Shown: positions 1 to 64,000, counted from the stretch's first letter. The stretch: 64,000 nucleotides of DNA from Candidatus Poribacteria bacterium (GCA_964291315.2 OZ219753.1:992001-1056000), one strand, 5' to 3'. The notes: generated by a model from the sequence alone, not told the origin. Numbers and translations are program-made.

Positions 1-100
1 CCACTACACTTGGTGCAGCCTTTGGCAGTTTCCGGGCCCGCGACTTTGCAGTAGAATACCACCATATTTTTCTCAATGCTTGCTTGATATGCTTGAACAT
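1..100 (-). CDS. possible 5' end of a gene running off the left edge (MFKHIKQALRKIWWY...)
   Basis: ATG at 100, open to the window edge, co-oriented with the upstream TonB receptor; too short to identify. Confidence 0.3.
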   Translation of the reverse strand, partial: MFKHIKQALRKIWWYSTAKSRARKLPKAAPSVV

Positions 101-179
101 TTTTTGTCTTCTTGAAAATACGGAATTTACGAATTTATGACTAGCAATCAGAAAGAGTCTAACGGGCTATTTCAAACTG

Positions 180-2210
180 CTAGAAGTTTATCGTGATGCC
201 CAACGTTGGCACGATCGGAAACATTGGTTCTTCTTCAATCTCACAGCCGACAACAGCATTCGACTCTTCATCGCGAACTTCGCTAAATGCGTATTGGTCT
301 ACATTTGTATGGTTGTACAAATTCAAAATCTGAAAATACCAAGACAACGTCCATCTGCGATGTGGGCTCCGCTTGGTAATGCGAAAATCGAGGCTATGGT
401 AAGCAGGCATTCGTGCCGAGTGCGTATCTCCAAACTGCCGGTCACAGGCGATACGCCCGTCCGCTAAACGCACTTCTTCGTGCCTAAGCGGCGTTCTGGG
501 TTCACCTGTATGAAAACGCCAACTCAGATAGAGATACCAAGCCGGGGCGAATTGGTAATTCCCACTGACAGCGAAAGAATGTCTCCGGTCATGCTGGCGA
601 AAAATCGTCGCTCCACCCACGTCCTCTTCTGCAATGCCGTATGCATAACCGAGCGTCCACGCAAAACGACTGGAAACCGTATGTGTCGTGAACAGATCAA
701 CGCCCTTTGCTTTTCCAGATTCAGGCGGGACAAAAACCTGATTCTGTCTCCCGAACTCACGTAGTCGTCCAACCAAATTATCAAACGTGTTATAGTACCC
801 TTCAACGTTCACCAAAAAATTATCAGTGGGGGCATACTCAGTCCCGATGACGTAATGCACTGCTCGCTCCGCGCGCCTCACTGTCTCAATTCCGTCTTCT
901 ACAGGGATCCCCATTAAATGAATAGGTTGATGATAAATGCCCCATGCTCCGCGCAAGGTGATGGTCTGGGTAGGTTTTACAGCGAGAGCGACTCGAGGGC
1001 CGATCTCATAACGTTGTATACCTTCTTCCTGATACTGCTGATAGAGATAGCGTGCGCCAATATTCAGGGCAAGTTTAGGATGGAGCTGCCACTCATCTTG
1101 GAGGAAGGCATTGAATTCAGCTCCGCTCTTGTCAACATCGGCGTGAATTGGCTTATAAACGTTTATGCCTGCTTGTCGTTCCTGAACGTCATACTGGTAT
1201 TGTGCTGTTAACCATCGCCATGTTACACCACTATGAAACGTATGTTTTTCAAAAAGGTTTGCTGTGAGCTCCGTTTTTGCTCCTAAAAATTGGAAGTCCC
1301 TGTCATCCACATCTGCCTTCCCTGTTGTTCTATCTTGACGAGAGGTGCCGCCGAAAAGAAAAACATCTGTCCAATGTGAAGAACCAAATGTATGCCGCCA
1401 CTTCATCCAAGCCATGGAATTATCGTATTGAGAATCCAAATTATTATCTAGGTCGTCCACACGGATCCGATTTTTGTCCCATCCGTAAAGCCCATTGAGC
1501 GTCACCGTATCGGCAGGCGTAATCTGATAAGTGAGTTTGCTGAAGACATCGGCGTACTGCGGTTTATAGTTTTCATCGATGTCCATGAGCATCAGAATTA
1601 GGTCGATATACCCGCGCCGTGCTGACAGAATCCAACTGCCGCTTTCTTTGATTGGTCCTTCCAAGGTGGCTGTCGCGTTAATTAAATCTACGCCAAAGTT
1701 AGCAGAGAACTTCTTGGTGTTTGCTGTTCTCGTCGTCAGATCAAAGACTCCGGACATCTTTTCGCCGTATTTTGCAGGGAATCCACCGATGAGCAATTCC
1801 GTGTTCTGAATAAGATCAATACTTATCAGTGATACAGCGCCCCCGAAGTCCTGAAGATGATAAGGGTTGTAGAGTTCCATTCCGTCCAATCTGACCGAAA
1901 TATTATCTTTTTCACCGCCTCGCACGCTGAATCGCGCGCTGTAATCGCTTGAAACCACACCCGGAAAGATATGTGCTGCCCGCATTACATCGTTGTCAAT
2001 TAGCGGGAAACGTTCAATTTCCGCTTTAGATAGCGATATTCTGGCTGCAGTCCCGTCATAAATTGTAAAACGGCCCGGTGTTACAACGATCTTTTCCATC
2101 CGGACAGGCTCAGCATCCTCTTCGGCAGAGCTTGTAAATAGAGCTATGAATGCAAAAAATAGAGCATAAAAAATTAAGAACAATGTATGCAGAAAGCGAG
2201 CGTTGAACAT
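180..2210 (-). CDS. TonB-dependent outer-membrane receptor
   Basis: Signal peptide, TonB-box-like 'EKIVVTPG', plug motifs (FPGVV...SVRGG...DGMELYNPYH, GGFPAKYG), alternating beta-strands, C-terminal Phe. Confidence 0.9.
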   Translation of the reverse strand: MFNARFLHTLFLIFYALFFAFIALFTSSAEEDAEPVRMEKIVVTPGRFTIYDGTAARISLSKAEIERFPLIDNDVMRAAHIFPGVVSSDYSARFSVRGGEKDNISVRLDGMELYNPYHLQDFGGAVSLISIDLIQNTELLIGGFPAKYGEKMSGVFDLTTRTANTKKFSANFGVDLINATATLEGPIKESGSWILSARRGYIDLILMLMDIDENYKPQYADVFSKLTYQITPADTVTLNGLYGWDKNRIRVDDLDNNLDSQYDNSMAWMKWRHTFGSSHWTDVFLFGGTSRQDRTTGKADVDDRDFQFLGAKTELTANLFEKHTFHSGVTWRWLTAQYQYDVQERQAGINVYKPIHADVDKSGAEFNAFLQDEWQLHPKLALNIGARYLYQQYQEEGIQRYEIGPRVALAVKPTQTITLRGAWGIYHQPIHLMGIPVEDGIETVRRAERAVHYVIGTEYAPTDNFLVNVEGYYNTFDNLVGRLREFGRQNQVFVPPESGKAKGVDLFTTHTVSSRFAWTLGYAYGIAEEDVGGATIFRQHDRRHSFAVSGNYQFAPAWYLYLSWRFHTGEPRTPLRHEEVRLADGRIACDRQFGDTHSARMPAYHSLDFRITKRSPHRRWTLSWYFQILNLYNHTNVDQYAFSEVRDEESNAVVGCEIEEEPMFPIVPTLGITINF

Positions 2211-2374
2211 GCTATTGCCTCTCAGGAAGTTTTATACGGAGATATAAAGATATGCAGGCATTTCATCGGACTCTAAGTCGTAAGGATCCGTTGTTGCTGA
2301 AGGCCCCTACTTGTTCCTATTCGGTCTGTTTCTTTAACTGTAAGTCCATTATAACGTGCCTGATTCCGTAAGAA

Positions 2375-2404
2375 ATTATAACATATTCTGGCGGTTATAG
2401 TCAA
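2375..2404 (-). promoter_or_regulatory. sigma70-type promoter for the TonB receptor
   Basis: TTGACT-N18-TATAAT with TGn extension on the minus strand. Confidence 0.65.
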
Positions 2405-2443
2405 TTGAGAATGTGGATTAGCAGGCCCTTCTGATCTAAACAG

Positions 2444-2473
2444 TTGACACTTTCTCTATTTCTATGCTAAAAT
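2444..2473 (+). promoter_or_regulatory. sigma70-type promoter for the cyclase gene
   Basis: TTGACA-N18-TAAAAT with TGn extension, 28 nt before the ATG. Confidence 0.65.
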
Positions 2474-2501
2474 ATGCATTAAATTCGAACGATGAGACAT
2501 T

Positions 2502-4250
2502 ATGAAAGAACAAGTTATATCAGCTCTGACGCGCGGCATTGCCGCCTTGCTCACGCAACAGGACGAAGACGGACGCTTTGAGGGACAGCTCTCCTCAAGC
2601 ACCTTCCCGACGTGCGCTTATGCCTGGATTCAACTCGCACAAGGCGAAACCCCAGATCCTGACCTTATCCGATGGTTCATCACCCAACAAAATGAAGACG
2701 GCAGCTGGGGATTGGATACGGCAAACATATCAAATACAGAGGCAACTCGATTTGTGCGCGTGATTCTTGAGCAGATACACGCCCGCTCATCACAACCACT
2801 GCTCCAAAACCTACTGGCATCTGTCCCAAAACTTCCGCCGCATCTCGCGCACGTCAAATTAACGTATGCCGCCTTTGAGCAATTTGACTGGCACGAACTG
2901 ACGTTCTCAGAAAACGCGCTGCCTCTCATGAAACTTGCCCGGCAACTGACAAAAATTCCCTTCCTCGGCAAGCGATTGTCTCCCCCACGGCATCGGTTAC
3001 CGCCTGTGGCTTTGTTTAATACCGCAATGTTCGATGCTCTCTTCATTGCCGAGCAACATACGCTCGTCGCTGTCTTTATTTTAATTGAACTCAACACAAC
3101 CCGCCGCCCTGACATGATTGAATCGCTTGTTGCCTGGTTAAAAGCCCGAGTCCTCAGCGACGGAAGTTGGTTTCGCGTCAACTACATCACAGCCCTTTCA
3201 GTTTTGGCACTTATTGAATTAGAAAAGAGGTGGGGAGCCGATGAAGAGATCGCCGCGCTTATTGCGCGCGGTACTGCTTGGCTTGAGACAACGCGGAATC
3301 CTGACGGCGGATGCCGAGAGGCGTTGAACTTGAACGTTTGGGATACAGCGTTGAGCGTCACGGCTTTAACAGAGATCGTGTCTTCTCTTGATGACGGGGT
3401 TCTGCCGGTGGATATCCAGCTCACTGATAGAGTCTGGCGCGCAGCACAATGGCTCGTCAAACATCAGAACACCGACGGCGGTTGGGCGTTCTCGGGGTTA
3501 GACGACAGCTCCCTGCCGAGCGATGCTGACGATACCGCGCTCGGCACATTGGCACTTATCCGTTCGCTCCGCCTGAAGAACGCCCCTAACAGAGAGGCTT
3601 TAGATGACTCCATTCGCCGTGGAGTTGCGTGGTTAAAGAGCCAACAAGGTCGCGATGGGGGTTGGAGCACTTACCAACCCGGGCAAGGCGATGTCGGATG
3701 TGTCAGCATCACCGCACACGCCATTGAGGCACTTTTTGAATTGGATCGGAGCGACCTCACAGATAAACCTAATATGCATCGTGAGATGAAGCGCGGTATC
3801 GCTTGGCTTCGTAAGCAAATCAGCCGAGAGGGCTATTGGCGGGACCTCTGGTTGGCGAAAGATACATACGGCACCGCGTGCGCCCTCATCGCATTTGTCA
3901 AGGTTGGACTAAAAGAGTTACCCGAAGTCCAACAAGGCATTCAATGGTTGGAAGGCAGCCAAAACGCAGACGGCGGTTGGGGTGAAGATATGTTTGGAAA
4001 CCCAACTGAAAGCACAATAGAGCAGACTGCATGGAGCACTTATGCACTCCTGCTTGCCGCCCCGGAAAGCCCTGCTGCTCAAAACGGGATTCGTTTTCTA
4101 TTGCAACGTCAAGAAGGAGACGGTTCATGGCCCGAACAGTCTGTGGGTATCTATTGGGAGATTATCGGCGGATATGCCGATCCGATTTATGCGTCTGTCT
4201 TTCCGATACTTGCTCTCAACCAGTTTTTGAAAACTTCCTTTGGTAAATAG
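2502..4250 (+). CDS. class II terpene cyclase, squalene-hopene cyclase-like (prenyltransferase/squalene oxidase repeats)
   Basis: Multiple QW repeats (QNEDGSW, QNTDGGW, QGRDGGW, QNADGGW, QEGDGSW), VWDTAL, catalytic DADDTA (DxDD). Confidence 0.85.
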   Translation: MKEQVISALTRGIAALLTQQDEDGRFEGQLSSSTFPTCAYAWIQLAQGETPDPDLIRWFITQQNEDGSWGLDTANISNTEATRFVRVILEQIHARSSQPLLQNLLASVPKLPPHLAHVKLTYAAFEQFDWHELTFSENALPLMKLARQLTKIPFLGKRLSPPRHRLPPVALFNTAMFDALFIAEQHTLVAVFILIELNTTRRPDMIESLVAWLKARVLSDGSWFRVNYITALSVLALIELEKRWGADEEIAALIARGTAWLETTRNPDGGCREALNLNVWDTALSVTALTEIVSSLDDGVLPVDIQLTDRVWRAAQWLVKHQNTDGGWAFSGLDDSSLPSDADDTALGTLALIRSLRLKNAPNREALDDSIRRGVAWLKSQQGRDGGWSTYQPGQGDVGCVSITAHAIEALFELDRSDLTDKPNMHREMKRGIAWLRKQISREGYWRDLWLAKDTYGTACALIAFVKVGLKELPEVQQGIQWLEGSQNADGGWGEDMFGNPTESTIEQTAWSTYALLLAAPESPAAQNGIRFLLQRQEGDGSWPEQSVGIYWEIIGGYADPIYASVFPILALNQFLKTSFGK

Positions 4251-4368
4251 TAAAGAACAGATGCGCTTTTAGTGGGTTACATAACGTACACCAAAACGCT
4301 CTGCGCTTCTACAGACAAGGGGACTTAACCTCGCCGGAGCTGATCTGTAAAACCTACCGTAGTTCGCA

Positions 4369-5055
4369 ATGCACACATTACAGAAAATTTCAGTTATCAT
4401 TCCGACTCTGAACGAGGCGAAGACTTTGGAGAAAATGCTCTCTCGGCTACAGTCAGAATTAAAATCTCAAGAACTTATTGTTGTAGACGGTGGGAGTACG
4501 GATACCTCGGTTTGTATTGCAAAAAGATATGGACGAGTGGTTGTATCGGAGCGAGGGAGGGCGAAGCAGCTGAATGCTGGGGCCACGGCAGCGACAGGGG
4601 ACATCTTCATCTTCCTGCACGCTGATATCTGGCTTGAACCGGGGGCATTCGATGCAGTAGCAAGAGCGCTGGCTTCAGGTTACGTTGGCGGCGGGTTTCG
4701 TCAAAAAATTGATGGAAAAAACATCTTGTACCGTCTTATTGAGAAAGCGGGCGATATCCGAGGCAAGTATCTAAAAGTATTTTATGGAGATAGCGGCATT
4801 TTCCTCACGCGAGCGAATTTCGAGAAAATTGGAGGCTTCCCAAACGTCTCAATTCTGGAGGAAATGGAATTCTCCAAAGCGTTGCGACGACTTGGCAAAA
4901 CCACACTGCTTACGCCTTGTATCCATATATCCGCGCGCCGTTGGGAAACAAGAGGAATTGTGAGGACGACGTTAAAGAACTGGCTCATTACTTTGCTCTA
5001 TTTTATCGGAGTTGCACCAGAAAAGCTTGCCAGACTCTACGGTCATATCCGATAG
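4369..5055 (+). CDS. glycosyltransferase family 2 (TIGR04283-like)
   Basis: ISVIIPTLNEA, VVDGGSTD, GRAKQLNAGA, FLHAD, SARRW motifs. Confidence 0.85.
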   Translation: MHTLQKISVIIPTLNEAKTLEKMLSRLQSELKSQELIVVDGGSTDTSVCIAKRYGRVVVSERGRAKQLNAGATAATGDIFIFLHADIWLEPGAFDAVARALASGYVGGGFRQKIDGKNILYRLIEKAGDIRGKYLKVFYGDSGIFLTRANFEKIGGFPNVSILEEMEFSKALRRLGKTTLLTPCIHISARRWETRGIVRTTLKNWLITLLYFIGVAPEKLARLYGHIR

Positions 5056-5198
5056 AAGCAACTGCTACCGGCGGTCATCGGTCTGTTTAACAAAAGGTTA
5101 AGAAAATACCGCTGCATTACTTCAGCAACACAGCGGCATCTTTGGTATATAAGAGGTCAAAACAGCCTAATGCTGTCTCAACGAAAAGGTATGCTAAA

Positions 5199-6065
5199 TT
5201 AACGAGTTTGCTTGAGGGATCCCCAGGTTGTGGCTAACTTGTTTTTGGCTTCAACATCGAACGTTCCCTCTTCAGCAAGCCAATTGTTGATAAATTCAAC
5301 AACCCCGATGCCTCGAATATCCGGTTTGTCTGCCCAAATAGGCTGCGATTTTTGCCACATCGCTGCAATCATACCCGTTCCATCTTTACCGGGCGATTTG
5401 CTAACGGCTACGGCTGGATCTGCCGTAGTTTTATCTGCCAATGCGAAAGAGACCACATCCCAATCCGAACCGTCAAACAGTTCAAGGTGCCACGGACGAT
5501 TGGATTTATAGTCTTTAAACGAAGGAAGAACCTTTTTGCCGAGGTCAGTCGCTTCAAAGTTACCACCTCGGTCAGAGAAAGTTAATCCAGGGATATCAAA
5601 GATATTCGCTGCACCTGCGGGGCCGTTATCTGGACTCCGAACACCGCCCTCGTAGCTCATGTAGAAAATCCAATCTGCCACGTTAATGACAACATTCCCT
5701 TCATCAATGAAATTTTCTACATTCGAGCCATCCGGTTTTTTGTTTGGGAACGGATAAAGTCCGCTCGGTGTAGTACCAGAGGCGAGGATAATAACATCTT
5801 GTTGCCCGTTGCCTGTGTGTTCAACACACCATTTTGCGAGTGGGGAATTATCGCCTTCTTCGTCGCCGTCGCCAAAATCTTCTATGCTGTTAAAGAGCGC
5901 TTTGACACCGGGATCGTTCCTGATTACCTTGACATTTTCGGCAACCGCGCCATCAGATATCCACCCAGGGTTAGTTGGGCCTGAGTAAAATGCGAGATCG
6001 TTTGCTGAAACTGTAGCTACGCAGCTGAAAAGAGCAAACAGAGCTACACTTACATAAATTTTCAT
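5199..6065 (-). CDS. secreted protein of unknown function with C-terminal TWG tail
   Basis: Sec signal (..TVSA|ND), paralog of 6173-7051, ends DVEAKNKLATTWGSLKQTR. Confidence 0.85.
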   Translation of the reverse strand: MKIYVSVALFALFSCVATVSANDLAFYSGPTNPGWISDGAVAENVKVIRNDPGVKALFNSIEDFGDGDEEGDNSPLAKWCVEHTGNGQQDVIILASGTTPSGLYPFPNKKPDGSNVENFIDEGNVVINVADWIFYMSYEGGVRSPDNGPAGAANIFDIPGLTFSDRGGNFEATDLGKKVLPSFKDYKSNRPWHLELFDGSDWDVVSFALADKTTADPAVAVSKSPGKDGTGMIAAMWQKSQPIWADKPDIRGIGVVEFINNWLAEEGTFDVEAKNKLATTWGSLKQTR

Positions 6066-6128
6066 AATACACGAAATCTCCTTTTTGATTTCTACCAGTA
6101 TGTGATTTGAAATTTAATGAATATGTGC

Positions 6129-6150
6129 GGGTAGCACGTCCGTGCCACCC
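6129..6150 (-). other. intergenic stem-loop between the paralogs
   Basis: GGGUGGCAC-GGAC-GUGCUACCC, 9 bp with one G-U pair on the minus strand; no clear U tract. Confidence 0.5.
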
Positions 6151-6172
6151 ACAGTTTTACTGAAAAAAACGA

Positions 6173-7051
6173 CTATAGGCTCGATTTAATTCGGCCCCAA
6201 GTTGTCGCTACTTTGTCCTGAGCTTCGACTGGAGTTGTCAAGCTTCCGTGTTCCATGAGCCAGTTAGCGATAAATTCTATAACGCCGACTGCGCGTGGAT
6301 CGTCTCCGTCCCAATCAGGTTGTGCCTTCTGCCACATCGCGGCGATAACGCCGCCGTAGGTTGTGTTAACAGCAACTGCTGGATCGGCGGAATTCGGATC
6401 GTCTTCTGAAAGTGCGAAAGCGGTAACTTCCCAATCTGTCCCGTCAAACTGCTCAAGGTGCCAGGGACGGTCGGACTGGAATCCCATCAACGATGGGAGG
6501 TATTGCTCACCAGCATCTGTGGGCACCTGCGGGCCACCGCGGTTGCCGAAAGAGAGGCCTTCGATGTCAAAAACATTCGCCGCCCCGCTTGGACCGTTAT
6601 CTGCGCTCCGCGTGCCGCCTTCATAGCTCATATACAAAATCCAGTCTGCAACGTTGATAAAAACGTTCCCGTCTTCAACGAAGTTCTCGATGTTGGAACC
6701 GTCGGGATCTACATTCGGGAATTGATAGATCGCACTCGGGGCGGTTCCGGACGCAGCGATGAAAACATCCTGTTGCCCGTTCCCGGTGTGTGCTATCAAC
6801 CATTGACCTAATGGGGAATCGGAACCGACTTCATCACCGTCTCCGTAGTTTTCAATACTTTCGAAAATGGTTTGCATTCTGTCGTCGTTCATGATTGTCT
6901 CAGCGTTCGCAATAGCAGCCTCTTGTGAGATCCAACCCGAGTTTGTAGGGCCCGAGTAGATCGCCAGATCTGCAGCAAACCCACTTGTTAAAACAAGTGC
7001 GAACATTGCTACGCCGAGAGCTGAAATGTGGAAAAGTTGCTTCATTGTCAA
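6173..7051 (-). CDS. secreted protein of unknown function with C-terminal TWG tail
   Basis: AAGGAG RBS, Sec signal (..SGFA|AD), ends PVEAQDKVATTWGRIKSSL; start could be TTG 7051 or ATG 7045. Confidence 0.85.
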   Translation of the reverse strand: MTMKQLFHISALGVAMFALVLTSGFAADLAIYSGPTNSGWISQEAAIANAETIMNDDRMQTIFESIENYGDGDEVGSDSPLGQWLIAHTGNGQQDVFIAASGTAPSAIYQFPNVDPDGSNIENFVEDGNVFINVADWILYMSYEGGTRSADNGPSGAANVFDIEGLSFGNRGGPQVPTDAGEQYLPSLMGFQSDRPWHLEQFDGTDWEVTAFALSEDDPNSADPAVAVNTTYGGVIAAMWQKAQPDWDGDDPRAVGVIEFIANWLMEHGSLTTPVEAQDKVATTWGRIKSSL

Positions 7052-7107
7052 CTGATCTCCTTTTTGGAAATATATTTATAGGTAGTGTGTTTCTTTGAGA
7101 CGAAACG

Positions 7108-7839
7108 TTATTGTCTCAAACTTGCCCATGTGAGAGCAAGCTTGCCTTCAGATTTGACCGCGAGATTAACCTCGCCTGGTCTATCGTAAAGATAAAAATT
7201 GTCAATGTAGTAGTGTTGGAGCTGATTGGTGTGAATACCGAACACTCCTCTTGGATGAAGATTTTTTGGGTCTCTCCACTCGGTAACCTTCTCAAAAACC
7301 AGGGCGCCCTGCTCCTTGATGTAGAGTTGGAACATATTGCCGTCTCCGAGCAGTGCGAGCGTGTACCACTGTTTTGATACGACCTCAATCGGCAATTCCG
7401 TTCTGAGTTCGCGATACTCGTTCCAGGTACCCCGATCATTCCCTTCACGTTTGTACCAACGTGCAGAATTCGGGCGCCCCGCCCCATCAGCAGGTGTAAT
7501 AATCAATTGATAGAAGTGAAGGTCCTCGTTAGCGCGAAATAACAATTCCATTTTGCTTGCGAAAGGATCGACGAGCAAATGGAAGTCAAGCCGTAGCCCG
7601 AAATCCTCAAATTCTATCAGTCCGTAGCCAAAATCAACGTCCCCGTTACCATCGCCTTCAACTCTGTGGATTTCCAGATGGCCGCCTTTTACGTCCCAGG
7701 ACTCCTCTTGGCCCTTCCAGTACTTATCGTTCAGTTTCCCGCCCTTAAAGTCGTCGGCTACGAGAAGCTCTGCGGTGCTCATCTCACACAATAGCAGAAT
7801 CGACACTAACAAGACAAGAGAGATAACTCTCTTTTGCAC
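7108..7839 (-). CDS. secreted ConA/LamG-like (DUF1080-like) beta-sandwich protein with TWG-like tail
   Basis: Probable GTG start at 7839 after GGAGGG; signal peptide; 'DDF..W..SWDVKGG', 'WYTLAL', 'GVFGI..YIDNF' pattern; ends AVKSEGKLALTWASLRQ. Confidence 0.7.
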   Translation of the reverse strand: MQKRVISLVLLVSILLLCEMSTAELLVADDFKGGKLNDKYWKGQEESWDVKGGHLEIHRVEGDGNGDVDFGYGLIEFEDFGLRLDFHLLVDPFASKMELLFRANEDLHFYQLIITPADGAGRPNSARWYKREGNDRGTWNEYRELRTELPIEVVSKQWYTLALLGDGNMFQLYIKEQGALVFEKVTEWRDPKNLHPRGVFGIHTNQLQHYYIDNFYLYDRPGEVNLAVKSEGKLALTWASLRQ

Positions 7840-8051
7840 GGCAGTTCCCTCCAATTTTTTAATATCACATAAAATGAGTATTCGATTTAATAGTGATTCC
7901 GCGAGATTTGACATAAACTGCTGAAGCCTTAAACATCTACGGACATGTCAAACCATACCTCTTGACCTATTTTGCTGTTTACGTGTCAAACCTGCTGACG
8001 TGCGCAAGGCGCACAACAGGGAACCCAACAGTGAGTGCCTCCCCCTGTAAT

Positions 8052-8101
8052 AAAAAAAGCCCGCGCAGAAGCGTTCCGTATAAAATGGAACAGGCGCGAG
8101 C
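8052..8101 (-). terminator. intrinsic terminator
   Basis: GCUCGCGC/GCGCGGGC stem with inner GUUCC/GGAAC stem, followed by U7 on the minus strand. Confidence 0.7.
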
Positions 8102-8398
8102 GAAAAGGCAGCAAACCTTTAAAGTTTCCAAAACCGGCTTGTAATACGCGTAATATAAAATAATTAACGTATGTAGAGCATGGGGAGGGCACGCCTTGCT
8201 AAAAAGCAAGAGAACAGCAGAACTTCGCAGATAGGAAGCGCGCTGCACAGTGGAAATATTGCCGCGGAACCTTGGCGTTCCGGGTAGTGTCTTAACCGTT
8301 AAAGCTTTCATGCGTTTCATTGCTGGATGAACCAACGGTGATAGGGTTAACACGCCCTATCGATTTTACCTGCGGAATTATCTTCTTTCATACTTTCT
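8052..8398 (-). ncRNA. candidate structured non-coding RNA or attenuated leader, ~345 nt, family not recognised
   Basis: Bounded by a consensus promoter and a terminator; at least 8 hairpins whose G-U pairs work only on the minus strand; no credible CDS. Confidence 0.55.
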
Positions 8399-8476
8399 AC
8401 TTTAATTATACATTAAACTGTCAAGTATGTCAATTTTTTTTACATTCTATCGATTTTACCTCGGAATTGTCTTCTT
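8357..8476. repeat. imperfect ~30-bp direct repeat flanking the promoter
   Basis: CTATCGATTTTACCT(G)CGGAATT(A/G)TCTTCTT at 8357-8387 and 8447-8476. Confidence 0.85.
8405..8433 (-). promoter_or_regulatory. perfect-consensus sigma70 promoter
   Basis: TTGACA-N17-TATAAT on the minus strand with an A tract just upstream. Confidence 0.85.
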
Positions 8477-8543
8477 CAGACATTAGCAGGCGGAAAACAG
8501 AGCACCCCTGTTTATAAGTATCAACAGCCAATTCAGGGAGCAC

Positions 8544-11483
8544 CTATTCTGTTTCAGTTTCTTCTTCCTTTTTTATTGCCCCGTTATTCTGCCAATTCTC
8601 CGCTTTTTCTTTGAGTTTTTCAAGGTCTTCTGGTTTCTTGATATCAACGATATGCGGGGTAATAATAATTACGATCTCAGTATTTTCAACAGTTGTTTCG
8701 GTGTCTTTAAAGAGTCTACCGATCAAAGGAATATCGCCTAAGATCGGGAGCTTGTTTTCGACCTCTTTCTGTTTCTGTCGTATGATACCGCCAACCACAA
8801 TCTGCTGTCCATCTTCAACATCGATATAGACACTAATAGCGTTGTCATCAGTAATAGGTGCGTTGAACGCGGTGAACTCGATGAAATTGCTAGCGCTGAT
8901 GTTTTCAATATTTAAACCAATTGTCCGTTTGCCATCTTCACCGACTTGCGATTTAGCGATATAAGGCGTGAGGGAAATGTTAATACCGACTGGTGGATCG
9001 ATGAAATCATAGTTGAATAGCGGTTGTGAGACAGCCTCGCCCAAAATGCTAGTCGTATCAACGCTCTGGAGATAGGGAATGCGTCGCCCGCTACTCCATG
9101 TAGCGTTCCATGAATCTCGCGTTAAAAGCGATGGTGTTGATAGTGTCTGCACTTTGTTCTCGCGAATGAGCGCGTGGAGCAAAGACATGTATTCCTTGGT
9201 TGCTAAACCGATGTTAAAACCGGAAATTTCTTGATCAATCCCGAGCTGACTTTCGAATTCTCCGACGAGGGGGTTACCAGGGCTTGCTGTGACACCGAAG
9301 ATTCTATTCTCTTTTGCAGTGAGCTCAATCCCGAGCTTCGTTGTCTCATCAAGTGTAACTTCCAGGATCTGGATGTCTATCCACACTTGTCCGCGCACAA
9401 AATCTAATTTACTGATCAGAGCTTTAACAGCTGGGAGGTAACGTTGCTGGGTTGTGACGATGAGTGAATTGGTATCGGTGTCGGCAAAAATAGTAACTTT
9501 TCCACGTAAGGAGTTAATGTCTTGTTGTTCTTGTCTGCCGCCTGATGCGAAAAAACGACTGAAGCTAAAACCGCCGCCGCTATCGTCCCCTTCCCAGACC
9601 TGTTGCAGGACCTGCTGCAGTTGTTCGGCATTGCCGTACTCTAAGCGAATTGTCTCCGTAATTTCTCTCTGCCCCTCGGGTGTTGGCACATCCATGGAGT
9701 TGATAAATTCTGTGATGAGCTCAAAATTGCGTTGCGTTGCTGTAGATACAATCACAGCATTGAGCGTCGGGTAGGCTTCAGCTGTTACGTTCCCGGCGAG
9801 TGATCCTTGGGTCTGATTCCTTTGGCGTTCGGCAAGGAAAAAGAAGAAGTTCCCTGTGTTCCCTGAGCTCCCTTGGTAGACGTTGTTAATGACGGCTGCG
9901 ACGTTCTCTGCGTCTGCATATTTGAGTTTATACATTCGCGTGCCCCATTCCTGGTCTGGCATATTGACGTCAAGTTTTTGGATGAGTCCGTCGATCGTCT
10001 CAAAGTTCTGGGCGCTTGTAGAGATAAGGATGGCATTGAGTCTCAAATCGGCAACGAGATGCACCTCGCCTTGCACTCCAAATCCGCCGCTGCTTTCTTC
10101 ATTAGATCGCCGGGGTCGACGTTCCCACCATGGACGATCTCTGTCTCTACCGGCACTGCCGCCTTCAAAAAGGTCCTGTAGGCTCGGCACGAGCGTCTCA
10201 GCGTCTGCAAACTTAAGAAAATAGAGTCTGATTTCTTCTTGTGTCTGTTCTTGGTCAAGTTCTGCGATAATTTTTTCGATGATAGAGAAATTCCGCGGAT
10301 CTGAGGAGACAACCAGGATGTTGAGTCGTGCATTGTGAGAAACGTTGATGTTGCCAACGATTCCCTGCGATTGATCTACGCCTTGTTCACGTTGGAACTG
10401 TCTAAACTTTGCGCGCTCCCAAGCGTCCATTCTGCCTCTATTTTGGTTACGTTCGCCCGTAAGAATCTCTTGAAGTATTTCAGCGACATCCTCAGCAGAC
10501 GCATAATCGAGGCGGAAGGTCCGTATTTGTGTCTGTAAGCTCGGTGCGACATCGAGCTCTTTAACGATCTCTCGGAGGAACACCAGGTTTGCCTCAGAGG
10601 CTTTCAGCACTAGTGAATTAGAGCTTGTTTCAGCAACGATCTTGATTGCGCCGTCTAGAACCTCATAGCCGACACCGCCGGCTTTCATCTCCGCGGCTGC
10701 CTCGACTGCTTCTTCGGCACTCATCCCTGGGCCACTGCTTTTGGCCTGTCTGTTGTCGTCGTCTGTCCCCTGAAAAATGTTGGTCAACGTTTGGGCCAGC
10801 GTGCCTGCTTCAGCATACGCAAGCGGCATAATGAGGATCTTTAGCGGGAAACGTTCCCCCTCGTCAGCGACTTGGAGAATGGAAACGATGCGCCGTATAT
10901 TCGAGGCGACATCCGTTATAATGAGCGTATTTGTGGCGGTGTCTGCAAAGATGTTTGCCTGTTTATTCAGAAGCGGTTTCAACCTGTCTACTTGTTCGGA
11001 GGCAACCACGCTATTTAATTGGATGATGTAGGTTTGAATCTCGTCTGTCATATCGACGAGATCAGGATCGGGTGCAATATTTTTGACAGTGCCTTTTGTT
11101 GCTATCGCGCGAGCGAACGTTGTAATTAAGAGCGTGTTATCAGTCTGAATGAGCGTGAGGTCATACTGGGTCAAGACAGTTTTAATTTTTTCTATGATCT
11201 CTTCAAGGGTTACATTTCTCAGGTTAATCAGTGAAAATCTTTTATCTCGGATGTCCTCTTCGCTGGCGATAATTGTGAGATCTGTTTCTCGTGAAAGCCA
11301 CTGAAATAAGCCTTTTAGTTCTTGGCTGGTAAAGTTAAAGTCAAAACGAATTGCCCGGCCCTCTTCGTCTGTTTGGGCGACGCGCATTGTAGGTTCTTGT
11401 TCCTGCGCGAGCGGTTCAACGAGTGCAACGGTGAACAGGCCCAGACAGAGCAGTGAGATAGATAAAAGTTTGCGTCCTTGCAT
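8544..11483 (-). CDS. gspD: type II secretion secretin GspD with expanded N-domains
   Basis: Signal peptide, N0 domain, six Secretin_N-like repeats, core motifs QVWIDIQILEV, STPSLL, DGQQIVVGGII, KLPILGDIPLIGRLFK, IIITPHIV. Confidence 0.92.
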   Translation of the reverse strand: MQGRKLLSISLLCLGLFTVALVEPLAQEQEPTMRVAQTDEEGRAIRFDFNFTSQELKGLFQWLSRETDLTIIASEEDIRDKRFSLINLRNVTLEEIIEKIKTVLTQYDLTLIQTDNTLLITTFARAIATKGTVKNIAPDPDLVDMTDEIQTYIIQLNSVVASEQVDRLKPLLNKQANIFADTATNTLIITDVASNIRRIVSILQVADEGERFPLKILIMPLAYAEAGTLAQTLTNIFQGTDDDNRQAKSSGPGMSAEEAVEAAAEMKAGGVGYEVLDGAIKIVAETSSNSLVLKASEANLVFLREIVKELDVAPSLQTQIRTFRLDYASAEDVAEILQEILTGERNQNRGRMDAWERAKFRQFQREQGVDQSQGIVGNINVSHNARLNILVVSSDPRNFSIIEKIIAELDQEQTQEEIRLYFLKFADAETLVPSLQDLFEGGSAGRDRDRPWWERRPRRSNEESSGGFGVQGEVHLVADLRLNAILISTSAQNFETIDGLIQKLDVNMPDQEWGTRMYKLKYADAENVAAVINNVYQGSSGNTGNFFFFLAERQRNQTQGSLAGNVTAEAYPTLNAVIVSTATQRNFELITEFINSMDVPTPEGQREITETIRLEYGNAEQLQQVLQQVWEGDDSGGGFSFSRFFASGGRQEQQDINSLRGKVTIFADTDTNSLIVTTQQRYLPAVKALISKLDFVRGQVWIDIQILEVTLDETTKLGIELTAKENRIFGVTASPGNPLVGEFESQLGIDQEISGFNIGLATKEYMSLLHALIRENKVQTLSTPSLLTRDSWNATWSSGRRIPYLQSVDTTSILGEAVSQPLFNYDFIDPPVGINISLTPYIAKSQVGEDGKRTIGLNIENISASNFIEFTAFNAPITDDNAISVYIDVEDGQQIVVGGIIRQKQKEVENKLPILGDIPLIGRLFKDTETTVENTEIVIIITPHIVDIKKPEDLEKLKEKAENWQNNGAIKKEEETETE

Positions 11484-11595
11484 AAATCCGATCCTTTTGA
11501 AGGGGTGTTAATTGTCGGGTATCAACTTCGGGTTACTATTTAATTCCACAATATCTGGTTTAACCGAAAACTGACGACCCATAACCGATACATAT

Positions 11596-12846
11596 TTAAA
11601 ATATTCGAGCGACAAGAAATATATCCACATTTAATTCTGATGCCCTGTCGCTTCCTGGATTCCGACCGCGCGCTGCCATGGAGCGCGATTCAGCCTGCTT
11701 ATCAGGGGAGATTCGCAGGTCGCGCACTGTTAGCCACTTCGCATTTGTTTCGAGAAGATAATTTAATTTTACGAGCTTTTCGAGATCTGTTTTGAATTTC
11801 ATCTCCGCCACATACATTTCGGTTTGATAGGTTGGCGGTGCTGATGCCAGTCGATCGACAAGCTCTGCTTGTTGTTCTTGGATCTTTTTGACATACTCAA
11901 CAAGTGCGCGCTGCACTTTGTCTGGATCTAACGGTTCTTCGGTCTCGACTGTGTCTAGCGCCTCATTGAGAAAATCCAATAGCTTGCTATCTGCCCGCAA
12001 CTGGACTTCGACAGTAGCAGGCTTTGCCCCGATACCGAAAATACCGGATACGGCGGGAACTGTGGTTTTGTGAACTTGGGTGTCAAAGAAACCGTGTGTG
12101 AAGTCTGTTGCCCCGCGTAAATCCTGCAGTGTCATGGCCTTGATGAACGCTGCGAGTTTAATGCGAATCGAAATAGGGATGGTTTCCGGAAGCGGTGCAA
12201 ATTTCCATGCTGCTGCTGCTGCTATCGGATCCGTTGGCCGGGTGTTGTGCTTGGGTTCCTGTTTTTGCGTGACGGGTTCTGGCTCCTTGTCGTTTTCACT
12301 GCCAGAGAGCCATGCGTCCATGAGGTTTTTGAAGGCGCCTATGCCTTCCTGTGGTTCAACAATTGCTATAAGTTCCTGTTCTTCTGCCTCTAGATGTTTG
12401 AAGTAGAGGTAGCGCACCAGGTTTTCCCGTGTTTGCATGGTCAGTTTTTGGGTCTGTTTAGCAGTCCCCGGTTTTGTGAGAAGTTGATAATTTTGCTGGA
12501 TACCGGCTCTTCTAACAAGTGCGTCAATGTGTGCCCGAACAACAGTTTCCGGAGACCCTCTGTCAAAAAGCGTAACAGCGTTTTGTACACGAGGTGCCAT
12601 CCGTGAAGCCGGAGGGGCTAGTCCTGTCGCCTTGTAAATTTCATATTCAACTGCTTTGAATATACCGGCGGCGTAGACTAAATTCTCGCTTTTTAACAAC
12701 TCCTCTTGTCTTGCTTCAATATCTCTATTTGTAAACAGATCGTAAAAAGCCGGGACGACTTGTAGCCCAAGCATAGCTAAAAGCAGACACCCCAAAATAC
12801 CGAGTAAGATTTTAATTCGAGGCGTTAATTCAAAATTCAATTCCAT
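11596..12846 (-). CDS. GspM/PilO-like assembly-platform protein
   Basis: N-terminal TM, C-terminal ferredoxin-like 'LEKLVKLNYLLE..WLTVRDLRI' pattern, position between gspL-like gene and gspD. Confidence 0.6.
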   Translation of the reverse strand: MELNFELTPRIKILLGILGCLLLAMLGLQVVPAFYDLFTNRDIEARQEELLKSENLVYAAGIFKAVEYEIYKATGLAPPASRMAPRVQNAVTLFDRGSPETVVRAHIDALVRRAGIQQNYQLLTKPGTAKQTQKLTMQTRENLVRYLYFKHLEAEEQELIAIVEPQEGIGAFKNLMDAWLSGSENDKEPEPVTQKQEPKHNTRPTDPIAAAAAWKFAPLPETIPISIRIKLAAFIKAMTLQDLRGATDFTHGFFDTQVHKTTVPAVSGIFGIGAKPATVEVQLRADSKLLDFLNEALDTVETEEPLDPDKVQRALVEYVKKIQEQQAELVDRLASAPPTYQTEMYVAEMKFKTDLEKLVKLNYLLETNAKWLTVRDLRISPDKQAESRSMAARGRNPGSDRASELNVDIFLVARIF

Positions 12847-12900
12847 GAGCGACCTTTCTATAAACGCGCATGTTTCTCAAAAACAGCGAAGACGGGCGTT

Positions 12901-14727
12901 TTATTCGTCTTTTTCATTGTCTCTATTTTCGTCAGTTTCCGACGCGGGTTGGTTATCGTTAGATTCGGGCTCTGTTTGCATCTCATCTGTCGACGCGGGT
13001 TGGTTATCGTTGGATTCGGGCTCTGTTTGGATCTCATCTGCTGATAGCTCAGGGGGCGGGTAGCGTTTCTTCGCGAACGCCCGGACAGCAGAGGCGGTAA
13101 GGTTACATCGCACCTGCACTTGGAAAGCCTGTCTCCCACTTTGAGCTGCGGTTGTAACCTCGCCCGCTTGAACGTTGGTAAAAACCTGTGAGCGGTTGAG
13201 GGTTGCCAAGAGGGAATTGATTGCGTTGTGTGAGCTACTCTCTAGGTTGAAGGTAATACGTGCGTTTTCTGGTACGTTGAGATTGGTAATATTGAAGTTG
13301 GTCCACGCCACCTGTGTCCTATCTCGAAACATCTCGCTGAGCACGTGGAGGATATCGAGGGGCGAGATATGATGCGCTAGCATGTCTGTGATTGCTAATT
13401 CCCGACTGAGCTGCACCTTGGCTGATGCCATAGGTTGTGCGTAATAGGCGAGTTGTCTGTTCACTGCATCCGACTTGTGCTGCTGCGTGCGGTGGAGCGT
13501 ATAGCTGCTAAAAAGGCCCCCACAGATAATCAGGGCGCCTAATCCGGCGGAGGCGAAAAGTTGACGTTGGCGTGTTGACTGGGTCAGCATTTCGACGGCT
13601 TCTTTCGGCAGGAGCGACACTTTTGTTGCAGGGTTTACGGCATTAAGAGCAACCCCTAGGGGTACAGCGAGGGTGTCCCCCCATTCATCGAGAGCTGCTT
13701 TTACTTGAGCGCTTGCGAGGTGCATGTCAATACCTTCGGAGTGCTCGAGAGCGTCAACGGGATTCCAGAGGCGTGTTATTCTGCCGAGGTCAGTTTCACA
13801 AGCCGTTGTTAGTTCGGGAAGGCGCGAGCCGCTGCCACATAGCCAGAGCTCGGCCTCAATTTCTGAGGGTGTGAGGGCTTCGGTGCCGCCTACATTTTCT
13901 GGTCTCCCAAGGTCATCAGTTTCTGAATATATCTTTGAGGCAGCAATTGAACGTCGGAGTTCGCTAATGAGATGCGCTGTCCATTCAGATGCAAGCGGTT
14001 CCGTGGTCGAGACGTGCTGCTGTTCCTGGACTGCTCCGGCATCAATGTTGGGTGCATGGTTCTGACGTTCAGAAGAAGGTTGTGCGGAGAGCCTGAAACT
14101 CCGCGAGAACCGAAGAACCCCATCTTGTATGAAGCAGAAGTCTGCGTGTTCAGTCCCGATGTCAACGATGAAAGTTGGTTGTGTGCAAGCGCTTCTGGCG
14201 GCGACTTCAGCAATGGCTATGGTTGAAGGTATGACGGCAGAGGCCGACACGCCGATTTGTTCGAGAAAATGGAGGTAATCTGTGACTGTGGAGCGGCGAG
14301 TCGATATTAGCTCAACTGAAACTCCGTCTGAGATGCGCTGGACATCGTGGTAGGTAAAGATCGCCTCATCGACCCGAAAAGGGAGCTCTGTTTCTGCTGC
14401 GAGGGCGACGATACCGGCGAGCTGCTGATCGGTTGCGTCTGGTAGGTTTCCTAAACGTTTTGTACTCACTAGGAACCGTGGAAGAGCAACCGCGATTTCT
14501 GTGCGATTTCTGCTAAATAGGGAAAGAAAGTTATGCTGCGTCAGTCGGTTGTCTAAGGATTTCCAAAGCTGGGCTACGGAGTCGACAGCTTGCTGTCGAT
14601 CTGCTCCATCTGAATACGTCACAACGTTCGCATTGATGAGATGCACACCTGTGGACGATAGCTCGAGTTGAACCATTTTCGCTGTGTTTGTGCCGATATC
14701 TATCGCCACGACTTGGTTTTTTCCCAT
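12901..14727 (-). CDS. GspL-like protein (PilM actin-like domain + TM + PilN-like domain)
   Basis: VAIDIGTNTAKMVQL, IVDIG, LCGSGSRLPEL, 'VSLLP' before the TM, then a periplasmic domain. Confidence 0.8.
   Translation of the reverse strand: MGKNQVVAIDIGTNTAKMVQLELSSTGVHLINANVVTYSDGADRQQAVDSVAQLWKSLDNRLTQHNFLSLFSRNRTEIAVALPRFLVSTKRLGNLPDATDQQLAGIVALAAETELPFRVDEAIFTYHDVQRISDGVSVELISTRRSTVTDYLHFLEQIGVSASAVIPSTIAIAEVAARSACTQPTFIVDIGTEHADFCFIQDGVLRFSRSFRLSAQPSSERQNHAPNIDAGAVQEQQHVSTTEPLASEWTAHLISELRRSIAASKIYSETDDLGRPENVGGTEALTPSEIEAELWLCGSGSRLPELTTACETDLGRITRLWNPVDALEHSEGIDMHLASAQVKAALDEWGDTLAVPLGVALNAVNPATKVSLLPKEAVEMLTQSTRQRQLFASAGLGALIICGGLFSSYTLHRTQQHKSDAVNRQLAYYAQPMASAKVQLSRELAITDMLAHHISPLDILHVLSEMFRDRTQVAWTNFNITNLNVPENARITFNLESSSHNAINSLLATLNRSQVFTNVQAGEVTTAAQSGRQAFQVQVRCNLTASAVRAFAKKRYPPPELSADEIQTEPESNDNQPASTDEMQTEPESNDNQPASETDENRDNEKDE
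12940..13040. repeat. 51-bp in-frame tandem duplication
   Basis: Two copies with 2 mismatches, encoding DE(I/M)QTEPESNDNQPAS. Confidence 0.95.
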
Positions 14728-14829
14728 TTTTTTAACGACTGCTCCTCAGCAGGGTTGTCCTTGTCAACGTTGATTTAAAATTAGAGATGCATTGAGACAG
14801 TAGGTGCGCTGGATTAAAAGTTTGACGAT

Positions 14830-16410
14830 TTAAAAATCTTGCCGCCAATATTGGAGCTGCATCTCATTGCCTGTTCGGTCAATGATACCGATACATGTTG
14901 AAATAGTTTCCCCGGCGATATCGACCCCGTTTGCTTCGATTCGGTATCCGTGTGAGCGGTAGGTCACCCAGTCAACTACTTCGCGAAACGTGTCGAAGTC
15001 AATCTCTGTTAGTTCAGAGAGTTGTGAGATATTCGTAAACGGATTTCCGGTTATTTCTTCATCCGTAAAGCTTTGTATTTGCGAAGTATCGGGAGGGTCT
15101 TGCTCCCTGCGTGTGACAATTGCTAACGCCTTTTCTGGGTCCATCCCGGGTAGTAGTGCCAAGATCTCCGGTGGGGCTGTATTTATATTAATCAGTCCGC
15201 TCCGGGTTTCCTCATCTTTTAGTGTTATTTTATCGACAATCGCGATGAATTCTTGCTGTGTTAACATTTTGACATCTTTGATAGCGTCAATGTTCTGAAA
15301 AACCCCTTGTGTGTCTCGATGGTTGACAAGCCGCTCGGCGATTCCTTGATCTACCCCTGGTAAGGTTTCTAGGGTTTCAACATCAGCGGTATTAATATTA
15401 ATTTGCCCATTTTCGTCTTGCTGTTGCCTGTTTTGTGCGTTGGGATCGCTGTTTTCCTCGCCTTGTGTGTCTTCAGCTGATTCTTCGGTAGTCAACCGGT
15501 TTTGAATATTGTTGAAAATTTCGTCGGAGACGGCTTGGACATCTACTAGTGCGGCAAGCTTGTCGACATCGCGTTGCTGGATCAGTGATTCCGCCTCGCC
15601 TTGTGTAAAGACAGGTTGCCCTTGCTGCCCGTTGATGTTGGTCAGTGCAGCTGCCTCGGCGGTGTTAATATTGACCAGTGCTTGCCCCTCCGGATCTGTG
15701 CTTGCGTCGATGGAATAGATAGTAGCCAAGTCAACAAGCCCAGGTTGTTTATCGGTTGCGGATGCCTGTGGATTACCGGGTGCTGCCCCGCTATCCCTTC
15801 CCGCTGTCATGCTGGTTTGTGTGGAACCACTTGCCTGCTGTGCCCCGTAGAGAAGCTCGGCGGTCATGCCGTCTACTCGAGCGAGATCTCGGACTGTGCG
15901 GTAGGGCTGCCCTTCCACGATTTTGTTGGCAAGTTCTTCGGTTAACATATCATCTGGATTGGCCCCGGCTTGGGCGAGCAAATTGCTGATGATGCCTGCA
16001 TCGGCGGTATTGACATTCACTTTTGATGCCTCATCCGTGATAGTTACACGATAGTTTAAGTAATTACCGGGTTGGACTCCATCTTCGATCTGTCCTTCAA
16101 GCGGGTTGACCCAGCTTTCCCCGAGTGAATCGAAAGGTGTCTGGTCATCACGCATCCGCGCCAGTGTCCATTCGAACCCGGCTCTCGCGGCGTAGTGAAA
16201 TTTGGCTCTGTCCAAGAAATTCCGCTGCGTCCGTTGCTCTATATGAATGGAATAGAGGAGCTGCGTTGCCAAAATTGAGAGGATCGTCAGTATCCAGAGG
16301 GTTGAAATGAGGGATAAGCCGCGCTGCTCCTTGCATAGTGAGTGAAAAGTCTGCTTTATAAACTGCCGCATTTGTCCATTTTCCCTAGCGTTCGGCTCCT
16401 GCAGTAGCAC
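14830..16410 (-). CDS. gspK: minor pseudopilin GspK with multiple HhH repeats
   Basis: G|LSLISTLWIL prepilin site without E5, DSLGESW, ITDEASKVNVNTA, four xNxNTA repeats; real start may be 16371. Confidence 0.85.
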   Translation of the reverse strand: MLLQEPNARENGQMRQFIKQTFHSLCKEQRGLSLISTLWILTILSILATQLLYSIHIEQRTQRNFLDRAKFHYAARAGFEWTLARMRDDQTPFDSLGESWVNPLEGQIEDGVQPGNYLNYRVTITDEASKVNVNTADAGIISNLLAQAGANPDDMLTEELANKIVEGQPYRTVRDLARVDGMTAELLYGAQQASGSTQTSMTAGRDSGAAPGNPQASATDKQPGLVDLATIYSIDASTDPEGQALVNINTAEAAALTNINGQQGQPVFTQGEAESLIQQRDVDKLAALVDVQAVSDEIFNNIQNRLTTEESAEDTQGEENSDPNAQNRQQQDENGQININTADVETLETLPGVDQGIAERLVNHRDTQGVFQNIDAIKDVKMLTQQEFIAIVDKITLKDEETRSGLININTAPPEILALLPGMDPEKALAIVTRREQDPPDTSQIQSFTDEEITGNPFTNISQLSELTEIDFDTFREVVDWVTYRSHGYRIEANGVDIAGETISTCIGIIDRTGNEMQLQYWRQDF

Positions 16411-17356
16411 TTGCGGGTAGATATACCATCGTTGATTGTGTCATACTGTTTGGCTGTGATGCTGGCTGATTTTGCGTTCCGCGTTGGGTTGTATCCATAT
16501 TTATTGTTTGCTCTAGTCCGCCTTGGACGGTTATAAGGATTTGAACGGCTCTCGGTATACTTTCTGTATCGTCCCAGGAGGGTCTCCAATTTTCTGTTTC
16601 TCCATCAAAATATTTCAGATCGAAGCTGACAAGTCCCCCAACAAGAGGTGCTACGTTGACGTAAATAGGATCGCCGTTCTCGTCCGTTTCTGGAACCTGA
16701 CCACTTTGTAACAAGACAGCGATAACGGATTCAGGATCGAGGGTTGTCGTTGCGACTCGAAAGAGGGCGTATTCACCGGGCTCCTCGGCACTTGTCTCGT
16801 CTGCAATTCCGCCTTGGAACGCTCCTGAACTTAAAGCGGATTCACCTGGGGGCGGTTCAGCGCCTACGAAGTAAGCCACGCGTTGCACATCGCTTAGAAG
16901 CGGTGGGGCTTGTGCAGCGTTCTGGCGTTGAAAGCTTGCCAGCTCTTCTAGAAAGGGATCTGGATCTGTGTTTGCGAGTGTGACGAAGCTTAACATATCG
17001 CGTTCGCCAACTTGACTCGGACCATCTTGCGTATAGAGTGCAAGCTCGGGTTCTTCGGCCGAGGCCAGTATGTTTCCCAGATCGGTTACAAGTCGCCCCA
17101 TAGCTACCCGGCATCTTTGTGCTGCCAAGATCCGTGCCTCTGTCTTATGATAGGCATCTACAGCTGTCTTGAAAGCAAAATATGCCGAGCCGCCTATAAT
17201 AACGAGTATGCTAACCGCCATGAGCATTTCGATGAGTGTCAACCCATTTTCAGTGGTGACGTGAGCGAGGAATTCTTTCGCGTGCACTTTTTTTGGTATG
17301 CGGTGTCTCGGTTTATAGTAGGGCATCTTATTTCCTGTGAGAGCTCGTTGCGGCAA
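16385..17356 (-). CDS. gspJ: minor pseudopilin GspJ
   Basis: G|LTLIEMLMAV, 'FDLKYFD..W..SWD...IPRAVQI' C-terminal pattern. Confidence 0.8.
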   Translation of the reverse strand: MPQRALTGNKMPYYKPRHRIPKKVHAKEFLAHVTTENGLTLIEMLMAVSILVIIGGSAYFAFKTAVDAYHKTEARILAAQRCRVAMGRLVTDLGNILASAEEPELALYTQDGPSQVGERDMLSFVTLANTDPDPFLEELASFQRQNAAQAPPLLSDVQRVAYFVGAEPPPGESALSSGAFQGGIADETSAEEPGEYALFRVATTTLDPESVIAVLLQSGQVPETDENGDPIYVNVAPLVGGLVSFDLKYFDGETENWRPSWDDTESIPRAVQILITVQGGLEQTINMDTTQRGTQNQPASQPNSMTQSTMVYLPASATAGAER

Positions 17357-17373
17357 TCCGACTCTATTGGTCT

Positions 17374-17811
17374 CTATTGACTTTGAGGCTTCTGGCGGTC
17401 GGCCATAAATGTGCTCATAGCCATTGAACGTTCTCTACTTCTGTGTTGCCATGTGACGGTGACCGTAACTCGCCGGACGTTTTCAACCTGTTCAGATTGA
17501 ACATCTTCAACAACAGAGCGCCACTGATAACGGGTGTTTTCCCCGAATTCACCTGTCTCCTCTCCGACCTCCGGGTAGCCGCTCATCTCAATTTCTGCCA
17601 TCCGGAATTTGAGAAGGTAGAGGGCAGTTGTGCTGTTGTCTGAAAGTCCTTGGTTACGTGTAGCGGACGCAAACGCCTGCAAAAGTGCAGGCAGCGCAGC
17701 AGCGAGAATCGTTAACGTTACCAATATCTCGATGAGCGTAAAGCCGTTTCTCTCTTTTTGGATTGCGTGCTTGATTAAAGTCCACATGTTTTTAGTGCTT
17801 TCCGTTGACAA
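17374..17811 (-). CDS. gspI: minor pseudopilin GspI
   Basis: G|FTLIEILV, 'YQW...VRRVTVTVTW' pattern. Confidence 0.8.
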   Translation of the reverse strand: MSTESTKNMWTLIKHAIQKERNGFTLIEILVTLTILAAALPALLQAFASATRNQGLSDNSTTALYLLKFRMAEIEMSGYPEVGEETGEFGENTRYQWRSVVEDVQSEQVENVRRVTVTVTWQHRSRERSMAMSTFMADRQKPQSQ

Positions 17812-17847
17812 TTGTGGGAAACGCTTCAGATACGGTGGAACGGGTGC

Positions 17848-18573
17848 TTAATTTTCGGCTGCAAACCCTAACATTTCAATTTCGCTAGGCACAAGCTGCC
17901 GGACGCGAACTCGTCCGCTGGCCGCTTCCACAGCTACAGACATTACCTGATTTCGCGAGTTACGGAGATACACAAGGGTTTCCTCAGAGGTTGCGTGCGG
18001 TGAAAAATAGACGTAAGCCACGCCGGAATCGGTTTGCACGGTTCTGCCGTTGAGGCGGGTTACGATTGAGGCTAAGGCCACGTTCTGTTCCATTGCGTGC
18101 GGCACACCAAGGATACCGCTGGTACGAGACATAGGATTCTGTTGCGTGCTGTTTCTTGATGTAACATTGGCTCTCTCCATATTGTTGTTCTGGAGAGCGG
18201 CTAACACTGTTGAATTTTGAGCCGTAACCGATGACTTGAGCGGGTCGCGTGGGTTAAACGTTTCGCTAGAGGCAAGCCAATATCGGTTGCTGTCGAGATC
18301 GAAGACGACCAGGTACGTTGTCCTATCTGTTATTGCCATGTCTCTTGCAAAGGTGAGTAGACTACGGAGTGTGTGTGCAGAGGATTTTAGGCGGCGTGTT
18401 GCCGCGAAACCCTTTAGGGCGGGCATGGAAATTGCGGAGAGCACCCCGATCAACGTCAAAACAAGCAACAGCTCCGTGATTGTAAATCCCAGATTTGTGG
18501 ATAGCCTGCCCCCATTAACTGGAGATAGCTGCTGATACTTGGAAAGGTAAAAGAAGCGGTTACGATCCTTCAC
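17848..18573 (-). CDS. gspH: minor pseudopilin GspH/FimT-like
   Basis: G|FTITELLLV, 'L..ARDMAI', 'YFSP', 'SGRVR' pattern. Confidence 0.75.
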   Translation of the reverse strand: MKDRNRFFYLSKYQQLSPVNGGRLSTNLGFTITELLLVLTLIGVLSAISMPALKGFAATRRLKSSAHTLRSLLTFARDMAITDRTTYLVVFDLDSNRYWLASSETFNPRDPLKSSVTAQNSTVLAALQNNNMERANVTSRNSTQQNPMSRTSGILGVPHAMEQNVALASIVTRLNGRTVQTDSGVAYVYFSPHATSEETLVYLRNSRNQVMSVAVEAASGRVRVRQLVPSEIEMLGFAAEN

Positions 18574-18655
18574 ATTTCACTCCTGCCGTTAACGCTCTTG
18601 AAGTGTCTCTGATGATAACCTATAAACAAGCCTTGATAGTGCCGCGACACTGCGT

Positions 18656-19111
18656 TTAATAGACCCCGGTTGTCTCGTCAACCCAATTTGTGATGTCGGC
18701 GTCTAGGTCGGTACCGCCCACCTTGCCATCTTTGCCCATTGAGTAGAGATCGTAGTCATAGCCGTAGTGGGTGCTGGGTTGACGGTAGACGTACGGGCTA
18801 TTCCATGGATCTATGAAACTCGGACTGTCGACATAAGGTCCCTGCCAGTTTGCTGGTGCGGGGCTCGGTGCACGCCACAAAGCGTTCAGTCCTTGCTCTG
18901 TTGTTGGGTATTCGCCTGTTGTTATTGCGTACTGCTCTAATGCGGTTTTAATGCCGTTAATTTCGGTTTGCGCTTTTGCAACTTTTGCCTGTTGCGGTGC
19001 GTTTATCACACGCGGTGCGATAAAGGCTGCGAGGATACCTAGGATAACAATCACGATTGTGAGTTCGATTAAGGTTAGCCCAGATTCGTCGGATTTCAAG
19101 GACGTGTACAT
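18656..19111 (-). CDS. gspG: major pseudopilin GspG
   Basis: G|LTLIE, YPTTEQGLNAL, WQGPY, DPWNSPYVY, YDLYSMGKDG..GG..DADITNW. Confidence 0.95.
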   Translation of the reverse strand: MYTSLKSDESGLTLIELTIVIVILGILAAFIAPRVINAPQQAKVAKAQTEINGIKTALEQYAITTGEYPTTEQGLNALWRAPSPAPANWQGPYVDSPSFIDPWNSPYVYRQPSTHYGYDYDLYSMGKDGKVGGTDLDADITNWVDETTGVY

Positions 19112-19214
19112 TTTTCTGTTTCTCCTCTATTGGCTATCAGTCGACCGCTTCACCGGCCGCAGTTGTTTAGAACACGTTTGATTAAACAGTGTCCATTTTA
19201 ATGCGTATCGGCTG

Positions 19215-20441
19215 TTAATTGCTGAATAGCTGGTTTGCCTCAAAGATTGGGAGAATCATCGCAACGGCGATAAACCCGATAATAATTCCCATCAGCAAAA
19301 TAACAAGGGGACCGATAGAGCTCGTTAAGCGTTCAAGACTTTTCTTTATTTCTAAGTCATAATATTCAGAAAGTTTGGTGAGCAGGTGAACGGGTTCCCC
19401 TGATTCTTCGCCGACGGCTACCATATGTGTGACGAATTCGGGGAAATCCTTACTTTTTCCAAGCTCGCGTGAAAGGGTAGAGCCCTGTTCAACTTCTACT
19501 TCTGCCGCCGCGATCACATTTCTGTAGACTTTGTTACCAACTGTGTCTTTGACGACTCGGAGTGCGGGTAACATGCGCACGCCGTTTTCTAATAATGTTG
19601 CCATTGTGCGTGTGAAACGCACGATAGCAAACGTGCTAAAAATAGGCCCTATGAGGGGCAATTTGAGTTTCAATCTGTCAAACCAAACCTGACCTGTCTC
19701 CCGTTGAAGATACTGTCTTAATCCTGCTGAGCCTATGATAACAGCTAGGAGTGCTAGCCATCCGTAATTTTGAAAAGCGGTTGTTCCATTAATGAGGATT
19801 TGGGTTGGAAGCGGTAACGCCACCCCCAAATCGTTGAACATTGCAGTGAAATTCGGTATAACAAATATCATAAGCACTATAACAGCGGTGACACTAAGTG
19901 TCAATAAGATTGCTGGATAAAAGAGAGCTGAAACGACATCATTTTTTAGGAGTCGCTGTCGTTCTGCAAATTCCGCTAGGCGTTCTAGGACTAGGCCGAG
20001 CACCCCGCCGCTTTCCCCGGCGCGAACCATATTAACATAGAGATTTGAAAACGCTCTGGGATGTTCCGTGAGTGCGTCGTGAAACGTTGCCCCGTGTTCA
20101 ACTTCGTGTTTGACTTGTGACACAATGCGGTGGAGCACAGGGCTCTGGATTTGTCCGAGCGTAACCTCTAAGGCGCGCGGCAGTGGGACGTGTGCGTTTA
20201 CGAGCGTTGCCAGCTGGTATGTAAAGAATTCGACATCTGCGGCTTTGAGCCTGCGTTGACCGAGCTGGAGCCACCGTCGTATATCAGCTGAAGCGGTTTT
20301 TTCTGTTTCCTCGACGATATTTGTCGGCCAGTACCCCATTTGGCGCAGCCGGGAGATCAGCTGGGCTTTCGATTCAGCCTCCAAGGTATTGTTAACTGTT
20401 CCGCCACTATGTGTGACTGCTTCGTATCGGAATAGCGGCAC
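19215..20441 (-). CDS. gspF: T2SS inner-membrane platform protein GspF
   Basis: QLATLV..VPL, MVRAGESGG, MVAVGEESG, three TM segments. Confidence 0.95.
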   Translation of the reverse strand: MPLFRYEAVTHSGGTVNNTLEAESKAQLISRLRQMGYWPTNIVEETEKTASADIRRWLQLGQRRLKAADVEFFTYQLATLVNAHVPLPRALEVTLGQIQSPVLHRIVSQVKHEVEHGATFHDALTEHPRAFSNLYVNMVRAGESGGVLGLVLERLAEFAERQRLLKNDVVSALFYPAILLTLSVTAVIVLMIFVIPNFTAMFNDLGVALPLPTQILINGTTAFQNYGWLALLAVIIGSAGLRQYLQRETGQVWFDRLKLKLPLIGPIFSTFAIVRFTRTMATLLENGVRMLPALRVVKDTVGNKVYRNVIAAAEVEVEQGSTLSRELGKSKDFPEFVTHMVAVGEESGEPVHLLTKLSEYYDLEIKKSLERLTSSIGPLVILLMGIIIGFIAVAMILPIFEANQLFSN

Positions 20442-20491
20442 AATGCATCCTCCGTTATATTTTTTGACAGTAGGGATGGCCTAAAAACGTT

Positions 20492-22258
20492 TCAGATTTC
20501 CCCGGTGCCGAGGTCAAATTCGTCTTCCTGTGTTAAGCGAATCACTTCTTCAACAGTTGTCAAACCTGCGGCAACTTTGTGCCAGCCATCTTCGCGCAGG
20601 CTTCTCATCCCCAATCGGATCGCGAGACGCCGGATTTCACTTGTTGATGCCTGTTTAAGCGCTGTTGCGCGGATTTCTTCGGTCATGAACAGCACTTCAA
20701 AAATGCCGATTCTTCCTCTGTAACCACGTCCGCGGCACTCCTTGCAGCCGACGGCTTTGGGAATCTTCACGTCTGGACGGATGAAGTCAGCGTCACCGTT
20801 ACCCATAATTTCAGTGAGCTCATGCGTTTCAGGTGCATACATCTCGCAACAGTGCTTGCAAACCCGGCGGGCAAGCCGTTGGGCTATAATGCCCTCGACG
20901 GTGGAGGCGACGAGATAAGGTTCAACCTTCATGTCGATAAGTCGTGTAATAGCGCCGGGTGCATCGTTGGTGTGAAGCGTGCTAAACACAAGATGTCCTG
21001 TAAGCGAGGTATGAATTGCCATTTCTGCGGTTTCGTAATCTCGAATTTCGCCGACCAGTACCTTGTCAGGGTCCTGCCGTAAAATATGGCGGAGTCCGTC
21101 GGCAAAGGTAAAGTCGATATCCGGGTTCACCTGAATCTGGTTGATCCCCTCTAGTTCGTACTCCACCGGGTCCTCAAGCGTAATGATTTTTACATCTGGG
21201 GAGTTGATCTCTTTCAAGCATGCATAAAGCGAGGTTGTTTTGCCACTGCCCGTGGGACCTGTTGCGAGAATAATACCGTGCGGTTTGCGAATCATACGGT
21301 GGAAAAGGTCGAGGTTATTCGCAGTTAACCCGAGTTCTTCAAGCCCGAACTCAATGGACTGTCGATCGAGGATACGGAGTACAACACTTTCGCCGTGCAG
21401 GGTGGCAACAGTTGGGACGGTGGAGACACGGAGGTCTATCTGTCGATTCCCGACGCTGCCGATCTGTCGGCTAATTTTGCCATCTTGGGGCCGTCTTCGC
21501 TCTGCGACGTCCATACCGGCCATAATTTTCACACGAGAGGTGATCGCTGATTGTAAGTAGGCGGGCGGCTGTGGTTGATTTTCCAAGACGCCGTCAACAC
21601 GGAACCGAATTTTCAGCTGCGTTGGGTAGGGTTCAATGTGTATATCACTGGCTCCCATTCGAACCGCGTCAATGATCATCTGGTCAACGGCATGGATGAC
21701 TGTTGGGTCTTGGCTGAGGTCTTTCTCATCAATGCCGAAGTCATCAATTGTTTCACGTTCAAGCGTAGTTGTGGCGCCAACTGGCCCCTTGATACCGGCG
21801 CTGAGAAGGCTCTCTGCTGTACGCCCGTAAAGACGAACAATTGCCTCATCGATGTCGGCTTCATCGGCAAGGACTGGTACGACTTGGCAGTTCGTGATAA
21901 GCTGGAGCTCGTCAATGAGCACGACATTCAAAACATCTGCCATTGCAACGGTGAGCTCGTCGTCCACTAATTCTATAGGCACAATCTTATTGCGGTATGC
22001 GAATCCTGGAGAGACTTTTTCAAGCACGGCAGTTTCGGGGAGAATAGTTTCCAGCTGTGTGAAAGGTGTTCCGTATTCCACCCCTTTTGTGGCGAGTGCG
22101 AGGATTTCAGGTGAGACACCGTGCTTGGAAAGCACAGAGGTTTCGGAGGCGCCGGTCTGTTTTATTTCGCTGACAATGTTTTGATAGTCTTGCTCGGAGA
22201 TTGCGGATGCGTGTCGGACCATTTCAACAAGAGAGGCTGTGTTGAGTGTCTGTTGCAT
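20492..22258 (-). CDS. gspE: T2SS ATPase GspE
   Basis: ASDIHIEP, RFRVDG, Walker A GPTGSGKTT, LRQDPD, GEIRD, TGHLVFSTLHTN, CxxC..CxxC; ATG 22258 follows GGAG. Confidence 0.95.
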   Translation of the reverse strand: MQQTLNTASLVEMVRHASAISEQDYQNIVSEIKQTGASETSVLSKHGVSPEILALATKGVEYGTPFTQLETILPETAVLEKVSPGFAYRNKIVPIELVDDELTVAMADVLNVVLIDELQLITNCQVVPVLADEADIDEAIVRLYGRTAESLLSAGIKGPVGATTTLERETIDDFGIDEKDLSQDPTVIHAVDQMIIDAVRMGASDIHIEPYPTQLKIRFRVDGVLENQPQPPAYLQSAITSRVKIMAGMDVAERRRPQDGKISRQIGSVGNRQIDLRVSTVPTVATLHGESVVLRILDRQSIEFGLEELGLTANNLDLFHRMIRKPHGIILATGPTGSGKTTSLYACLKEINSPDVKIITLEDPVEYELEGINQIQVNPDIDFTFADGLRHILRQDPDKVLVGEIRDYETAEMAIHTSLTGHLVFSTLHTNDAPGAITRLIDMKVEPYLVASTVEGIIAQRLARRVCKHCCEMYAPETHELTEIMGNGDADFIRPDVKIPKAVGCKECRGRGYRGRIGIFEVLFMTEEIRATALKQASTSEIRRLAIRLGMRSLREDGWHKVAAGLTTVEEVIRLTQEDEFDLGTGEI

Positions 22259-22454
22259 GATGTGTATGCTCCAATACATGAACCCACTAGAGCGATTCCC
22301 GCTCTATTTTTCTGTTAGTACGTCAACTTTTTGAACGATTCTCGCCTCTATTTTTAAGACGTAACAGGGGCGAATAAGTTTAACACGGGTCTAAAACAGA
22401 TTCTTTAGTCTTAAAGAAAAACTGTTGGATATCATAAGGGTTAATATATACTAT

Positions 22455-23768
22455 TTACAGCAGTTTGTCACGGAAAACCATATTTCGCTCTTGCAGCTGC
22501 TGTTTTAGATATTCCTGTGGGCGATCGCCTTTAAGTGAGTTGCACGCAGCGCAAAGGAGCTGGAGGTTTGCAATATGGTCGGTTCCGCCTTTAGATTGCG
22601 GTTGAATATGATCTATCGTTAGATTTCGGAAGGGCAGCAGGTAATCACATCCGGCGCATCTGCCCTCTTGAATGCCGTAGAGTTGATGTTTATGCTCCCG
22701 CGCCCCCGGAAGTCGTCTTTGGACGGCAGTGTGCGGTTGGTCGGTTCTGGATGGCGCGGTGCTGGTCACTGTGACATCTGACATCTTGACCGGCGATAAT
22801 AGACTGCCCTGCTGACTCGCCTCGTCAAGCCGCAGCTTCGTGATAACCTCGGCAGAAGGCGAAATATCTATGCCGATCCACTGCCTGTCCAGCTGCTCTG
22901 CTGCGACACAAGCGGTGGCACATCCACAGAACGGGTCTAAGAGGATGTCCCCGACGTTAGACGATGCCTTGATGACGCGTTTAAGCAGCTTTAACGGTTT
23001 TTGGGTCGGATAGCCGGTTCGTTCATGTGACGAGGTGTTGAGCTGCAGCCCATCTTCGACCCAGAGCGACCCAACCGCTGCCCCTGGTTGCTCATCTAAA
23101 TAGATGCGTCGTTGCTCACCCGTGAGTTGATAGCGCCTACCCCGACTGAGTCGATAAGGTCTGCCATCTTCATCAGTGTACTTGTAACTCTTTTTTATTT
23201 CTCTATCTGAAATAGGTAAATAGAAGGGTGAGAAGAAGCTGTCGCGGCTTTTAGCATAGAAGAGTATAGTATCATGCTGTGTGGCGAACTTACGTGTTGC
23301 GTTGTTTTTCCTGCCGCCATATTTTCTCCAAACAATCTCATTGCGGAAGTTCTTCCTGCCGAAGAGACCGTCCATTACCAATTTCAAGTAGTGGCTTGCG
23401 GTTGGATCGCAATGCAAGTAGATGCTGCCGGTTGGTTTCAATATCCGCTTCATTTCAAAGAGACGTACCGCCATCGCCATCAGGTAAATCTTCATAGAGC
23501 GATCTGAGATAACTTCAGATGCTTGAATAACCTGATAAAGTTCCTCATGGATCTCAGCAATTTCGCCGTGCCACTCGTGTTTTATGTCCTCGTCTGTCCA
23601 AATGTCTTTAAATTCGGCACCTTCAGCGGGCGATCCGATAGGTGCCTTGTATCGCCTATTGGTATTAAAAGGGGGATCGAGATAGATAAGATCGATAGAT
23701 TCAGAATTTATGCCTCGCAAAATGGGCAGATTATCCGAAATAAATAACGTTCTGTTAGATATATTCAT
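22455..23768 (-). CDS. N6/N4 DNA methyltransferase (beta class) fused to a C-terminal HNH endonuclease
   Basis: YLDPPF, YPTQKP, DPFCGCAT; C-terminal CAGC...DHIQPQSKGGTD..NLQLLCAACN. Confidence 0.9.
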   Translation of the reverse strand: MNISNRTLFISDNLPILRGINSESIDLIYLDPPFNTNRRYKAPIGSPAEGAEFKDIWTDEDIKHEWHGEIAEIHEELYQVIQASEVISDRSMKIYLMAMAVRLFEMKRILKPTGSIYLHCDPTASHYLKLVMDGLFGRKNFRNEIVWRKYGGRKNNATRKFATQHDTILFYAKSRDSFFSPFYLPISDREIKKSYKYTDEDGRPYRLSRGRRYQLTGEQRRIYLDEQPGAAVGSLWVEDGLQLNTSSHERTGYPTQKPLKLLKRVIKASSNVGDILLDPFCGCATACVAAEQLDRQWIGIDISPSAEVITKLRLDEASQQGSLLSPVKMSDVTVTSTAPSRTDQPHTAVQRRLPGAREHKHQLYGIQEGRCAGCDYLLPFRNLTIDHIQPQSKGGTDHIANLQLLCAACNSLKGDRPQEYLKQQLQERNMVFRDKLL

Positions 23769-23880
23769 AGAAAATAGGCCTTATGCTGTAATAAGCATGA
23801 GCGTGGAAGAATTAGAGCGCCAAACGGCAACGGTAATGGTATCCGGTGAAAGAAACAGAACGGTTGGTCGCTTAAACATA

Positions 23881-25029
23881 CTATTTGTTCCTCTTAATCC
23901 GTCGCATTGCTTTCCGCGCGGCGTTCCGGACCTTTTTAGCCTTATCATTGAATGCATTTTCCAATGCGGAGCGGACATCGGGCGAAGTGGCGCGCATTTC
24001 CCCGAGCTCGTCAGCTGCGTTCCGACGAACGTTTTCATGGGGGTCTTGCAGCGCTACGAGGAGTGTTTCGACAATTATTTCATGAGAGTCTGTAATTGTT
24101 TTGACGTTCTCGGCAATACCGCCGAGCACATCCACAATCCGATGGCGCACCGCAGGTGCTCTGCTCTGCTCAAATGCGTCTGCTAACATCGGAATCGCTG
24201 TGTCCATGTCGATGTTACCAAGCTCAATCAATGCGTTTTCGGCACGGTTCCGGACCGATTTAGATCTGTCTGCGAGTCTACCTATCAATGCGGTGAAAGT
24301 TTCTGAAGAAGCTGCTCGTATATCAGACAACTCATCTATGGCATTGGTTCGAACCTTTGACGATTTATCGGTGAGCCCGGCGATCAGGGCGTTGCGGATA
24401 GGATCGGTAGTTTCCCCATTTTTTGAGAGGCTTTCCCCAATACGTCCTAATAGATCAAGCACATCGGCGCGCGTCGCCGAGTCTCCTCTTGTGCGCACTG
24501 CGATAAGTGCCGGAACAACGACAGCAAGCGATTCAGCAGAGGTCGGCAGAACATCTGCTAATTCTTGGATCGCTTCGCGAAGAACGTTGTGAGAGGGGTC
24601 TTGGAGTGCTGTTGTAAGTCCGATAGCGATGGCATCAACGTTCCGTTTTGCTTTTCTTTCTCGTTCCCCGATTGCCCCTAATTTATCGGCCGCCTTCCGT
24701 CGAATCTGTTCAGATGGATCCTGGAGCATAGCGATGAGTGCAGGCGTGCCCGAATTCCCGATCTGTTGTAAGAAATCCACAAATTGCCGTTTCGCTCTAT
24801 CAGATGTGTTGGTCAAAGTTGGCACGACTTGTGCCAATAATTCGGCCTGCCATTCTGCTTGCAGTGTTCTCTGTTTCGCCTTTAAAGCGTTGAGCTCTGC
24901 TCTGAGTTGCGAGAAACTGTGTTGCCCCTCGGCGGTTGCTTTCTGAAATTGGATGAGTTGACCGCTTCCCAAACCGATCAAAATACCGATAACTGTTGTT
25001 ATAACCCAGAACCATCGTCTCTGAATCAC
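23881..25029 (-). CDS. membrane-anchored HEAT-repeat protein
   Basis: N-terminal TM, coiled coil, repeated 'L.D....VR..A...LG' units. Confidence 0.85.
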   Translation of the reverse strand: MIQRRWFWVITTVIGILIGLGSGQLIQFQKATAEGQHSFSQLRAELNALKAKQRTLQAEWQAELLAQVVPTLTNTSDRAKRQFVDFLQQIGNSGTPALIAMLQDPSEQIRRKAADKLGAIGERERKAKRNVDAIAIGLTTALQDPSHNVLREAIQELADVLPTSAESLAVVVPALIAVRTRGDSATRADVLDLLGRIGESLSKNGETTDPIRNALIAGLTDKSSKVRTNAIDELSDIRAASSETFTALIGRLADRSKSVRNRAENALIELGNIDMDTAIPMLADAFEQSRAPAVRHRIVDVLGGIAENVKTITDSHEIIVETLLVALQDPHENVRRNAADELGEMRATSPDVRSALENAFNDKAKKVRNAARKAMRRIKRNK

Positions 25030-25063
25030 AGCTGTGCCTCCTTGAGCGTTTTAATGTGACAGT

Positions 25064-26830
25064 CTATTGTTGTTCCATACGCCAAATGAAGAATGGGATT
25101 AATCTTGCGAGGGCTTCAAGTGCGGTGCTGCTTCGCGATAGGGTCATTTCTAACGAGGCTTCCTCCTCTTTAACCGAGATCCAGGCTAGCAGGGGCGAAG
25201 CCTCGCTGGGATTGACGAGAACCCTATCAGGAGGGGGTGGTTCCTTCTCAAGCACCAATGCCCGCGCCACATTCAGTTGTGCGACGGCGACAGTAGATTC
25301 TGGGGTCTCCTTGAAGTGAAGGGAACGTTTACTGTTTCTGATTTCATCGATGAGTGCATGTATCTGCTCCGTCGAGAAACCCAAAATAGAGAGGCCGTCC
25401 ACCTCGCTATAGTGCATATTTGTTGCGAAGGTAGATACTGTTAACCCGTTATAGTCGTTTCGAGAAACAGCGAGATCATGTAAGTTGGAAACACTGTTGT
25501 TCAATTGGTTCCATTTCACGGCGTTGCTGGCATCAAAAATAAGAGCGCCTTGTGTGTTGATACCTTCCGCATCTAAACGCAACGCGCCGTCGAACCCAAT
25601 TTCTAGATTTTCCAAGGTACTCGGGTCCAACTCGGCAAGGTCGTGTACTGATATGGCTAGTTCGCCCGTTAGGCCTGGGATGATATCCTCTTCCAAGTTC
25701 AGTTTTAAAAGATTTTCGAAAAAAGAGACGGTTGTATGGGTACCGCCGTCGGTCTCTTCAGCGATGGATTTGCTAAGTAATTGCCAGATAAATTCAGAGA
25801 CTACGGGTGAGATAGCCACGAACAAGTCTTCCTCTGTAGATACGGCTTTGACCGTTTTGAACGGATTTGCGGCTTTCACGCGATGTTGGAGGTTTGGATA
25901 TAAGTCATGGAGCTGCTCGATGGCGTGCTGCGTAAATTGTCCGTGCAGCGTGAAGAACTTGCCGCTCTCTAACAGATCGAGTTCTCCGAACAGAACTTCC
26001 AATAATTTAATATCCTCCAAGAATATTATAATTTCCTCTAAGTCATTCAGGTCTGTGCGCTCTCTCTCTATTGATAAACCGTTTAAGGTCTGCTGTACGT
26101 CGCAAAAAAGGGATACTTGTGCGGATCTCGATTTTTGGGATATGTGTGCGTAGCGGGTATTTTCTGCTATTGAGGGGGCTTCCTTCTTGAGGGTATCCAG
26201 TAGCTTCTCAAAGGCTCCGTCGCCGGCCCCTGCTATGAGAAAGTCGTCCACAAATCCGTACTTGATGTTTTGTCCTTCCAGCTCCATCAGGTTGTAGTGA
26301 ACTTTCCGGTATTTGCCGGCGTTTCTGTGAAGGGTATTTGCCTCGCCCATACCTACGAACCCCTCCACAATTTTGATAAGTCGTTGGAGTTCGCCGCGGT
26401 TCCCGCCTGAGTGTATAATCACGCCGATTTGTAGAGCGTCATCTGTATTTGACCATAGCGTCATTGCGGTGCGGTAGCCTATTGATTCAATTATGCTCAG
26501 CAGGTCTGTGCCAAGGATCCCTTGCACCATCGCTGCTCCTTGTTGTATGTCTCCGAACGCTGGCGTTTCTGACAATTGCCCAAACACTTTCTCCCAATCT
26601 TCAGAAGTCTCGATCTCGTTGTAGATTTCATCTATATCCTGTAGCTTGAGGTAGAAAAAGCTATCTTGTGGTATCAGGTCTTCCATTTTTGCGGCATCCA
26701 CAAAAGAGGCTGTTAACAGTAAAATGAGTACACAGCAGCTCAGGAGAACCGCCTCCAAGCGACGGCGCAGCGCTTCCTTTTGAGATCGAATAGCCGCGTG
26801 TCTGTTTTTTTGTAAAGAACTTGTGTTCAT
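25064..26830 (-). CDS. exported protein, DUF3352-like
   Basis: Signal peptide (..SFVDA), 'LIPQDSFFYL', 'YGFVDDFLI', 'EEDIIPGLTGELAI'. Confidence 0.55.
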   Translation of the reverse strand: MNTSSLQKNRHAAIRSQKEALRRRLEAVLLSCCVLILLLTASFVDAAKMEDLIPQDSFFYLKLQDIDEIYNEIETSEDWEKVFGQLSETPAFGDIQQGAAMVQGILGTDLLSIIESIGYRTAMTLWSNTDDALQIGVIIHSGGNRGELQRLIKIVEGFVGMGEANTLHRNAGKYRKVHYNLMELEGQNIKYGFVDDFLIAGAGDGAFEKLLDTLKKEAPSIAENTRYAHISQKSRSAQVSLFCDVQQTLNGLSIERERTDLNDLEEIIIFLEDIKLLEVLFGELDLLESGKFFTLHGQFTQHAIEQLHDLYPNLQHRVKAANPFKTVKAVSTEEDLFVAISPVVSEFIWQLLSKSIAEETDGGTHTTVSFFENLLKLNLEEDIIPGLTGELAISVHDLAELDPSTLENLEIGFDGALRLDAEGINTQGALIFDASNAVKWNQLNNSVSNLHDLAVSRNDYNGLTVSTFATNMHYSEVDGLSILGFSTEQIHALIDEIRNSKRSLHFKETPESTVAVAQLNVARALVLEKEPPPPDRVLVNPSEASPLLAWISVKEEEASLEMTLSRSSTALEALARLIPFFIWRMEQQ

Positions 26831-27447
26831 TGAAACCCTCCGTTTTTTTTGACTTTATAATAATTTTCAGGGAACATCAGTCGTTCAACATGCTCTATCA
26901 GGATGTGCAATACCTTAATGTGAATTTCTTGGATGCGATCTGGGGTGTTGCCGGGGGCGATAAGGTAAATATCAGCGTATTCTTTGAGTTTTCCGCCATC
27001 TCCGCCGATCAATCCAAACACGCGTGCGTTGAGTGATTTCGCTGTTTCGGCTGCTCGAACGACATTGGCTGAGTTCCCGCTTGTTGAGAGCGCTACCAAT
27101 AGGTCGCCGGGCTGTGCGAGTGCGGATAACGGGCGTGCAAAGATTTCTTGAAAGCCGAAGTCGTTTGCTGTACAAGTGATATGTCCTGCGTCGCTGAGGG
27201 CGATCACTGGTAGCGGTTGCCGATTGTGTCGAAATTTTCCGGTGCATTCTTCAGCAAAATGGACTGCGTCACACAAGCTTCCGCCGTTTCCACAGGTGAA
27301 GATTCTGCCTTGCTGTTCAAACACATCGTGCATCATTTCTGCGGTTTTCGCGATGGTTGCGATATTTTCGGGGTTTTGCGTAAAGCGGTATAGTGCATCT
27401 TGTGCGTCTAAAAGTGCTTTGCGAATTGTTGTATCCAAACTCTCCAT
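26827..27447 (-). CDS. gmhA: D-sedoheptulose 7-phosphate isomerase
   Basis: CGNGGS..DA.HFAEE, ANDFG, STSGNS, RIQEIH; ATG 27447 is the likely start. Confidence 0.92.
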   Translation of the reverse strand: MESLDTTIRKALLDAQDALYRFTQNPENIATIAKTAEMMHDVFEQQGRIFTCGNGGSLCDAVHFAEECTGKFRHNRQPLPVIALSDAGHITCTANDFGFQEIFARPLSALAQPGDLLVALSTSGNSANVVRAAETAKSLNARVFGLIGGDGGKLKEYADIYLIAPGNTPDRIQEIHIKVLHILIEHVERLMFPENYYKVKKNGGFQ

Positions 27448-27570
27448 TATCTCACCTGTTTTCGTTGGGTTGACAATACTCACAGTAAACGTGTTAAGGT
27501 GTGTTCTGCTTTTCCGCTAGCTATTGGCTGCAGGCTCTGGTTTGCGCCCTTTTGGCTTTTAAGTTGGCTC

Positions 27571-29370
27571 TTAAATCCGAAAAATTTCCCCTAATTTTCC
27601 GCCGAGTACACGCCCTGCGCCGAGCAGGCAGGCAATTAGGATTAACATGCCGACCACGCCGAGTGCGCTCGCCGTGTAGGGGCCGTGATCGGGGCGTTGA
27701 GAGAGTGACCAAATTGCTTTTGTAATCGGATAGTGCTGGTCTTTCATTGCTAGTATTAAGCTGTCGCTTACTTCGAGCATTGAGAAGGAGAATACCAGAA
27801 TCGCGCCGGCCAGGATATTTGCGATGACCAGGGGCAGTGTAATTTTATATAACGTCCGGATCGGCGTGGCGCCCATATTTTGTGATGCTTCTTCATATGA
27901 GACGCTGGTCTGCTGAAGTCCGGCATAGATAGAGCGCAGCATGTAGGGTAGCCGTCGCACTGCATAGCTGATAATCAGGAGAAAGGTTGGGTTCTGACGT
28001 GGATCGATCAGAGAGATAAAACGTTCTGGCAGATGCCGCAGCACGAAGGTTGTATCTGAGAAGCTGCCGAGATACCCAAACGCGATTGCGACTCCTGGTA
28101 GAGCGAGGGGGAGCATTGCAACCGCGTCCAATAGATTCTGGAAGGGGAGGCGTTTGCGAGTCAACAGATAGGAGACCACAACCCCGACGACTAGCGCCAG
28201 CAGTGTACTGAAAATACTGTATTTCAGGCTGTTAAGAATACTCGGGAGCGTATCGTCGTGTGTGAAGGTTTCCACGTAGTGTGACAATGTCCATGATTTT
28301 GGCAGCACGCTCAGTCGCCATGCGCTGGCATCTGGCGTTAAAGAGACCATAATAACGCTGATGTGTGGTAACAGCGCCATGAGTGTCAATCCGCCGATAA
28401 ACAGGTAGATAACCGTGCGCATGATCCGGCTTGCCTCCACTTCGCGTGAGGTTACATGTCCTCTGCCGAGCATTTCATAATGTCTGCTCCCGGTCCACCG
28501 TTTGGAAAAATAGAAGGCGAGTGCTGTTAGAGCAATGATTAGCACCACTAAGGCGTATCCCATGGGGTTGGCGTTCGCCTCGGTTACTTGTCGGAAAATG
28601 CGGACTGCGATAACTTCGTTGTAATCGAAGATTAGGGGGGTGCCGAGATCGGTGAATGCCCAGATAAAGACTAGTATTGCGCCGGCGAAGTAGCCGGGCA
28701 TCATCAAGGGGAGCGTTATCTGCCGGAAGACCTGAAAACGTGATGCGCCCATATTTTCTGCGGCTTCCTCTAAGCTGGGGTCTACGTTTGCGAGTGCTGC
28801 GACAATGTTGAGATACATTATGGGATACAGGTGCAGTGTTGAGAGCATCACCACTCCCCAGAAGCCGCCGCGGAACCAGTCGATAGTTTCGGTTATGTCG
28901 ATCAAGTTCAGTTTCACAAGGAGCATATTGATGCTGCCATATAGTCCGAAGAACTGCTGCATGCCAATTGCGCCCACGAAAGGCGGCATGATCATCGGGA
29001 TCAGGATAACAGCTCGTAATGTGTTGCGGCCTGGATACCGGAATCGCGTTAAAAAATAGGCTAGGGGGAGACTCACAAAGCTTGTGGCCGTTGTAACCGC
29101 AACCCCGATTTTGAAACTGTTGATAACCAGCTCTCGGATGTTAGGGTCGGTAACCATCAATTTGAAGTAGACGAGGTTAAATTTGTTTTCTATCCAGAAT
29201 GCTTCCTTGAAAACATAGAGGAGGGGGTATATGAGGAAGACAACAAAAAACAGCGTTGTTAACCCCAAAACCGTCATGATAGCGGGCGTTAAATCGTATC
29301 GGCGTCTGATCTTGTCGATGACAGACAGGTTTCTTTGAGGGCTCTGTTTTGCGTTTTGGCGATCCAGCAT
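27571..29370 (-). CDS. ABC transporter permease, FbpB/iron(III)-type (two fused permease domains)
   Basis: About 12 TM, two EAA loops (LEEAAENMGAS, YEEASQNMGAT). Confidence 0.88.
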   Translation of the reverse strand: MLDRQNAKQSPQRNLSVIDKIRRRYDLTPAIMTVLGLTTLFFVVFLIYPLLYVFKEAFWIENKFNLVYFKLMVTDPNIRELVINSFKIGVAVTTATSFVSLPLAYFLTRFRYPGRNTLRAVILIPMIMPPFVGAIGMQQFFGLYGSINMLLVKLNLIDITETIDWFRGGFWGVVMLSTLHLYPIMYLNIVAALANVDPSLEEAAENMGASRFQVFRQITLPLMMPGYFAGAILVFIWAFTDLGTPLIFDYNEVIAVRIFRQVTEANANPMGYALVVLIIALTALAFYFSKRWTGSRHYEMLGRGHVTSREVEASRIMRTVIYLFIGGLTLMALLPHISVIMVSLTPDASAWRLSVLPKSWTLSHYVETFTHDDTLPSILNSLKYSIFSTLLALVVGVVVSYLLTRKRLPFQNLLDAVAMLPLALPGVAIAFGYLGSFSDTTFVLRHLPERFISLIDPRQNPTFLLIISYAVRRLPYMLRSIYAGLQQTSVSYEEASQNMGATPIRTLYKITLPLVIANILAGAILVFSFSMLEVSDSLILAMKDQHYPITKAIWSLSQRPDHGPYTASALGVVGMLILIACLLGAGRVLGGKLGEIFRI

Positions 29371-29541
29371 ATCTTTTTTGACCTTTTACTTTCCGCTTCC
29401 TTTCCGCTTCCGACAGAGGATGCAGCTATTTTATTCGTCATGCCGACTGATAAACAGCTCAATAATTATAACCGATATGCCTTATGTATTGCATCTATTT
29501 TTTAGCCCCGGGTTTATTAACGGCTATTTTACCAGGGCTTG

Positions 29542-29570
29542 TTGAAACGAAACACAATTCATGCTATACT
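29542..29570 (+). promoter_or_regulatory. sigma70-type promoter, with the -10 region tandemly duplicated
   Basis: TTGAAA-N17-TATACT with TGn; TTCATGCTATAC occurs twice (29558-29581). Confidence 0.6.
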
Positions 29571-29623
29571 TCATGCTATACTTTTATAGATATATTTACA
29601 ATGGCAGAATTATAGCACGGTTT

Positions 29624-30751
29624 ATGGCGACAGTAAAACTCGAAAACATTACGAAGCGATTCGGTGATCTGACCGCACTTGACGACATCAGTCTTGATAT
29701 TCGAGACGAGGAGTTCTTTGTTCTCCTCGGACAAACGAGCGCTGGGAAAACGACCACGCTTCGCTGTATCGCAGGCTTGGACAAACCGGAAGAGGGCACG
29801 ATCTACTTAAATGGTGTGAGCGTTAACGATAAAACCCCGGCGGAACGTGATGTCGCTTTCGTGTTCCAATCTCATATCCTCTATCCACATCTCAGCGTTT
29901 ATGAGAACATGGCGTTTCCACTCCATCCGAGATCTTTGTCTGGGGAAGAAATTGACCGGCGCGTTAGGGATATTGCGGAGATGCTCCATATTGAGCATCT
30001 TCTTGCGCGAAGGCCGAATCAATTGAGCGGTGGCGAAACCCAGCGCGTTGGCCTCGGGCGGGCTATGGTCCGGCGCCCTCAAGTCTTCCTGATGGATGAG
30101 CCTATCTCTAATCTTGACGCGAAGCTCCGCGCAGAAATGCGCGCCGAGATACGTTGGAGACAGCGGGAGCTCGGCACAACTACTCTCTATGTGACGCACG
30201 ATCAGGTTGAAGCGATGTCCATGGCAGACCGGATCGCTGTCTTGGAAGCGGGCAGAATACAACAGCTGGGAACCCCCGCTGACATCTACGACCACCCGGC
30301 GAATCTCTTTGTCGCGGGATTCATGGGTAACCCTAGCATGAACTGCATCCCGTCTGAAATCTCTAGTGCCAACGGCGAACTGCGTTTGACTTTGGCAGGC
30401 GAGACACTGCAGCGCAATTCGGTAACAATCCAGAACCGAAATATTAGCAAAATTTTAAAGGACAGCGATCCAAATCGAGAATTTGTTTTCGGAATACATC
30501 CTGAAGATGTTAGTGTGAGGCATCAAGCGATGGCAAATGCGTTTGGCGCTGAGGTCTATAGCATTGAGCCGCTCGGCGCAGAAACAGTAGTCGAACTAAC
30601 GCTCGGCACTGATGCCGCAGGCGTACATACAATACTTAAGGCATGCACAGTCCCCGACTTTCAAGCAGAGATTGGACAGCAAGTATACGTTACTTTTGCC
30701 GCCGATCGGATGCGTTTTTTTGACAAAACCACTGGCAACGCCTTGTTGTAA
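29624..30751 (+). CDS. ABC transporter ATP-binding protein, MalK/UgpC family
   Basis: GQTSAGKTT, LSGGE, LMDEP, YVTHDQ, C-terminal TOBE; starts MATVKL. Confidence 0.92.
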   Translation: MATVKLENITKRFGDLTALDDISLDIRDEEFFVLLGQTSAGKTTTLRCIAGLDKPEEGTIYLNGVSVNDKTPAERDVAFVFQSHILYPHLSVYENMAFPLHPRSLSGEEIDRRVRDIAEMLHIEHLLARRPNQLSGGETQRVGLGRAMVRRPQVFLMDEPISNLDAKLRAEMRAEIRWRQRELGTTTLYVTHDQVEAMSMADRIAVLEAGRIQQLGTPADIYDHPANLFVAGFMGNPSMNCIPSEISSANGELRLTLAGETLQRNSVTIQNRNISKILKDSDPNREFVFGIHPEDVSVRHQAMANAFGAEVYSIEPLGAETVVELTLGTDAAGVHTILKACTVPDFQAEIGQQVYVTFAADRMRFFDKTTGNALL

Positions 30752-30921
30752 GGGGTATCTGTAACCGTGATTCCTTAGCAATTATGAATTGGCAACTCAG
30801 GCTCTTTAACCTTATTCCAAATTTTCTAAAACGGATCGGGTGTCAATTACTGCGCCGACTTGGACATAACCCGGATGCGTGGCTGGAAAACTTTATCAGA
30901 AAACATAGAGGAGACTAATAC

Positions 30922-32556
30922 GTGAAAGGCGGAGATATTCTGATTGAATGCTTGAAAGCGCAAGGTGTTTCGGCAATTTTTGGCATGCCGGGCACCCAAA
31001 ATATCCATATCTACGATGCTTTGCTGCGGCGCGGCAAGGATGTGATCGCTCCGTATCTTGTTCGACATGAATACGCGGCAACGCAGATGGCGGATGGTTT
31101 TGCACGCGCAACAGGCGAACCCGGGGTGGCTATCACAGTGCCGGGCCCCGGGGCAAGCAACGCGTCTACCGGAATTCTAGAGGCGTTCACGGATTGCTCG
31201 CCCGTCTTACTGCTTACGGGGCAGAGCGATTCCAGATTCTATAGCAAACATCCGAGCAAGATGTTTCACGGATTAGACCAGATGCGCTTTTTTGAACCTA
31301 TTACGAAATATTGTGCTATTGCTCATACTGTTGCTGAGATACCGGTTGTTGTTGAAAACGCCTTTAAAGCGATGCGAAACGGCAGGCCGGGGCCCACAGT
31401 GTTAGAATTTCCAACTGATGTTGTCACAGCGGAAGGCGAGGTTCGGATCCCCGCGCGTGTAGAGCGAAGCGAATTAGCGCGACCCGACGATACGGATCTC
31501 GGCGCGGCTGTTGAAATGGTCCGCAATGCCAGAATGCCCTTGATCTTCGCTGGTTCCGCAGTGTTTCACTCAAATGCCCGCGAAGAATTACGTCTCCTTG
31601 CAGAAAAATTAAACGCCCCTGTTATTGTTACTCGGAACGCAAAAGGCGTTCTGCCGGAAGACCATCCGTTAGCGCTCCAAATTTGCTACGGTTATCTCGG
31701 CCGCGAGGCGCTCCAACGCGCCGATTGTCTCATCGGAATTGGGCCGCGTTTTACCTCTATCGATACCCGAAATTGGAGTCTGGCGTTGCCGGACACGTTC
31801 ATTCAGATTGATGAAGATGCGAACGAGATCGGGCTTGAATATCCGTGTGATGTCGGTGTGGTTGGCGACTTGAAGTTGAGTTTGCAAGCGCTCATAGAAG
31901 AGGTTATTCCCGGTCAAAACGACTGGAGCGAAATAGTGGCAAAGCTCCGAGCGAAGTTTGAGGCGCAGCCTGCGTTACCGATTATTCATGAATTACAAGA
32001 GGTGCTTCCACGCGACACTATCTACGCGATTGATGTCCACGCTTTGGGCTACGCCTCATTTGCTGAATTTCCGATCTACGATCCACGGACCTTCCTCTAC
32101 CCGAATATCGGTGTGGCGTTAGGACATGCCTATCCTGCGGCTATCGGTGCGAAAGTTGCCTATCCTGAGCGTCCGGTTATCTGTTTTAGTGGCGATGGCG
32201 GTTTCTTGATGGGTGCCGTAGAAATGGCAACGGCTATGAAATACGGCATTAACGTTGTGGCGATTGTCGTTAATGATGGGGCTTTGTCAGCGATTAAAGG
32301 TTCGCAATTGAAAAGTTGTGAGGGGCGCACAATTGATACTGACCTGCTTAATCCTGATTTCGTAGAGTTCGCGCGTTCTTTTGGTGCGTATGCGGAGCGG
32401 GTTGAAAATTTGCGGGACTTCAAGGCGACTCTCGGCGAGGCTCTTGCGGCTGAAAGGCCGGCGCTCATTGAGGTGATGCTGCAAGGGAAACAAAACGAAC
32501 TGATTAACGCAATCGATTGGTTGTGGACTGACTCGCTCCGAACAACACGTTTTTAA
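30922..32556 (+). CDS. thiamine-diphosphate enzyme, acetolactate-synthase-like superfamily
   Basis: IFGMPG, RHE..A..MADGFAR, GPGASN, GDGGF..N motif. Confidence 0.9.
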   Translation: MKGGDILIECLKAQGVSAIFGMPGTQNIHIYDALLRRGKDVIAPYLVRHEYAATQMADGFARATGEPGVAITVPGPGASNASTGILEAFTDCSPVLLLTGQSDSRFYSKHPSKMFHGLDQMRFFEPITKYCAIAHTVAEIPVVVENAFKAMRNGRPGPTVLEFPTDVVTAEGEVRIPARVERSELARPDDTDLGAAVEMVRNARMPLIFAGSAVFHSNAREELRLLAEKLNAPVIVTRNAKGVLPEDHPLALQICYGYLGREALQRADCLIGIGPRFTSIDTRNWSLALPDTFIQIDEDANEIGLEYPCDVGVVGDLKLSLQALIEEVIPGQNDWSEIVAKLRAKFEAQPALPIIHELQEVLPRDTIYAIDVHALGYASFAEFPIYDPRTFLYPNIGVALGHAYPAAIGAKVAYPERPVICFSGDGGFLMGAVEMATAMKYGINVVAIVVNDGALSAIKGSQLKSCEGRTIDTDLLNPDFVEFARSFGAYAERVENLRDFKATLGEALAAERPALIEVMLQGKQNELINAIDWLWTDSLRTTRF

Positions 32557-32701
32557 GGTGTTTAACGTGTTGTTTGTTAGAGACAAAAATTGTATAAGCA
32601 CAACGTCCTATGTGTAGGAACCCCGTTTATGAACCGAAATTTTCATTGTGTTGAAAGAGAAGATGTCAGATAATTGAAAGCAGCGTAAAGGAGATAAACG
32701 C

Positions 32702-33109
32702 ATGAACGGGATGGAAAAAGTTGTAAAGCACTTAGAGATGACACAAGCGGTTATTAATCGTTTGGGTCGTAACAGTTCCATCCTCAAAAGCTGGAGTATG
32801 ACGATTCTTGTCGCAGCCATGGTTTTAATCGCTAGAGCAGATCTACAGAACCCGTATTTCGTTTTGACGCTTTTCCTTCCGATTGTAGGTTTTTGGATTT
32901 TGGACGGTTACTTTCTCTGTCAGGAACGTCTGTTTCGGCAAGTCTATGAGGATGTACGGCAGCAAAGCGACACAGATTTCAAGATGGACTTCGGCAGACA
33001 CAAGGGCAAACCGAAATGCAGCTGGATATCTGCTATCTTTTCTATCACGCTTACTGTTTTTTATGCGATAGAGGTGCTTTTCGTCGGGGCGATCGCTTAT
33101 TTTCTTTAA
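32702..33109 (+). CDS. small 3-TM membrane protein
   Basis: AAGGAG RBS; KHLE..Q.VINRL..NS..LK.W and FW.LDGYFL.QERLFR motifs; three hydrophobic segments. Confidence 0.75.
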   Translation: MNGMEKVVKHLEMTQAVINRLGRNSSILKSWSMTILVAAMVLIARADLQNPYFVLTLFLPIVGFWILDGYFLCQERLFRQVYEDVRQQSDTDFKMDFGRHKGKPKCSWISAIFSITLTVFYAIEVLFVGAIAYFL

Positions 33110-33504
33110 TTTACACAAGAGAACCGTTGGGATATAGATCTGAGGCTGCGCGTATGTTAGGAGCCTTTGGATGCGCGGATTTTCGAGTCCTCAGGTTTGT
33201 TCGTTTATCCGTTACGCTATAGGATACGAGCGGAGCGCATTTTCGTTAAAAATAGGGACTCTTCAGCAGTCTGCTGCGTGAAAAGGCGAGCGTCAAAAAA
33301 CTACGCCACTGCAAAGCATTCTTGAGACAAAGATGCGTCTGTTTATGTAGCAAGATCCGGCCTAAATTCAGGAACGTGTCTCTCAGGCATTATATCATAT
33401 GCCGCGCCTTTAATCTAATCTAATCTAACGCGAGCTTGAAAAGCGTTTGAGGTTTAAGGGGCTTTGTGCGTTGTATCCGCGAATTTTTTGTCGTGAAAAA
33501 ATAT

Positions 33505-33533
33505 TTGCATTCGGGCGACTTTAAAGATATAAT
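33505..33533 (+). promoter_or_regulatory. sigma70-type promoter P1, far upstream of the LTD genes
   Basis: TTGCAT-N17-TATAAT. Confidence 0.6.
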
Positions 33534-33657
33534 TGGAAATTGGCACTGTTATGTAGGTAGGAGAGTGACATTGATCGGTGATGTTAGCTCTATCTGCTTA
33601 ATTCAGAAGAAGCATGACAGAAGGAAGCAGCATTCCTATTTTTTTTGATACGTTTTC

Positions 33658-33687
33658 TTGACTTTTTGCGTTATAGGCCTGTATACT
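33658..33687 (+). promoter_or_regulatory. sigma70-type promoter P2
   Basis: TTGACT-N18-TATACT. Confidence 0.55.
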
Positions 33688-34146
33688 ATTAAAATGTATG
33701 TCCTTACGCGCCGCTATTTTTTAAGGTGCGAACCTATGTTGTAACTCCAGATGTCATTCAAGGGTGCTGGAAATCGGGCGGTTTCTCAAAGAAAACGGCA
33801 CTGAAGTAACACTTAAATATAGAGAACTGAGGTTTTCCCTCAGCGTAAATTTGACGTGTAAGTAAGAGAGAGTGGATTCGCAATTTCTGCGTCCATCACT
33901 GGTATTATAGAGTGTTGATCTTTGCAGTTTCAAGCTGTATCTGTTGCTCATCCTATCGTCAGATTTTGTTATTTTTTTTTTTCTGAAATCTAGCGTGAGT
34001 GCGATATAGAGAATAATGGGGGGAGTTGAGAGAGATTCTCGGCATAAAGTTGATTTCGTAAAGAGAGGGCATGGATTTGTCAACCTTGACTCCATCTCTT
34101 ATCTTGTCTATCTTTAACTTAACAATAACAGAGGAGAATGCACGTA

Positions 34147-36993
34147 ATGTTATGGAATAAAATTAGAATTTTCGTGGTTTTAGGGATCATGTTTGTCTTT
34201 GCAACCACACACACTTTTGGTATCTTTGGACCTGTAACTGGCACGGGTAACGATGCCTATCAGCAGTGGACTCAACTCAAGAAAGCCAAGGGCTTTTCGA
34301 TCATTATGAAGAGTTACGCTCTCATTGTTGCCACTCCTAAAGTTGACAGAAGTATTGGCGTTAACCAGCGTATAGCTAACGATGTACATGGGCAGGAAGT
34401 CGATGATTTGGCAGACCTGAAGGATTTACTGGTGCGCGGCGGCGCCATCACAATTTCAATGCGGGTGCCGACGGCAGCCGAAATTACCAGCGATGGCGCT
34501 GACAAGCATAGCCTGAAAGCCGATGCGTCAGCTGCGGATCTGATGAAGATGAAGCACCGTGTCGTCATCACCGAGGTGAATTGGGGGACGGATACCCCGC
34601 ACAGAACCGGTGCGCAATGGTTTGAACTCTATAACGCCGGCACTTTGAAATCCAAGGATTATATCAGATGGCGCACGCATGCCAGTTTAGACGCCGCCGC
34701 TGTCCCTGAACCGGGTAAGACGTTCATGTGGGACGATGACGGTAATGGGGAGCGCAAGTTTGTTGTTTTGGATCGTGTCGCCACGATCGATCGTTTTGGT
34801 AACCCGTGGGAGCTGAAAGGTGCGGATGGCGATACTGCCGATGGTGAGCCCGATGCTGATCCTTCTACCACTGAGATTGATCTACCTACCGATAGGGATA
34901 CCGGGGATCCTGACAATGCGATGACCTCCATGTATCGCAAGATCGATCTAGATGACACGGGTATGGCGTATAAAGTGGAAGGCGGAAAACTGAAAGGCCT
35001 CGGAGAAGGCAACGCAGCCAGCTCCTGGGAGGCGTCTAAATATAAGGGTAAGTATATCCTCTATGGCAATTACAAAGGGAGTCCCGGGGCAGTCCACTCG
35101 AAAAATCCGGGTGGCCCGGGTGCAGCCTTGTTTAATATGACCCCCGCCTCTATCTCTCACACAGGCATCATCATCAACGAGGTGCGAAACGACTCTTCAG
35201 ACGAGAACTTGGATTGGATAGAGCTGTTCTATAACAGTGATGATCCCGAAGCCAAGCCTGTGAATATAGAGAACTATAAGCTGAGCCTGGTGATGGGGAA
35301 GATGAAGTCTGATGGCAGCTATCACGAGTCGGGTGATGCCAACTTCACGGAGACCAAACTCGCTGTGCTGCCGAAATACGAGATGACACCGGGCGAGTAT
35401 GTAGTGGTCTATAACCGGGAGCCTGGGAAGAGTGTTACGTTTGCTGGCGGTGAAAAACTTCAGGATCTCTCTGCGAAAACGCACATCAAAAAGGGTGCCA
35501 CACACAAGTATGTGGTAGAGGCAGACCTGAAGCTGCCTGCTGAAGGCAAGTTCTTGATCCTGCTGCGCACGCGGAATAGTGCGGATGACGTTGGCAAGCC
35601 GTCAAATGTCAAAGATTATGCCGGCAACGGTTTCTTTAAGCGCATGGAAGATAAGAAGTTCGATACGAGTGTGTGGCCGTTTGTGGCGTGGTCTGCCCCG
35701 GGAGACGTTGAGGACTTCGGTAGCATGAACACCTTCGCCTCTACGAGTATGTCGTTCGGTCGGGGGGCCCAGTTGAGCTCGAAGGGCATGTATTGGGCGA
35801 AGTCTCGTGCGAACCGTGTTCACAAAGACGATTGGATGACGTTCGGTTTCATGGGTGCTGGCTACGATCGCGGGCGCGATAAAACGGTTGACACAGCGAG
35901 TGCCCCTGGCACGCCGGGGTATCCGAACATAGGGGTGAGTATGATCGCGGATGACAAAAACACCGCATCGACTGACGATGACTACGTCTTCGATGGGAAA
36001 GTGAGCATCAGCGAGATTATGTTTGATGCGGGGCCGCGCTCGAACTTGGCGCAGTGGATAGAGTTGTACAACAGCTCTATGACAGAGACGCTAGACCTTG
36101 CGGGCTGGGAGTTAGAGGTTCGCAATGAGCGGACAGAGATGGGTTCTTATGTCAATGCGAAGTTCACATTTGCTGCGGACACGTATCTGCCGCCGAATCA
36201 GACGTTGCTGCTGGTGTCGAACAATGGTGCGAACGATGTTGCGGAGAACTACGTCTATAACTTGCAGGAGAAGCACGGGACTGCTCTGGGTTTGACAGTG
36301 CGGGGTCGGCAGCTGCTGAGTGCGGCGGGCTTCCATCTGGAGCTTCGTGCGAAGGTCAACACAAGCGGTGACTCGGCGTTGATGGTAGTAGACACAGCTG
36401 GCAACCTTGAGATATCGGGGACGGTGCGCACCCACGCCTGGGATTTGCCCGAGCGCGGTGAGATGCGGATGTCTATCACCCGCACGTATAAAGGCGGTTC
36501 CAATCCGGATGATGGTTTGATGCAAGCCTCTTGGCGGCAGGCAAACCTAGCAGGTGCCTCGCTGACGTACTACGGACACCGGGACGATATCGGTTCCCCT
36601 GGCTACCGGGTCGGTGGTCCGTTGCCGGTTTCACTCTCGAGTTTCCGTCCTGTGCGCGATGCCTCGACGGGCCACGTTGAGATTACCTGGGTAACGCAGT
36701 CCGAGCTCAACAACGCGGGGTTCAATATCCTGCGCAGCGAAAGCAAGACGGGTGAGTTTGCGGTTATCAACACGAAGGGTCTGATTGCCGGACACGGCAC
36801 GACGTCCGAGAAGCATGTGTATCGCTACACAGATACCGCTGCGAAGCCGAACGTGGTGTATTACTACCAGATAGAAGACGTCTCTATGGACGGGGTGCGG
36901 ACGACGTTACGGACGACGCATCTGCGTGGGGATGTCTCTGCAAGTGGTAAGCTCACAACGCGGTGGGGAGAGCTGAAATCGTCTGACAAATAG
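34147..36993 (+). CDS. large secreted lamin-tail-domain (LTD) protein, paralog 1, with TWG tail
   Basis: Signal peptide; three I[TNS]E[VI]...W[FI]EL[YF] LTD-type repeats; LPVSLSSF Ig-like domain; ends GKLTTRWGELKSSDK; ATG 34147 fits the GAGGAG spacing and the paralog start. Confidence 0.85.
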   Translation: MLWNKIRIFVVLGIMFVFATTHTFGIFGPVTGTGNDAYQQWTQLKKAKGFSIIMKSYALIVATPKVDRSIGVNQRIANDVHGQEVDDLADLKDLLVRGGAITISMRVPTAAEITSDGADKHSLKADASAADLMKMKHRVVITEVNWGTDTPHRTGAQWFELYNAGTLKSKDYIRWRTHASLDAAAVPEPGKTFMWDDDGNGERKFVVLDRVATIDRFGNPWELKGADGDTADGEPDADPSTTEIDLPTDRDTGDPDNAMTSMYRKIDLDDTGMAYKVEGGKLKGLGEGNAASSWEASKYKGKYILYGNYKGSPGAVHSKNPGGPGAALFNMTPASISHTGIIINEVRNDSSDENLDWIELFYNSDDPEAKPVNIENYKLSLVMGKMKSDGSYHESGDANFTETKLAVLPKYEMTPGEYVVVYNREPGKSVTFAGGEKLQDLSAKTHIKKGATHKYVVEADLKLPAEGKFLILLRTRNSADDVGKPSNVKDYAGNGFFKRMEDKKFDTSVWPFVAWSAPGDVEDFGSMNTFASTSMSFGRGAQLSSKGMYWAKSRANRVHKDDWMTFGFMGAGYDRGRDKTVDTASAPGTPGYPNIGVSMIADDKNTASTDDDYVFDGKVSISEIMFDAGPRSNLAQWIELYNSSMTETLDLAGWELEVRNERTEMGSYVNAKFTFAADTYLPPNQTLLLVSNNGANDVAENYVYNLQEKHGTALGLTVRGRQLLSAAGFHLELRAKVNTSGDSALMVVDTAGNLEISGTVRTHAWDLPERGEMRMSITRTYKGGSNPDDGLMQASWRQANLAGASLTYYGHRDDIGSPGYRVGGPLPVSLSSFRPVRDASTGHVEITWVTQSELNNAGFNILRSESKTGEFAVINTKGLIAGHGTTSEKHVYRYTDTAAKPNVVYYYQIEDVSMDGVRTTLRTTHLRGDVSASGKLTTRWGELKSSDK

Positions 36994-37008
36994 CAGACAC
37001 AACATATA

Positions 37009-37054
37009 ACGCAAGCTCGATACATATTCATGCAAATATGTGTCAAGTTTGCGT
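37009..37054 (+). other. 20-bp intergenic hairpin
   Basis: ACGCAAGCUCGAUACAUAUU / AAUAUGUGUCAAGUUUGCGU, 1 mismatch, 2 G-U pairs, no U tract. Confidence 0.7.
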
Positions 37055-37081
37055 CACCAATAACAGAGGAGAACAAAAATA

Positions 37082-39865
37082 ATGTTATGGAATAAAATGA
37101 GAGTTTTGGTAGTGTTAGGGCTTGTGTGTCTCTTTGCAACCCCCCAGGCTTCCGCGCTTAACATTGTGACGGGAGGTTCCCAAACCCACCTGCTTAAAGC
37201 CAAAACGTTCCTTATCTGGGCGAAAGCTACCGCGGATTCAGCGGTCTCTGCTAATAACGGCATCACGGACGCAGCAACAGGGAAGGTGTACGGCAGTTGG
37301 TCCTCCACAGCTGATCCAAAGTACACCTATCTTTGGGGTGACCTACGGGATAGACTCGAAGGCGGTCATGGGATAGTCATTACATTGCGAGCGCCGTCAC
37401 AGACTGATTTTGATAACGAGGACAAAGAGTATAGCTTGAAACCTAATCCGACAGCGGAGGAGGCGATGAAGCTCAAGCACCAACTCGTTATCACCGAAGT
37501 AATGTGGGGACAAGATGTGCCTTCAAGAGCATTTACCGCAGATAATCCGCAGTGGATAGAACTCTACAGCCAAGGCGCTATGAAAAAGAACGATGCCATC
37601 GGCATGCAAAATACTAGAATTAATCTTGACGCTCTAGTGCCTCGCGCAGGTGAGATGTTTGAGCGTGAGGAAACCGTTGGAGGGGTCAAGGTCAAGCGCA
37701 AGTATGTCGTTCTGGATCGTGTACACACGGTCGATCGCTTTGGCCGGCAGTGGAAACTGAAAGGTAGCAACGGGGATACCGACGGCAACTCAGAGAAGGG
37801 CATAGCTCCGATGCCCATGGTCTCTATGTATCGGAAGATCGAACTGGATGCCACAGGCAAGGCGTATGCCTATGAAAACGGAAAACTGAAGGGACTCGGA
37901 GAGGGCAGTGAACCCGGTTCCTGGGAGACTTCGGTCGGCTCGATTAACATCGAGGGTCAGTATATCGGGTCCCCCGGCAGCGTTCATGTGCCTTTGGGCG
38001 GTCCACATGTTGTCAACTTTGATATGAAACCTGCGGCTATCTCCCCTACCGGTATTATCATCAACGAGGTGCGAAACGATACGTCAAGTGTGAACTTGGA
38101 CTGGATAGAGTTGTTCTATAATAGCGATAGTGCCTCGGATGCGCCCGTGAATATAGAGAACTACCAGCTGAGCCTGGTGATGGGCAAGATGATGACGGAT
38201 GGTAGCGGGTATCACGAGTCTGGGGATGCCAACTTCACGGACACGAGCTTGGCGGTGCTGCCGAAATATAGTATGAAGCCGGGCGAGTATGTCGTGATCT
38301 ATAACCGAGACCCGGGGCGCGGTATTGCTTTCGCTGGGGGTACGAACCTTCAGAGTCTCTTGGACGACTCGGATGTCAACACGGGAGCCTCACACAAGTA
38401 TGTGGTTGCGAAGGATCTAAAACTTCCGGCTGAAGGCAAGTTCCTGATCCTGCTGCGCAACGCAAAAGAGAAGCTGAAAACGGCGGATAATGTCATAGAC
38501 TATGCGGGCAATGGTTTCTTCACACGGGTAGAAGATAGGAAGTTCAATACAGACGTTTGGCCGTTCGTGGGATGGATGTCCCCGGGAGACGTTGAGGACT
38601 TCGGTAGCATGAATACCTTCGCCTCTCGGAACATGTCTTTTGGTCGGGGTGTGCAGATCAATTCGCAGGGCATGTATTGGGCGAAGTCTCGTGCGAACCG
38701 CGTTCACAAAGACGACTGGCAGTCGTTTGGGTTCATCGGCACTGGCTACGACCGCGGCAAAGATAGATCTGTTGACACAGTGACGTCCCCTGGCACGCCG
38801 GGGTATCCGAACATGGCGGTGAACAACGTCTCCGAGGGCGACTACACGTTTGATGGCAAAGTGAGCATCAGCGAGATTATGTATGATACGGGGCCCCGCT
38901 CGAACTTGGTGCAGTGGATAGAGTTGTACAACAGCTCTATGATGGATACGGTGAACCTTGAGGGGTGGGAGTTAGATATTCGCAACCAGGAGACAGGCGG
39001 CTTGTATGTCGACGCAACCCTCACCTTTAAGGCAGGGGCGTATATCCCGCCGAATCAGACGCTGCTGCTGGTCTCGAGTAGTGCTGCGAACGATGTTGCG
39101 GATAACTATGTCTACAACCTGTTGGAGAAGCACCGTAGTGATCTCAGGTTGACGGCGTCTGGTCGGCAGCTGCTGAGTGCGGCGGGCTTCTATTTGGAGC
39201 TGCGTGCGAAGGTCAGCGGTGGCGATCCGATGGTTATGGATGCAGCCGGCAACCTTGAGGTAGACGGTACTTCACTCACGAAGATGTGGGATTTGCCCGG
39301 AAGCGGTGAGATGCGGACCTCTATTGTGCGGACCTATGGAGGTGTGTTCAACGACATGACAGAGGGTTCTGGACCGCACGATGCGAATGATGGGACGATG
39401 GCGGCCTCGTGGCGGCAGTCTAGTATGGCCTCGTTGACCTTCTACGGGCAGCGGAGCGATATCGGCTCCCCGGGTTATCGGCGCGGTGGCCCGTTGCCGG
39501 TTTCACTCTCGAGTTTCCGTCCTGTGCGCGATGCCTCGACGGGCCATGTTGAGATTAGCTGGGTAACGCAGTCCGAACTCAACAATGCGGGGTTCAATAT
39601 CCTGCGCAGCGAGAGCAAGACCGGCGAGTTCAAGGCTATCAACGCCGAGGGTCTGATTGCGGGGCACGGCACGACGTCCGAGAAGCATGTGTATCGCTAC
39701 ACAGATACGACTGCGAAGCCGAATGTGGTGTATTACTACCAGATAGAAGACGTCTCTATGGACGGGGTGCGTACGACGTTACGGACGACGCATCTGCGTG
39801 GGGATGTCTCTGCGAGGGGTAAGCTCACGACGCGGTGGGGAGAACTCAAATCGTCTGACAAATAG
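37082..39865 (+). CDS. large secreted lamin-tail-domain (LTD) protein, paralog 2, with TWG tail
   Basis: Same architecture as 34147-36993; shares the CAATAACAGAGGAGA upstream sequence. Confidence 0.85.
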   Translation: MLWNKMRVLVVLGLVCLFATPQASALNIVTGGSQTHLLKAKTFLIWAKATADSAVSANNGITDAATGKVYGSWSSTADPKYTYLWGDLRDRLEGGHGIVITLRAPSQTDFDNEDKEYSLKPNPTAEEAMKLKHQLVITEVMWGQDVPSRAFTADNPQWIELYSQGAMKKNDAIGMQNTRINLDALVPRAGEMFEREETVGGVKVKRKYVVLDRVHTVDRFGRQWKLKGSNGDTDGNSEKGIAPMPMVSMYRKIELDATGKAYAYENGKLKGLGEGSEPGSWETSVGSINIEGQYIGSPGSVHVPLGGPHVVNFDMKPAAISPTGIIINEVRNDTSSVNLDWIELFYNSDSASDAPVNIENYQLSLVMGKMMTDGSGYHESGDANFTDTSLAVLPKYSMKPGEYVVIYNRDPGRGIAFAGGTNLQSLLDDSDVNTGASHKYVVAKDLKLPAEGKFLILLRNAKEKLKTADNVIDYAGNGFFTRVEDRKFNTDVWPFVGWMSPGDVEDFGSMNTFASRNMSFGRGVQINSQGMYWAKSRANRVHKDDWQSFGFIGTGYDRGKDRSVDTVTSPGTPGYPNMAVNNVSEGDYTFDGKVSISEIMYDTGPRSNLVQWIELYNSSMMDTVNLEGWELDIRNQETGGLYVDATLTFKAGAYIPPNQTLLLVSSSAANDVADNYVYNLLEKHRSDLRLTASGRQLLSAAGFYLELRAKVSGGDPMVMDAAGNLEVDGTSLTKMWDLPGSGEMRTSIVRTYGGVFNDMTEGSGPHDANDGTMAASWRQSSMASLTFYGQRSDIGSPGYRRGGPLPVSLSSFRPVRDASTGHVEISWVTQSELNNAGFNILRSESKTGEFKAINAEGLIAGHGTTSEKHVYRYTDTTAKPNVVYYYQIEDVSMDGVRTTLRTTHLRGDVSARGKLTTRWGELKSSDK

Positions 39866-39914
39866 CAGACACAGCGGTTAGAAATAGACAAGCTAACCTT
39901 ACAGATCAACTAAC

Positions 39915-39959
39915 AAAACGTTGGGGGGTGGAACGCCTGTTTCACCCCCCAACGTTTTT
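39915..39959. terminator. bidirectional intrinsic terminator
   Basis: AAAACGTTGGGGGGTG...CACCCCCCAACGTTTT between convergent genes. Confidence 0.9.
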
Positions 39960-39987
39960 AACCGATTTGAAAGGTGTACAAAGCTAT

Positions 39988-40824
39988 CTATCCTAATTCC
40001 TCACAGAGTTCCGTGATCAATTGGGTATTCTGGCCGATCTGATCGCCAAACTGTTGGTACATGCCGATCAGTAAAGGGTCGGTCGGTTTGCTATGCTTTA
40101 ATGCGAATTTGATTTCTTTTCGGATGTGTTGTGGGCTTTCGATTGTCCTTCCTGCTGCTAAGACTTTGAAGATAAGACATGGTTTATCAGTGCGCTGTAT
40201 CGCGTTGCACATTTTGTCGCGGTCTTCGCGTGCGTAAATTTCGCCGAGGGCGGCGTAGCCGAATTTCTTTTTGAACTTATCTGCCCCGCCGTGGAGGTTA
40301 TAAAGTCCGGTCATGTAGTAGTCTATATCCCATGCTTCGTCTTCGGCGACATGCAGGAGTTTTGGGTCATGTACGGATAACCCGACGAGTGCTCCGGTAT
40401 CGCGGATTCGTTTGAGGATGTCTTGGAGGTGTGCAAGTTTTTTTTCTTGCAAACATCTTTGTGCGACGCCGCCGCCGTGTGGGGCCATGCCGAATGGATT
40501 GTGTTTTGCTGCCTCAAAGACTGCGTTGGGTTTGTCGTACCAAAGTCTGCCTGGGCTGAGGCAAAACCAGTTCATTGTGCCGCCTTGGTTTCGGTAACGT
40601 TGCAGGTCGGCAAGTGAACGTTCTGTCAGGCTATTCTGCCAGCTATTAATTCCGACTTCTTCTGCTCGTTTCAGGGTTGCGACGACTTGTTCTGGTGTAT
40701 GATATTCTTTCTGATGTTGTGAAAGGAGTTGGTTAAAGTGGGAGTAGCCGTAAATCGGATTGTCTCCTATCACTAGTTTACTGATTTGATAGTCACAAAA
40801 AGAGACTTTTGGCAGGCGTGCCAT
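39988..40824 (-). CDS. uncharacterised aldo/keto-reductase-like TIM-barrel protein
   Basis: ISKLVIGDNP..GYSH, VGLSVH, FKVLAAGR. Confidence 0.6.
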   Translation of the reverse strand: MARLPKVSFCDYQISKLVIGDNPIYGYSHFNQLLSQHQKEYHTPEQVVATLKRAEEVGINSWQNSLTERSLADLQRYRNQGGTMNWFCLSPGRLWYDKPNAVFEAAKHNPFGMAPHGGGVAQRCLQEKKLAHLQDILKRIRDTGALVGLSVHDPKLLHVAEDEAWDIDYYMTGLYNLHGGADKFKKKFGYAALGEIYAREDRDKMCNAIQRTDKPCLIFKVLAAGRTIESPQHIRKEIKFALKHSKPTDPLLIGMYQQFGDQIGQNTQLITELCEELG

Positions 40825-40868
40825 TGCTTATTATCCTCCGATGAAGTGAGGGGTTTTCTTTCTTTTTT

Positions 40869-41966
40869 TCAAACGTTCCTAAAGTGTGTCTCATCGAACA
40901 AAAATCGTTTTAGCGTGGATGAGTCTATCTGATGTATGAGTTGCTTAACCAATTCCAAGGTTGCAGTGTAGTCGTCAATGTTGATAATTGAGACATGACT
41001 ATGCACATAACGTGCTGGTACCCCGAGCACAATAGAAGGGATGCCTCTGTTAGCCTGATGAATGGAGCCGCCGTCGGTTCCGCCGGATTGACGGATCGCG
41101 ATCTGATAGGGGATGTGGTGCTGTTCTGCGGTTTGAATTACAAATTCGGCTAGTTTTGGGTTGACGATCATGGATGGGTCGTATAACCGGATTTGTACGC
41201 CGCCGTTGAGTTTACCTTGGGATGCTCTGTTGCCTAGTCCGGGTGTATCATCTGCGGGGGAGCCTTCGATCACAATAGCGATGTCGGGTTGGACGGTTGA
41301 TGTGAGCGTTTTTGCGCCTCGCATCCCGACTTCTTCTTGGACGGTTCCGGCGCTGATAACGGTATTGGGATGCGTTTTAAGTGCTAGGAGTGCTTCAATA
41401 ACGATTGCGACTCCGGCTCGGTTATCGAAGGCTTTTGCGGAGAACAGCTTCCTATTTTTCATGGGCATAAACGGTCCATAGGGGGCAATTGGACATCCTG
41501 GAAGCACGCCGAACGTCTCGGCTGCTTGTTCGCGGTTTTCTGCGCCGATGTCGATAAAAAGGTCTCTTGTGTCCATAACTTTATCCCGTGCTTCTGCCCC
41601 GAACAAGTGTGGCGGTGTAGAGCCGATAATGCCTGGTATTTTGCCCATTTTTGTTGTGATGGTGACTCGTTGTGCTAGCAATGTATGTGCCCACCAGCTC
41701 CCGATGGGCAGGAATTTGACGTAGCCGTCATCGGTCAGATATTGCACCATAAAACCGACTTCGTCCATGTGTGAATCGAGCAAAATTCTTGGTTGTTGTG
41801 CGGTTCCGGTGCGTTCACAAAAGATGCTGCCGAGTCGGTCGGTTTTTATTGTGCCGGCGTTGGCGAGTCTGTTGCGAAAGATCTGTCGGACCTCTGCTTC
41901 ATGTCCGGGAATTCCGTCTGCTTGTGTCAGTGATTTGAGTAGTTCGAGCGATGTTTCAACCATCAT
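40869..41966 (-). CDS. M42 family aminopeptidase
   Basis: GIPGHE, SHMDEVG, KAFDNR, QEEVG.RGA, GGTDG, RYVHS. Confidence 0.93.
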   Translation of the reverse strand: MMVETSLELLKSLTQADGIPGHEAEVRQIFRNRLANAGTIKTDRLGSIFCERTGTAQQPRILLDSHMDEVGFMVQYLTDDGYVKFLPIGSWWAHTLLAQRVTITTKMGKIPGIIGSTPPHLFGAEARDKVMDTRDLFIDIGAENREQAAETFGVLPGCPIAPYGPFMPMKNRKLFSAKAFDNRAGVAIVIEALLALKTHPNTVISAGTVQEEVGMRGAKTLTSTVQPDIAIVIEGSPADDTPGLGNRASQGKLNGGVQIRLYDPSMIVNPKLAEFVIQTAEQHHIPYQIAIRQSGGTDGGSIHQANRGIPSIVLGVPARYVHSHVSIINIDDYTATLELVKQLIHQIDSSTLKRFLFDETHFRNV

Positions 41967-42092
41967 TGCGCCCCTTTGGTAAGTCTGCTATAATTTGGGA
42001 AGATCATAACACGATAGAATATTTTGTGGCAACCTCTGAATCGCTTTAGGATTTAAAAGTGATAAAATTTTGATAAAAGAAGGGAAACTCAA

Positions 42093-43118
42093 ATGGTCAA
42101 AACGGCTAAGATCGGAGTTGGTGTTATCGGAACAGGGCGTATCGGCAAAATGCATATTGAGCACCTCGTTCAGAGTATACCGGAAGCTGATCTTGTGGCG
42201 CTTTGTGGTCTTGAACGCCCGATTGTGGACAATCTCGCGGCACAGTTTAGTGTGGCGGAAACCACAGATGATTACACCGAGCTATTAGCCAATTCAGAGA
42301 TTGATGCGGTGCTTATCGCCTCCGCTACCGATACACATGTGGAAATCTGTCAAGCGGCTGCGAAAGCTGCGAAGCATGTGTTTTGTGAGAAACCGATTGC
42401 ATTGGATTTGAAACAGATTGACGAGACTTTGTCTATCGTTGAGAGGGCGGGGGTTAAATTTCAGGTTGGTTTCCAGCGTAGGTTTGATGTGAGTTTCATG
42501 CGAGTTCGCGAGGCGATCATTTCTGGGGAGATTGGTGAGCCCAATATCTTGCGCATTACGAGTCGTGACCCGGCACCGCCGCCGATTGAATATATCAAGG
42601 GCTCCGGTGGTATTTTTCTTGACATGAGCATCCATGATTTTGACATGGCGCGCTATCTTATCGGGGATGAAGTTGTAGAGGTTTATGCTATAGGGGCGGT
42701 GCGTGTAGATTCTCGAATCGGTGAGGCGGGTGACATTGATACGGCTGTTATCACCTTACGATTCCAAAACGGTGTTATTGCAACGATTGACAATAGCAGA
42801 GAGGCTGTCTACGGTTATGACCAGCGAGTTGAAGTTTTTGGTTCAAAGGGGATGATTACGGCGGCAAATCCGTTGACGGATACTGTTACCTTCAGTGGTA
42901 GTGAGGCGACTCGCGGTGCGCTGCCTCCATACTTTTTTGTGGAGCGTTATAAGGCTGCCTACCTTTCGGAGTTACGGTCGTTTTTTGCGTGTATTCAAGA
43001 GGATACTGTGCCCGTGGTTACAGGTGCGGATGGGCGTGCTCCTGTTGCAATGGGGCTAGCTGCGCTGAGGTCGTTTCGTGAGAACCGTCCGGTCGGCTTA
43101 TCTGAGGTGTCGGCTTAG
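42093..43118 (+). CDS. iolG: inositol 2-dehydrogenase
   Basis: GTGRIG..H, FCEKP, GFQRRFD, ITSRDP, DMSIHDFD, YGYDQRVEVFG. Confidence 0.85.
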   Translation: MVKTAKIGVGVIGTGRIGKMHIEHLVQSIPEADLVALCGLERPIVDNLAAQFSVAETTDDYTELLANSEIDAVLIASATDTHVEICQAAAKAAKHVFCEKPIALDLKQIDETLSIVERAGVKFQVGFQRRFDVSFMRVREAIISGEIGEPNILRITSRDPAPPPIEYIKGSGGIFLDMSIHDFDMARYLIGDEVVEVYAIGAVRVDSRIGEAGDIDTAVITLRFQNGVIATIDNSREAVYGYDQRVEVFGSKGMITAANPLTDTVTFSGSEATRGALPPYFFVERYKAAYLSELRSFFACIQEDTVPVVTGADGRAPVAMGLAALRSFRENRPVGLSEVSA

Positions 43119-43134
43119 TTGTTTGTGGTGTTTG

Positions 43135-43863
43135 TTAATGACCGCCGACTTCCCCGACTTCGATGTCAATTTCGTTTCGATTTCTGACTCGTTCGACGAG
43201 GCCGTCTCGGATGTCTACAATCCTATCAGAGACGTCGAGCATCTTGAGGTCATGTGTAGCCGAGATTATTGTGACGCCTTGATCTTCATTGAGCTGTTTA
43301 ATCAGGTCGATAATTTCGCGTCCTATAACGGTATCGAGATTTGCTGTTGGTTCGTCTGCGAGGACGATGCTGGGGTCATTTGCGAGGGCTCTAGCGATAG
43401 CGACGCGTTGTCGTTGTCCGCCGGAGAGTTCGTCGGGCAGATGGTACATCCTGTCTCCGAGTCCTACCATGGCGAGCAGTTTTTCGGCTTTCTCATTTCG
43501 TGCCTTTTCGGGGAGTCCGGCGAAGATCATCGGTAGGGTTACGTTGCCGTGTGCGCTTCGGACGGGCAGCAGGTTATAGCTTTGAAAGATATAACCGACT
43601 CGGTGGCATCGAAAGGCTGCGATCTGTCTTTGGGAAAGTTGGGACATATTTTGCCCGTCGATGTACACTTGTCCGTCTGTAGGGGTATCAAGTGCGCCAA
43701 TCATGTTAAAGAGGGTAGATTTGCCGGATCCGGAGGGTCCCATTAGGGAGATGTATTCTCCGCGCTGGATCTCAATATTGATGCCGTCTAAAGCGCGGAG
43801 TACATTTGAGCCCATTCGGTATTCTTTGACGACGTTTTCGGTTTTCACGACGATATCAGCCAT
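43135..43863 (-). CDS. ABC ATP-binding protein, LolD/MacB family
   Basis: GPSGSGKST, LSGGQRQR, LADEPT, ATHD. Confidence 0.92.
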   Translation of the reverse strand: MADIVVKTENVVKEYRMGSNVLRALDGINIEIQRGEYISLMGPSGSGKSTLFNMIGALDTPTDGQVYIDGQNMSQLSQRQIAAFRCHRVGYIFQSYNLLPVRSAHGNVTLPMIFAGLPEKARNEKAEKLLAMVGLGDRMYHLPDELSGGQRQRVAIARALANDPSIVLADEPTANLDTVIGREIIDLIKQLNEDQGVTIISATHDLKMLDVSDRIVDIRDGLVERVRNRNEIDIEVGEVGGH

Positions 43864-43953
43864 AACCTTTTCCTTCTTTGTTGTGCGACGCGGTTGTAGA
43901 GTGGTGCGTCAGTGGTTTTTCTGTTGCGTTACAAGGGTCATGTTTAGCTGCGG

Positions 43954-44631
43954 TTAAACCTCGGTGCGCATTGCCTCAGCGGGTGGTAGTTTTGCGGCGC
44001 GCCATGCTGGAAACGATGAGCCGATTACGGCTAGTATCATTCCGAGAAAGCATCCTAATAAGATAATAACTATGACTCCGAGGCGCATGGGGCCTTCTTC
44101 AGGCTGCACTGGTAAGAGTGGGAAATAGAAAAACAGGTCTAAGCCGTAGTCTTTAAGTCCTAAGAGTACGGCTCCGAGCGTACCAATGAGTGCGCCGATG
44201 AGTGCGCCTGAAAATCCTTGGAATCCTGATTCGAGTAAAAAGAGGCGGACCACGAATCCGTCTAATGCGCCTAGGCATTTCATTGTGCCAATTTCTCGGA
44301 AGCGTTCTGTGACGGCCATCAGCATCGAATTTGCGATTCCGACGACACAAACGATCAATGACATAACGATCAACCAGATATCTTTTGTGGTAATACCTTG
44401 TTCGGTTGTGTCTTCAAAAGTGTTAATTGTTGATTGTCGTCCGCTTTCTTGTAGGGCGAGGTCAATTTCGTTATTTGTCCATACGGAGACTAAGAAAGCT
44501 ATTCCGAGCGTGATGCCTGCTGTTGTAATAATGGAGCGTCCGAAACGTATTTTCAAGCTTTGGAAGCTAATCCGTAGCGATTCCAAGAAAGGGAGATCAA
44601 TCTGTTCTTCGATTGGTTTTTTCTGCTGCAA
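43954..44631 (-). CDS. FtsX-like ABC permease
   Basis: GIANSMLMAVTERFREIGTMKCLGA, PAWRAAKLPPAEAMR. Confidence 0.88.
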   Translation of the reverse strand: MQQKKPIEEQIDLPFLESLRISFQSLKIRFGRSIITTAGITLGIAFLVSVWTNNEIDLALQESGRQSTINTFEDTTEQGITTKDIWLIVMSLIVCVVGIANSMLMAVTERFREIGTMKCLGALDGFVVRLFLLESGFQGFSGALIGALIGTLGAVLLGLKDYGLDLFFYFPLLPVQPEEGPMRLGVIVIILLGCFLGMILAVIGSSFPAWRAAKLPPAEAMRTEV

Positions 44632-44665
44632 ATTTCTGCCTCCTTAATTCATAATCTATTTACGT

Positions 44666-44694
44666 ATTGTATCAAATTCAGAGTTTAAAGTCAA
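44666..44694 (-). promoter_or_regulatory. sigma70-type promoter
   Basis: TTGACT-N17-TACAAT with TGn. Confidence 0.65.
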
Positions 44695-44736
44695 ATTTTT
44701 GTTGTATGTAATTTAGTAGATGCTGCGTGTATGGAA

Positions 44737-44765
44737 TTGACGCTTCAATGCTTACCTGCTATAAT
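44737..44765 (+). promoter_or_regulatory. sigma70-type promoter
   Basis: TTGACG-N17-TATAAT with TGn. Confidence 0.7.
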
Positions 44766-44788
44766 GATTGCAAACGGAGGTGTAAAGG

Positions 44789-45409
44789 ATGCCTAGATTT
44801 CTTTTTGTTTTTGCGTTTCTAGTTTTATGTATTGCGCTGCTATGTTGGTTGCCCCGGGTTTCAGCGCATGATACTTTCTATCCACACCATCGTGAAGATT
44901 TTGAGGATATAACGCGGCGCCGTGAATTGCGGGGCACTGTTGTTCTCATCACAATCGCCTTTGTGGGTGTAGTGGGAACGATGGTTTATATGGCGTTACG
45001 AAAAAGTAGCCCTGAAGACAGAAGGGAAGAGATAGCCCTCAAAGTGGTTCAGGAGCGCTTGGAATGTGCTGCCAGGGCGGCGGCGAGAGCCGCGCGACAG
45101 GTTCTCACTACTCGCAGCAATATCGAAGAGGCCGCTACAAGTGCTCTCACAACTTATGCTGAAACTTGTGGTATTTCTTGGCGCCGGCATTCTTATAGGG
45201 CAGTCAATACCGACTCTGTGCCGTATCAAATTCGCTGCACAATTGGAAACGACGTTGTCACTCTTGTTATCAATGCCAGTACCGTGCAAATAAAGGCTGA
45301 CCACTACTTTTCTAAGAGTGGTTTTGATTCAGAACGGATGTCAAAAGGGGCAAGTGTAACCGCTGTGCTGAAAATTAGAGGTGAGAAAGAGGAGTGGTCT
45401 TTAAAATAG
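44789..45409 (+). CDS. hypothetical membrane protein
   Basis: GGAGG RBS, signal peptide, short His-rich segment, second TM. Confidence 0.65.
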   Translation: MPRFLFVFAFLVLCIALLCWLPRVSAHDTFYPHHREDFEDITRRRELRGTVVLITIAFVGVVGTMVYMALRKSSPEDRREEIALKVVQERLECAARAAARAARQVLTTRSNIEEAATSALTTYAETCGISWRRHSYRAVNTDSVPYQIRCTIGNDVVTLVINASTVQIKADHYFSKSGFDSERMSKGASVTAVLKIRGEKEEWSLK

Positions 45410-45421
45410 GGAGTTAGCGAG

Positions 45422-46189
45422 TTATGCTATAAGCTGATTGATGAGAGAGGCGCTATAACCTGCCCCGAAACCGTTATCAATGTTCACGACGGTAACGCCG
45501 GATGCGCAACTGTTAAGCATGCCTAATAGTGCGGCTAGTCCGCCGAAACTGGCGCCGTAACCGATGCTTGTTGGTACGGCAATGACTGGGCAGTTGACTA
45601 GTCCGCCGACTACGCTTGGGAGTGCGCCTTCCATACCGGCGACAACGATAATAACGCGCGCTGTGAGAAGTTTCTGATGATTGCTTATTAATCGGTGTAA
45701 CCCTGCGACTCCGACATCGTAAAGTCGTTCGGGTTGGTTTCCCATGATTTGTGCTGTTTCGGCGGCTTCCTCGGCTACGGGCAAGTCAGATGTACCTGCG
45801 GAGACAACGAGGATACCGGCGGCCCCTGTTTCTTCGGATTGGACAAGGGTGATCGTTCGTGCAAGGGCATTATAGCGTGCTTCGGATGCGATTTCCTTCA
45901 CGGCTTCGTACATATCCGGTGTGGCTCGAGTTGCTAGGAGTGGATGCCCTGCGGCTAGGATACGTTCGCTAATCTGTTTCACGTGTGTCACCGTCTTTCC
46001 CTCACAGAAAATGACTTCTGGAAATCCGGTACGAAGTTGCCGGTGATGATCAATTTTTGAAAACCCTAAGTCTTCGAACGGAAGGAGTCGGAGAGACTGT
46101 AGTGCATCTTCTACTGTGAGTTTTCCGTGTTTGACTTGTTCAAGTAGGGTTTTTAAATTTGCGATTTCCATTGATTTTAAGAGAGACAC
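45422..46189 (-). CDS. larB: nickel-pincer cofactor biosynthesis protein LarB
   Basis: DHHR..RTGFPEVIF.EGK, AGTSDLPVAEEA, DVGVAGLHR, AGMEGALPS, PTSIGYG, VVNIDNGFGA. Confidence 0.93.
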   Translation of the reverse strand: MSLLKSMEIANLKTLLEQVKHGKLTVEDALQSLRLLPFEDLGFSKIDHHRQLRTGFPEVIFCEGKTVTHVKQISERILAAGHPLLATRATPDMYEAVKEIASEARYNALARTITLVQSEETGAAGILVVSAGTSDLPVAEEAAETAQIMGNQPERLYDVGVAGLHRLISNHQKLLTARVIIVVAGMEGALPSVVGGLVNCPVIAVPTSIGYGASFGGLAALLGMLNSCASGVTVVNIDNGFGAGYSASLINQLIA

Positions 46190-46281
46190 TATTTCTGTTG
46201 CGAGCTCATTGAATGTGGCTGTATTGGTAGTAGTTGTGAGGAGCGGGCTTAGCGCCCGCTCACTCTACAGTGAAGAGCTGC

Positions 46282-46692
46282 TTAGGCGTCCTCGGCGGTG
46301 TTTTCGTCGTCTTCGTTTGTGTCACTCATCCCTGGGATGGAGCCGGCAATTTTTGCACGAACATCTGCGGAGACTCTGCGTCCGGCGTCCACGGCCTCTT
46401 TGACTTGTTCACCTGCGGCGTGTATCCGTTCTTTGCTGCTATCTACGGCGCCTTGGACGCTCTCTTTGCCTTGTTTTATGAGGTCTTGTGCGTTCTGTCG
46501 TGCACTATCGGAGGTTTGCTGTGCAAACTCGACGGTTCGATGCTTTGCTTCAACAGATTTATCGCGAATTTTCTGGCGGGTTTCTCTGCCGGAAGTGGGT
46601 GCGTAAAGCAGACTGATGACAGCTCCTGCCATAAATCCTGTGAAGAAAGCGAAAATCATGCCGAGTCCATTGTTTTGTCCATTATTGCTCAT
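46282..46692 (-). CDS. YtxH-domain protein
   Basis: F..G.MAGA..SLLYAP.SGRETR.KI. Confidence 0.9.
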   Translation of the reverse strand: MSNNGQNNGLGMIFAFFTGFMAGAVISLLYAPTSGRETRQKIRDKSVEAKHRTVEFAQQTSDSARQNAQDLIKQGKESVQGAVDSSKERIHAAGEQVKEAVDAGRRVSADVRAKIAGSIPGMSDTNEDDENTAEDA

Positions 46693-46890
46693 TTTTTTGT
46701 CCTTTCTATTAAGTAAATGATTGATTTGTTTTGGGTATAGCCCAAAACTTGAGATTGGCGTTTACAAAAAACGGGTCAGAAGATTTTGATTCTGACATTT
46801 CCCGCTTGATGCAATCGCTATTTTTGCAACATGCAGGTAGCGATACAAATGTTATGTGCATTTCCTTTCATGCGAAGAATTTATATTAGG

Positions 46891-47448
46891 CTACGCTTCG
46901 GATGTTTCTGCCGCTGGTGTTTTTTTTTCGTGGTGAGGCGCTGGAGACGAGGCGAAACTGTCCCATCCGGCTTTGATACCTTGCCACATGCCGACGATAT
47001 CAGCTAGCGAAACTGCTAATTGGTTTCGGAAAAAAGTGGCTTGTTCGATTGTTTGCCCGGAGAAATTGCCGACTTTTTGAACCAATTCTTGAAGTTCCTG
47101 AATACTTTGATTTAGTGCCTCGCTCATTTCTTGGATATTATGTACGGTTGGTTGAATCTCAGATTCGCTGATTTTCTGCAAAGAGGCGGTCAATCCGTTT
47201 AGATTTTGCAGCAATCCTGGTAGTTCTTTATTGACTTCTTTGACAGTCTTATCGACATCTGATATCAATTCAGCGATTTCTTGGTTGAGGATACTTTCCG
47301 TGGAATTTAAAGTGTTTCGGATACTATTCAGCGAGTTGGAGAGGTTACCAATTGCTGCGCATAGATAGCCTGCTAGGGCTGTAAGTGCGAGTAGCAAAAC
47401 ACCGAGACCAAATTTCCAAAAAATTGAGGCAACAACACTCCACTCCAT
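46891..47448 (-). CDS. DUF948/YtxG-like membrane-anchored coiled-coil protein
   Basis: N-terminal TM followed by heptad repeats; directly upstream of the YtxH gene, as in the ytxG-ytxH pair. Confidence 0.65.
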   Translation of the reverse strand: MEWSVVASIFWKFGLGVLLLALTALAGYLCAAIGNLSNSLNSIRNTLNSTESILNQEIAELISDVDKTVKEVNKELPGLLQNLNGLTASLQKISESEIQPTVHNIQEMSEALNQSIQELQELVQKVGNFSGQTIEQATFFRNQLAVSLADIVGMWQGIKAGWDSFASSPAPHHEKKTPAAETSEA

Positions 47449-47518
47449 AACTTCTCCTTTATATATATATTATAGCCACGTCTTTTTTTCTGCTGTAAAA
47501 GGCGTGGTGTCTGCATGT

Positions 47519-50175
47519 TCAAATTTCAACGTGTTTCTTGACAATTTCGGGGGCAGCAGCGATTGCGGCGTTGACTTTGCTTGTATTTTTGCTGCCTCCT
47601 TGTGCGAGCTCGGGATGCCCGCCGCCGCGGCCGTCTGCGAGTTGGGTTAGCTCGGAGATGATTTTACCGGCATGCAACCCGCGATTTTTCACAATGTCGG
47701 GAGTTACCCCGACTACGAACGCTGCGCTGTCTCCTGTGACAGATGCTAGTGCTACGATGCCAGATTCCAGGCGATTTTTGAGTTCATCGACGAGTCGTCG
47801 TAACCCTTCTCGCTCTGTGTTGGGCACGACTGAAGCGACGATTTGCACGTCCTGCACAATTGTGGTTTGGTCGACCAAGTTGCCGATATTAGCGAGGGCT
47901 TTCTGTTTCTTCAGTTGTTGGAGCTCCTGTTCCAGTTCTCTTTGCTCTTGGAGCAATCGTTCGATGCGTTCGGGCAAACCTGTTTTAGGCGTTTTCAACA
48001 GGTTGGCTATATTGGAAAGGAGGAGGGTGTCATCTTGGACTACTGATACTGCAGCTGTGCCGGTTAGTGCTTCAAGGCGCCTAACGCCTGCGGCAATACT
48101 ACTTTCGGCTATCAGTTTGACGAAACCGATTTCGCCGGTTGCATTGACGTGTGTGCCTCCGCATAATTCAACACTATATTCGCCGGCTTGCACGACTCGC
48201 ACAATGCTTCCGTACTGGTCTCCGAAGAGGCTAATGCCCCTGTTGCTTTTGCTTGATTTAATGGCATTTCGTTGATAGATAGCGCATCGTTTGCACGGAT
48301 CTTCTCGTTGACAAATTCTTCAATCTCGCGGAGTTGTTGTAGTGAGACGGCTTCGTAGTGTGAAAAGTCGAACCGGAGTCTGCCGGCTTCAACGAGGGAT
48401 CCTGCTTGTGCCACGTGTGTTCCGAGTACTCGTCGCAAGCCGCTGTGCAAGAGATGCGTTGCGGTGTGACTTATAGCGATGGCGCTTCTATGTGTGGTGT
48501 CAATGTGTGCGTTCACAAGCGTATATGGTTTAATTTTGCCGTTTAGCACCTGACACTTATGAACGACTAAATCGGCAGAGGGTTTGAGCGTGTTTTGTAC
48601 ATGCAGTTGTGCGCTTTGGTTTTCAATAGTGCCGACATCACCGACTTGTCCGCCGGACTCACCGTAAAAAGGGGTGCGGTTCAGGATGACGAATACTTCA
48701 TCGTCTTGTTGTGCGCTGCTGACTCGCTCGGAATCGGCAATTAAGGCGACAATTTCTGCCTGTATATTGTGTTGTGTGTAGCCGACGAATTCAGTTTCTC
48801 CATGTTCTTTGAGAATTTCGGCATAAACAGCGATTGGGTCTTGCTTTGAACGGTCTTTTAGCTGCCATGCTGCGCGTCCTTGTGCGCGTTGGGTTTCCAT
48901 GCTGTGTTCGAATCCAGCTGCGTCGACAGTGAAACCGCGTTCGCGAGCAAGCATTTGTGTCAAATCGAGCGGGAATCCGAACGTATCGTACAACTCGAAA
49001 GCGCGCTTTCCGTCAAGTTCGTTTTCCTTTTTTTCTGTGAGAGTGTTGAATGAGGTGTCAAGGAGTTCTAGTCCGCGTTCGATTGTTTGATGGAAGCGCT
49101 GTTCTTCGGTTTGAATTGTGCGGGTGATGAATTCACGGCCTGGTAGGATATCGGGGAAGACGTCTCCGAGCAATTCAATTACCTTATCGACGAGTCGGTA
49201 AATGAAGGCTTCGTTCATATTTAATTTTTTGCCGTAAAGTACAGCGCGTCGCAAGATTCGGCGGATGACGTAGCCGCGTCCTTCATTAGAGGGCATCACG
49301 CCGTCGCCAATTGCGAAGGTTAAACATCTGATGTGATCGGCGATCACTCGGTGGGGTAACCCGAGTTCGTCATCAGAATACGCAGTTTCTGTGATGTCAG
49401 AGATAGTTGACAAAAGGGGCACAAACAGGTCTGTCTTGTAGTTTGAGTCAACTGCTTGTAATATGGAGGTAATCCGTTCGAACCCCATACCTGTGTCCAC
49501 GTGTGTTGTAGGCAGGGGTTCAAGTGCGCCGTTCTTATTTCGATTGTATTGAATGAACACCAGGTTCCAGAATTCTCGGAATCTCTCGCTGGTGTTTGGG
49601 CCGGCGTTGGGATCGGATGCGGTTTCGGGGAAGGCGTCGACTCCCATATCAACAAAAAGTTCGCTGCATGGCCCGCAGGGTCCTGTTTCTCCCATTTCCC
49701 AAAAGTTATCTTTATCACAGCGGCGGATCCGCGAGAGTGGGAGGTCGGTTTCTTGCAGCCAAAGTTTTTCTGTTTCGTCGTCCTCGAGGTATATCGTTGC
49801 CCAGAGCCGCTCTGCGGGAATCTGCCAGAATTCGGTTACCAATTCCCAAGCGAATGCGATGGCTTCCTGCTTATAATAGTCCCCAAATGACCAGTTTCCA
49901 AGCATTTCGAAGAAGGTGTGATGGCTGGGCGAATGGCCGACTTCTTCAAGATCGTTGTGTTTTCCGCTGACTCGCAAACATCTTTGGGTATCAACGGCGC
50001 GTGTATACTCGCGTTGCCCGATACCTAGGAACACGTCCTTGAATTGGTTCATGCCGGCGTTGGTGAACAACAAGGTTGGGTCATCGGCAGGTATCAAGGA
50101 TGCGCTTGGGACGATTGTGTGTCCGTGTTTGCGGAAGTATTCAAGGAAACTGGTTCTAATCTCGTCTGATGTCAT
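47519..50175 (-). CDS. alaS: alanine--tRNA ligase, split by a 1-bp frameshift near 48229
   Basis: DPTLLFTNAGMNQFK, HHTFFEMLGNWSFGDY, DTGMGFER, HTATH, RLRFDFSH in ORF 48112-50175; ELCGGTHV and DHHA1 (GGG.P..AQGG) in ORF 47519-48202. Confidence 0.95.
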
Positions 50176-50349
50176 GTATAGATATTCTCCTAAGGGGCGT
50201 TTGCGGAGTGAAGCTATAGAAAGACAGTTAGGGTCTAGTTGCGTTTGGGCCGCGATATTTTGAGTCTCAAAGCGGTTAACGGTAGATTCGGTATTTCTTT
50301 AGGCTCCTCGGTTGTTGCGGGTTCTCCACATCTTATTTCTGCTATATCA

Positions 50350-50379
50350 ATTATAGTCTATTTGCCTAGATGAAGTCAA
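50350..50379 (-). promoter_or_regulatory. sigma70-type promoter for alaS
   Basis: TTGACT-N18-TATAAT. Confidence 0.6.
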
Positions 50380-50423
50380 GCCAAAAATCTGGGTAGATAG
50401 TCTTGGTAATTTGCCCCGATGTG

Positions 50424-51104
50424 TTAAAAAATTTGGTTAATGACCTGTTGCACAATTTCCGATTCAAATCCGCGCCGCGCCAAAAATCCGTGTAGTCGGC
50501 GTTTAGCGACGTGAGCTGGTAACTGGCGGTACTGTTTCATGCGTTTCTGGGCGATTTGAAGTGCGAGCTTGGTTTCTTCTGTGGTTTCTACTTGTGCGAC
50601 GACTTGTTCGGCGGTTTCGCGTTCAACGCCCTTATTGAGCAGTTCATGTTTTAGTAAGATTTTGCCGCGTGGATTGGATTTTTGCCGCCGTGCCACCCAA
50701 TTCTCGGCGTATTTTCGGTCGCGAATATGCCCTGAATCAATTAGTTCATCAATAACTGTCTGGATGGCTTTTTCCGAAAAATTTTCTGTTGCGAGTTGTT
50801 GCCTCATCTCACTTTTGGTATAGGTTTTTGGCTTTGCTATAGGCAGGGGGTTTTCTGTTTCGTCCACTGCTTGATTACTTATTTCTTCGCGGCATAATTT
50901 GAGGGCGTAGTTTTTCGCGCGCATTACTTCATCGGCTGCAATTAACTTTTCAATGACTTCGGTTTCAATCTGCAAACCGATGCGCAGCCCGAAGTTTTCA
51001 ATCAAAACGGTATGAAGGACAACAAATGGTGCGCCATTTAGGAAGATCTGGGAATATGAGGGCAATTCAGGCACTGCCTGAATATCGGTGATCTGCTGTT
51101 TCAT
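50424..51104 (-). CDS. recX: regulatory protein RecX
   Basis: D.KYAE.WV, RG...LK.EL..KGV, FLARRGF; adjacent to alaS. Confidence 0.85.
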   Translation of the reverse strand: MKQQITDIQAVPELPSYSQIFLNGAPFVVLHTVLIENFGLRIGLQIETEVIEKLIAADEVMRAKNYALKLCREEISNQAVDETENPLPIAKPKTYTKSEMRQQLATENFSEKAIQTVIDELIDSGHIRDRKYAENWVARRQKSNPRGKILLKHELLNKGVERETAEQVVAQVETTEETKLALQIAQKRMKQYRQLPAHVAKRRLHGFLARRGFESEIVQQVINQIF

Positions 51105-51256
51105 GTCTTTTTGGGGCTCTTAGGAGATCTTCATTGATAAGAAATGCAGAATGCTGTTGAGCGCGAAGTTTAGAATGTATTGTGTGAAAGCTTGCATTGC
51201 GATGACCTCGCGCTTCAACGGGACTGTATATCCGCTATAACGAAAAGTTGTAGGGC

Positions 51257-51889
51257 TTATTCGTTGTTGGTTCTGCCTGCCCAGAGTGCGCCGCGCTGCA
51301 GGAGTGTGCCAAACATTTCGTGCCGGCATGCGGCTGCATCGTGGCCGAGTGCAAGATAGAAAACTTTACCTTTCCCCCAATTTTTTGTCCATGCCACTGG
51401 TGCTGCATTGCCTTTCCACAAAGCTGATGCTAGGACATGGTTCCGGGGGTCGTAATCAAGGATGTATTGTTCGTCTGTCACGGTGAATTCGTCGAGGCCT
51501 TCTGTGATTTCATGGTCGGTATCGACGATGCTGACTTGGTAGTCTCGGTAGCGCGGGTGTGTGACAAAATGTCCGCCTACCATTGAACGATATTCTGGAC
51601 ACTCGCGGAATGAATCGGCTGCAGAGTGTACGCCGACATAGCCTTTGCCTGAAGCGATATGGTTGAGCAGACCGTTCTTTTGAGCGTCTGAAATCTCACC
51701 TATAGTGTAATAGAAAACGATGAGATCGTAGGGGTCTAAATTCGGTGAGACGAGGGTGTCGAGGTCTTGTTCGACTCTAGTAATATGAAATTCATCTCGC
51801 TGTGAAAGGGTTTTCACGATTTCATCACTGCACCCTTTCCAGTCGTGAATTGCGCCCCCTGCAAAAACGAGTGTGTTAATTTTTGCCAT
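51257..51889 (-). CDS. ThuA-like domain protein
   Basis: HDW, GKGYVGVHSA.D, GGHFVTHP, DEQY, GKGKVFY.ALGHD. Confidence 0.88.
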   Translation of the reverse strand: MAKINTLVFAGGAIHDWKGCSDEIVKTLSQRDEFHITRVEQDLDTLVSPNLDPYDLIVFYYTIGEISDAQKNGLLNHIASGKGYVGVHSAADSFRECPEYRSMVGGHFVTHPRYRDYQVSIVDTDHEITEGLDEFTVTDEQYILDYDPRNHVLASALWKGNAAPVAWTKNWGKGKVFYLALGHDAAACRHEMFGTLLQRGALWAGRTNNE

Positions 51890-51919
51890 TCGTTGGCCTC
51901 CTAGTTATGTGATATTGGT

Positions 51920-51949
51920 ATTATATCATGTGTGTAGAGATACGGTCAA
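51920..51949 (-). promoter_or_regulatory. sigma70-type promoter
   Basis: TTGACC-N18-TATAAT with TGn. Confidence 0.65.
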
Positions 51950-51963
51950 CTTTTTTCGTGAAT

Positions 51964-51992
51964 TTGCACAACCCTATGTGGTGTGGTATAAT
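51964..51992 (+). promoter_or_regulatory. sigma70-type promoter for coaD
   Basis: TTGCAC-N17-TATAAT with TGn. Confidence 0.65.
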
Positions 51993-52047
51993 GGTAGGGT
52001 GTTTTGGAGCGTTTTTGTCCACTTTTTTTGCGACGATAGGAGGCTAT

Positions 52048-52560
52048 ATGCCGAAAAAAATCGCCATATTTCCAGCGAGTTTTGATCCCGTTACAAATGG
52101 GCACATTGACCTTATTGATCGGATTTGCAATCTCGGTATCTTTGATGAGCTTATAGTGGCTATAGGTGTCAATCCTGCTAAGCCTGCGCGTTTCACGTTT
52201 GAGGAACGCACCGAGATGCTTGGGGTGGTTATTGAACCGTATCCGCAGGCGACGATTGATGGTTATACTGGGTTAACAGTTCATTATGCGCAGGCGCGTG
52301 GGGCGTGCACGATTGTTCGGGGTCTCCGCGCGGTTTCCGATTTTGAATGGGAGTTCAAGATGGCGCGGATGAATCAGCAGATTGCGCCGGATGTTGATAC
52401 CCTCTTCATGATGGCGAATACGAGATATGCATATATCAGTTCTACCCTGGTGATGGAAGTTGTGCAGATGGCGCAGCAGGGGTTAAACGCAGAGAAATTG
52501 GCGGAGATAGTGCCGGAAATTGTAGTTGAATTTATCAAGAAAAAATTTGGAATCTCGTAA
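52048..52560 (+). CDS. coaD: pantetheine-phosphate adenylyltransferase
   Basis: IFPASFDPVTNGH, IVRGLRAVSDFE, ISST; AGGAGG before ATG 52048. Confidence 0.93.
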   Translation: MPKKIAIFPASFDPVTNGHIDLIDRICNLGIFDELIVAIGVNPAKPARFTFEERTEMLGVVIEPYPQATIDGYTGLTVHYAQARGACTIVRGLRAVSDFEWEFKMARMNQQIAPDVDTLFMMANTRYAYISSTLVMEVVQMAQQGLNAEKLAEIVPEIVVEFIKKKFGIS

Positions 52561-52604
52561 ATTGTAGGGGCAGTTTTCAACTATGCTCTTTACATGCTGG
52601 TTGT

Positions 52605-54932
52605 TTAGAATCGGTTGTCTAGACTTAAGCTCACGTTGAAACCTGGTGAATTTATACCTGAACCGTGTTGCCGGTACCGTTTATCAAGTAGATTATCGAG
52701 CGATAGTGTCAAACGTGTATAATCAAAAATCTTGATTCCACTGCGAATGTTGAGTGTCCACCATCCTGGGGTTCCGGCATCTGTAGCGTTTCCGTTGGAG
52801 TCAAAGTTAACTGTTGCTGGGTCGCGCGTAGTTCCCTGTATGCGCGGGTCTCGGATATCGCTTCTGTTTAAACGTCTCTGTTCAGCTGCTGCCCGCACGA
52901 AAAAGACTGCCCAGTAAGGCGTGTTTAAAGGATCCCATTGGATTCCAAGGATGCCGTTGAATGGGGGTTCTCTACGGATTCGTGCTTCCCATGGCTTACT
53001 CGGATCTGGTGCTTCTCCTGCAACCTTGAGAATTTCGCCCTGTAGCAATGCGGCATTGCCAAAGGCCGAAAAACCGGATTGGATTGGAATAATGCCTGCT
53101 AATTCGAACCCTAGAAGCTGGGCTTGATCGATATTATCAAAGACGAGTACGTCAATATCGTCGTACTGTCTGATTAGGTCTTGATGGAGTTGCGGTATCT
53201 CTTGATCTTCGTATGCTTGTTGAACAGGTTTGCGTCCCACTAAGCCGTTCACCTGGCTGTAGAACAGCGTTAAGGTGCCGCTGAAGTAGGAATGCTGTGC
53301 CTTAAAACCGGCTTCAACTGTCCACGAAGTTTCTGGTTTCAGGTCGGGGCTCGGTGCGGTGACTCCTTCGTTTGTAACTTCTACTGCGGTTGTGTCATTT
53401 AGAGAGGGTGCGCGAAAAGCGGTTCCAAAGGTGCTGACGAAGTTCAGGTATTCCGTTAAACCGACGACGACTCCGGCGCTTCCTGTGAAGCTGTTGTCGA
53501 ATACATTGAACTCGTCAAAGGCTGGATCTCGGGCAGAAAGGTCTGCATGGGTTTGATAAACCGTAGCGCGGCCGCCGAGTATGAGTTCAATGCGGTCATG
53601 TATTGTAATTTCATCTTGAAGGTACACACTTGCGTCCCAGAACTGAGAGCCGCTAATAAATCGCCCCTTGCTTTCATCAATATTTTGTATGCCTTTATCG
53701 GTTTTGACGGTATGCCCCTGTATTGTATCGAAATAGAATTCGGCTCCCGCAATCAAACGTTGCCGGGGAAGGATGGAGCTGGCAGCTTGTGCTGTTAAGC
53801 CTATGGTGTTAACAGTATCATGTCGCTGTCGTCGGGCTGTTGCTCCTCGTATCACCTCGTTTCGTCCCTCTTTTTGGCGGTGATAAGAGGCTGTTACTCG
53901 GATGGTGTCAAGGTTCGCTGGTCGGGGGTTAACTATATAATTGGCATAAAGGAGGTCCCGGTTTTGAGGTTCAAAGAAGAATTCTGCAAACTCTTGTGGT
54001 GCGATTTTATCGTACCGCGGTGTTTGGGGTTGTCTCCACATTTGGTAAGCAAAGCTGATTCTGCTTGTATCGTTAATTTGATATCCGAGTTTTGCGTTAG
54101 CGTCGTAGGCTCGCCAGGCTAAGGGTCCCTCACTGTCAATAAGCCATTTGTCGGGGATGTTATCTTTTTCTATTGCGTTTACCTCATCATAGGCGTAGAG
54201 CTGCACCCCGGCGGGTATATTGTCCACTATTTCATACTTCCGATTTTTGTAGTGGAGGTTGTATCCTCTGCCTGGGTCTACGTCTCCGTAGAATCGTACG
54301 CCCCCGCTGGCAATAAATCCGAATCGGCCTTGGTTTCCTGTTACCTCCAAGCGGCTGAGCCGTTCTTGTGTAGCGGTTGAATAGCGGGCCAGGAGTCTGG
54401 GTTGTATGGCCCAGGTTTTTTGTGATAGATCAATCGGCATGTCTTTCGTAAAGAAACTGACAACGCCGCCCATTGCCCCGCTTCCATACAGCGTGGAACT
54501 TGAACCGAGCAGCACTTCTGCGCGATCTAATATTTCTGGGGCGATGGTTGCTGTGTATTGATTTGGTCCCGAACGAAATGTTGAATTATTGAGGCGGACC
54601 CAATCAACTTGTATTAGGCTTTGGTAACCGGTTAAGCTCCGGAGCATGGGTGAACCTTGTCCGACTGTTGTCTCTTGTGCGATTACGCCGACGGAGTCAC
54701 GGAGTAGGTTGGATGCGTGTTCTGCGTTGCTTCGTTCTAATTGACTTAAGTTAAGGACACTAACAGAATTAGGTGTATCGAATAGTTCTTTCTTAGCCCG
54801 GGTGGCTGTAACGTTTATCTTCTCCAGTGTGACAATTTCATCGTCTCTCCTGTTTTCTGCAGCCGCCCATGGGGTCCAATTCATCAACAGGCTTAAATTT
54901 ATTGTAAAAAAAATATAAAACAATTTTTTCAT
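52605..54932 (-). CDS. TonB-dependent outer-membrane receptor
   Basis: TonB box LEKINVTATR, plug 'S.LYGSGAMGGVV', FRAPSL, LKPE, DNLLDKRY, terminal Phe. Confidence 0.92.
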   Translation of the reverse strand: MKKLFYIFFTINLSLLMNWTPWAAAENRRDDEIVTLEKINVTATRAKKELFDTPNSVSVLNLSQLERSNAEHASNLLRDSVGVIAQETTVGQGSPMLRSLTGYQSLIQVDWVRLNNSTFRSGPNQYTATIAPEILDRAEVLLGSSSTLYGSGAMGGVVSFFTKDMPIDLSQKTWAIQPRLLARYSTATQERLSRLEVTGNQGRFGFIASGGVRFYGDVDPGRGYNLHYKNRKYEIVDNIPAGVQLYAYDEVNAIEKDNIPDKWLIDSEGPLAWRAYDANAKLGYQINDTSRISFAYQMWRQPQTPRYDKIAPQEFAEFFFEPQNRDLLYANYIVNPRPANLDTIRVTASYHRQKEGRNEVIRGATARRQRHDTVNTIGLTAQAASSILPRQRLIAGAEFYFDTIQGHTVKTDKGIQNIDESKGRFISGSQFWDASVYLQDEITIHDRIELILGGRATVYQTHADLSARDPAFDEFNVFDNSFTGSAGVVVGLTEYLNFVSTFGTAFRAPSLNDTTAVEVTNEGVTAPSPDLKPETSWTVEAGFKAQHSYFSGTLTLFYSQVNGLVGRKPVQQAYEDQEIPQLHQDLIRQYDDIDVLVFDNIDQAQLLGFELAGIIPIQSGFSAFGNAALLQGEILKVAGEAPDPSKPWEARIRREPPFNGILGIQWDPLNTPYWAVFFVRAAAEQRRLNRSDIRDPRIQGTTRDPATVNFDSNGNATDAGTPGWWTLNIRSGIKIFDYTRLTLSLDNLLDKRYRQHGSGINSPGFNVSLSLDNRF

Positions 54933-54974
54933 CGCAAATTTCTCCTTTCTTCATGAGCTTTAGCTAAGGGTTAT

Positions 54975-54990
54975 AGCAAATCGCGTGCCA
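54975..54990 (-). promoter_or_regulatory. sigma54 (-24/-12) promoter
   Basis: TGGCAC-GCGAT-TTGCT on the minus strand, 43 nt upstream of the TonB receptor start. Confidence 0.8.
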
Positions 54991-55125
54991 TTGACGCGTT
55001 TTGGCTAAACTAGGGCGATTTAGATAGATTTTCGCCATAATCTGTTCAGGGCTGTTCATTTTTTGAACGTTTTACGATTCATTGTTGGGTATCGCGAGTG
55101 CACCTGATCGTAATAAAATTAAGGC

Positions 55126-55154
55126 TTGCGTTTTTATCAGTGATCTGATAGTCT
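55126..55154 (+). promoter_or_regulatory. promoter with an overlapping palindromic operator
   Basis: TTGCGT-N17-TAGTCT; TATCAG-N4-CTGATA at 55135-55150. Confidence 0.5.
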
Positions 55155-55203
55155 ATAGATCAAGGTTTAAGTTATAGGAGCGATAATAGATTCAGGAGCG
55201 CTT

Positions 55204-56205
55204 ATGCGAAAACAGAAATTAAATTTTGCCTTCATTGGATGTGGTGGTAATGCCCGTGGCCATGGACGGGTCGTGTCGAGTGTTGAGAACGTAGAAATTG
55301 TTGCGCTTGCGGATCCGAGTGCTGGTTCGCTTGATGCGTTCAAGGATCATGTTGGCTTGGCTGCCTCTGTTCCGGCCTATTCTGACCATGCTGAGATGTT
55401 AGCGGCTTCTAATCCGGACGCTGTTGTTATTAGTTCGCCGCACGGTTTGCATTTCCAACACATTATGGATTCGCTTGATGCTGGGTGCCATGTGCATACG
55501 GAAAAGCCGATGGTCTGCACGGTAGATCACGCCAAACGGGTGATAGCGAAAGTAGAGGAGACCGGCTTGCACCTGATGATAGGTTACCAGCGGCATTTGA
55601 GTCCTGCGTATCGATACTGCCGTAAAGTTGTCCAGAGTGGTGAGCTCGGACGGGTTAATTTTGTTGCTGCCCAGCAATCACAGAATTGGTATCGGAATCA
55701 ACGAGGCAAATGGCGCCAGGATCCGTTTCTCGGCGGTGGTGGTCAGTTGAACGATTCGGGAAGTCATCTCATTGACATTCTTCTTTGGGTGCTGGAGGCG
55801 AGTCCGGATATCGTTTTTGCGATGATCGACAACTTGGATATTGAGGTAGATGTTCTCACGGCAATGTCGATTAAGTTCGATACGGGTGCTTTGTGTAACA
55901 TCAGTATCGTTGGGCATGCCTACGGCGGGGTTCAAGAATCGTTTTCTATCTGGTTAGAAGAAGGTTCGCTCTATCTCCGCGATGGTCAGCTCTATCGTCA
56001 AAGACGGGAGGGTAGCTTAGAACCTGTGGATGTGTCTGAGATGCCAGCATCGGGGAACAAAGATGTTGCGTTTATTGAACTCATCCGCGGTGAGCGGACA
56101 GAAAATCCGATCGGTGTTGAGAATGGTTTGCGCGTTATCCAATTAACCGAGGCTGCGTGGCAATCCGCTGCGTTGGGTAGATCCGTCAAAGTTGATCTGA
56201 ATTGA
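55204..56205 (+). CDS. Gfo/Idh/MocA oxidoreductase
   Basis: IGCGG.A..H, TEKPM, GGGQLNDSGSH.ID. Confidence 0.9.
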   Translation: MRKQKLNFAFIGCGGNARGHGRVVSSVENVEIVALADPSAGSLDAFKDHVGLAASVPAYSDHAEMLAASNPDAVVISSPHGLHFQHIMDSLDAGCHVHTEKPMVCTVDHAKRVIAKVEETGLHLMIGYQRHLSPAYRYCRKVVQSGELGRVNFVAAQQSQNWYRNQRGKWRQDPFLGGGGQLNDSGSHLIDILLWVLEASPDIVFAMIDNLDIEVDVLTAMSIKFDTGALCNISIVGHAYGGVQESFSIWLEEGSLYLRDGQLYRQRREGSLEPVDVSEMPASGNKDVAFIELIRGERTENPIGVENGLRVIQLTEAAWQSAALGRSVKVDLN

Positions 56206-56209
56206 GCTA

Positions 56210-56986
56210 ATGCTTGATGTCCAAAACTTGTGTAAATTTTTTGACAAAAAGTCGTATCTTGCGGAGCTCACGTTCCGAGTGGCGCCTGGGGAGTGCCTTA
56301 TCCTGCTGGGTAGAAATGGGGCGGGGAAGACGCTCTTGCTCAACATTTTAGCAACTTTGGTTGAACCGACCTCGGGCGGTGTTTCTATTTCTGGCGTTGA
56401 CGCGTTTGCAAATTTGAAACAGGTGCGTCCGTCTATCGGTTATATTCCTGTCATGTTTGAGGGGTATCCTGATCTATCAGTAGAGGCGTATCTGAATTTT
56501 TTCGCTGCTGCATATAGATTAAACAGGCGTGAGCGTGGTCCCGCGATTAAGGCTGTGCTGGAACTCATGGACATCGAACACTTGGGCGATGTTAAGACGG
56601 GTATGCTATCAATAGGTGAGCGTCAGCGGCTTTTGTTCGCCAAAACTTTCCTACATGAACCCCAGTTATGGTTGCTGGATGAGCCCCTCAGTGCTCTTGA
56701 TCCGAGCGGTCAGGCTGAAATGGTTGAGCTGCTTGGTGAGCTGCGAGCCATGGGGAAAACGGTAGTGATTGCTACTAACCGGCTTGAGGATGTTCCAGGC
56801 TTGTGTGGGTCTGAACTTCAAAACAGGACATTTATCGGAATTCTGAATGGTGGGCGATTTGTTGTATTTAATACGTTTCGCAAGTTGCGGGAGGAGAGCG
56901 CTGATGTTAATATTGCACAGACTGGTTCGTCCAATTGGTTGAATGCACTTTTTCTAGAGGTAACAAAAACAGAATGTCAGATATAA
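56210..56986 (+). CDS. ABC ATP-binding protein (ABC-2 exporter type)
   Basis: GRNGAGKT, LSIGERQR, LLDEP. Confidence 0.85.
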   Translation: MLDVQNLCKFFDKKSYLAELTFRVAPGECLILLGRNGAGKTLLLNILATLVEPTSGGVSISGVDAFANLKQVRPSIGYIPVMFEGYPDLSVEAYLNFFAAAYRLNRRERGPAIKAVLELMDIEHLGDVKTGMLSIGERQRLLFAKTFLHEPQLWLLDEPLSALDPSGQAEMVELLGELRAMGKTVVIATNRLEDVPGLCGSELQNRTFIGILNGGRFVVFNTFRKLREESADVNIAQTGSSNWLNALFLEVTKTECQI

Positions 56987-57744
56987 GAAAATTTTTTCAC
57001 GAAAATGGGTACTATTTCGCCAGAGGTGTCTATTCATCCGCAGAAATTGCTGTGATGGAAAATGATTTCGATCGGGTTGTAGAGCAGCTGCTTAAAAGCG
57101 ATGAGAACGTGAATGCGCGGTGGGGTGGCAAATTGATGGATGCCCTTGATGGGGGTGAATCTGTTATCATCCATACGCATAATATTCAGAGTTTTTCTGC
57201 GGTTTGGATGCAGGCGTTCATGCAGGAGAAGTTTCTTGATATTACGGAGTCCATCCTGGGAACCGATATTATTCTTCACCATTCCAAACTCTTCTGTAAG
57301 CCGCCGGAGAAAGGTGCACCTTTCCCGATGCACCAAGATTGGCAGTACTTCCCGTCCCTCAAAGACAGCATGATCGCTGCGATTATTTACGTTTCGGATG
57401 CCAGTGATGAGATGGGGTGTGTGCGTGTGTATCCGGGTTCCCACAAGTTGGGGCGTACCGACGGTATGATGGGAGGCGGTATTAATGCTGAAGTTACAGA
57501 GCGATATCCGCTTGAGAGGGCGACCGCTTTAGAGGCGGAACCGGGCGATGTGCTTTTCTTTAGTTATTTTACCCTGCATGGTTCAATGCCGAACCGTTCG
57601 GATCAGACCCGCAAGAGTGTTCTCGTTCAGATGCATGCGGGTAACGATGAGATTGAACCCGAAAACCGCCATACCAATGTCCGATTGGTTCTCCGTGGTT
57701 GGAATCACCTTGCAACCCGTTCTGCTGTCGGGGGGATGAGATAA
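56974..57744 (+). CDS. phytanoyl-CoA dioxygenase (PhyH) family Fe(II)/2OG enzyme
   Basis: ENGY, HQD, PGSHK, PGDVLFF, LHGS.PN.S...R. Confidence 0.9.
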   Translation: MSDIRKFFHENGYYFARGVYSSAEIAVMENDFDRVVEQLLKSDENVNARWGGKLMDALDGGESVIIHTHNIQSFSAVWMQAFMQEKFLDITESILGTDIILHHSKLFCKPPEKGAPFPMHQDWQYFPSLKDSMIAAIIYVSDASDEMGCVRVYPGSHKLGRTDGMMGGGINAEVTERYPLERATALEAEPGDVLFFSYFTLHGSMPNRSDQTRKSVLVQMHAGNDEIEPENRHTNVRLVLRGWNHLATRSAVGGMR

Positions 57745-57921
57745 TTCTGAAGGGGCTTCTTAACAGCGTCCCATCTTACGGTTTGGGTTGCGTGTTTTTT
57801 TGTACTGTTCTGAAAACAGATGTGAGACGCGCTGTAAAGTGTGTTATATACTCTTATAGCGCTGTTTCTACTTTAGTTGTTGTGAGTATGACTAACAAAT
57901 GTTGCTGAGAAGGAGGATTCG

Positions 57922-58917
57922 ATGATTAAAGTCGCAAAGATTAGCATGGCACATGTTCACGCCGGGGGTTATGCTCGAAAGATTAACGAGAACCCTGAAA
58001 CCGAGCTCGTTGCTGTTTGGGATGAAGAGGAATATGGGGGCAGAGCAGCGGCGGAGGAATACGGAGTTGCATTCTACAGTGACTTGGATGAGGTTCTGAG
58101 TCGTGATGATGTGGATGCGGTTGTTGTTGACGCTATCACGTCCGATCACCCGCGCGTGATGATTGCTGCGGCTGAAGCTGGAAAACATATCTTCACAGAG
58201 AAGGCGCTTGCGATTACTGTTGCGGAGTGTGATCTTATTATTGACGCTGTTGAGAAATCGGGTGTAAAGTTCATGATTTCGCTGCCTTCTCGTTGCAATT
58301 CGGAGATTCTGTTTGCCAAAAAAGCGATTGACGATGGATTGCTCGGGGACATCACGTTCGGCAGGGGGCGGATTGCGCATTCTGCCGCGTTGGATAAATG
58401 GTTCAGCGGCCCAAGTGCCTGGTTCGCTGATAGCGATCGTGCCGGTGGCGGTGCGCTTTTTGACTTGGGATGTCACCGGGTTGATGTTATCCGCTGGCTG
58501 ATGGGTGAACCGCGAAATGCGATAGCCAAGATTAACAATTTCAGTGGTAACTTTCCCATTGATGATAACAGTGTTTCAGTTGTTGAGTTTGCGAATAAGG
58601 CGCTTGGGGTGATTGATGTTGCGTGGACACATCGCTCGGGCCCGAATATGCTTGAGATTTACGGAACAGAAGGTTCGTTTGCTGCGGGGCATGGCGGGAG
58701 ACATTTTGAAACCCGTAAACTTTCTGATGAAGAAAAAGCGGAATATATTGCTAAGGCACCGGCAGCGCCGCCTGAACCGATACAACAGTGGATTAATGCG
58801 ATTCTTCGTGATGAACCGGTAACGATTACTATCCAAGATGGGCGTAATCTCACGGAGTTGATGCAAGCGTTCTATATGTCCTCTGAACAGGGTCGGTCAA
58901 TTGATTTTCCGCTTTAG
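57922..58917 (+). CDS. Gfo/Idh/MocA oxidoreductase
   Basis: AGKHIFTEK, GGGALFDLGCH.VD, EIYGTEG. Confidence 0.9.
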   Translation: MIKVAKISMAHVHAGGYARKINENPETELVAVWDEEEYGGRAAAEEYGVAFYSDLDEVLSRDDVDAVVVDAITSDHPRVMIAAAEAGKHIFTEKALAITVAECDLIIDAVEKSGVKFMISLPSRCNSEILFAKKAIDDGLLGDITFGRGRIAHSAALDKWFSGPSAWFADSDRAGGGALFDLGCHRVDVIRWLMGEPRNAIAKINNFSGNFPIDDNSVSVVEFANKALGVIDVAWTHRSGPNMLEIYGTEGSFAAGHGGRHFETRKLSDEEKAEYIAKAPAAPPEPIQQWINAILRDEPVTITIQDGRNLTELMQAFYMSSEQGRSIDFPL

Positions 58918-58951
58918 CTAACTGTTCACTCGCTAACAATTGAGGTTTATT

Positions 58952-61447
58952 ATGAGGGATTATCAACCGATTTCACTTTCTGCTTTGTGCAATGTCGGCC
59001 CAGAGATTATCGGGGAGAGAGCGACTCCGAATGTGGGGGCACGGACTCTTCACGGACTTCCTTTCGACATCGCTGAAGGGTCGCCCTGTTTCTTGGGTTT
59101 CGGTAAGGATGTTAACGCCGATCCTATCCGGGTTTCTATTAATGCCAGGCCGAGGCGGTTCATATTTGTCCATCGTTTGCTTGAAACGTATATTCCTGAG
59201 GGCGAGCCGATTGGTAGATTAATTGCGAATTATGTTTTCCATTACATTGACGGTGAAACTGTGAGTGTGCCGATTCGCGAGCGTTTCGAGATTGGTAGTG
59301 TTCCACAAGGTTGGGGGCAACAGACCTTTCTTGCTATTCCTGATTGTCAGGAAAATTTATTGCCTCGTTATGAAGGGGCGTGGGGAGCTGCGGGCAACCG
59401 GCAAACTGAGGTGAGCCAGGGCACGCCGCGCGACTACTATCTGTGGGTGTGGAAAAATTTGAGGGATGATGTTGATGTTGCGTCAATTGAAATTCAGCCG
59501 CAGGAGCGGTGTTTTATCGTTGCTGCGATCACGCTGGGTTACCTTGACGAGGATCCGATACCGCGTCGTGCGCGTCGTGAGGTCAAAATCACGCTTCTGC
59601 AGTCCGATGATGCGGGTAAACCTTTTGATATGGAAGTTAGCGTCGATCGTGGCGTTGCAACCTACCCGTATCCGTTGCCGGAGAGCACGTGCGATGCGTT
59701 TATCGAGGATAGTTTCAAAGGGTGGGGTGAATCTCAAAACACTAAGAGCAGCCCAGCGTATGTTGAAGTATCGGCTACCCCGTCTGCCACCGTTGAAGTC
59801 AAGAACCACGGTGAGACGCTCGGCAGCGTCAATTGGGGTACAGTCGAAGAAAAAGGGTCTCTTCAACCGAACAGACGCGTCAAAGTAGAGGTTATTGACT
59901 CCGGTAGAAACTGGGTGCACACTACTGTGATTGATGATGACACGAACAAGCCTGTACCGTGTCGGGTTCATTTTCGTTCTGCACACGGTGTGCCTTATGC
60001 TCCGCATGGGCACCATGCGCACGTCAACTCAAATAATGGCACATGGCATGTGGATGTGGGTGGTGATGTCCGTCTCGGACAGATTAGTTATGCATACATT
60101 GATGGCACATGCCAGGGATGGTTGCCGCGTGGGGACGTTATTGTCGATGTTGCCCGCGGGTTTGAATATACGCCGTTACGGACGACTGTTAACATAAGGC
60201 CTGGTCAACGCGATCTGACGTTGCGCATAAAGCGGTGGTGCGATATGAAAGCGGAACGTTATTTCAGCGGGGATACACATGTCCACTTTCTGTCTACTCA
60301 AGGTGCGCATACGGAGGCGCAAGGCGAGGATCTGGGTGTTGTGAATCTTCTGCTCTCACAGTGGGGGCATCTCTTCACAAATACAGAGGAATTCATTGGA
60401 GGCCCCACGGTTTCTGCTGATGGTCAAAGCATTGTGTATGCGACTCAGGAGAACCGCCAGCATGTTTTGGGGCATCTTACACTGCTGGGTTTAAAGCAGC
60501 AGGTTGCTCCGTGGTGTTCTGATGGTCCTGGGGAGGCGGAGTTGGGTGGGAATATGGAGACCACGCTTTCGCATTGGGCAGATGCTTGTCATGCACAAGG
60601 CGGTACGGTGGTGTTACCGCATATTCCGAACCCGAATTGCGAACCCGCGACGCTCATTGCCACTGGGCGTGTAGATGCTGTTGAGTATCTCACGAATGCT
60701 ATGTATGGACATACTGAGTACTACCGTTATCTCAACTGTGGCTATAAATTGCCGCTTGTTGGTGGAACGGATAAGATGAGCAGCGATGTGCCGGTAGGCG
60801 TTTATCGCACTTATGTGCATATCCCTGACAATGTGGAATTCAATTACGATAATTGGTGCAGATACATGAGTGCTGGCAACACGTTTCTGAGTGGTGGTCC
60901 GATGATCCGTCTCACAGTTGAAGGGCAGCCAATTGGTAGCACTATTAACCTGCCTGGTAACGGTGGCACAGTTGAGGTTGAAGCGTCTGCGGATTCTATT
61001 TTTCCGATCCACACGCTGCAAATTATTCAAGCGGGCGAGGTGGTTGCTTCCACTGGGGATGAGGCGGGCCAAGGGCGTTTACATCTCAAAGCGCGGTTGG
61101 AAGTGGACAAACACTCTTGGATTGCGGCGCGATGCGGTGGTCCGAACTATGCGCAAGCTGTTCCACATCACGATGGATGGGGCCGCGGTATTATTGCGCA
61201 CACTTCCCCGATCTACATCGCTGTTGGGGGCGAGTGGTGGATGTTTGATCCGGAAACGGCGAATTATATGCTGACTTTGATTGAAGGTGGCTTGTCGTAT
61301 ATTCAACAGACAGCGCGCCACTATGAACCTGGCACTGTGACACATCATCATGGGGAAGATGAGCATTTAGAATTCCTTTCGCGTCCATTCCAAGAGGCTC
61401 GTGCGGCGATTCACCGTAGGATGCACCAATTGGGTATTCCGCATTAA
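58952..61447 (+). CDS. CehA/McbA-like metallohydrolase (PHP-type)
   Basis: GDTHVH, GHL, YYRYLNCGYKLP..GGTD, WIAAR, AHTSPIY. Confidence 0.75.
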   Translation: MRDYQPISLSALCNVGPEIIGERATPNVGARTLHGLPFDIAEGSPCFLGFGKDVNADPIRVSINARPRRFIFVHRLLETYIPEGEPIGRLIANYVFHYIDGETVSVPIRERFEIGSVPQGWGQQTFLAIPDCQENLLPRYEGAWGAAGNRQTEVSQGTPRDYYLWVWKNLRDDVDVASIEIQPQERCFIVAAITLGYLDEDPIPRRARREVKITLLQSDDAGKPFDMEVSVDRGVATYPYPLPESTCDAFIEDSFKGWGESQNTKSSPAYVEVSATPSATVEVKNHGETLGSVNWGTVEEKGSLQPNRRVKVEVIDSGRNWVHTTVIDDDTNKPVPCRVHFRSAHGVPYAPHGHHAHVNSNNGTWHVDVGGDVRLGQISYAYIDGTCQGWLPRGDVIVDVARGFEYTPLRTTVNIRPGQRDLTLRIKRWCDMKAERYFSGDTHVHFLSTQGAHTEAQGEDLGVVNLLLSQWGHLFTNTEEFIGGPTVSADGQSIVYATQENRQHVLGHLTLLGLKQQVAPWCSDGPGEAELGGNMETTLSHWADACHAQGGTVVLPHIPNPNCEPATLIATGRVDAVEYLTNAMYGHTEYYRYLNCGYKLPLVGGTDKMSSDVPVGVYRTYVHIPDNVEFNYDNWCRYMSAGNTFLSGGPMIRLTVEGQPIGSTINLPGNGGTVEVEASADSIFPIHTLQIIQAGEVVASTGDEAGQGRLHLKARLEVDKHSWIAARCGGPNYAQAVPHHDGWGRGIIAHTSPIYIAVGGEWWMFDPETANYMLTLIEGGLSYIQQTARHYEPGTVTHHHGEDEHLEFLSRPFQEARAAIHRRMHQLGIPH

Positions 61448-61639
61448 ATGCTACAGATTAAGTTTTATAGTGTTTATCGCTAGGCATGGCAATTATAATC
61501 TCGAAAATGTTATTACAGAGGGATTGGCTGCAAGGGCTTACCTATGTCGCTTCACACCGCCCGGGTTCAAAGGGGCTGTAGATTCGTCCTGCAGCTCAGT
61601 TGGTGTCCGCGCTGTAGGGGACGATGTCGACTTCTTTTT

Positions 61640-64000
61640 TCACACCGCCATCCCCGCCTCACGATACGTTCGTTGAATCAATGCCACCTCCGCATCTGTC
61701 AGCCCATACACCCGATACACCCACCGGTCTATCTCCCGCTCGATGTCGCGCACGTTATCGCTCTCTGGGGCTGCTAGTATCTGTTCAACGAGACATGATA
61801 CTTCTGCTTTCTGTGTATCAGTGCAATCTGCCATAGGAACCTTCTCCATATGTTGCGAAAAGAAAGACAAACCTCCGCCTGCCCACGGGTCGTTGAGACT
61901 CTGAAATTTATGGCGTGCATACCAGTCAAACAGTCTACTATTCAAAATAGCAAAGACAGAAAGATCGTTAATGGGTATGAAGTGTGTTGAGTCTAACCCG
62001 TATGCCCCAGTTGTATCATAAACTGCGTAAAGAGCCTTTGAAATCTTTGAGTACAAAATCTTCGGTTTTTCAAACTCTGCATGGTATGCGACAACGTCTT
62101 GGATCTCATACCACTTATAACTGCCCATTTTCCTCCCATATTTTTCGGCTCTACTTTTTTTCGGCTCCAAGTTTCTTCTATACTGATTCAGATGTTTCTT
62201 GACAGCCGGATACTGGTCAATCTCAACCCCGTGCCGTGTGAAGATGAGATATTGCCCTGTGCTATCCGTCCGCCACTTTCTAAGGTCTCGCCCTCTGAGC
62301 AAAGGCTTTATGAGCTCATTGCTCTTCGGATCCTCGGAGATCAGGCGCTGCCGCACAGCCGCATCGATGATAAATGCCTTGTTATATCCTGTCTTCACTC
62401 CCATATAAAAACCTTCCTTGACATATTCGCCGAGGGGTGTGCCGGTGGTTTCGAGTTTCCGCAGGAGCTGCAGTGTCTCGGGCGATGCCAAGGTCCAGCC
62501 CTCCGCTGATAAATCACGCGGCTGCAGCCGAAACGCCCGCTCCCGAAACGCCGCAGACAGCCGCAGCACATCAGACGCATCCCGAAACGTCGCCACCGAA
62601 AAAGGCGCTCCCTCTGATATAGCATTTTCAAGGATCAGGATACAGGTATCCACACTCGCTTTGAAGACAGCGACACTCCCGAAGTCAAGCAGCCGCTGAA
62701 TGCGTTGGGCATCGGAGAAAAATGCGCGCAGTTTTCTACCATACGCTGCCCGCAAAAACTTGTTTGAGGAGATATACGCCAAGATGCCGTGCCTCCGCAG
62801 CAGCTCCGTGCCGCGCTTGTAAAAATAGACGTAGAGGTCTGCGGTGCCGACATACACCTCTGGGAATAGCCGCTTGTAAGTCGGCTTCATCGCTTTGATA
62901 AGTTCTTGTCGCACATAAGGCGGGTTGCCAATCACAATGTCAAAGCCGCCCGCTTGAAAAACCTCCGGAAACTCCACCTGCCAGACAAACTCATCAGCAC
63001 TCGCTTGCCAGCCTTGAAGATCCGCTCGGAGTGCGGCGATCTCCGCTCGGAGTGCCTGTTTTTTCGCATCGACATGCGTAACGAGATAGTCCGCTTGTTT
63101 CTCTTGTATCTTTTGGATCCACGGCCTGTCAAGCGTCATCTGTTCCGGGGCTGCACCGGTCAGGCTGTCTCCCACCGCCACTTTGTAATCCAAGTTCGGC
63201 AGCGGCTGCGGCACATCGCCTTCATAGTCTACTGTGAGGCTCAGCCAGAGGCGCAACATCGCAATGTTGACAGCGAAGTCGTCTCTGTCCACGCCGTAAA
63301 GGTTCTTCCGGATAATCTCCAGCTTGCGTTCATACACCGTACGAGTATCGGTCTGATCGCTTTGGAACAGAGCATCGCGCAGGCGGAGCAGTTCGCCCAT
63401 CATCCCGAGTAGATACGCACCGCTCCCACACGCAGGATCACACACCCGTAAGTTCTGCAGCACCGCTAACACGCCCTCTGAATCGCGAATGCCCGTGGCA
63501 TCGCCACCGTCTACGAACTGTGTCAGGCACGCCGCGCTCTCCGTTGTCTGCTTCTGCAAGCAGAGCTTCAGGCTCTCCCTGCACATGAAAGAGACAACCG
63601 CACGCGGCGTGTAGTAGCTCCCACTGGCGTGCCGCCCCGTGACCAGTTCCTCAAACACCTTACCCAGCATCTCCGGGTCTACTGCAACCTCTATGTCTAG
63701 CGGCGTCGATTCGGTGATCGTGAAGTTATAACGTTCAAAGAGGTTGAGGATGTCAGCGAAGGTGTCGTTCGGCAGATCCACTGCGTGTTGTTCATCATAC
63801 GGCTGCATCTCGAAGAGTCCACCGTTGAGGAACGGCACATCGCCGCGCCGGGTGCGAGCGGCGGCATCTTCGGATCCGGACTCACCGGCGGGATTGCTGA
63901 GACCGTGGAAGAAGACGTAATAGAGCCGGTCGTTGAGCAAGCTCTCTGTGTGAGGCTCCTTGTGCTTATCAGAGATTACCCCCCCCGCTTCTTGTCGATT
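61640..64000 (-). CDS. type IIG (Eco57I/TaqI-like) restriction-modification protein; 5' end uncertain or outside the window
   Basis: PFLNGGLF, GSYYTPR, DPACGSGA, GNPPYV, TaqI_C-like 'EFEKPKI'; the frame stays open from TTG 63940 to the window edge. Confidence 0.88.
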   Translation of the reverse strand, partial: NRQEAGGVISDKHKEPHTESLLNDRLYYVFFHGLSNPAGESGSEDAAARTRRGDVPFLNGGLFEMQPYDEQHAVDLPNDTFADILNLFERYNFTITESTPLDIEVAVDPEMLGKVFEELVTGRHASGSYYTPRAVVSFMCRESLKLCLQKQTTESAACLTQFVDGGDATGIRDSEGVLAVLQNLRVCDPACGSGAYLLGMMGELLRLRDALFQSDQTDTRTVYERKLEIIRKNLYGVDRDDFAVNIAMLRLWLSLTVDYEGDVPQPLPNLDYKVAVGDSLTGAAPEQMTLDRPWIQKIQEKQADYLVTHVDAKKQALRAEIAALRADLQGWQASADEFVWQVEFPEVFQAGGFDIVIGNPPYVRQELIKAMKPTYKRLFPEVYVGTADLYVYFYKRGTELLRRHGILAYISSNKFLRAAYGRKLRAFFSDAQRIQRLLDFGSVAVFKASVDTCILILENAISEGAPFSVATFRDASDVLRLSAAFRERAFRLQPRDLSAEGWTLASPETLQLLRKLETTGTPLGEYVKEGFYMGVKTGYNKAFIIDAAVRQRLISEDPKSNELIKPLLRGRDLRKWRTDSTGQYLIFTRHGVEIDQYPAVKKHLNQYRRNLEPKKSRAEKYGRKMGSYKWYEIQDVVAYHAEFEKPKILYSKISKALYAVYDTTGAYGLDSTHFIPINDLSVFAILNSRLFDWYARHKFQSLNDPWAGGGLSFFSQHMEKVPMADCTDTQKAEVSCLVEQILAAPESDNVRDIEREIDRWVYRVYGLTDAEVALIQRTYREAGMAV

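Follow-up and report, generated by a model that had tools for sequence, protein, structure and literature searches.

Genomic context of the tail-bearing genes

The stretch of DNA analyzed here (the window) comprises 64,000 nucleotides of a 4.4-Mb Poribacteria genome (G000) and contains five genes, called carriers, whose products end in the same short motif (the tail), together with a T2SS operon. The features are listed below.

5199 to 6065, minus strand: carrier 1, 288 aa, with a signal peptide, an alpha/beta body and the tail (nt 5202 to 5261, the last 20 residues)
6173 to 7051, minus strand: carrier 2, 292 aa, 59% identical to its paralogue carrier 1, with the tail at nt 6176 to 6235
7108 to 7914, minus strand: carrier 3, 268 aa as the longest ORF; tail at nt 7111 to 7164, ending in W-A-S-L-R-Q
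8155 to 8433, minus strand: copy of a dispersed promoter-plus-leader repeat, located between carrier 3 and gspD
8544 to 22279, minus strand: T2SS operon, given as context, with the eight entries that follow
8544 to 11483, minus strand: gspD, 979 aa, with six Secretin_N stretches
11596 to 12846, minus strand: gene X, bitopic, in the GspC position
12901 to 14727, minus strand: PilM/PilN-like fusion
14830 to 16410, minus strand: gspK
16385 to 18573, minus strand: three pseudopilin-type genes
18656 to 19111, minus strand: gspG
19215 to 20441, minus strand: gspF
20492 to 22279, minus strand: gspE
34138 to 36993, plus strand: carrier 4, 951 aa, a lamin-tail-domain (LTD) protein; tail at nt 36928 to 36990, preceded by R-G-D
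37082 to 39865, plus strand: carrier 5, 927 aa, an LTD paralogue in tandem with carrier 4; its tail spans nt 39800 to 39862

The five ORFs and tail strings reported in an initial annotation of this DNA matched the sequence exactly, and only the choice of start codons differed (7914 or 7839 and 34138 or 34147). Carrier 3 probably starts at the GTG at 7839; the longest ORF of carrier 4 starts at 34138, and 34147 is a plausible internal start. In all five, a conserved K or R is followed by one to four residues before the stop, and within the window they do belong to three unrelated families. The body of carrier 1 shows a weak likeness to the GATase1/ThuA fold, neither carrier 1 nor carrier 3 had a match in Pfam, and carrier 4 belongs to a genomic set of 26 paralogues.

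As had been noted, three of the carriers follow gspD in the same orientation, the first of them 630 nt downstream. The intervening repeat starts with a perfect TTGACA-17-TATAAT sigma-70 promoter (8433 to 8405) and is present in seven copies in the genome, three of which are found upstream of tail carriers. A search of the spacer between gspD and the carrier against Rfam gave no match. Judging from this arrangement, carriers 1 to 3 appear to have their own consensus promoter, located inside a repeat that was inserted after gspD.

A strictly C-terminal motif on exported proteins

Using an HMM of the tail, we found 101 carriers among the ORFs of at least 150 aa in G000, where genes were called as the longest ORFs, and exactly five of them fall within the window, in keeping with the original observation there. 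The consensus, L-x-V-[ED]-[PA]-x-x-K-L-[TA]-T-T-W-[GAS]-x-[LIV]-K, spans about 17 residues and was located one to nine residues from the stop in 101/101 carriers, with no internal occurrences in this genome. A loose regular expression gave 85 matches among the 15,879 ORFs of the genome, compared to one on reversed sequences and zero to two on shuffled ones. All 85 fell in the last 19 residues, a zone that makes up just 12.7% of ORF residues, so that the motif is far above chance expectation and is not equally frequent at internal positions. The same position rule was found in the five deepest-branching genomes, where 20/20 sampled matches end one to five residues before the stop.

Numbering from the tryptophan as position 0, the residues V(-10), K(-5), L(-4), W(0) and K(+4) are 93 to 100% conserved in the family-weighted profile of the G000 carriers, and the tails are written in varied codons, indicating that selection acts on the peptide. 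Pro(-8) is absent from the deepest branches, which retain the core. The end of the protein is short and often basic (the final residue is K or R in 55/101 carriers), and the periodicity of the tail is amphipathic, with hydrophobic moments of 1.19 (strand) and 0.78 (helix).

Signal-peptide-like N termini were found, by a crude home-made heuristic, in 96/101 carriers versus 796 of 2,666 background ORFs (30%; Fisher P = 2e-42), and hydrophobic N termini are visible in the five carriers that failed the test. A lipobox was present in only 2/101. Once the tail is removed, the carriers of the genome fall into 28 blastp clusters. They span at least 12 Pfam domain types. Those above cutoffs include Laminin_G_3, 3keto-disac_hyd, CBM_4_9, CBM9_1, NPCBM, GH43_C2, Kelch, PD40, HmuY, a zincin peptidase and LTD, and an alpha/beta fold is also represented. 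Altogether, the evidence supports the tail as a real, selected and strictly C-terminal tag on signal-peptide proteins with unrelated folds.

In the confident AlphaFold model of carrier 1 (pTM 0.81), residues 271 to 288 have pLDDT values below 50, and the tail is thus predicted to be a disordered, exposed peptide. V271, K276, T279 and W281 are invariant among the orthologues of this protein. The model obtained for a LamG carrier was poor (mean pLDDT of 54), and its least confident part was again the tail.

Distribution across the phylum

The initial annotation mentioned similar tails in Poribacteria proteins, and we found the tail in 121/121 genomes sampled from the phylum. In a scan of a genome collection, 74 of the 80 matches listed were titled Poribacteria and the other 6 "uncultured bacterium," which supports the tail as belonging to Poribacteria. 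An apparent loss in genus g13 was discarded as an artifact. G008 and G013 gave one DNA-pattern match each because the pattern required Leu(-4) and Thr(-2), and each of the two genomes contains 22 or 23 LamG homologues ending in a drifted tail. The search for LamG homologues retrieved close orthologues only. Our literature searches found no account of the tail; the available part of PMC3909097 mentions, of C-terminal tags, the TIGR04183 domain alone.

Comparison with known C-terminal tags

The tail shares several traits with the tripartite signals of the PEP-CTERM/exosortase, LPXTG/sortase and GlyGly-CTERM/rhombosortase systems. It is short, portable and strictly C-terminal, occurs in many copies per genome on signal-peptide proteins of unrelated families, and combines a V-E-P-like signature with a basic end. 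Unlike them, it has no transmembrane helix. In the C-terminal 30 residues of the 101 carriers, no stretch free of charged and polar-breaker residues is longer than nine, and the best 15-residue hydropathy window has a median of 0.10. The tail matched no Pfam or NCBIfam model in the five window carriers, the PEP-CTERM model TIGR02595 included, and Gly-Gly is absent from its profile. The PEP-CTERM model PF07589 had no match genome-wide, in a search whose control likewise matched nowhere. Exosortase (EpsH, PF09721) was not detected in the 95% complete genome G000 (with a positive control in one reference genome), nor was sortase (PF04203; control positive in three Gram-positive genomes).

The other known design is a folded domain. 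The T9SS signal is a beta-sandwich of ca. 85 residues, compared to the ca. 17 dissimilar residues of the tail, disordered in the model. TIGR04183, PF18962 and PF13860 were unmatched on carriers, and an HMM built from the genome's own T9SS-type domain found none of them. Like a dockerin, the tail is a C-terminal element on single binding or catalytic modules and may have a comparable docking role, but dockerins are duplicated Ca-binding domains of ca. 60 to 70 residues; no carrier (0/101) has two or more dockerin-like repeats, PF00404 was unmatched on them, and we know of no cohesin-like receptor for the tail. These comparisons bear out the initial annotation, which had set the tail apart from transmembrane-helix signals and the T9SS domain, and support its being distinct from LPXTG, PEP-CTERM, GlyGly-CTERM and the T9SS C-terminal domain.

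A more distant analogy is the peroxisomal PTS1/PEX5 pair, a short C-terminal targeting peptide with a soluble receptor. Like PTS1, the tail is a linear peptide at a free C terminus that could serve any folded cargo; the compartment, kingdom and sequence are different. Because the final residues of the tail differ in both number and sequence, the carboxylate as such does not seem to be the determinant.

Alternation with the T9SS-type domain

A new observation was that the tail appears to alternate with a T9SS-type C-terminal domain, with or without a dockerin, on homologous proteins, which suggests that the two are interchangeable in evolution. In G000, around 45 proteins bear the T9SS-type domain (identified with the genome's own HMM) and 101 bear the tail, with no overlap, and 7/101 carriers have a functional domain in common with T9SS-type-domain proteins. 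The tail has become internal in P0034 and P0060, two carrier 1 orthologues (74 to 75% identical), where it is followed by Dockerin_1 and FlgD_ig. Both have lost V(-10) and G(+1), and P0034 has also lost K(-5), residues that are invariant or at least 90% conserved across 40 aligned orthologues of carrier 1. An FG-GAP protein of family f5 showed the same pattern. This decay of the tail once it is internal, also new and drawn from three gene families only, suggests that a free C-terminal end is needed.

These results also bear on a puzzle from 2014: the export by Poribacteria of T9SS-type-domain proteins without detectable T9SS machinery.

Relation to the T2SS

The initial annotation had proposed that the tail is a tag possibly read by the neighboring T2SS. 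The selected C-terminal tag on exported proteins stood up, and the T2SS link was not supported, nor do the data refute a tie between the two. With such a link, carriers would fold in the periplasm, and the tail would be a linear cargo or retention signal recognized by the secretin, by gene X or by the tip of the pseudopilus. Besides the arrangement in the window, gspD is followed by orthologues of all three carriers in G033 and by one of them in each of G061 and G045. This operon contains the only secretin/GspE/GspF set in the genome, and since GldL, GldM and GldN were not found (in a search without a positive control), the T2SS is the only complete recognizable outer membrane secretion machine. 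There is also a precedent, as GlyGly-CTERM proteins are cargo with a C-terminal tag that exits by a T2SS. T2SS substrates in general are not known to share any sequence feature that defines them.

However, gspD was adjacent to a carrier in just 3/18 loci of other genomes, and the 15 without adjacency include a same-genus genome and 12 readable genera outside family f1. Among other same-genus loci, adjacency was found in 8/29 and was absent, within 1.5 kb, in 21/29. In G000, 5.1% of all noncarrier genes have a carrier within 700 nt, and gspD was no nearer to carriers than background. The perfect promoter in the mobile repeat separates gspD from the carriers, and the remaining 98 carriers are spread across 74 other loci. 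The adjacency therefore seems to be lineage specific and at chance level. Gene X, considered as a GspC-like reader, was rejected: it is bitopic, lacks a PDZ domain and is poorly conserved, whereas the tail is conserved. Every genome sampled has both a secretin and the tail, and no tail-rich genome without a secretin was found among them, so the phylogenetic profile cannot separate the two and their co-occurrence is uninformative. We consider it unlikely that the tail is a signal of this T2SS. The wider scenario, in which a linear C-terminal signal for cargo or for surface retention would for the first time prove to be read by a T2SS, with the single T2SS of the phylum exporting ca. 100 small lectin-like tagged modules, strikes us as quite unlikely.

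Search for a reader

In the neighborhoods of the G000 carriers, no gene family was convincingly enriched and no reader was found. An apparent enrichment of TPR proteins (P = 1e-4 for a single-linkage cluster) was rejected, as only 3 of its 17 true members directly adjoin a carrier, and the small ORFs enriched upstream of carriers turned out to be translations of the promoter-plus-leader repeat. Glycosyltransferases, an epimerase and methyltransferases are among the neighbors.

A T9SS-like pathway would offer other readers, with the tail as a minimal signal that a PorU-like peptidase or SprA/PorV-like outer membrane proteins would read, cleave or use to attach the protein to the surface, as happens with the T9SS C-terminal domain. 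On homologous exported modules of this genome, the tail and the T9SS type A domain take the same place at the C terminus, and removal of the T9SS-type domain from the fused proteins would leave a tail-like end. G000 also contains a SprA-like ORF of 2,242 aa, three PorU-like ORFs (1,757 to 2,137 aa), one of them 1.9 kb from two carriers, and two PorV-like barrels. Yet all these matches are under the curated cutoffs, 9.6% of genes equal the carrier proximity of that PorU-like gene, and as a group the SprA-, PorU- and PorV-like genes are no nearer to carriers than background in G000. The failure to find GldL, GldM and GldN, with the reservation made above, also counts against such a pathway. In sequence the tail does not resemble the T9SS-type domain, and no T9SS-type-domain protein in G000 has a tail preceding that domain. 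We regard this alternative as improbable.

A putative docking tag

We hold with moderate confidence that the tail is a post-export docking or targeting tag of ca. 17 residues, phylum-wide, on Sec-exported and mostly single-binding-module proteins, and we infer that it is read by a protein component of the envelope. After export and folding, the tail would stay flexible and exposed; a conserved envelope component would recognize it and either dock the carrier at the envelope or surface or pass it to an outer membrane route. The tag would be active only near a free C terminus, and its function would parallel that of the T9SS-type C-terminal domain (with or without a dockerin), the other abundant C-terminal module of this genome. 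The domain types of the carriers and the orthologues with a T9SS-type domain suggest that they cross the outer membrane.

Two explanations dispense with a protein reader of this kind. The tail could be a small amphipathic Trp/Lys anchor, which would tether the binding modules by attaching directly to a membrane leaflet, to LPS or to a cell wall polymer. The invariant Trp between invariant Lys residues, the net basic end with its frequent terminal K or R, the amphipathic periodicity, and the glycosyltransferases, epimerase and methyltransferases near carriers are compatible with this, but such an anchor would have just three or four hydrophobic side chains to work with, and the near-terminal requirement is left unexplained. 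Moreover, V-[ED]-[PA] and T-T are strictly conserved though needless for generic lipid binding, which points to a specific protein groove, and we find direct anchoring hard to credit. We rate as very improbable a pro-peptide or quality-control tag at the C terminus that a periplasmic protease would remove by cutting near V-E-P and that would have no sorting role: V-[ED]-[PA] is conserved five residues upstream of the K-L-T-T-W core and the tail is disordered and accessible in the model, but one pro-peptide shared by ca. 3% of the proteome and at least 12 Pfam domain types is without precedent, Pro(-8) is lost in the deepest branches where the core is kept, and no candidate protease was found beside carriers.

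The docking tag thus looks like an undescribed address label, borne by ca. 3% of the genes in a dominant, uncultivated phylum of sponge symbionts. Most carriers are modules that resemble lectins or bind carbohydrates, with a probable role in contact with the host matrix or food polymers. A 17-residue tag without a transmembrane helix fits neither known design, a signature plus membrane helix or a folded domain, so its reader would probably be a new envelope protein-sorting component. The tag also provides a simple and specific marker of the Poribacteria exported proteome in metagenomes and could act as a portable handle for localization studies.

Carriage of the tail by phages was considered and rejected, as only 4 of the 19 pattern matches on viral contigs were real C-terminal tails. 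One of these contigs bears a tail nearly identical to a tail of G000.

Occurrence of the tail in the genome

Translation of the window reproduced letter for letter the five ORFs and C-terminal strings described in the initial annotation, each protein (carrier) ending in the 17-residue TTWG peptide that we call the tail. The three carriers directly 3' of gspD were confirmed to lie on the same (minus) strand, while the two LTD carriers are found on the plus strand, 12 kb further on, past the opposite end of the type II secretion system (T2SS) operon.

5199-6065, minus strand: carrier 1
6173-7051, minus strand: carrier 2
7108-7914, minus strand: carrier 3
8155-8433, minus strand: window copy of a dispersed repeat, between gspD and carrier 3
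8544-22279, minus strand: T2SS operon, with gspD at 8544-11483 and gene X at 11596-12846
22455-23768, minus strand: N6/N4 DNA methylase with a fused C-terminal HNH endonuclease, directly upstream of gspE
34138-36993, plus strand: carrier 4 (LTD)
37082-39865, plus strand: carrier 5 (LTD)

Among these five carriers, LTD was the sole family matched in Pfam and NCBIfam, and the tail itself matched nothing in either. The window corresponds to C4:992001-1056000 of a 4.40-Mb assembly in four contigs (genome G000). A loose regular expression matched 85 of its 15,879 ORFs of at least 60 aa, all of them 1 to 9 residues ahead of the stop, although the last 19 positions hold only 12.7% of ORF residues; reversed sequences gave one match and each of five shuffles none to two. 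The initial annotation had proposed a strictly C-terminal tag of secreted proteins, and both parts held genome-wide. An HMM trained on the matched tails recovered 101 carriers of at least 150 aa, every one with a C-terminal tail (ca. 2.9% of a crude set of 3538 genes). By a crude test, 96 of them have signal peptide-like N termini, compared with 796 of 2666 background ORFs (Fisher P = 2e-42). By eye, the other five have hydrophobic N termini, and a lipobox-like site was present in only 2/101. Nonterminal HMM matches were few, weak and at chance level, apart from an 83-aa ORF (G000:C4:571012-571263, plus strand) with a partial LTD-type tail at its start. It lies 265 nt downstream of a SprA-like gene and is probably the leftover 3' end of an LTD gene.

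Once stripped of their tails, the carriers fell into 28 blastp clusters, the biggest being 33 LamG-type proteins and 26 LTD proteins (910 to 1007 aa). Representatives matched Laminin_G_3, 3keto-disac_hyd, CBM_4_9, CBM9_1, NPCBM, GH43_C2, Kelch, PD40, HmuY and a zincin peptidase above Pfam cutoffs, as well as PA14 weakly, and the majority of carriers are single binding modules. The predicted structure of carrier 1 was confident (pTM 0.81), with an alpha/beta fold weakly similar to GATase1/ThuA-like structures (TM ~0.4). Since these domains and this fold are unrelated, the tag is portable across folds. The 26 LTD paralogues (window 34138-39865 plus 24 more in the genome) include eight adjacent pairs and have nearly identical tails. 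Their positions -13 to -11, counted from the tail Trp, read R-G-D in 20/26 (RGE in three, RGN in two, HGD in one), compared to none of the 75 non-LTD carriers. In animal matrix proteins, RGD is the tripeptide that integrins bind; its presence here is intriguing for a sponge symbiont and may be due to chance.

Sequence, structure and distribution of the tail

Weighted by family and aligned on the Trp (position 0), the tail profile reads L(-12) x V(-10, 98%) [ED] [PA] x x K(-5, 93%) L(-4, 94%) [TA] T T W(100%) [GAS] x [LIV] K(+4, 98%), followed by 1 to 9 residues, mostly 2 to 4, rich in S, R and K; 55/101 carriers end in K or R. No membrane helix was found in the tail, in which the longest stretch lacking a charged or polar-breaker residue is nine. 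In the carrier 1 model, residues 271 to 288 have pLDDT <50 and include a short low-confidence helix; the prediction for a second protein, a LamG carrier, was of low quality throughout and was left aside. V271, K276, T279 and W281 are invariant among 40 carrier 1 orthologues (59 to 90% identical), indicating that the tail is constrained as strongly as the protein core.

Homologues with a source name were labeled Candidatus Poribacteria bacterium. With a strict DNA pattern and one genome per species of a public collection, 74 of 80 among the matches listed were titled Poribacteria and six "uncultured bacterium". A core DNA pattern, which undercounts lineages with drifted tails such as genus g13, matched at least once in 121/121 genomes of the phylum, with 40 to 127 matches per genome in the family of the window and 7 to 77 elsewhere in the order (reversed control, 0 to 2). 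Natural tail loss in g13 (two genomes, one match each) was rejected, as 22 to 23 LamG homologues there bear a drifted tail. In the five deepest-branching genomes, 20/20 sampled matches end 1 to 5 residues from the stop and Pro(-8) is not conserved; in the deepest families (L304-L315; genomes G002, G006 and G004), a Cys often precedes the Trp. This T-T-C-W-G form is a lineage-specific variant, and a coevolving reader should mirror such a change. Among 2.9 million viral contigs, 19 pattern matches included only four real tails. Literature searches on Poribacteria sorting signals, secretion, T9SS and sponge symbionts, mainly at the abstract level, yielded no description of the tail.

An alternative to the T9SS-type domain

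Approximately 45 G000 proteins end in a FlgD_ig/T9SS type A-like domain, and none of them is among the 101 carriers; FlgD_ig is abundant in 121/121 genomes. The functional domain of seven carriers recurs in T9SS-type-domain proteins (≤50% identity). Two carrier 1 orthologues, P0034 and P0060 (499 aa, 74 to 75% identical), continue past the tail position with Dockerin_1 and FlgD_ig, and their internal tails have lost V(-10) and G(+1); in place of K(-5), one has Q and the other R. Similarly, an FG-GAP protein of family f5 (~1460 aa) has an internal L-x-T-x-W-G-x-V-K abutting FlgD_ig, without V-E-P and K(-5). Dockerin-like repeats occur in 2/45 T9SS-type-domain proteins versus 0/101 carriers. The shared functional domains and the internal tails decayed ahead of FlgD_ig indicate that tail and T9SS-type domain are evolutionary alternatives and that the tail is constrained only in terminal position.

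We lean toward a role in docking or outer membrane targeting. As a short linear motif, the tail would stay exposed on the folded, exported protein and be recognized near its free C terminus by a conserved envelope component, in parallel to the T9SS-type domain with or without dockerin. Neighbor analysis of G000 revealed no gene family convincingly enriched beside carriers, and neither exosortase nor sortase was found in that genome.

Relation to the T2SS

The suggestion in the initial annotation that this T2SS reads the tail found no support, and we regard it as unlikely. The operon comprises gspE, gspF, gspG, three pseudopilin-type genes, gspK, a PilM/PilN-like fusion, gene X and gspD, the last with six Secretin_N stretches. 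By blastp, secretin, GspE and GspF each occur once in G000, and a secretin was found in 121/121 genomes; G033 has the same three carrier orthologues 3' of gspD, and G061 and G045 have one each. However, the adjacency is not conserved: at 15 of 18 readable loci in other genomes, including one from the same genus and the 12 readable genera outside family f1, the 8 kb following gspD contained no tail ORF recognized by the HMM, which could overlook drifted tails, and 21 of 29 other same-genus loci, the eight closest relatives among them, have no carrier inside 1.5 kb. Carriers are scattered over 75 G000 loci, and 5.1% of noncarrier genes lie within 700 nt of one. Between gspD and carrier 3 lies a 629-nt spacer bearing the dispersed repeat with its own perfect promoter, the operon is whole and unchanged in order in the drifted-tail genus g13, and gene X, which is bitopic, unannotated and in the position of GspC, lacks a PDZ domain and shows hardly any conservation. 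T2SS and tail co-occur in every genome sampled, all of them from within the phylum, so phylogenetic profiling does not discriminate.

Secretin multiplication, which is unusual, was seen in a sister genus, g2, where most genomes carry two or three tandem full-length gspD genes (e.g., G030:C1:3370743-3380325), 61 to 66% identical to that of the window; genera g8 and g9 gave four matches.

T9SS-like machinery and other alternatives

That the tail is a minimal signal of the T9SS pathway seems slightly less probable still. Four colinear segments of a 2242-aa ORF matched the SprA model, three ORFs (1757 to 2137 aa) matched the peptidase and C-terminal parts of PorU, and two matched PorV, all below curated cutoffs.

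G000:C4:564019-570747, C1:249573-255008, C4:527929-532998, C1:482478-486707, C4:2067302-2068279: SprA-/PorU-/PorV-like ORFs

These genes are no nearer to carriers than expected. GldM, GldL and GldN had no match in G000, and GldL and GldN had none in any of 11 genomes searched, but the positive controls of these searches gave no match either. In the part consulted, Kamke et al. (2014; PMC3909097) described TIGR04183 domains in Poribacteria and no Por structural genes, leaving the export route open, a statement on which these divergent ORFs bear. A direct lipid or glycan anchor is improbable, to a greater degree than the T9SS signal; a propeptide is very improbable.

The promoter-leader repeat

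Besides the window copy, G000 has six others.

C4:89107, C4:3083302, C4:1447026, C4:101641, C4:2430533 and C3:168292: dispersed repeat

The repeat (~240 to 280 nt) opens with a perfect TTGACA-17-TATAAT promoter, retained in 7/7 copies, followed by a conserved leader of roughly 450 to 700 nt. Its location between gspD and carrier 3 implies that the carriers 3' of gspD have their own promoter. Small ORFs such as 7979-8353 are spurious and represent translated repeat, which had no match in Rfam. The first sizeable downstream gene has an exported-looking N terminus in six of the seven copies, and three of those six are tail carriers. A mobile promoter/5'-UTR cassette is one possibility for the nature of the repeat, a regulatory RNA another.
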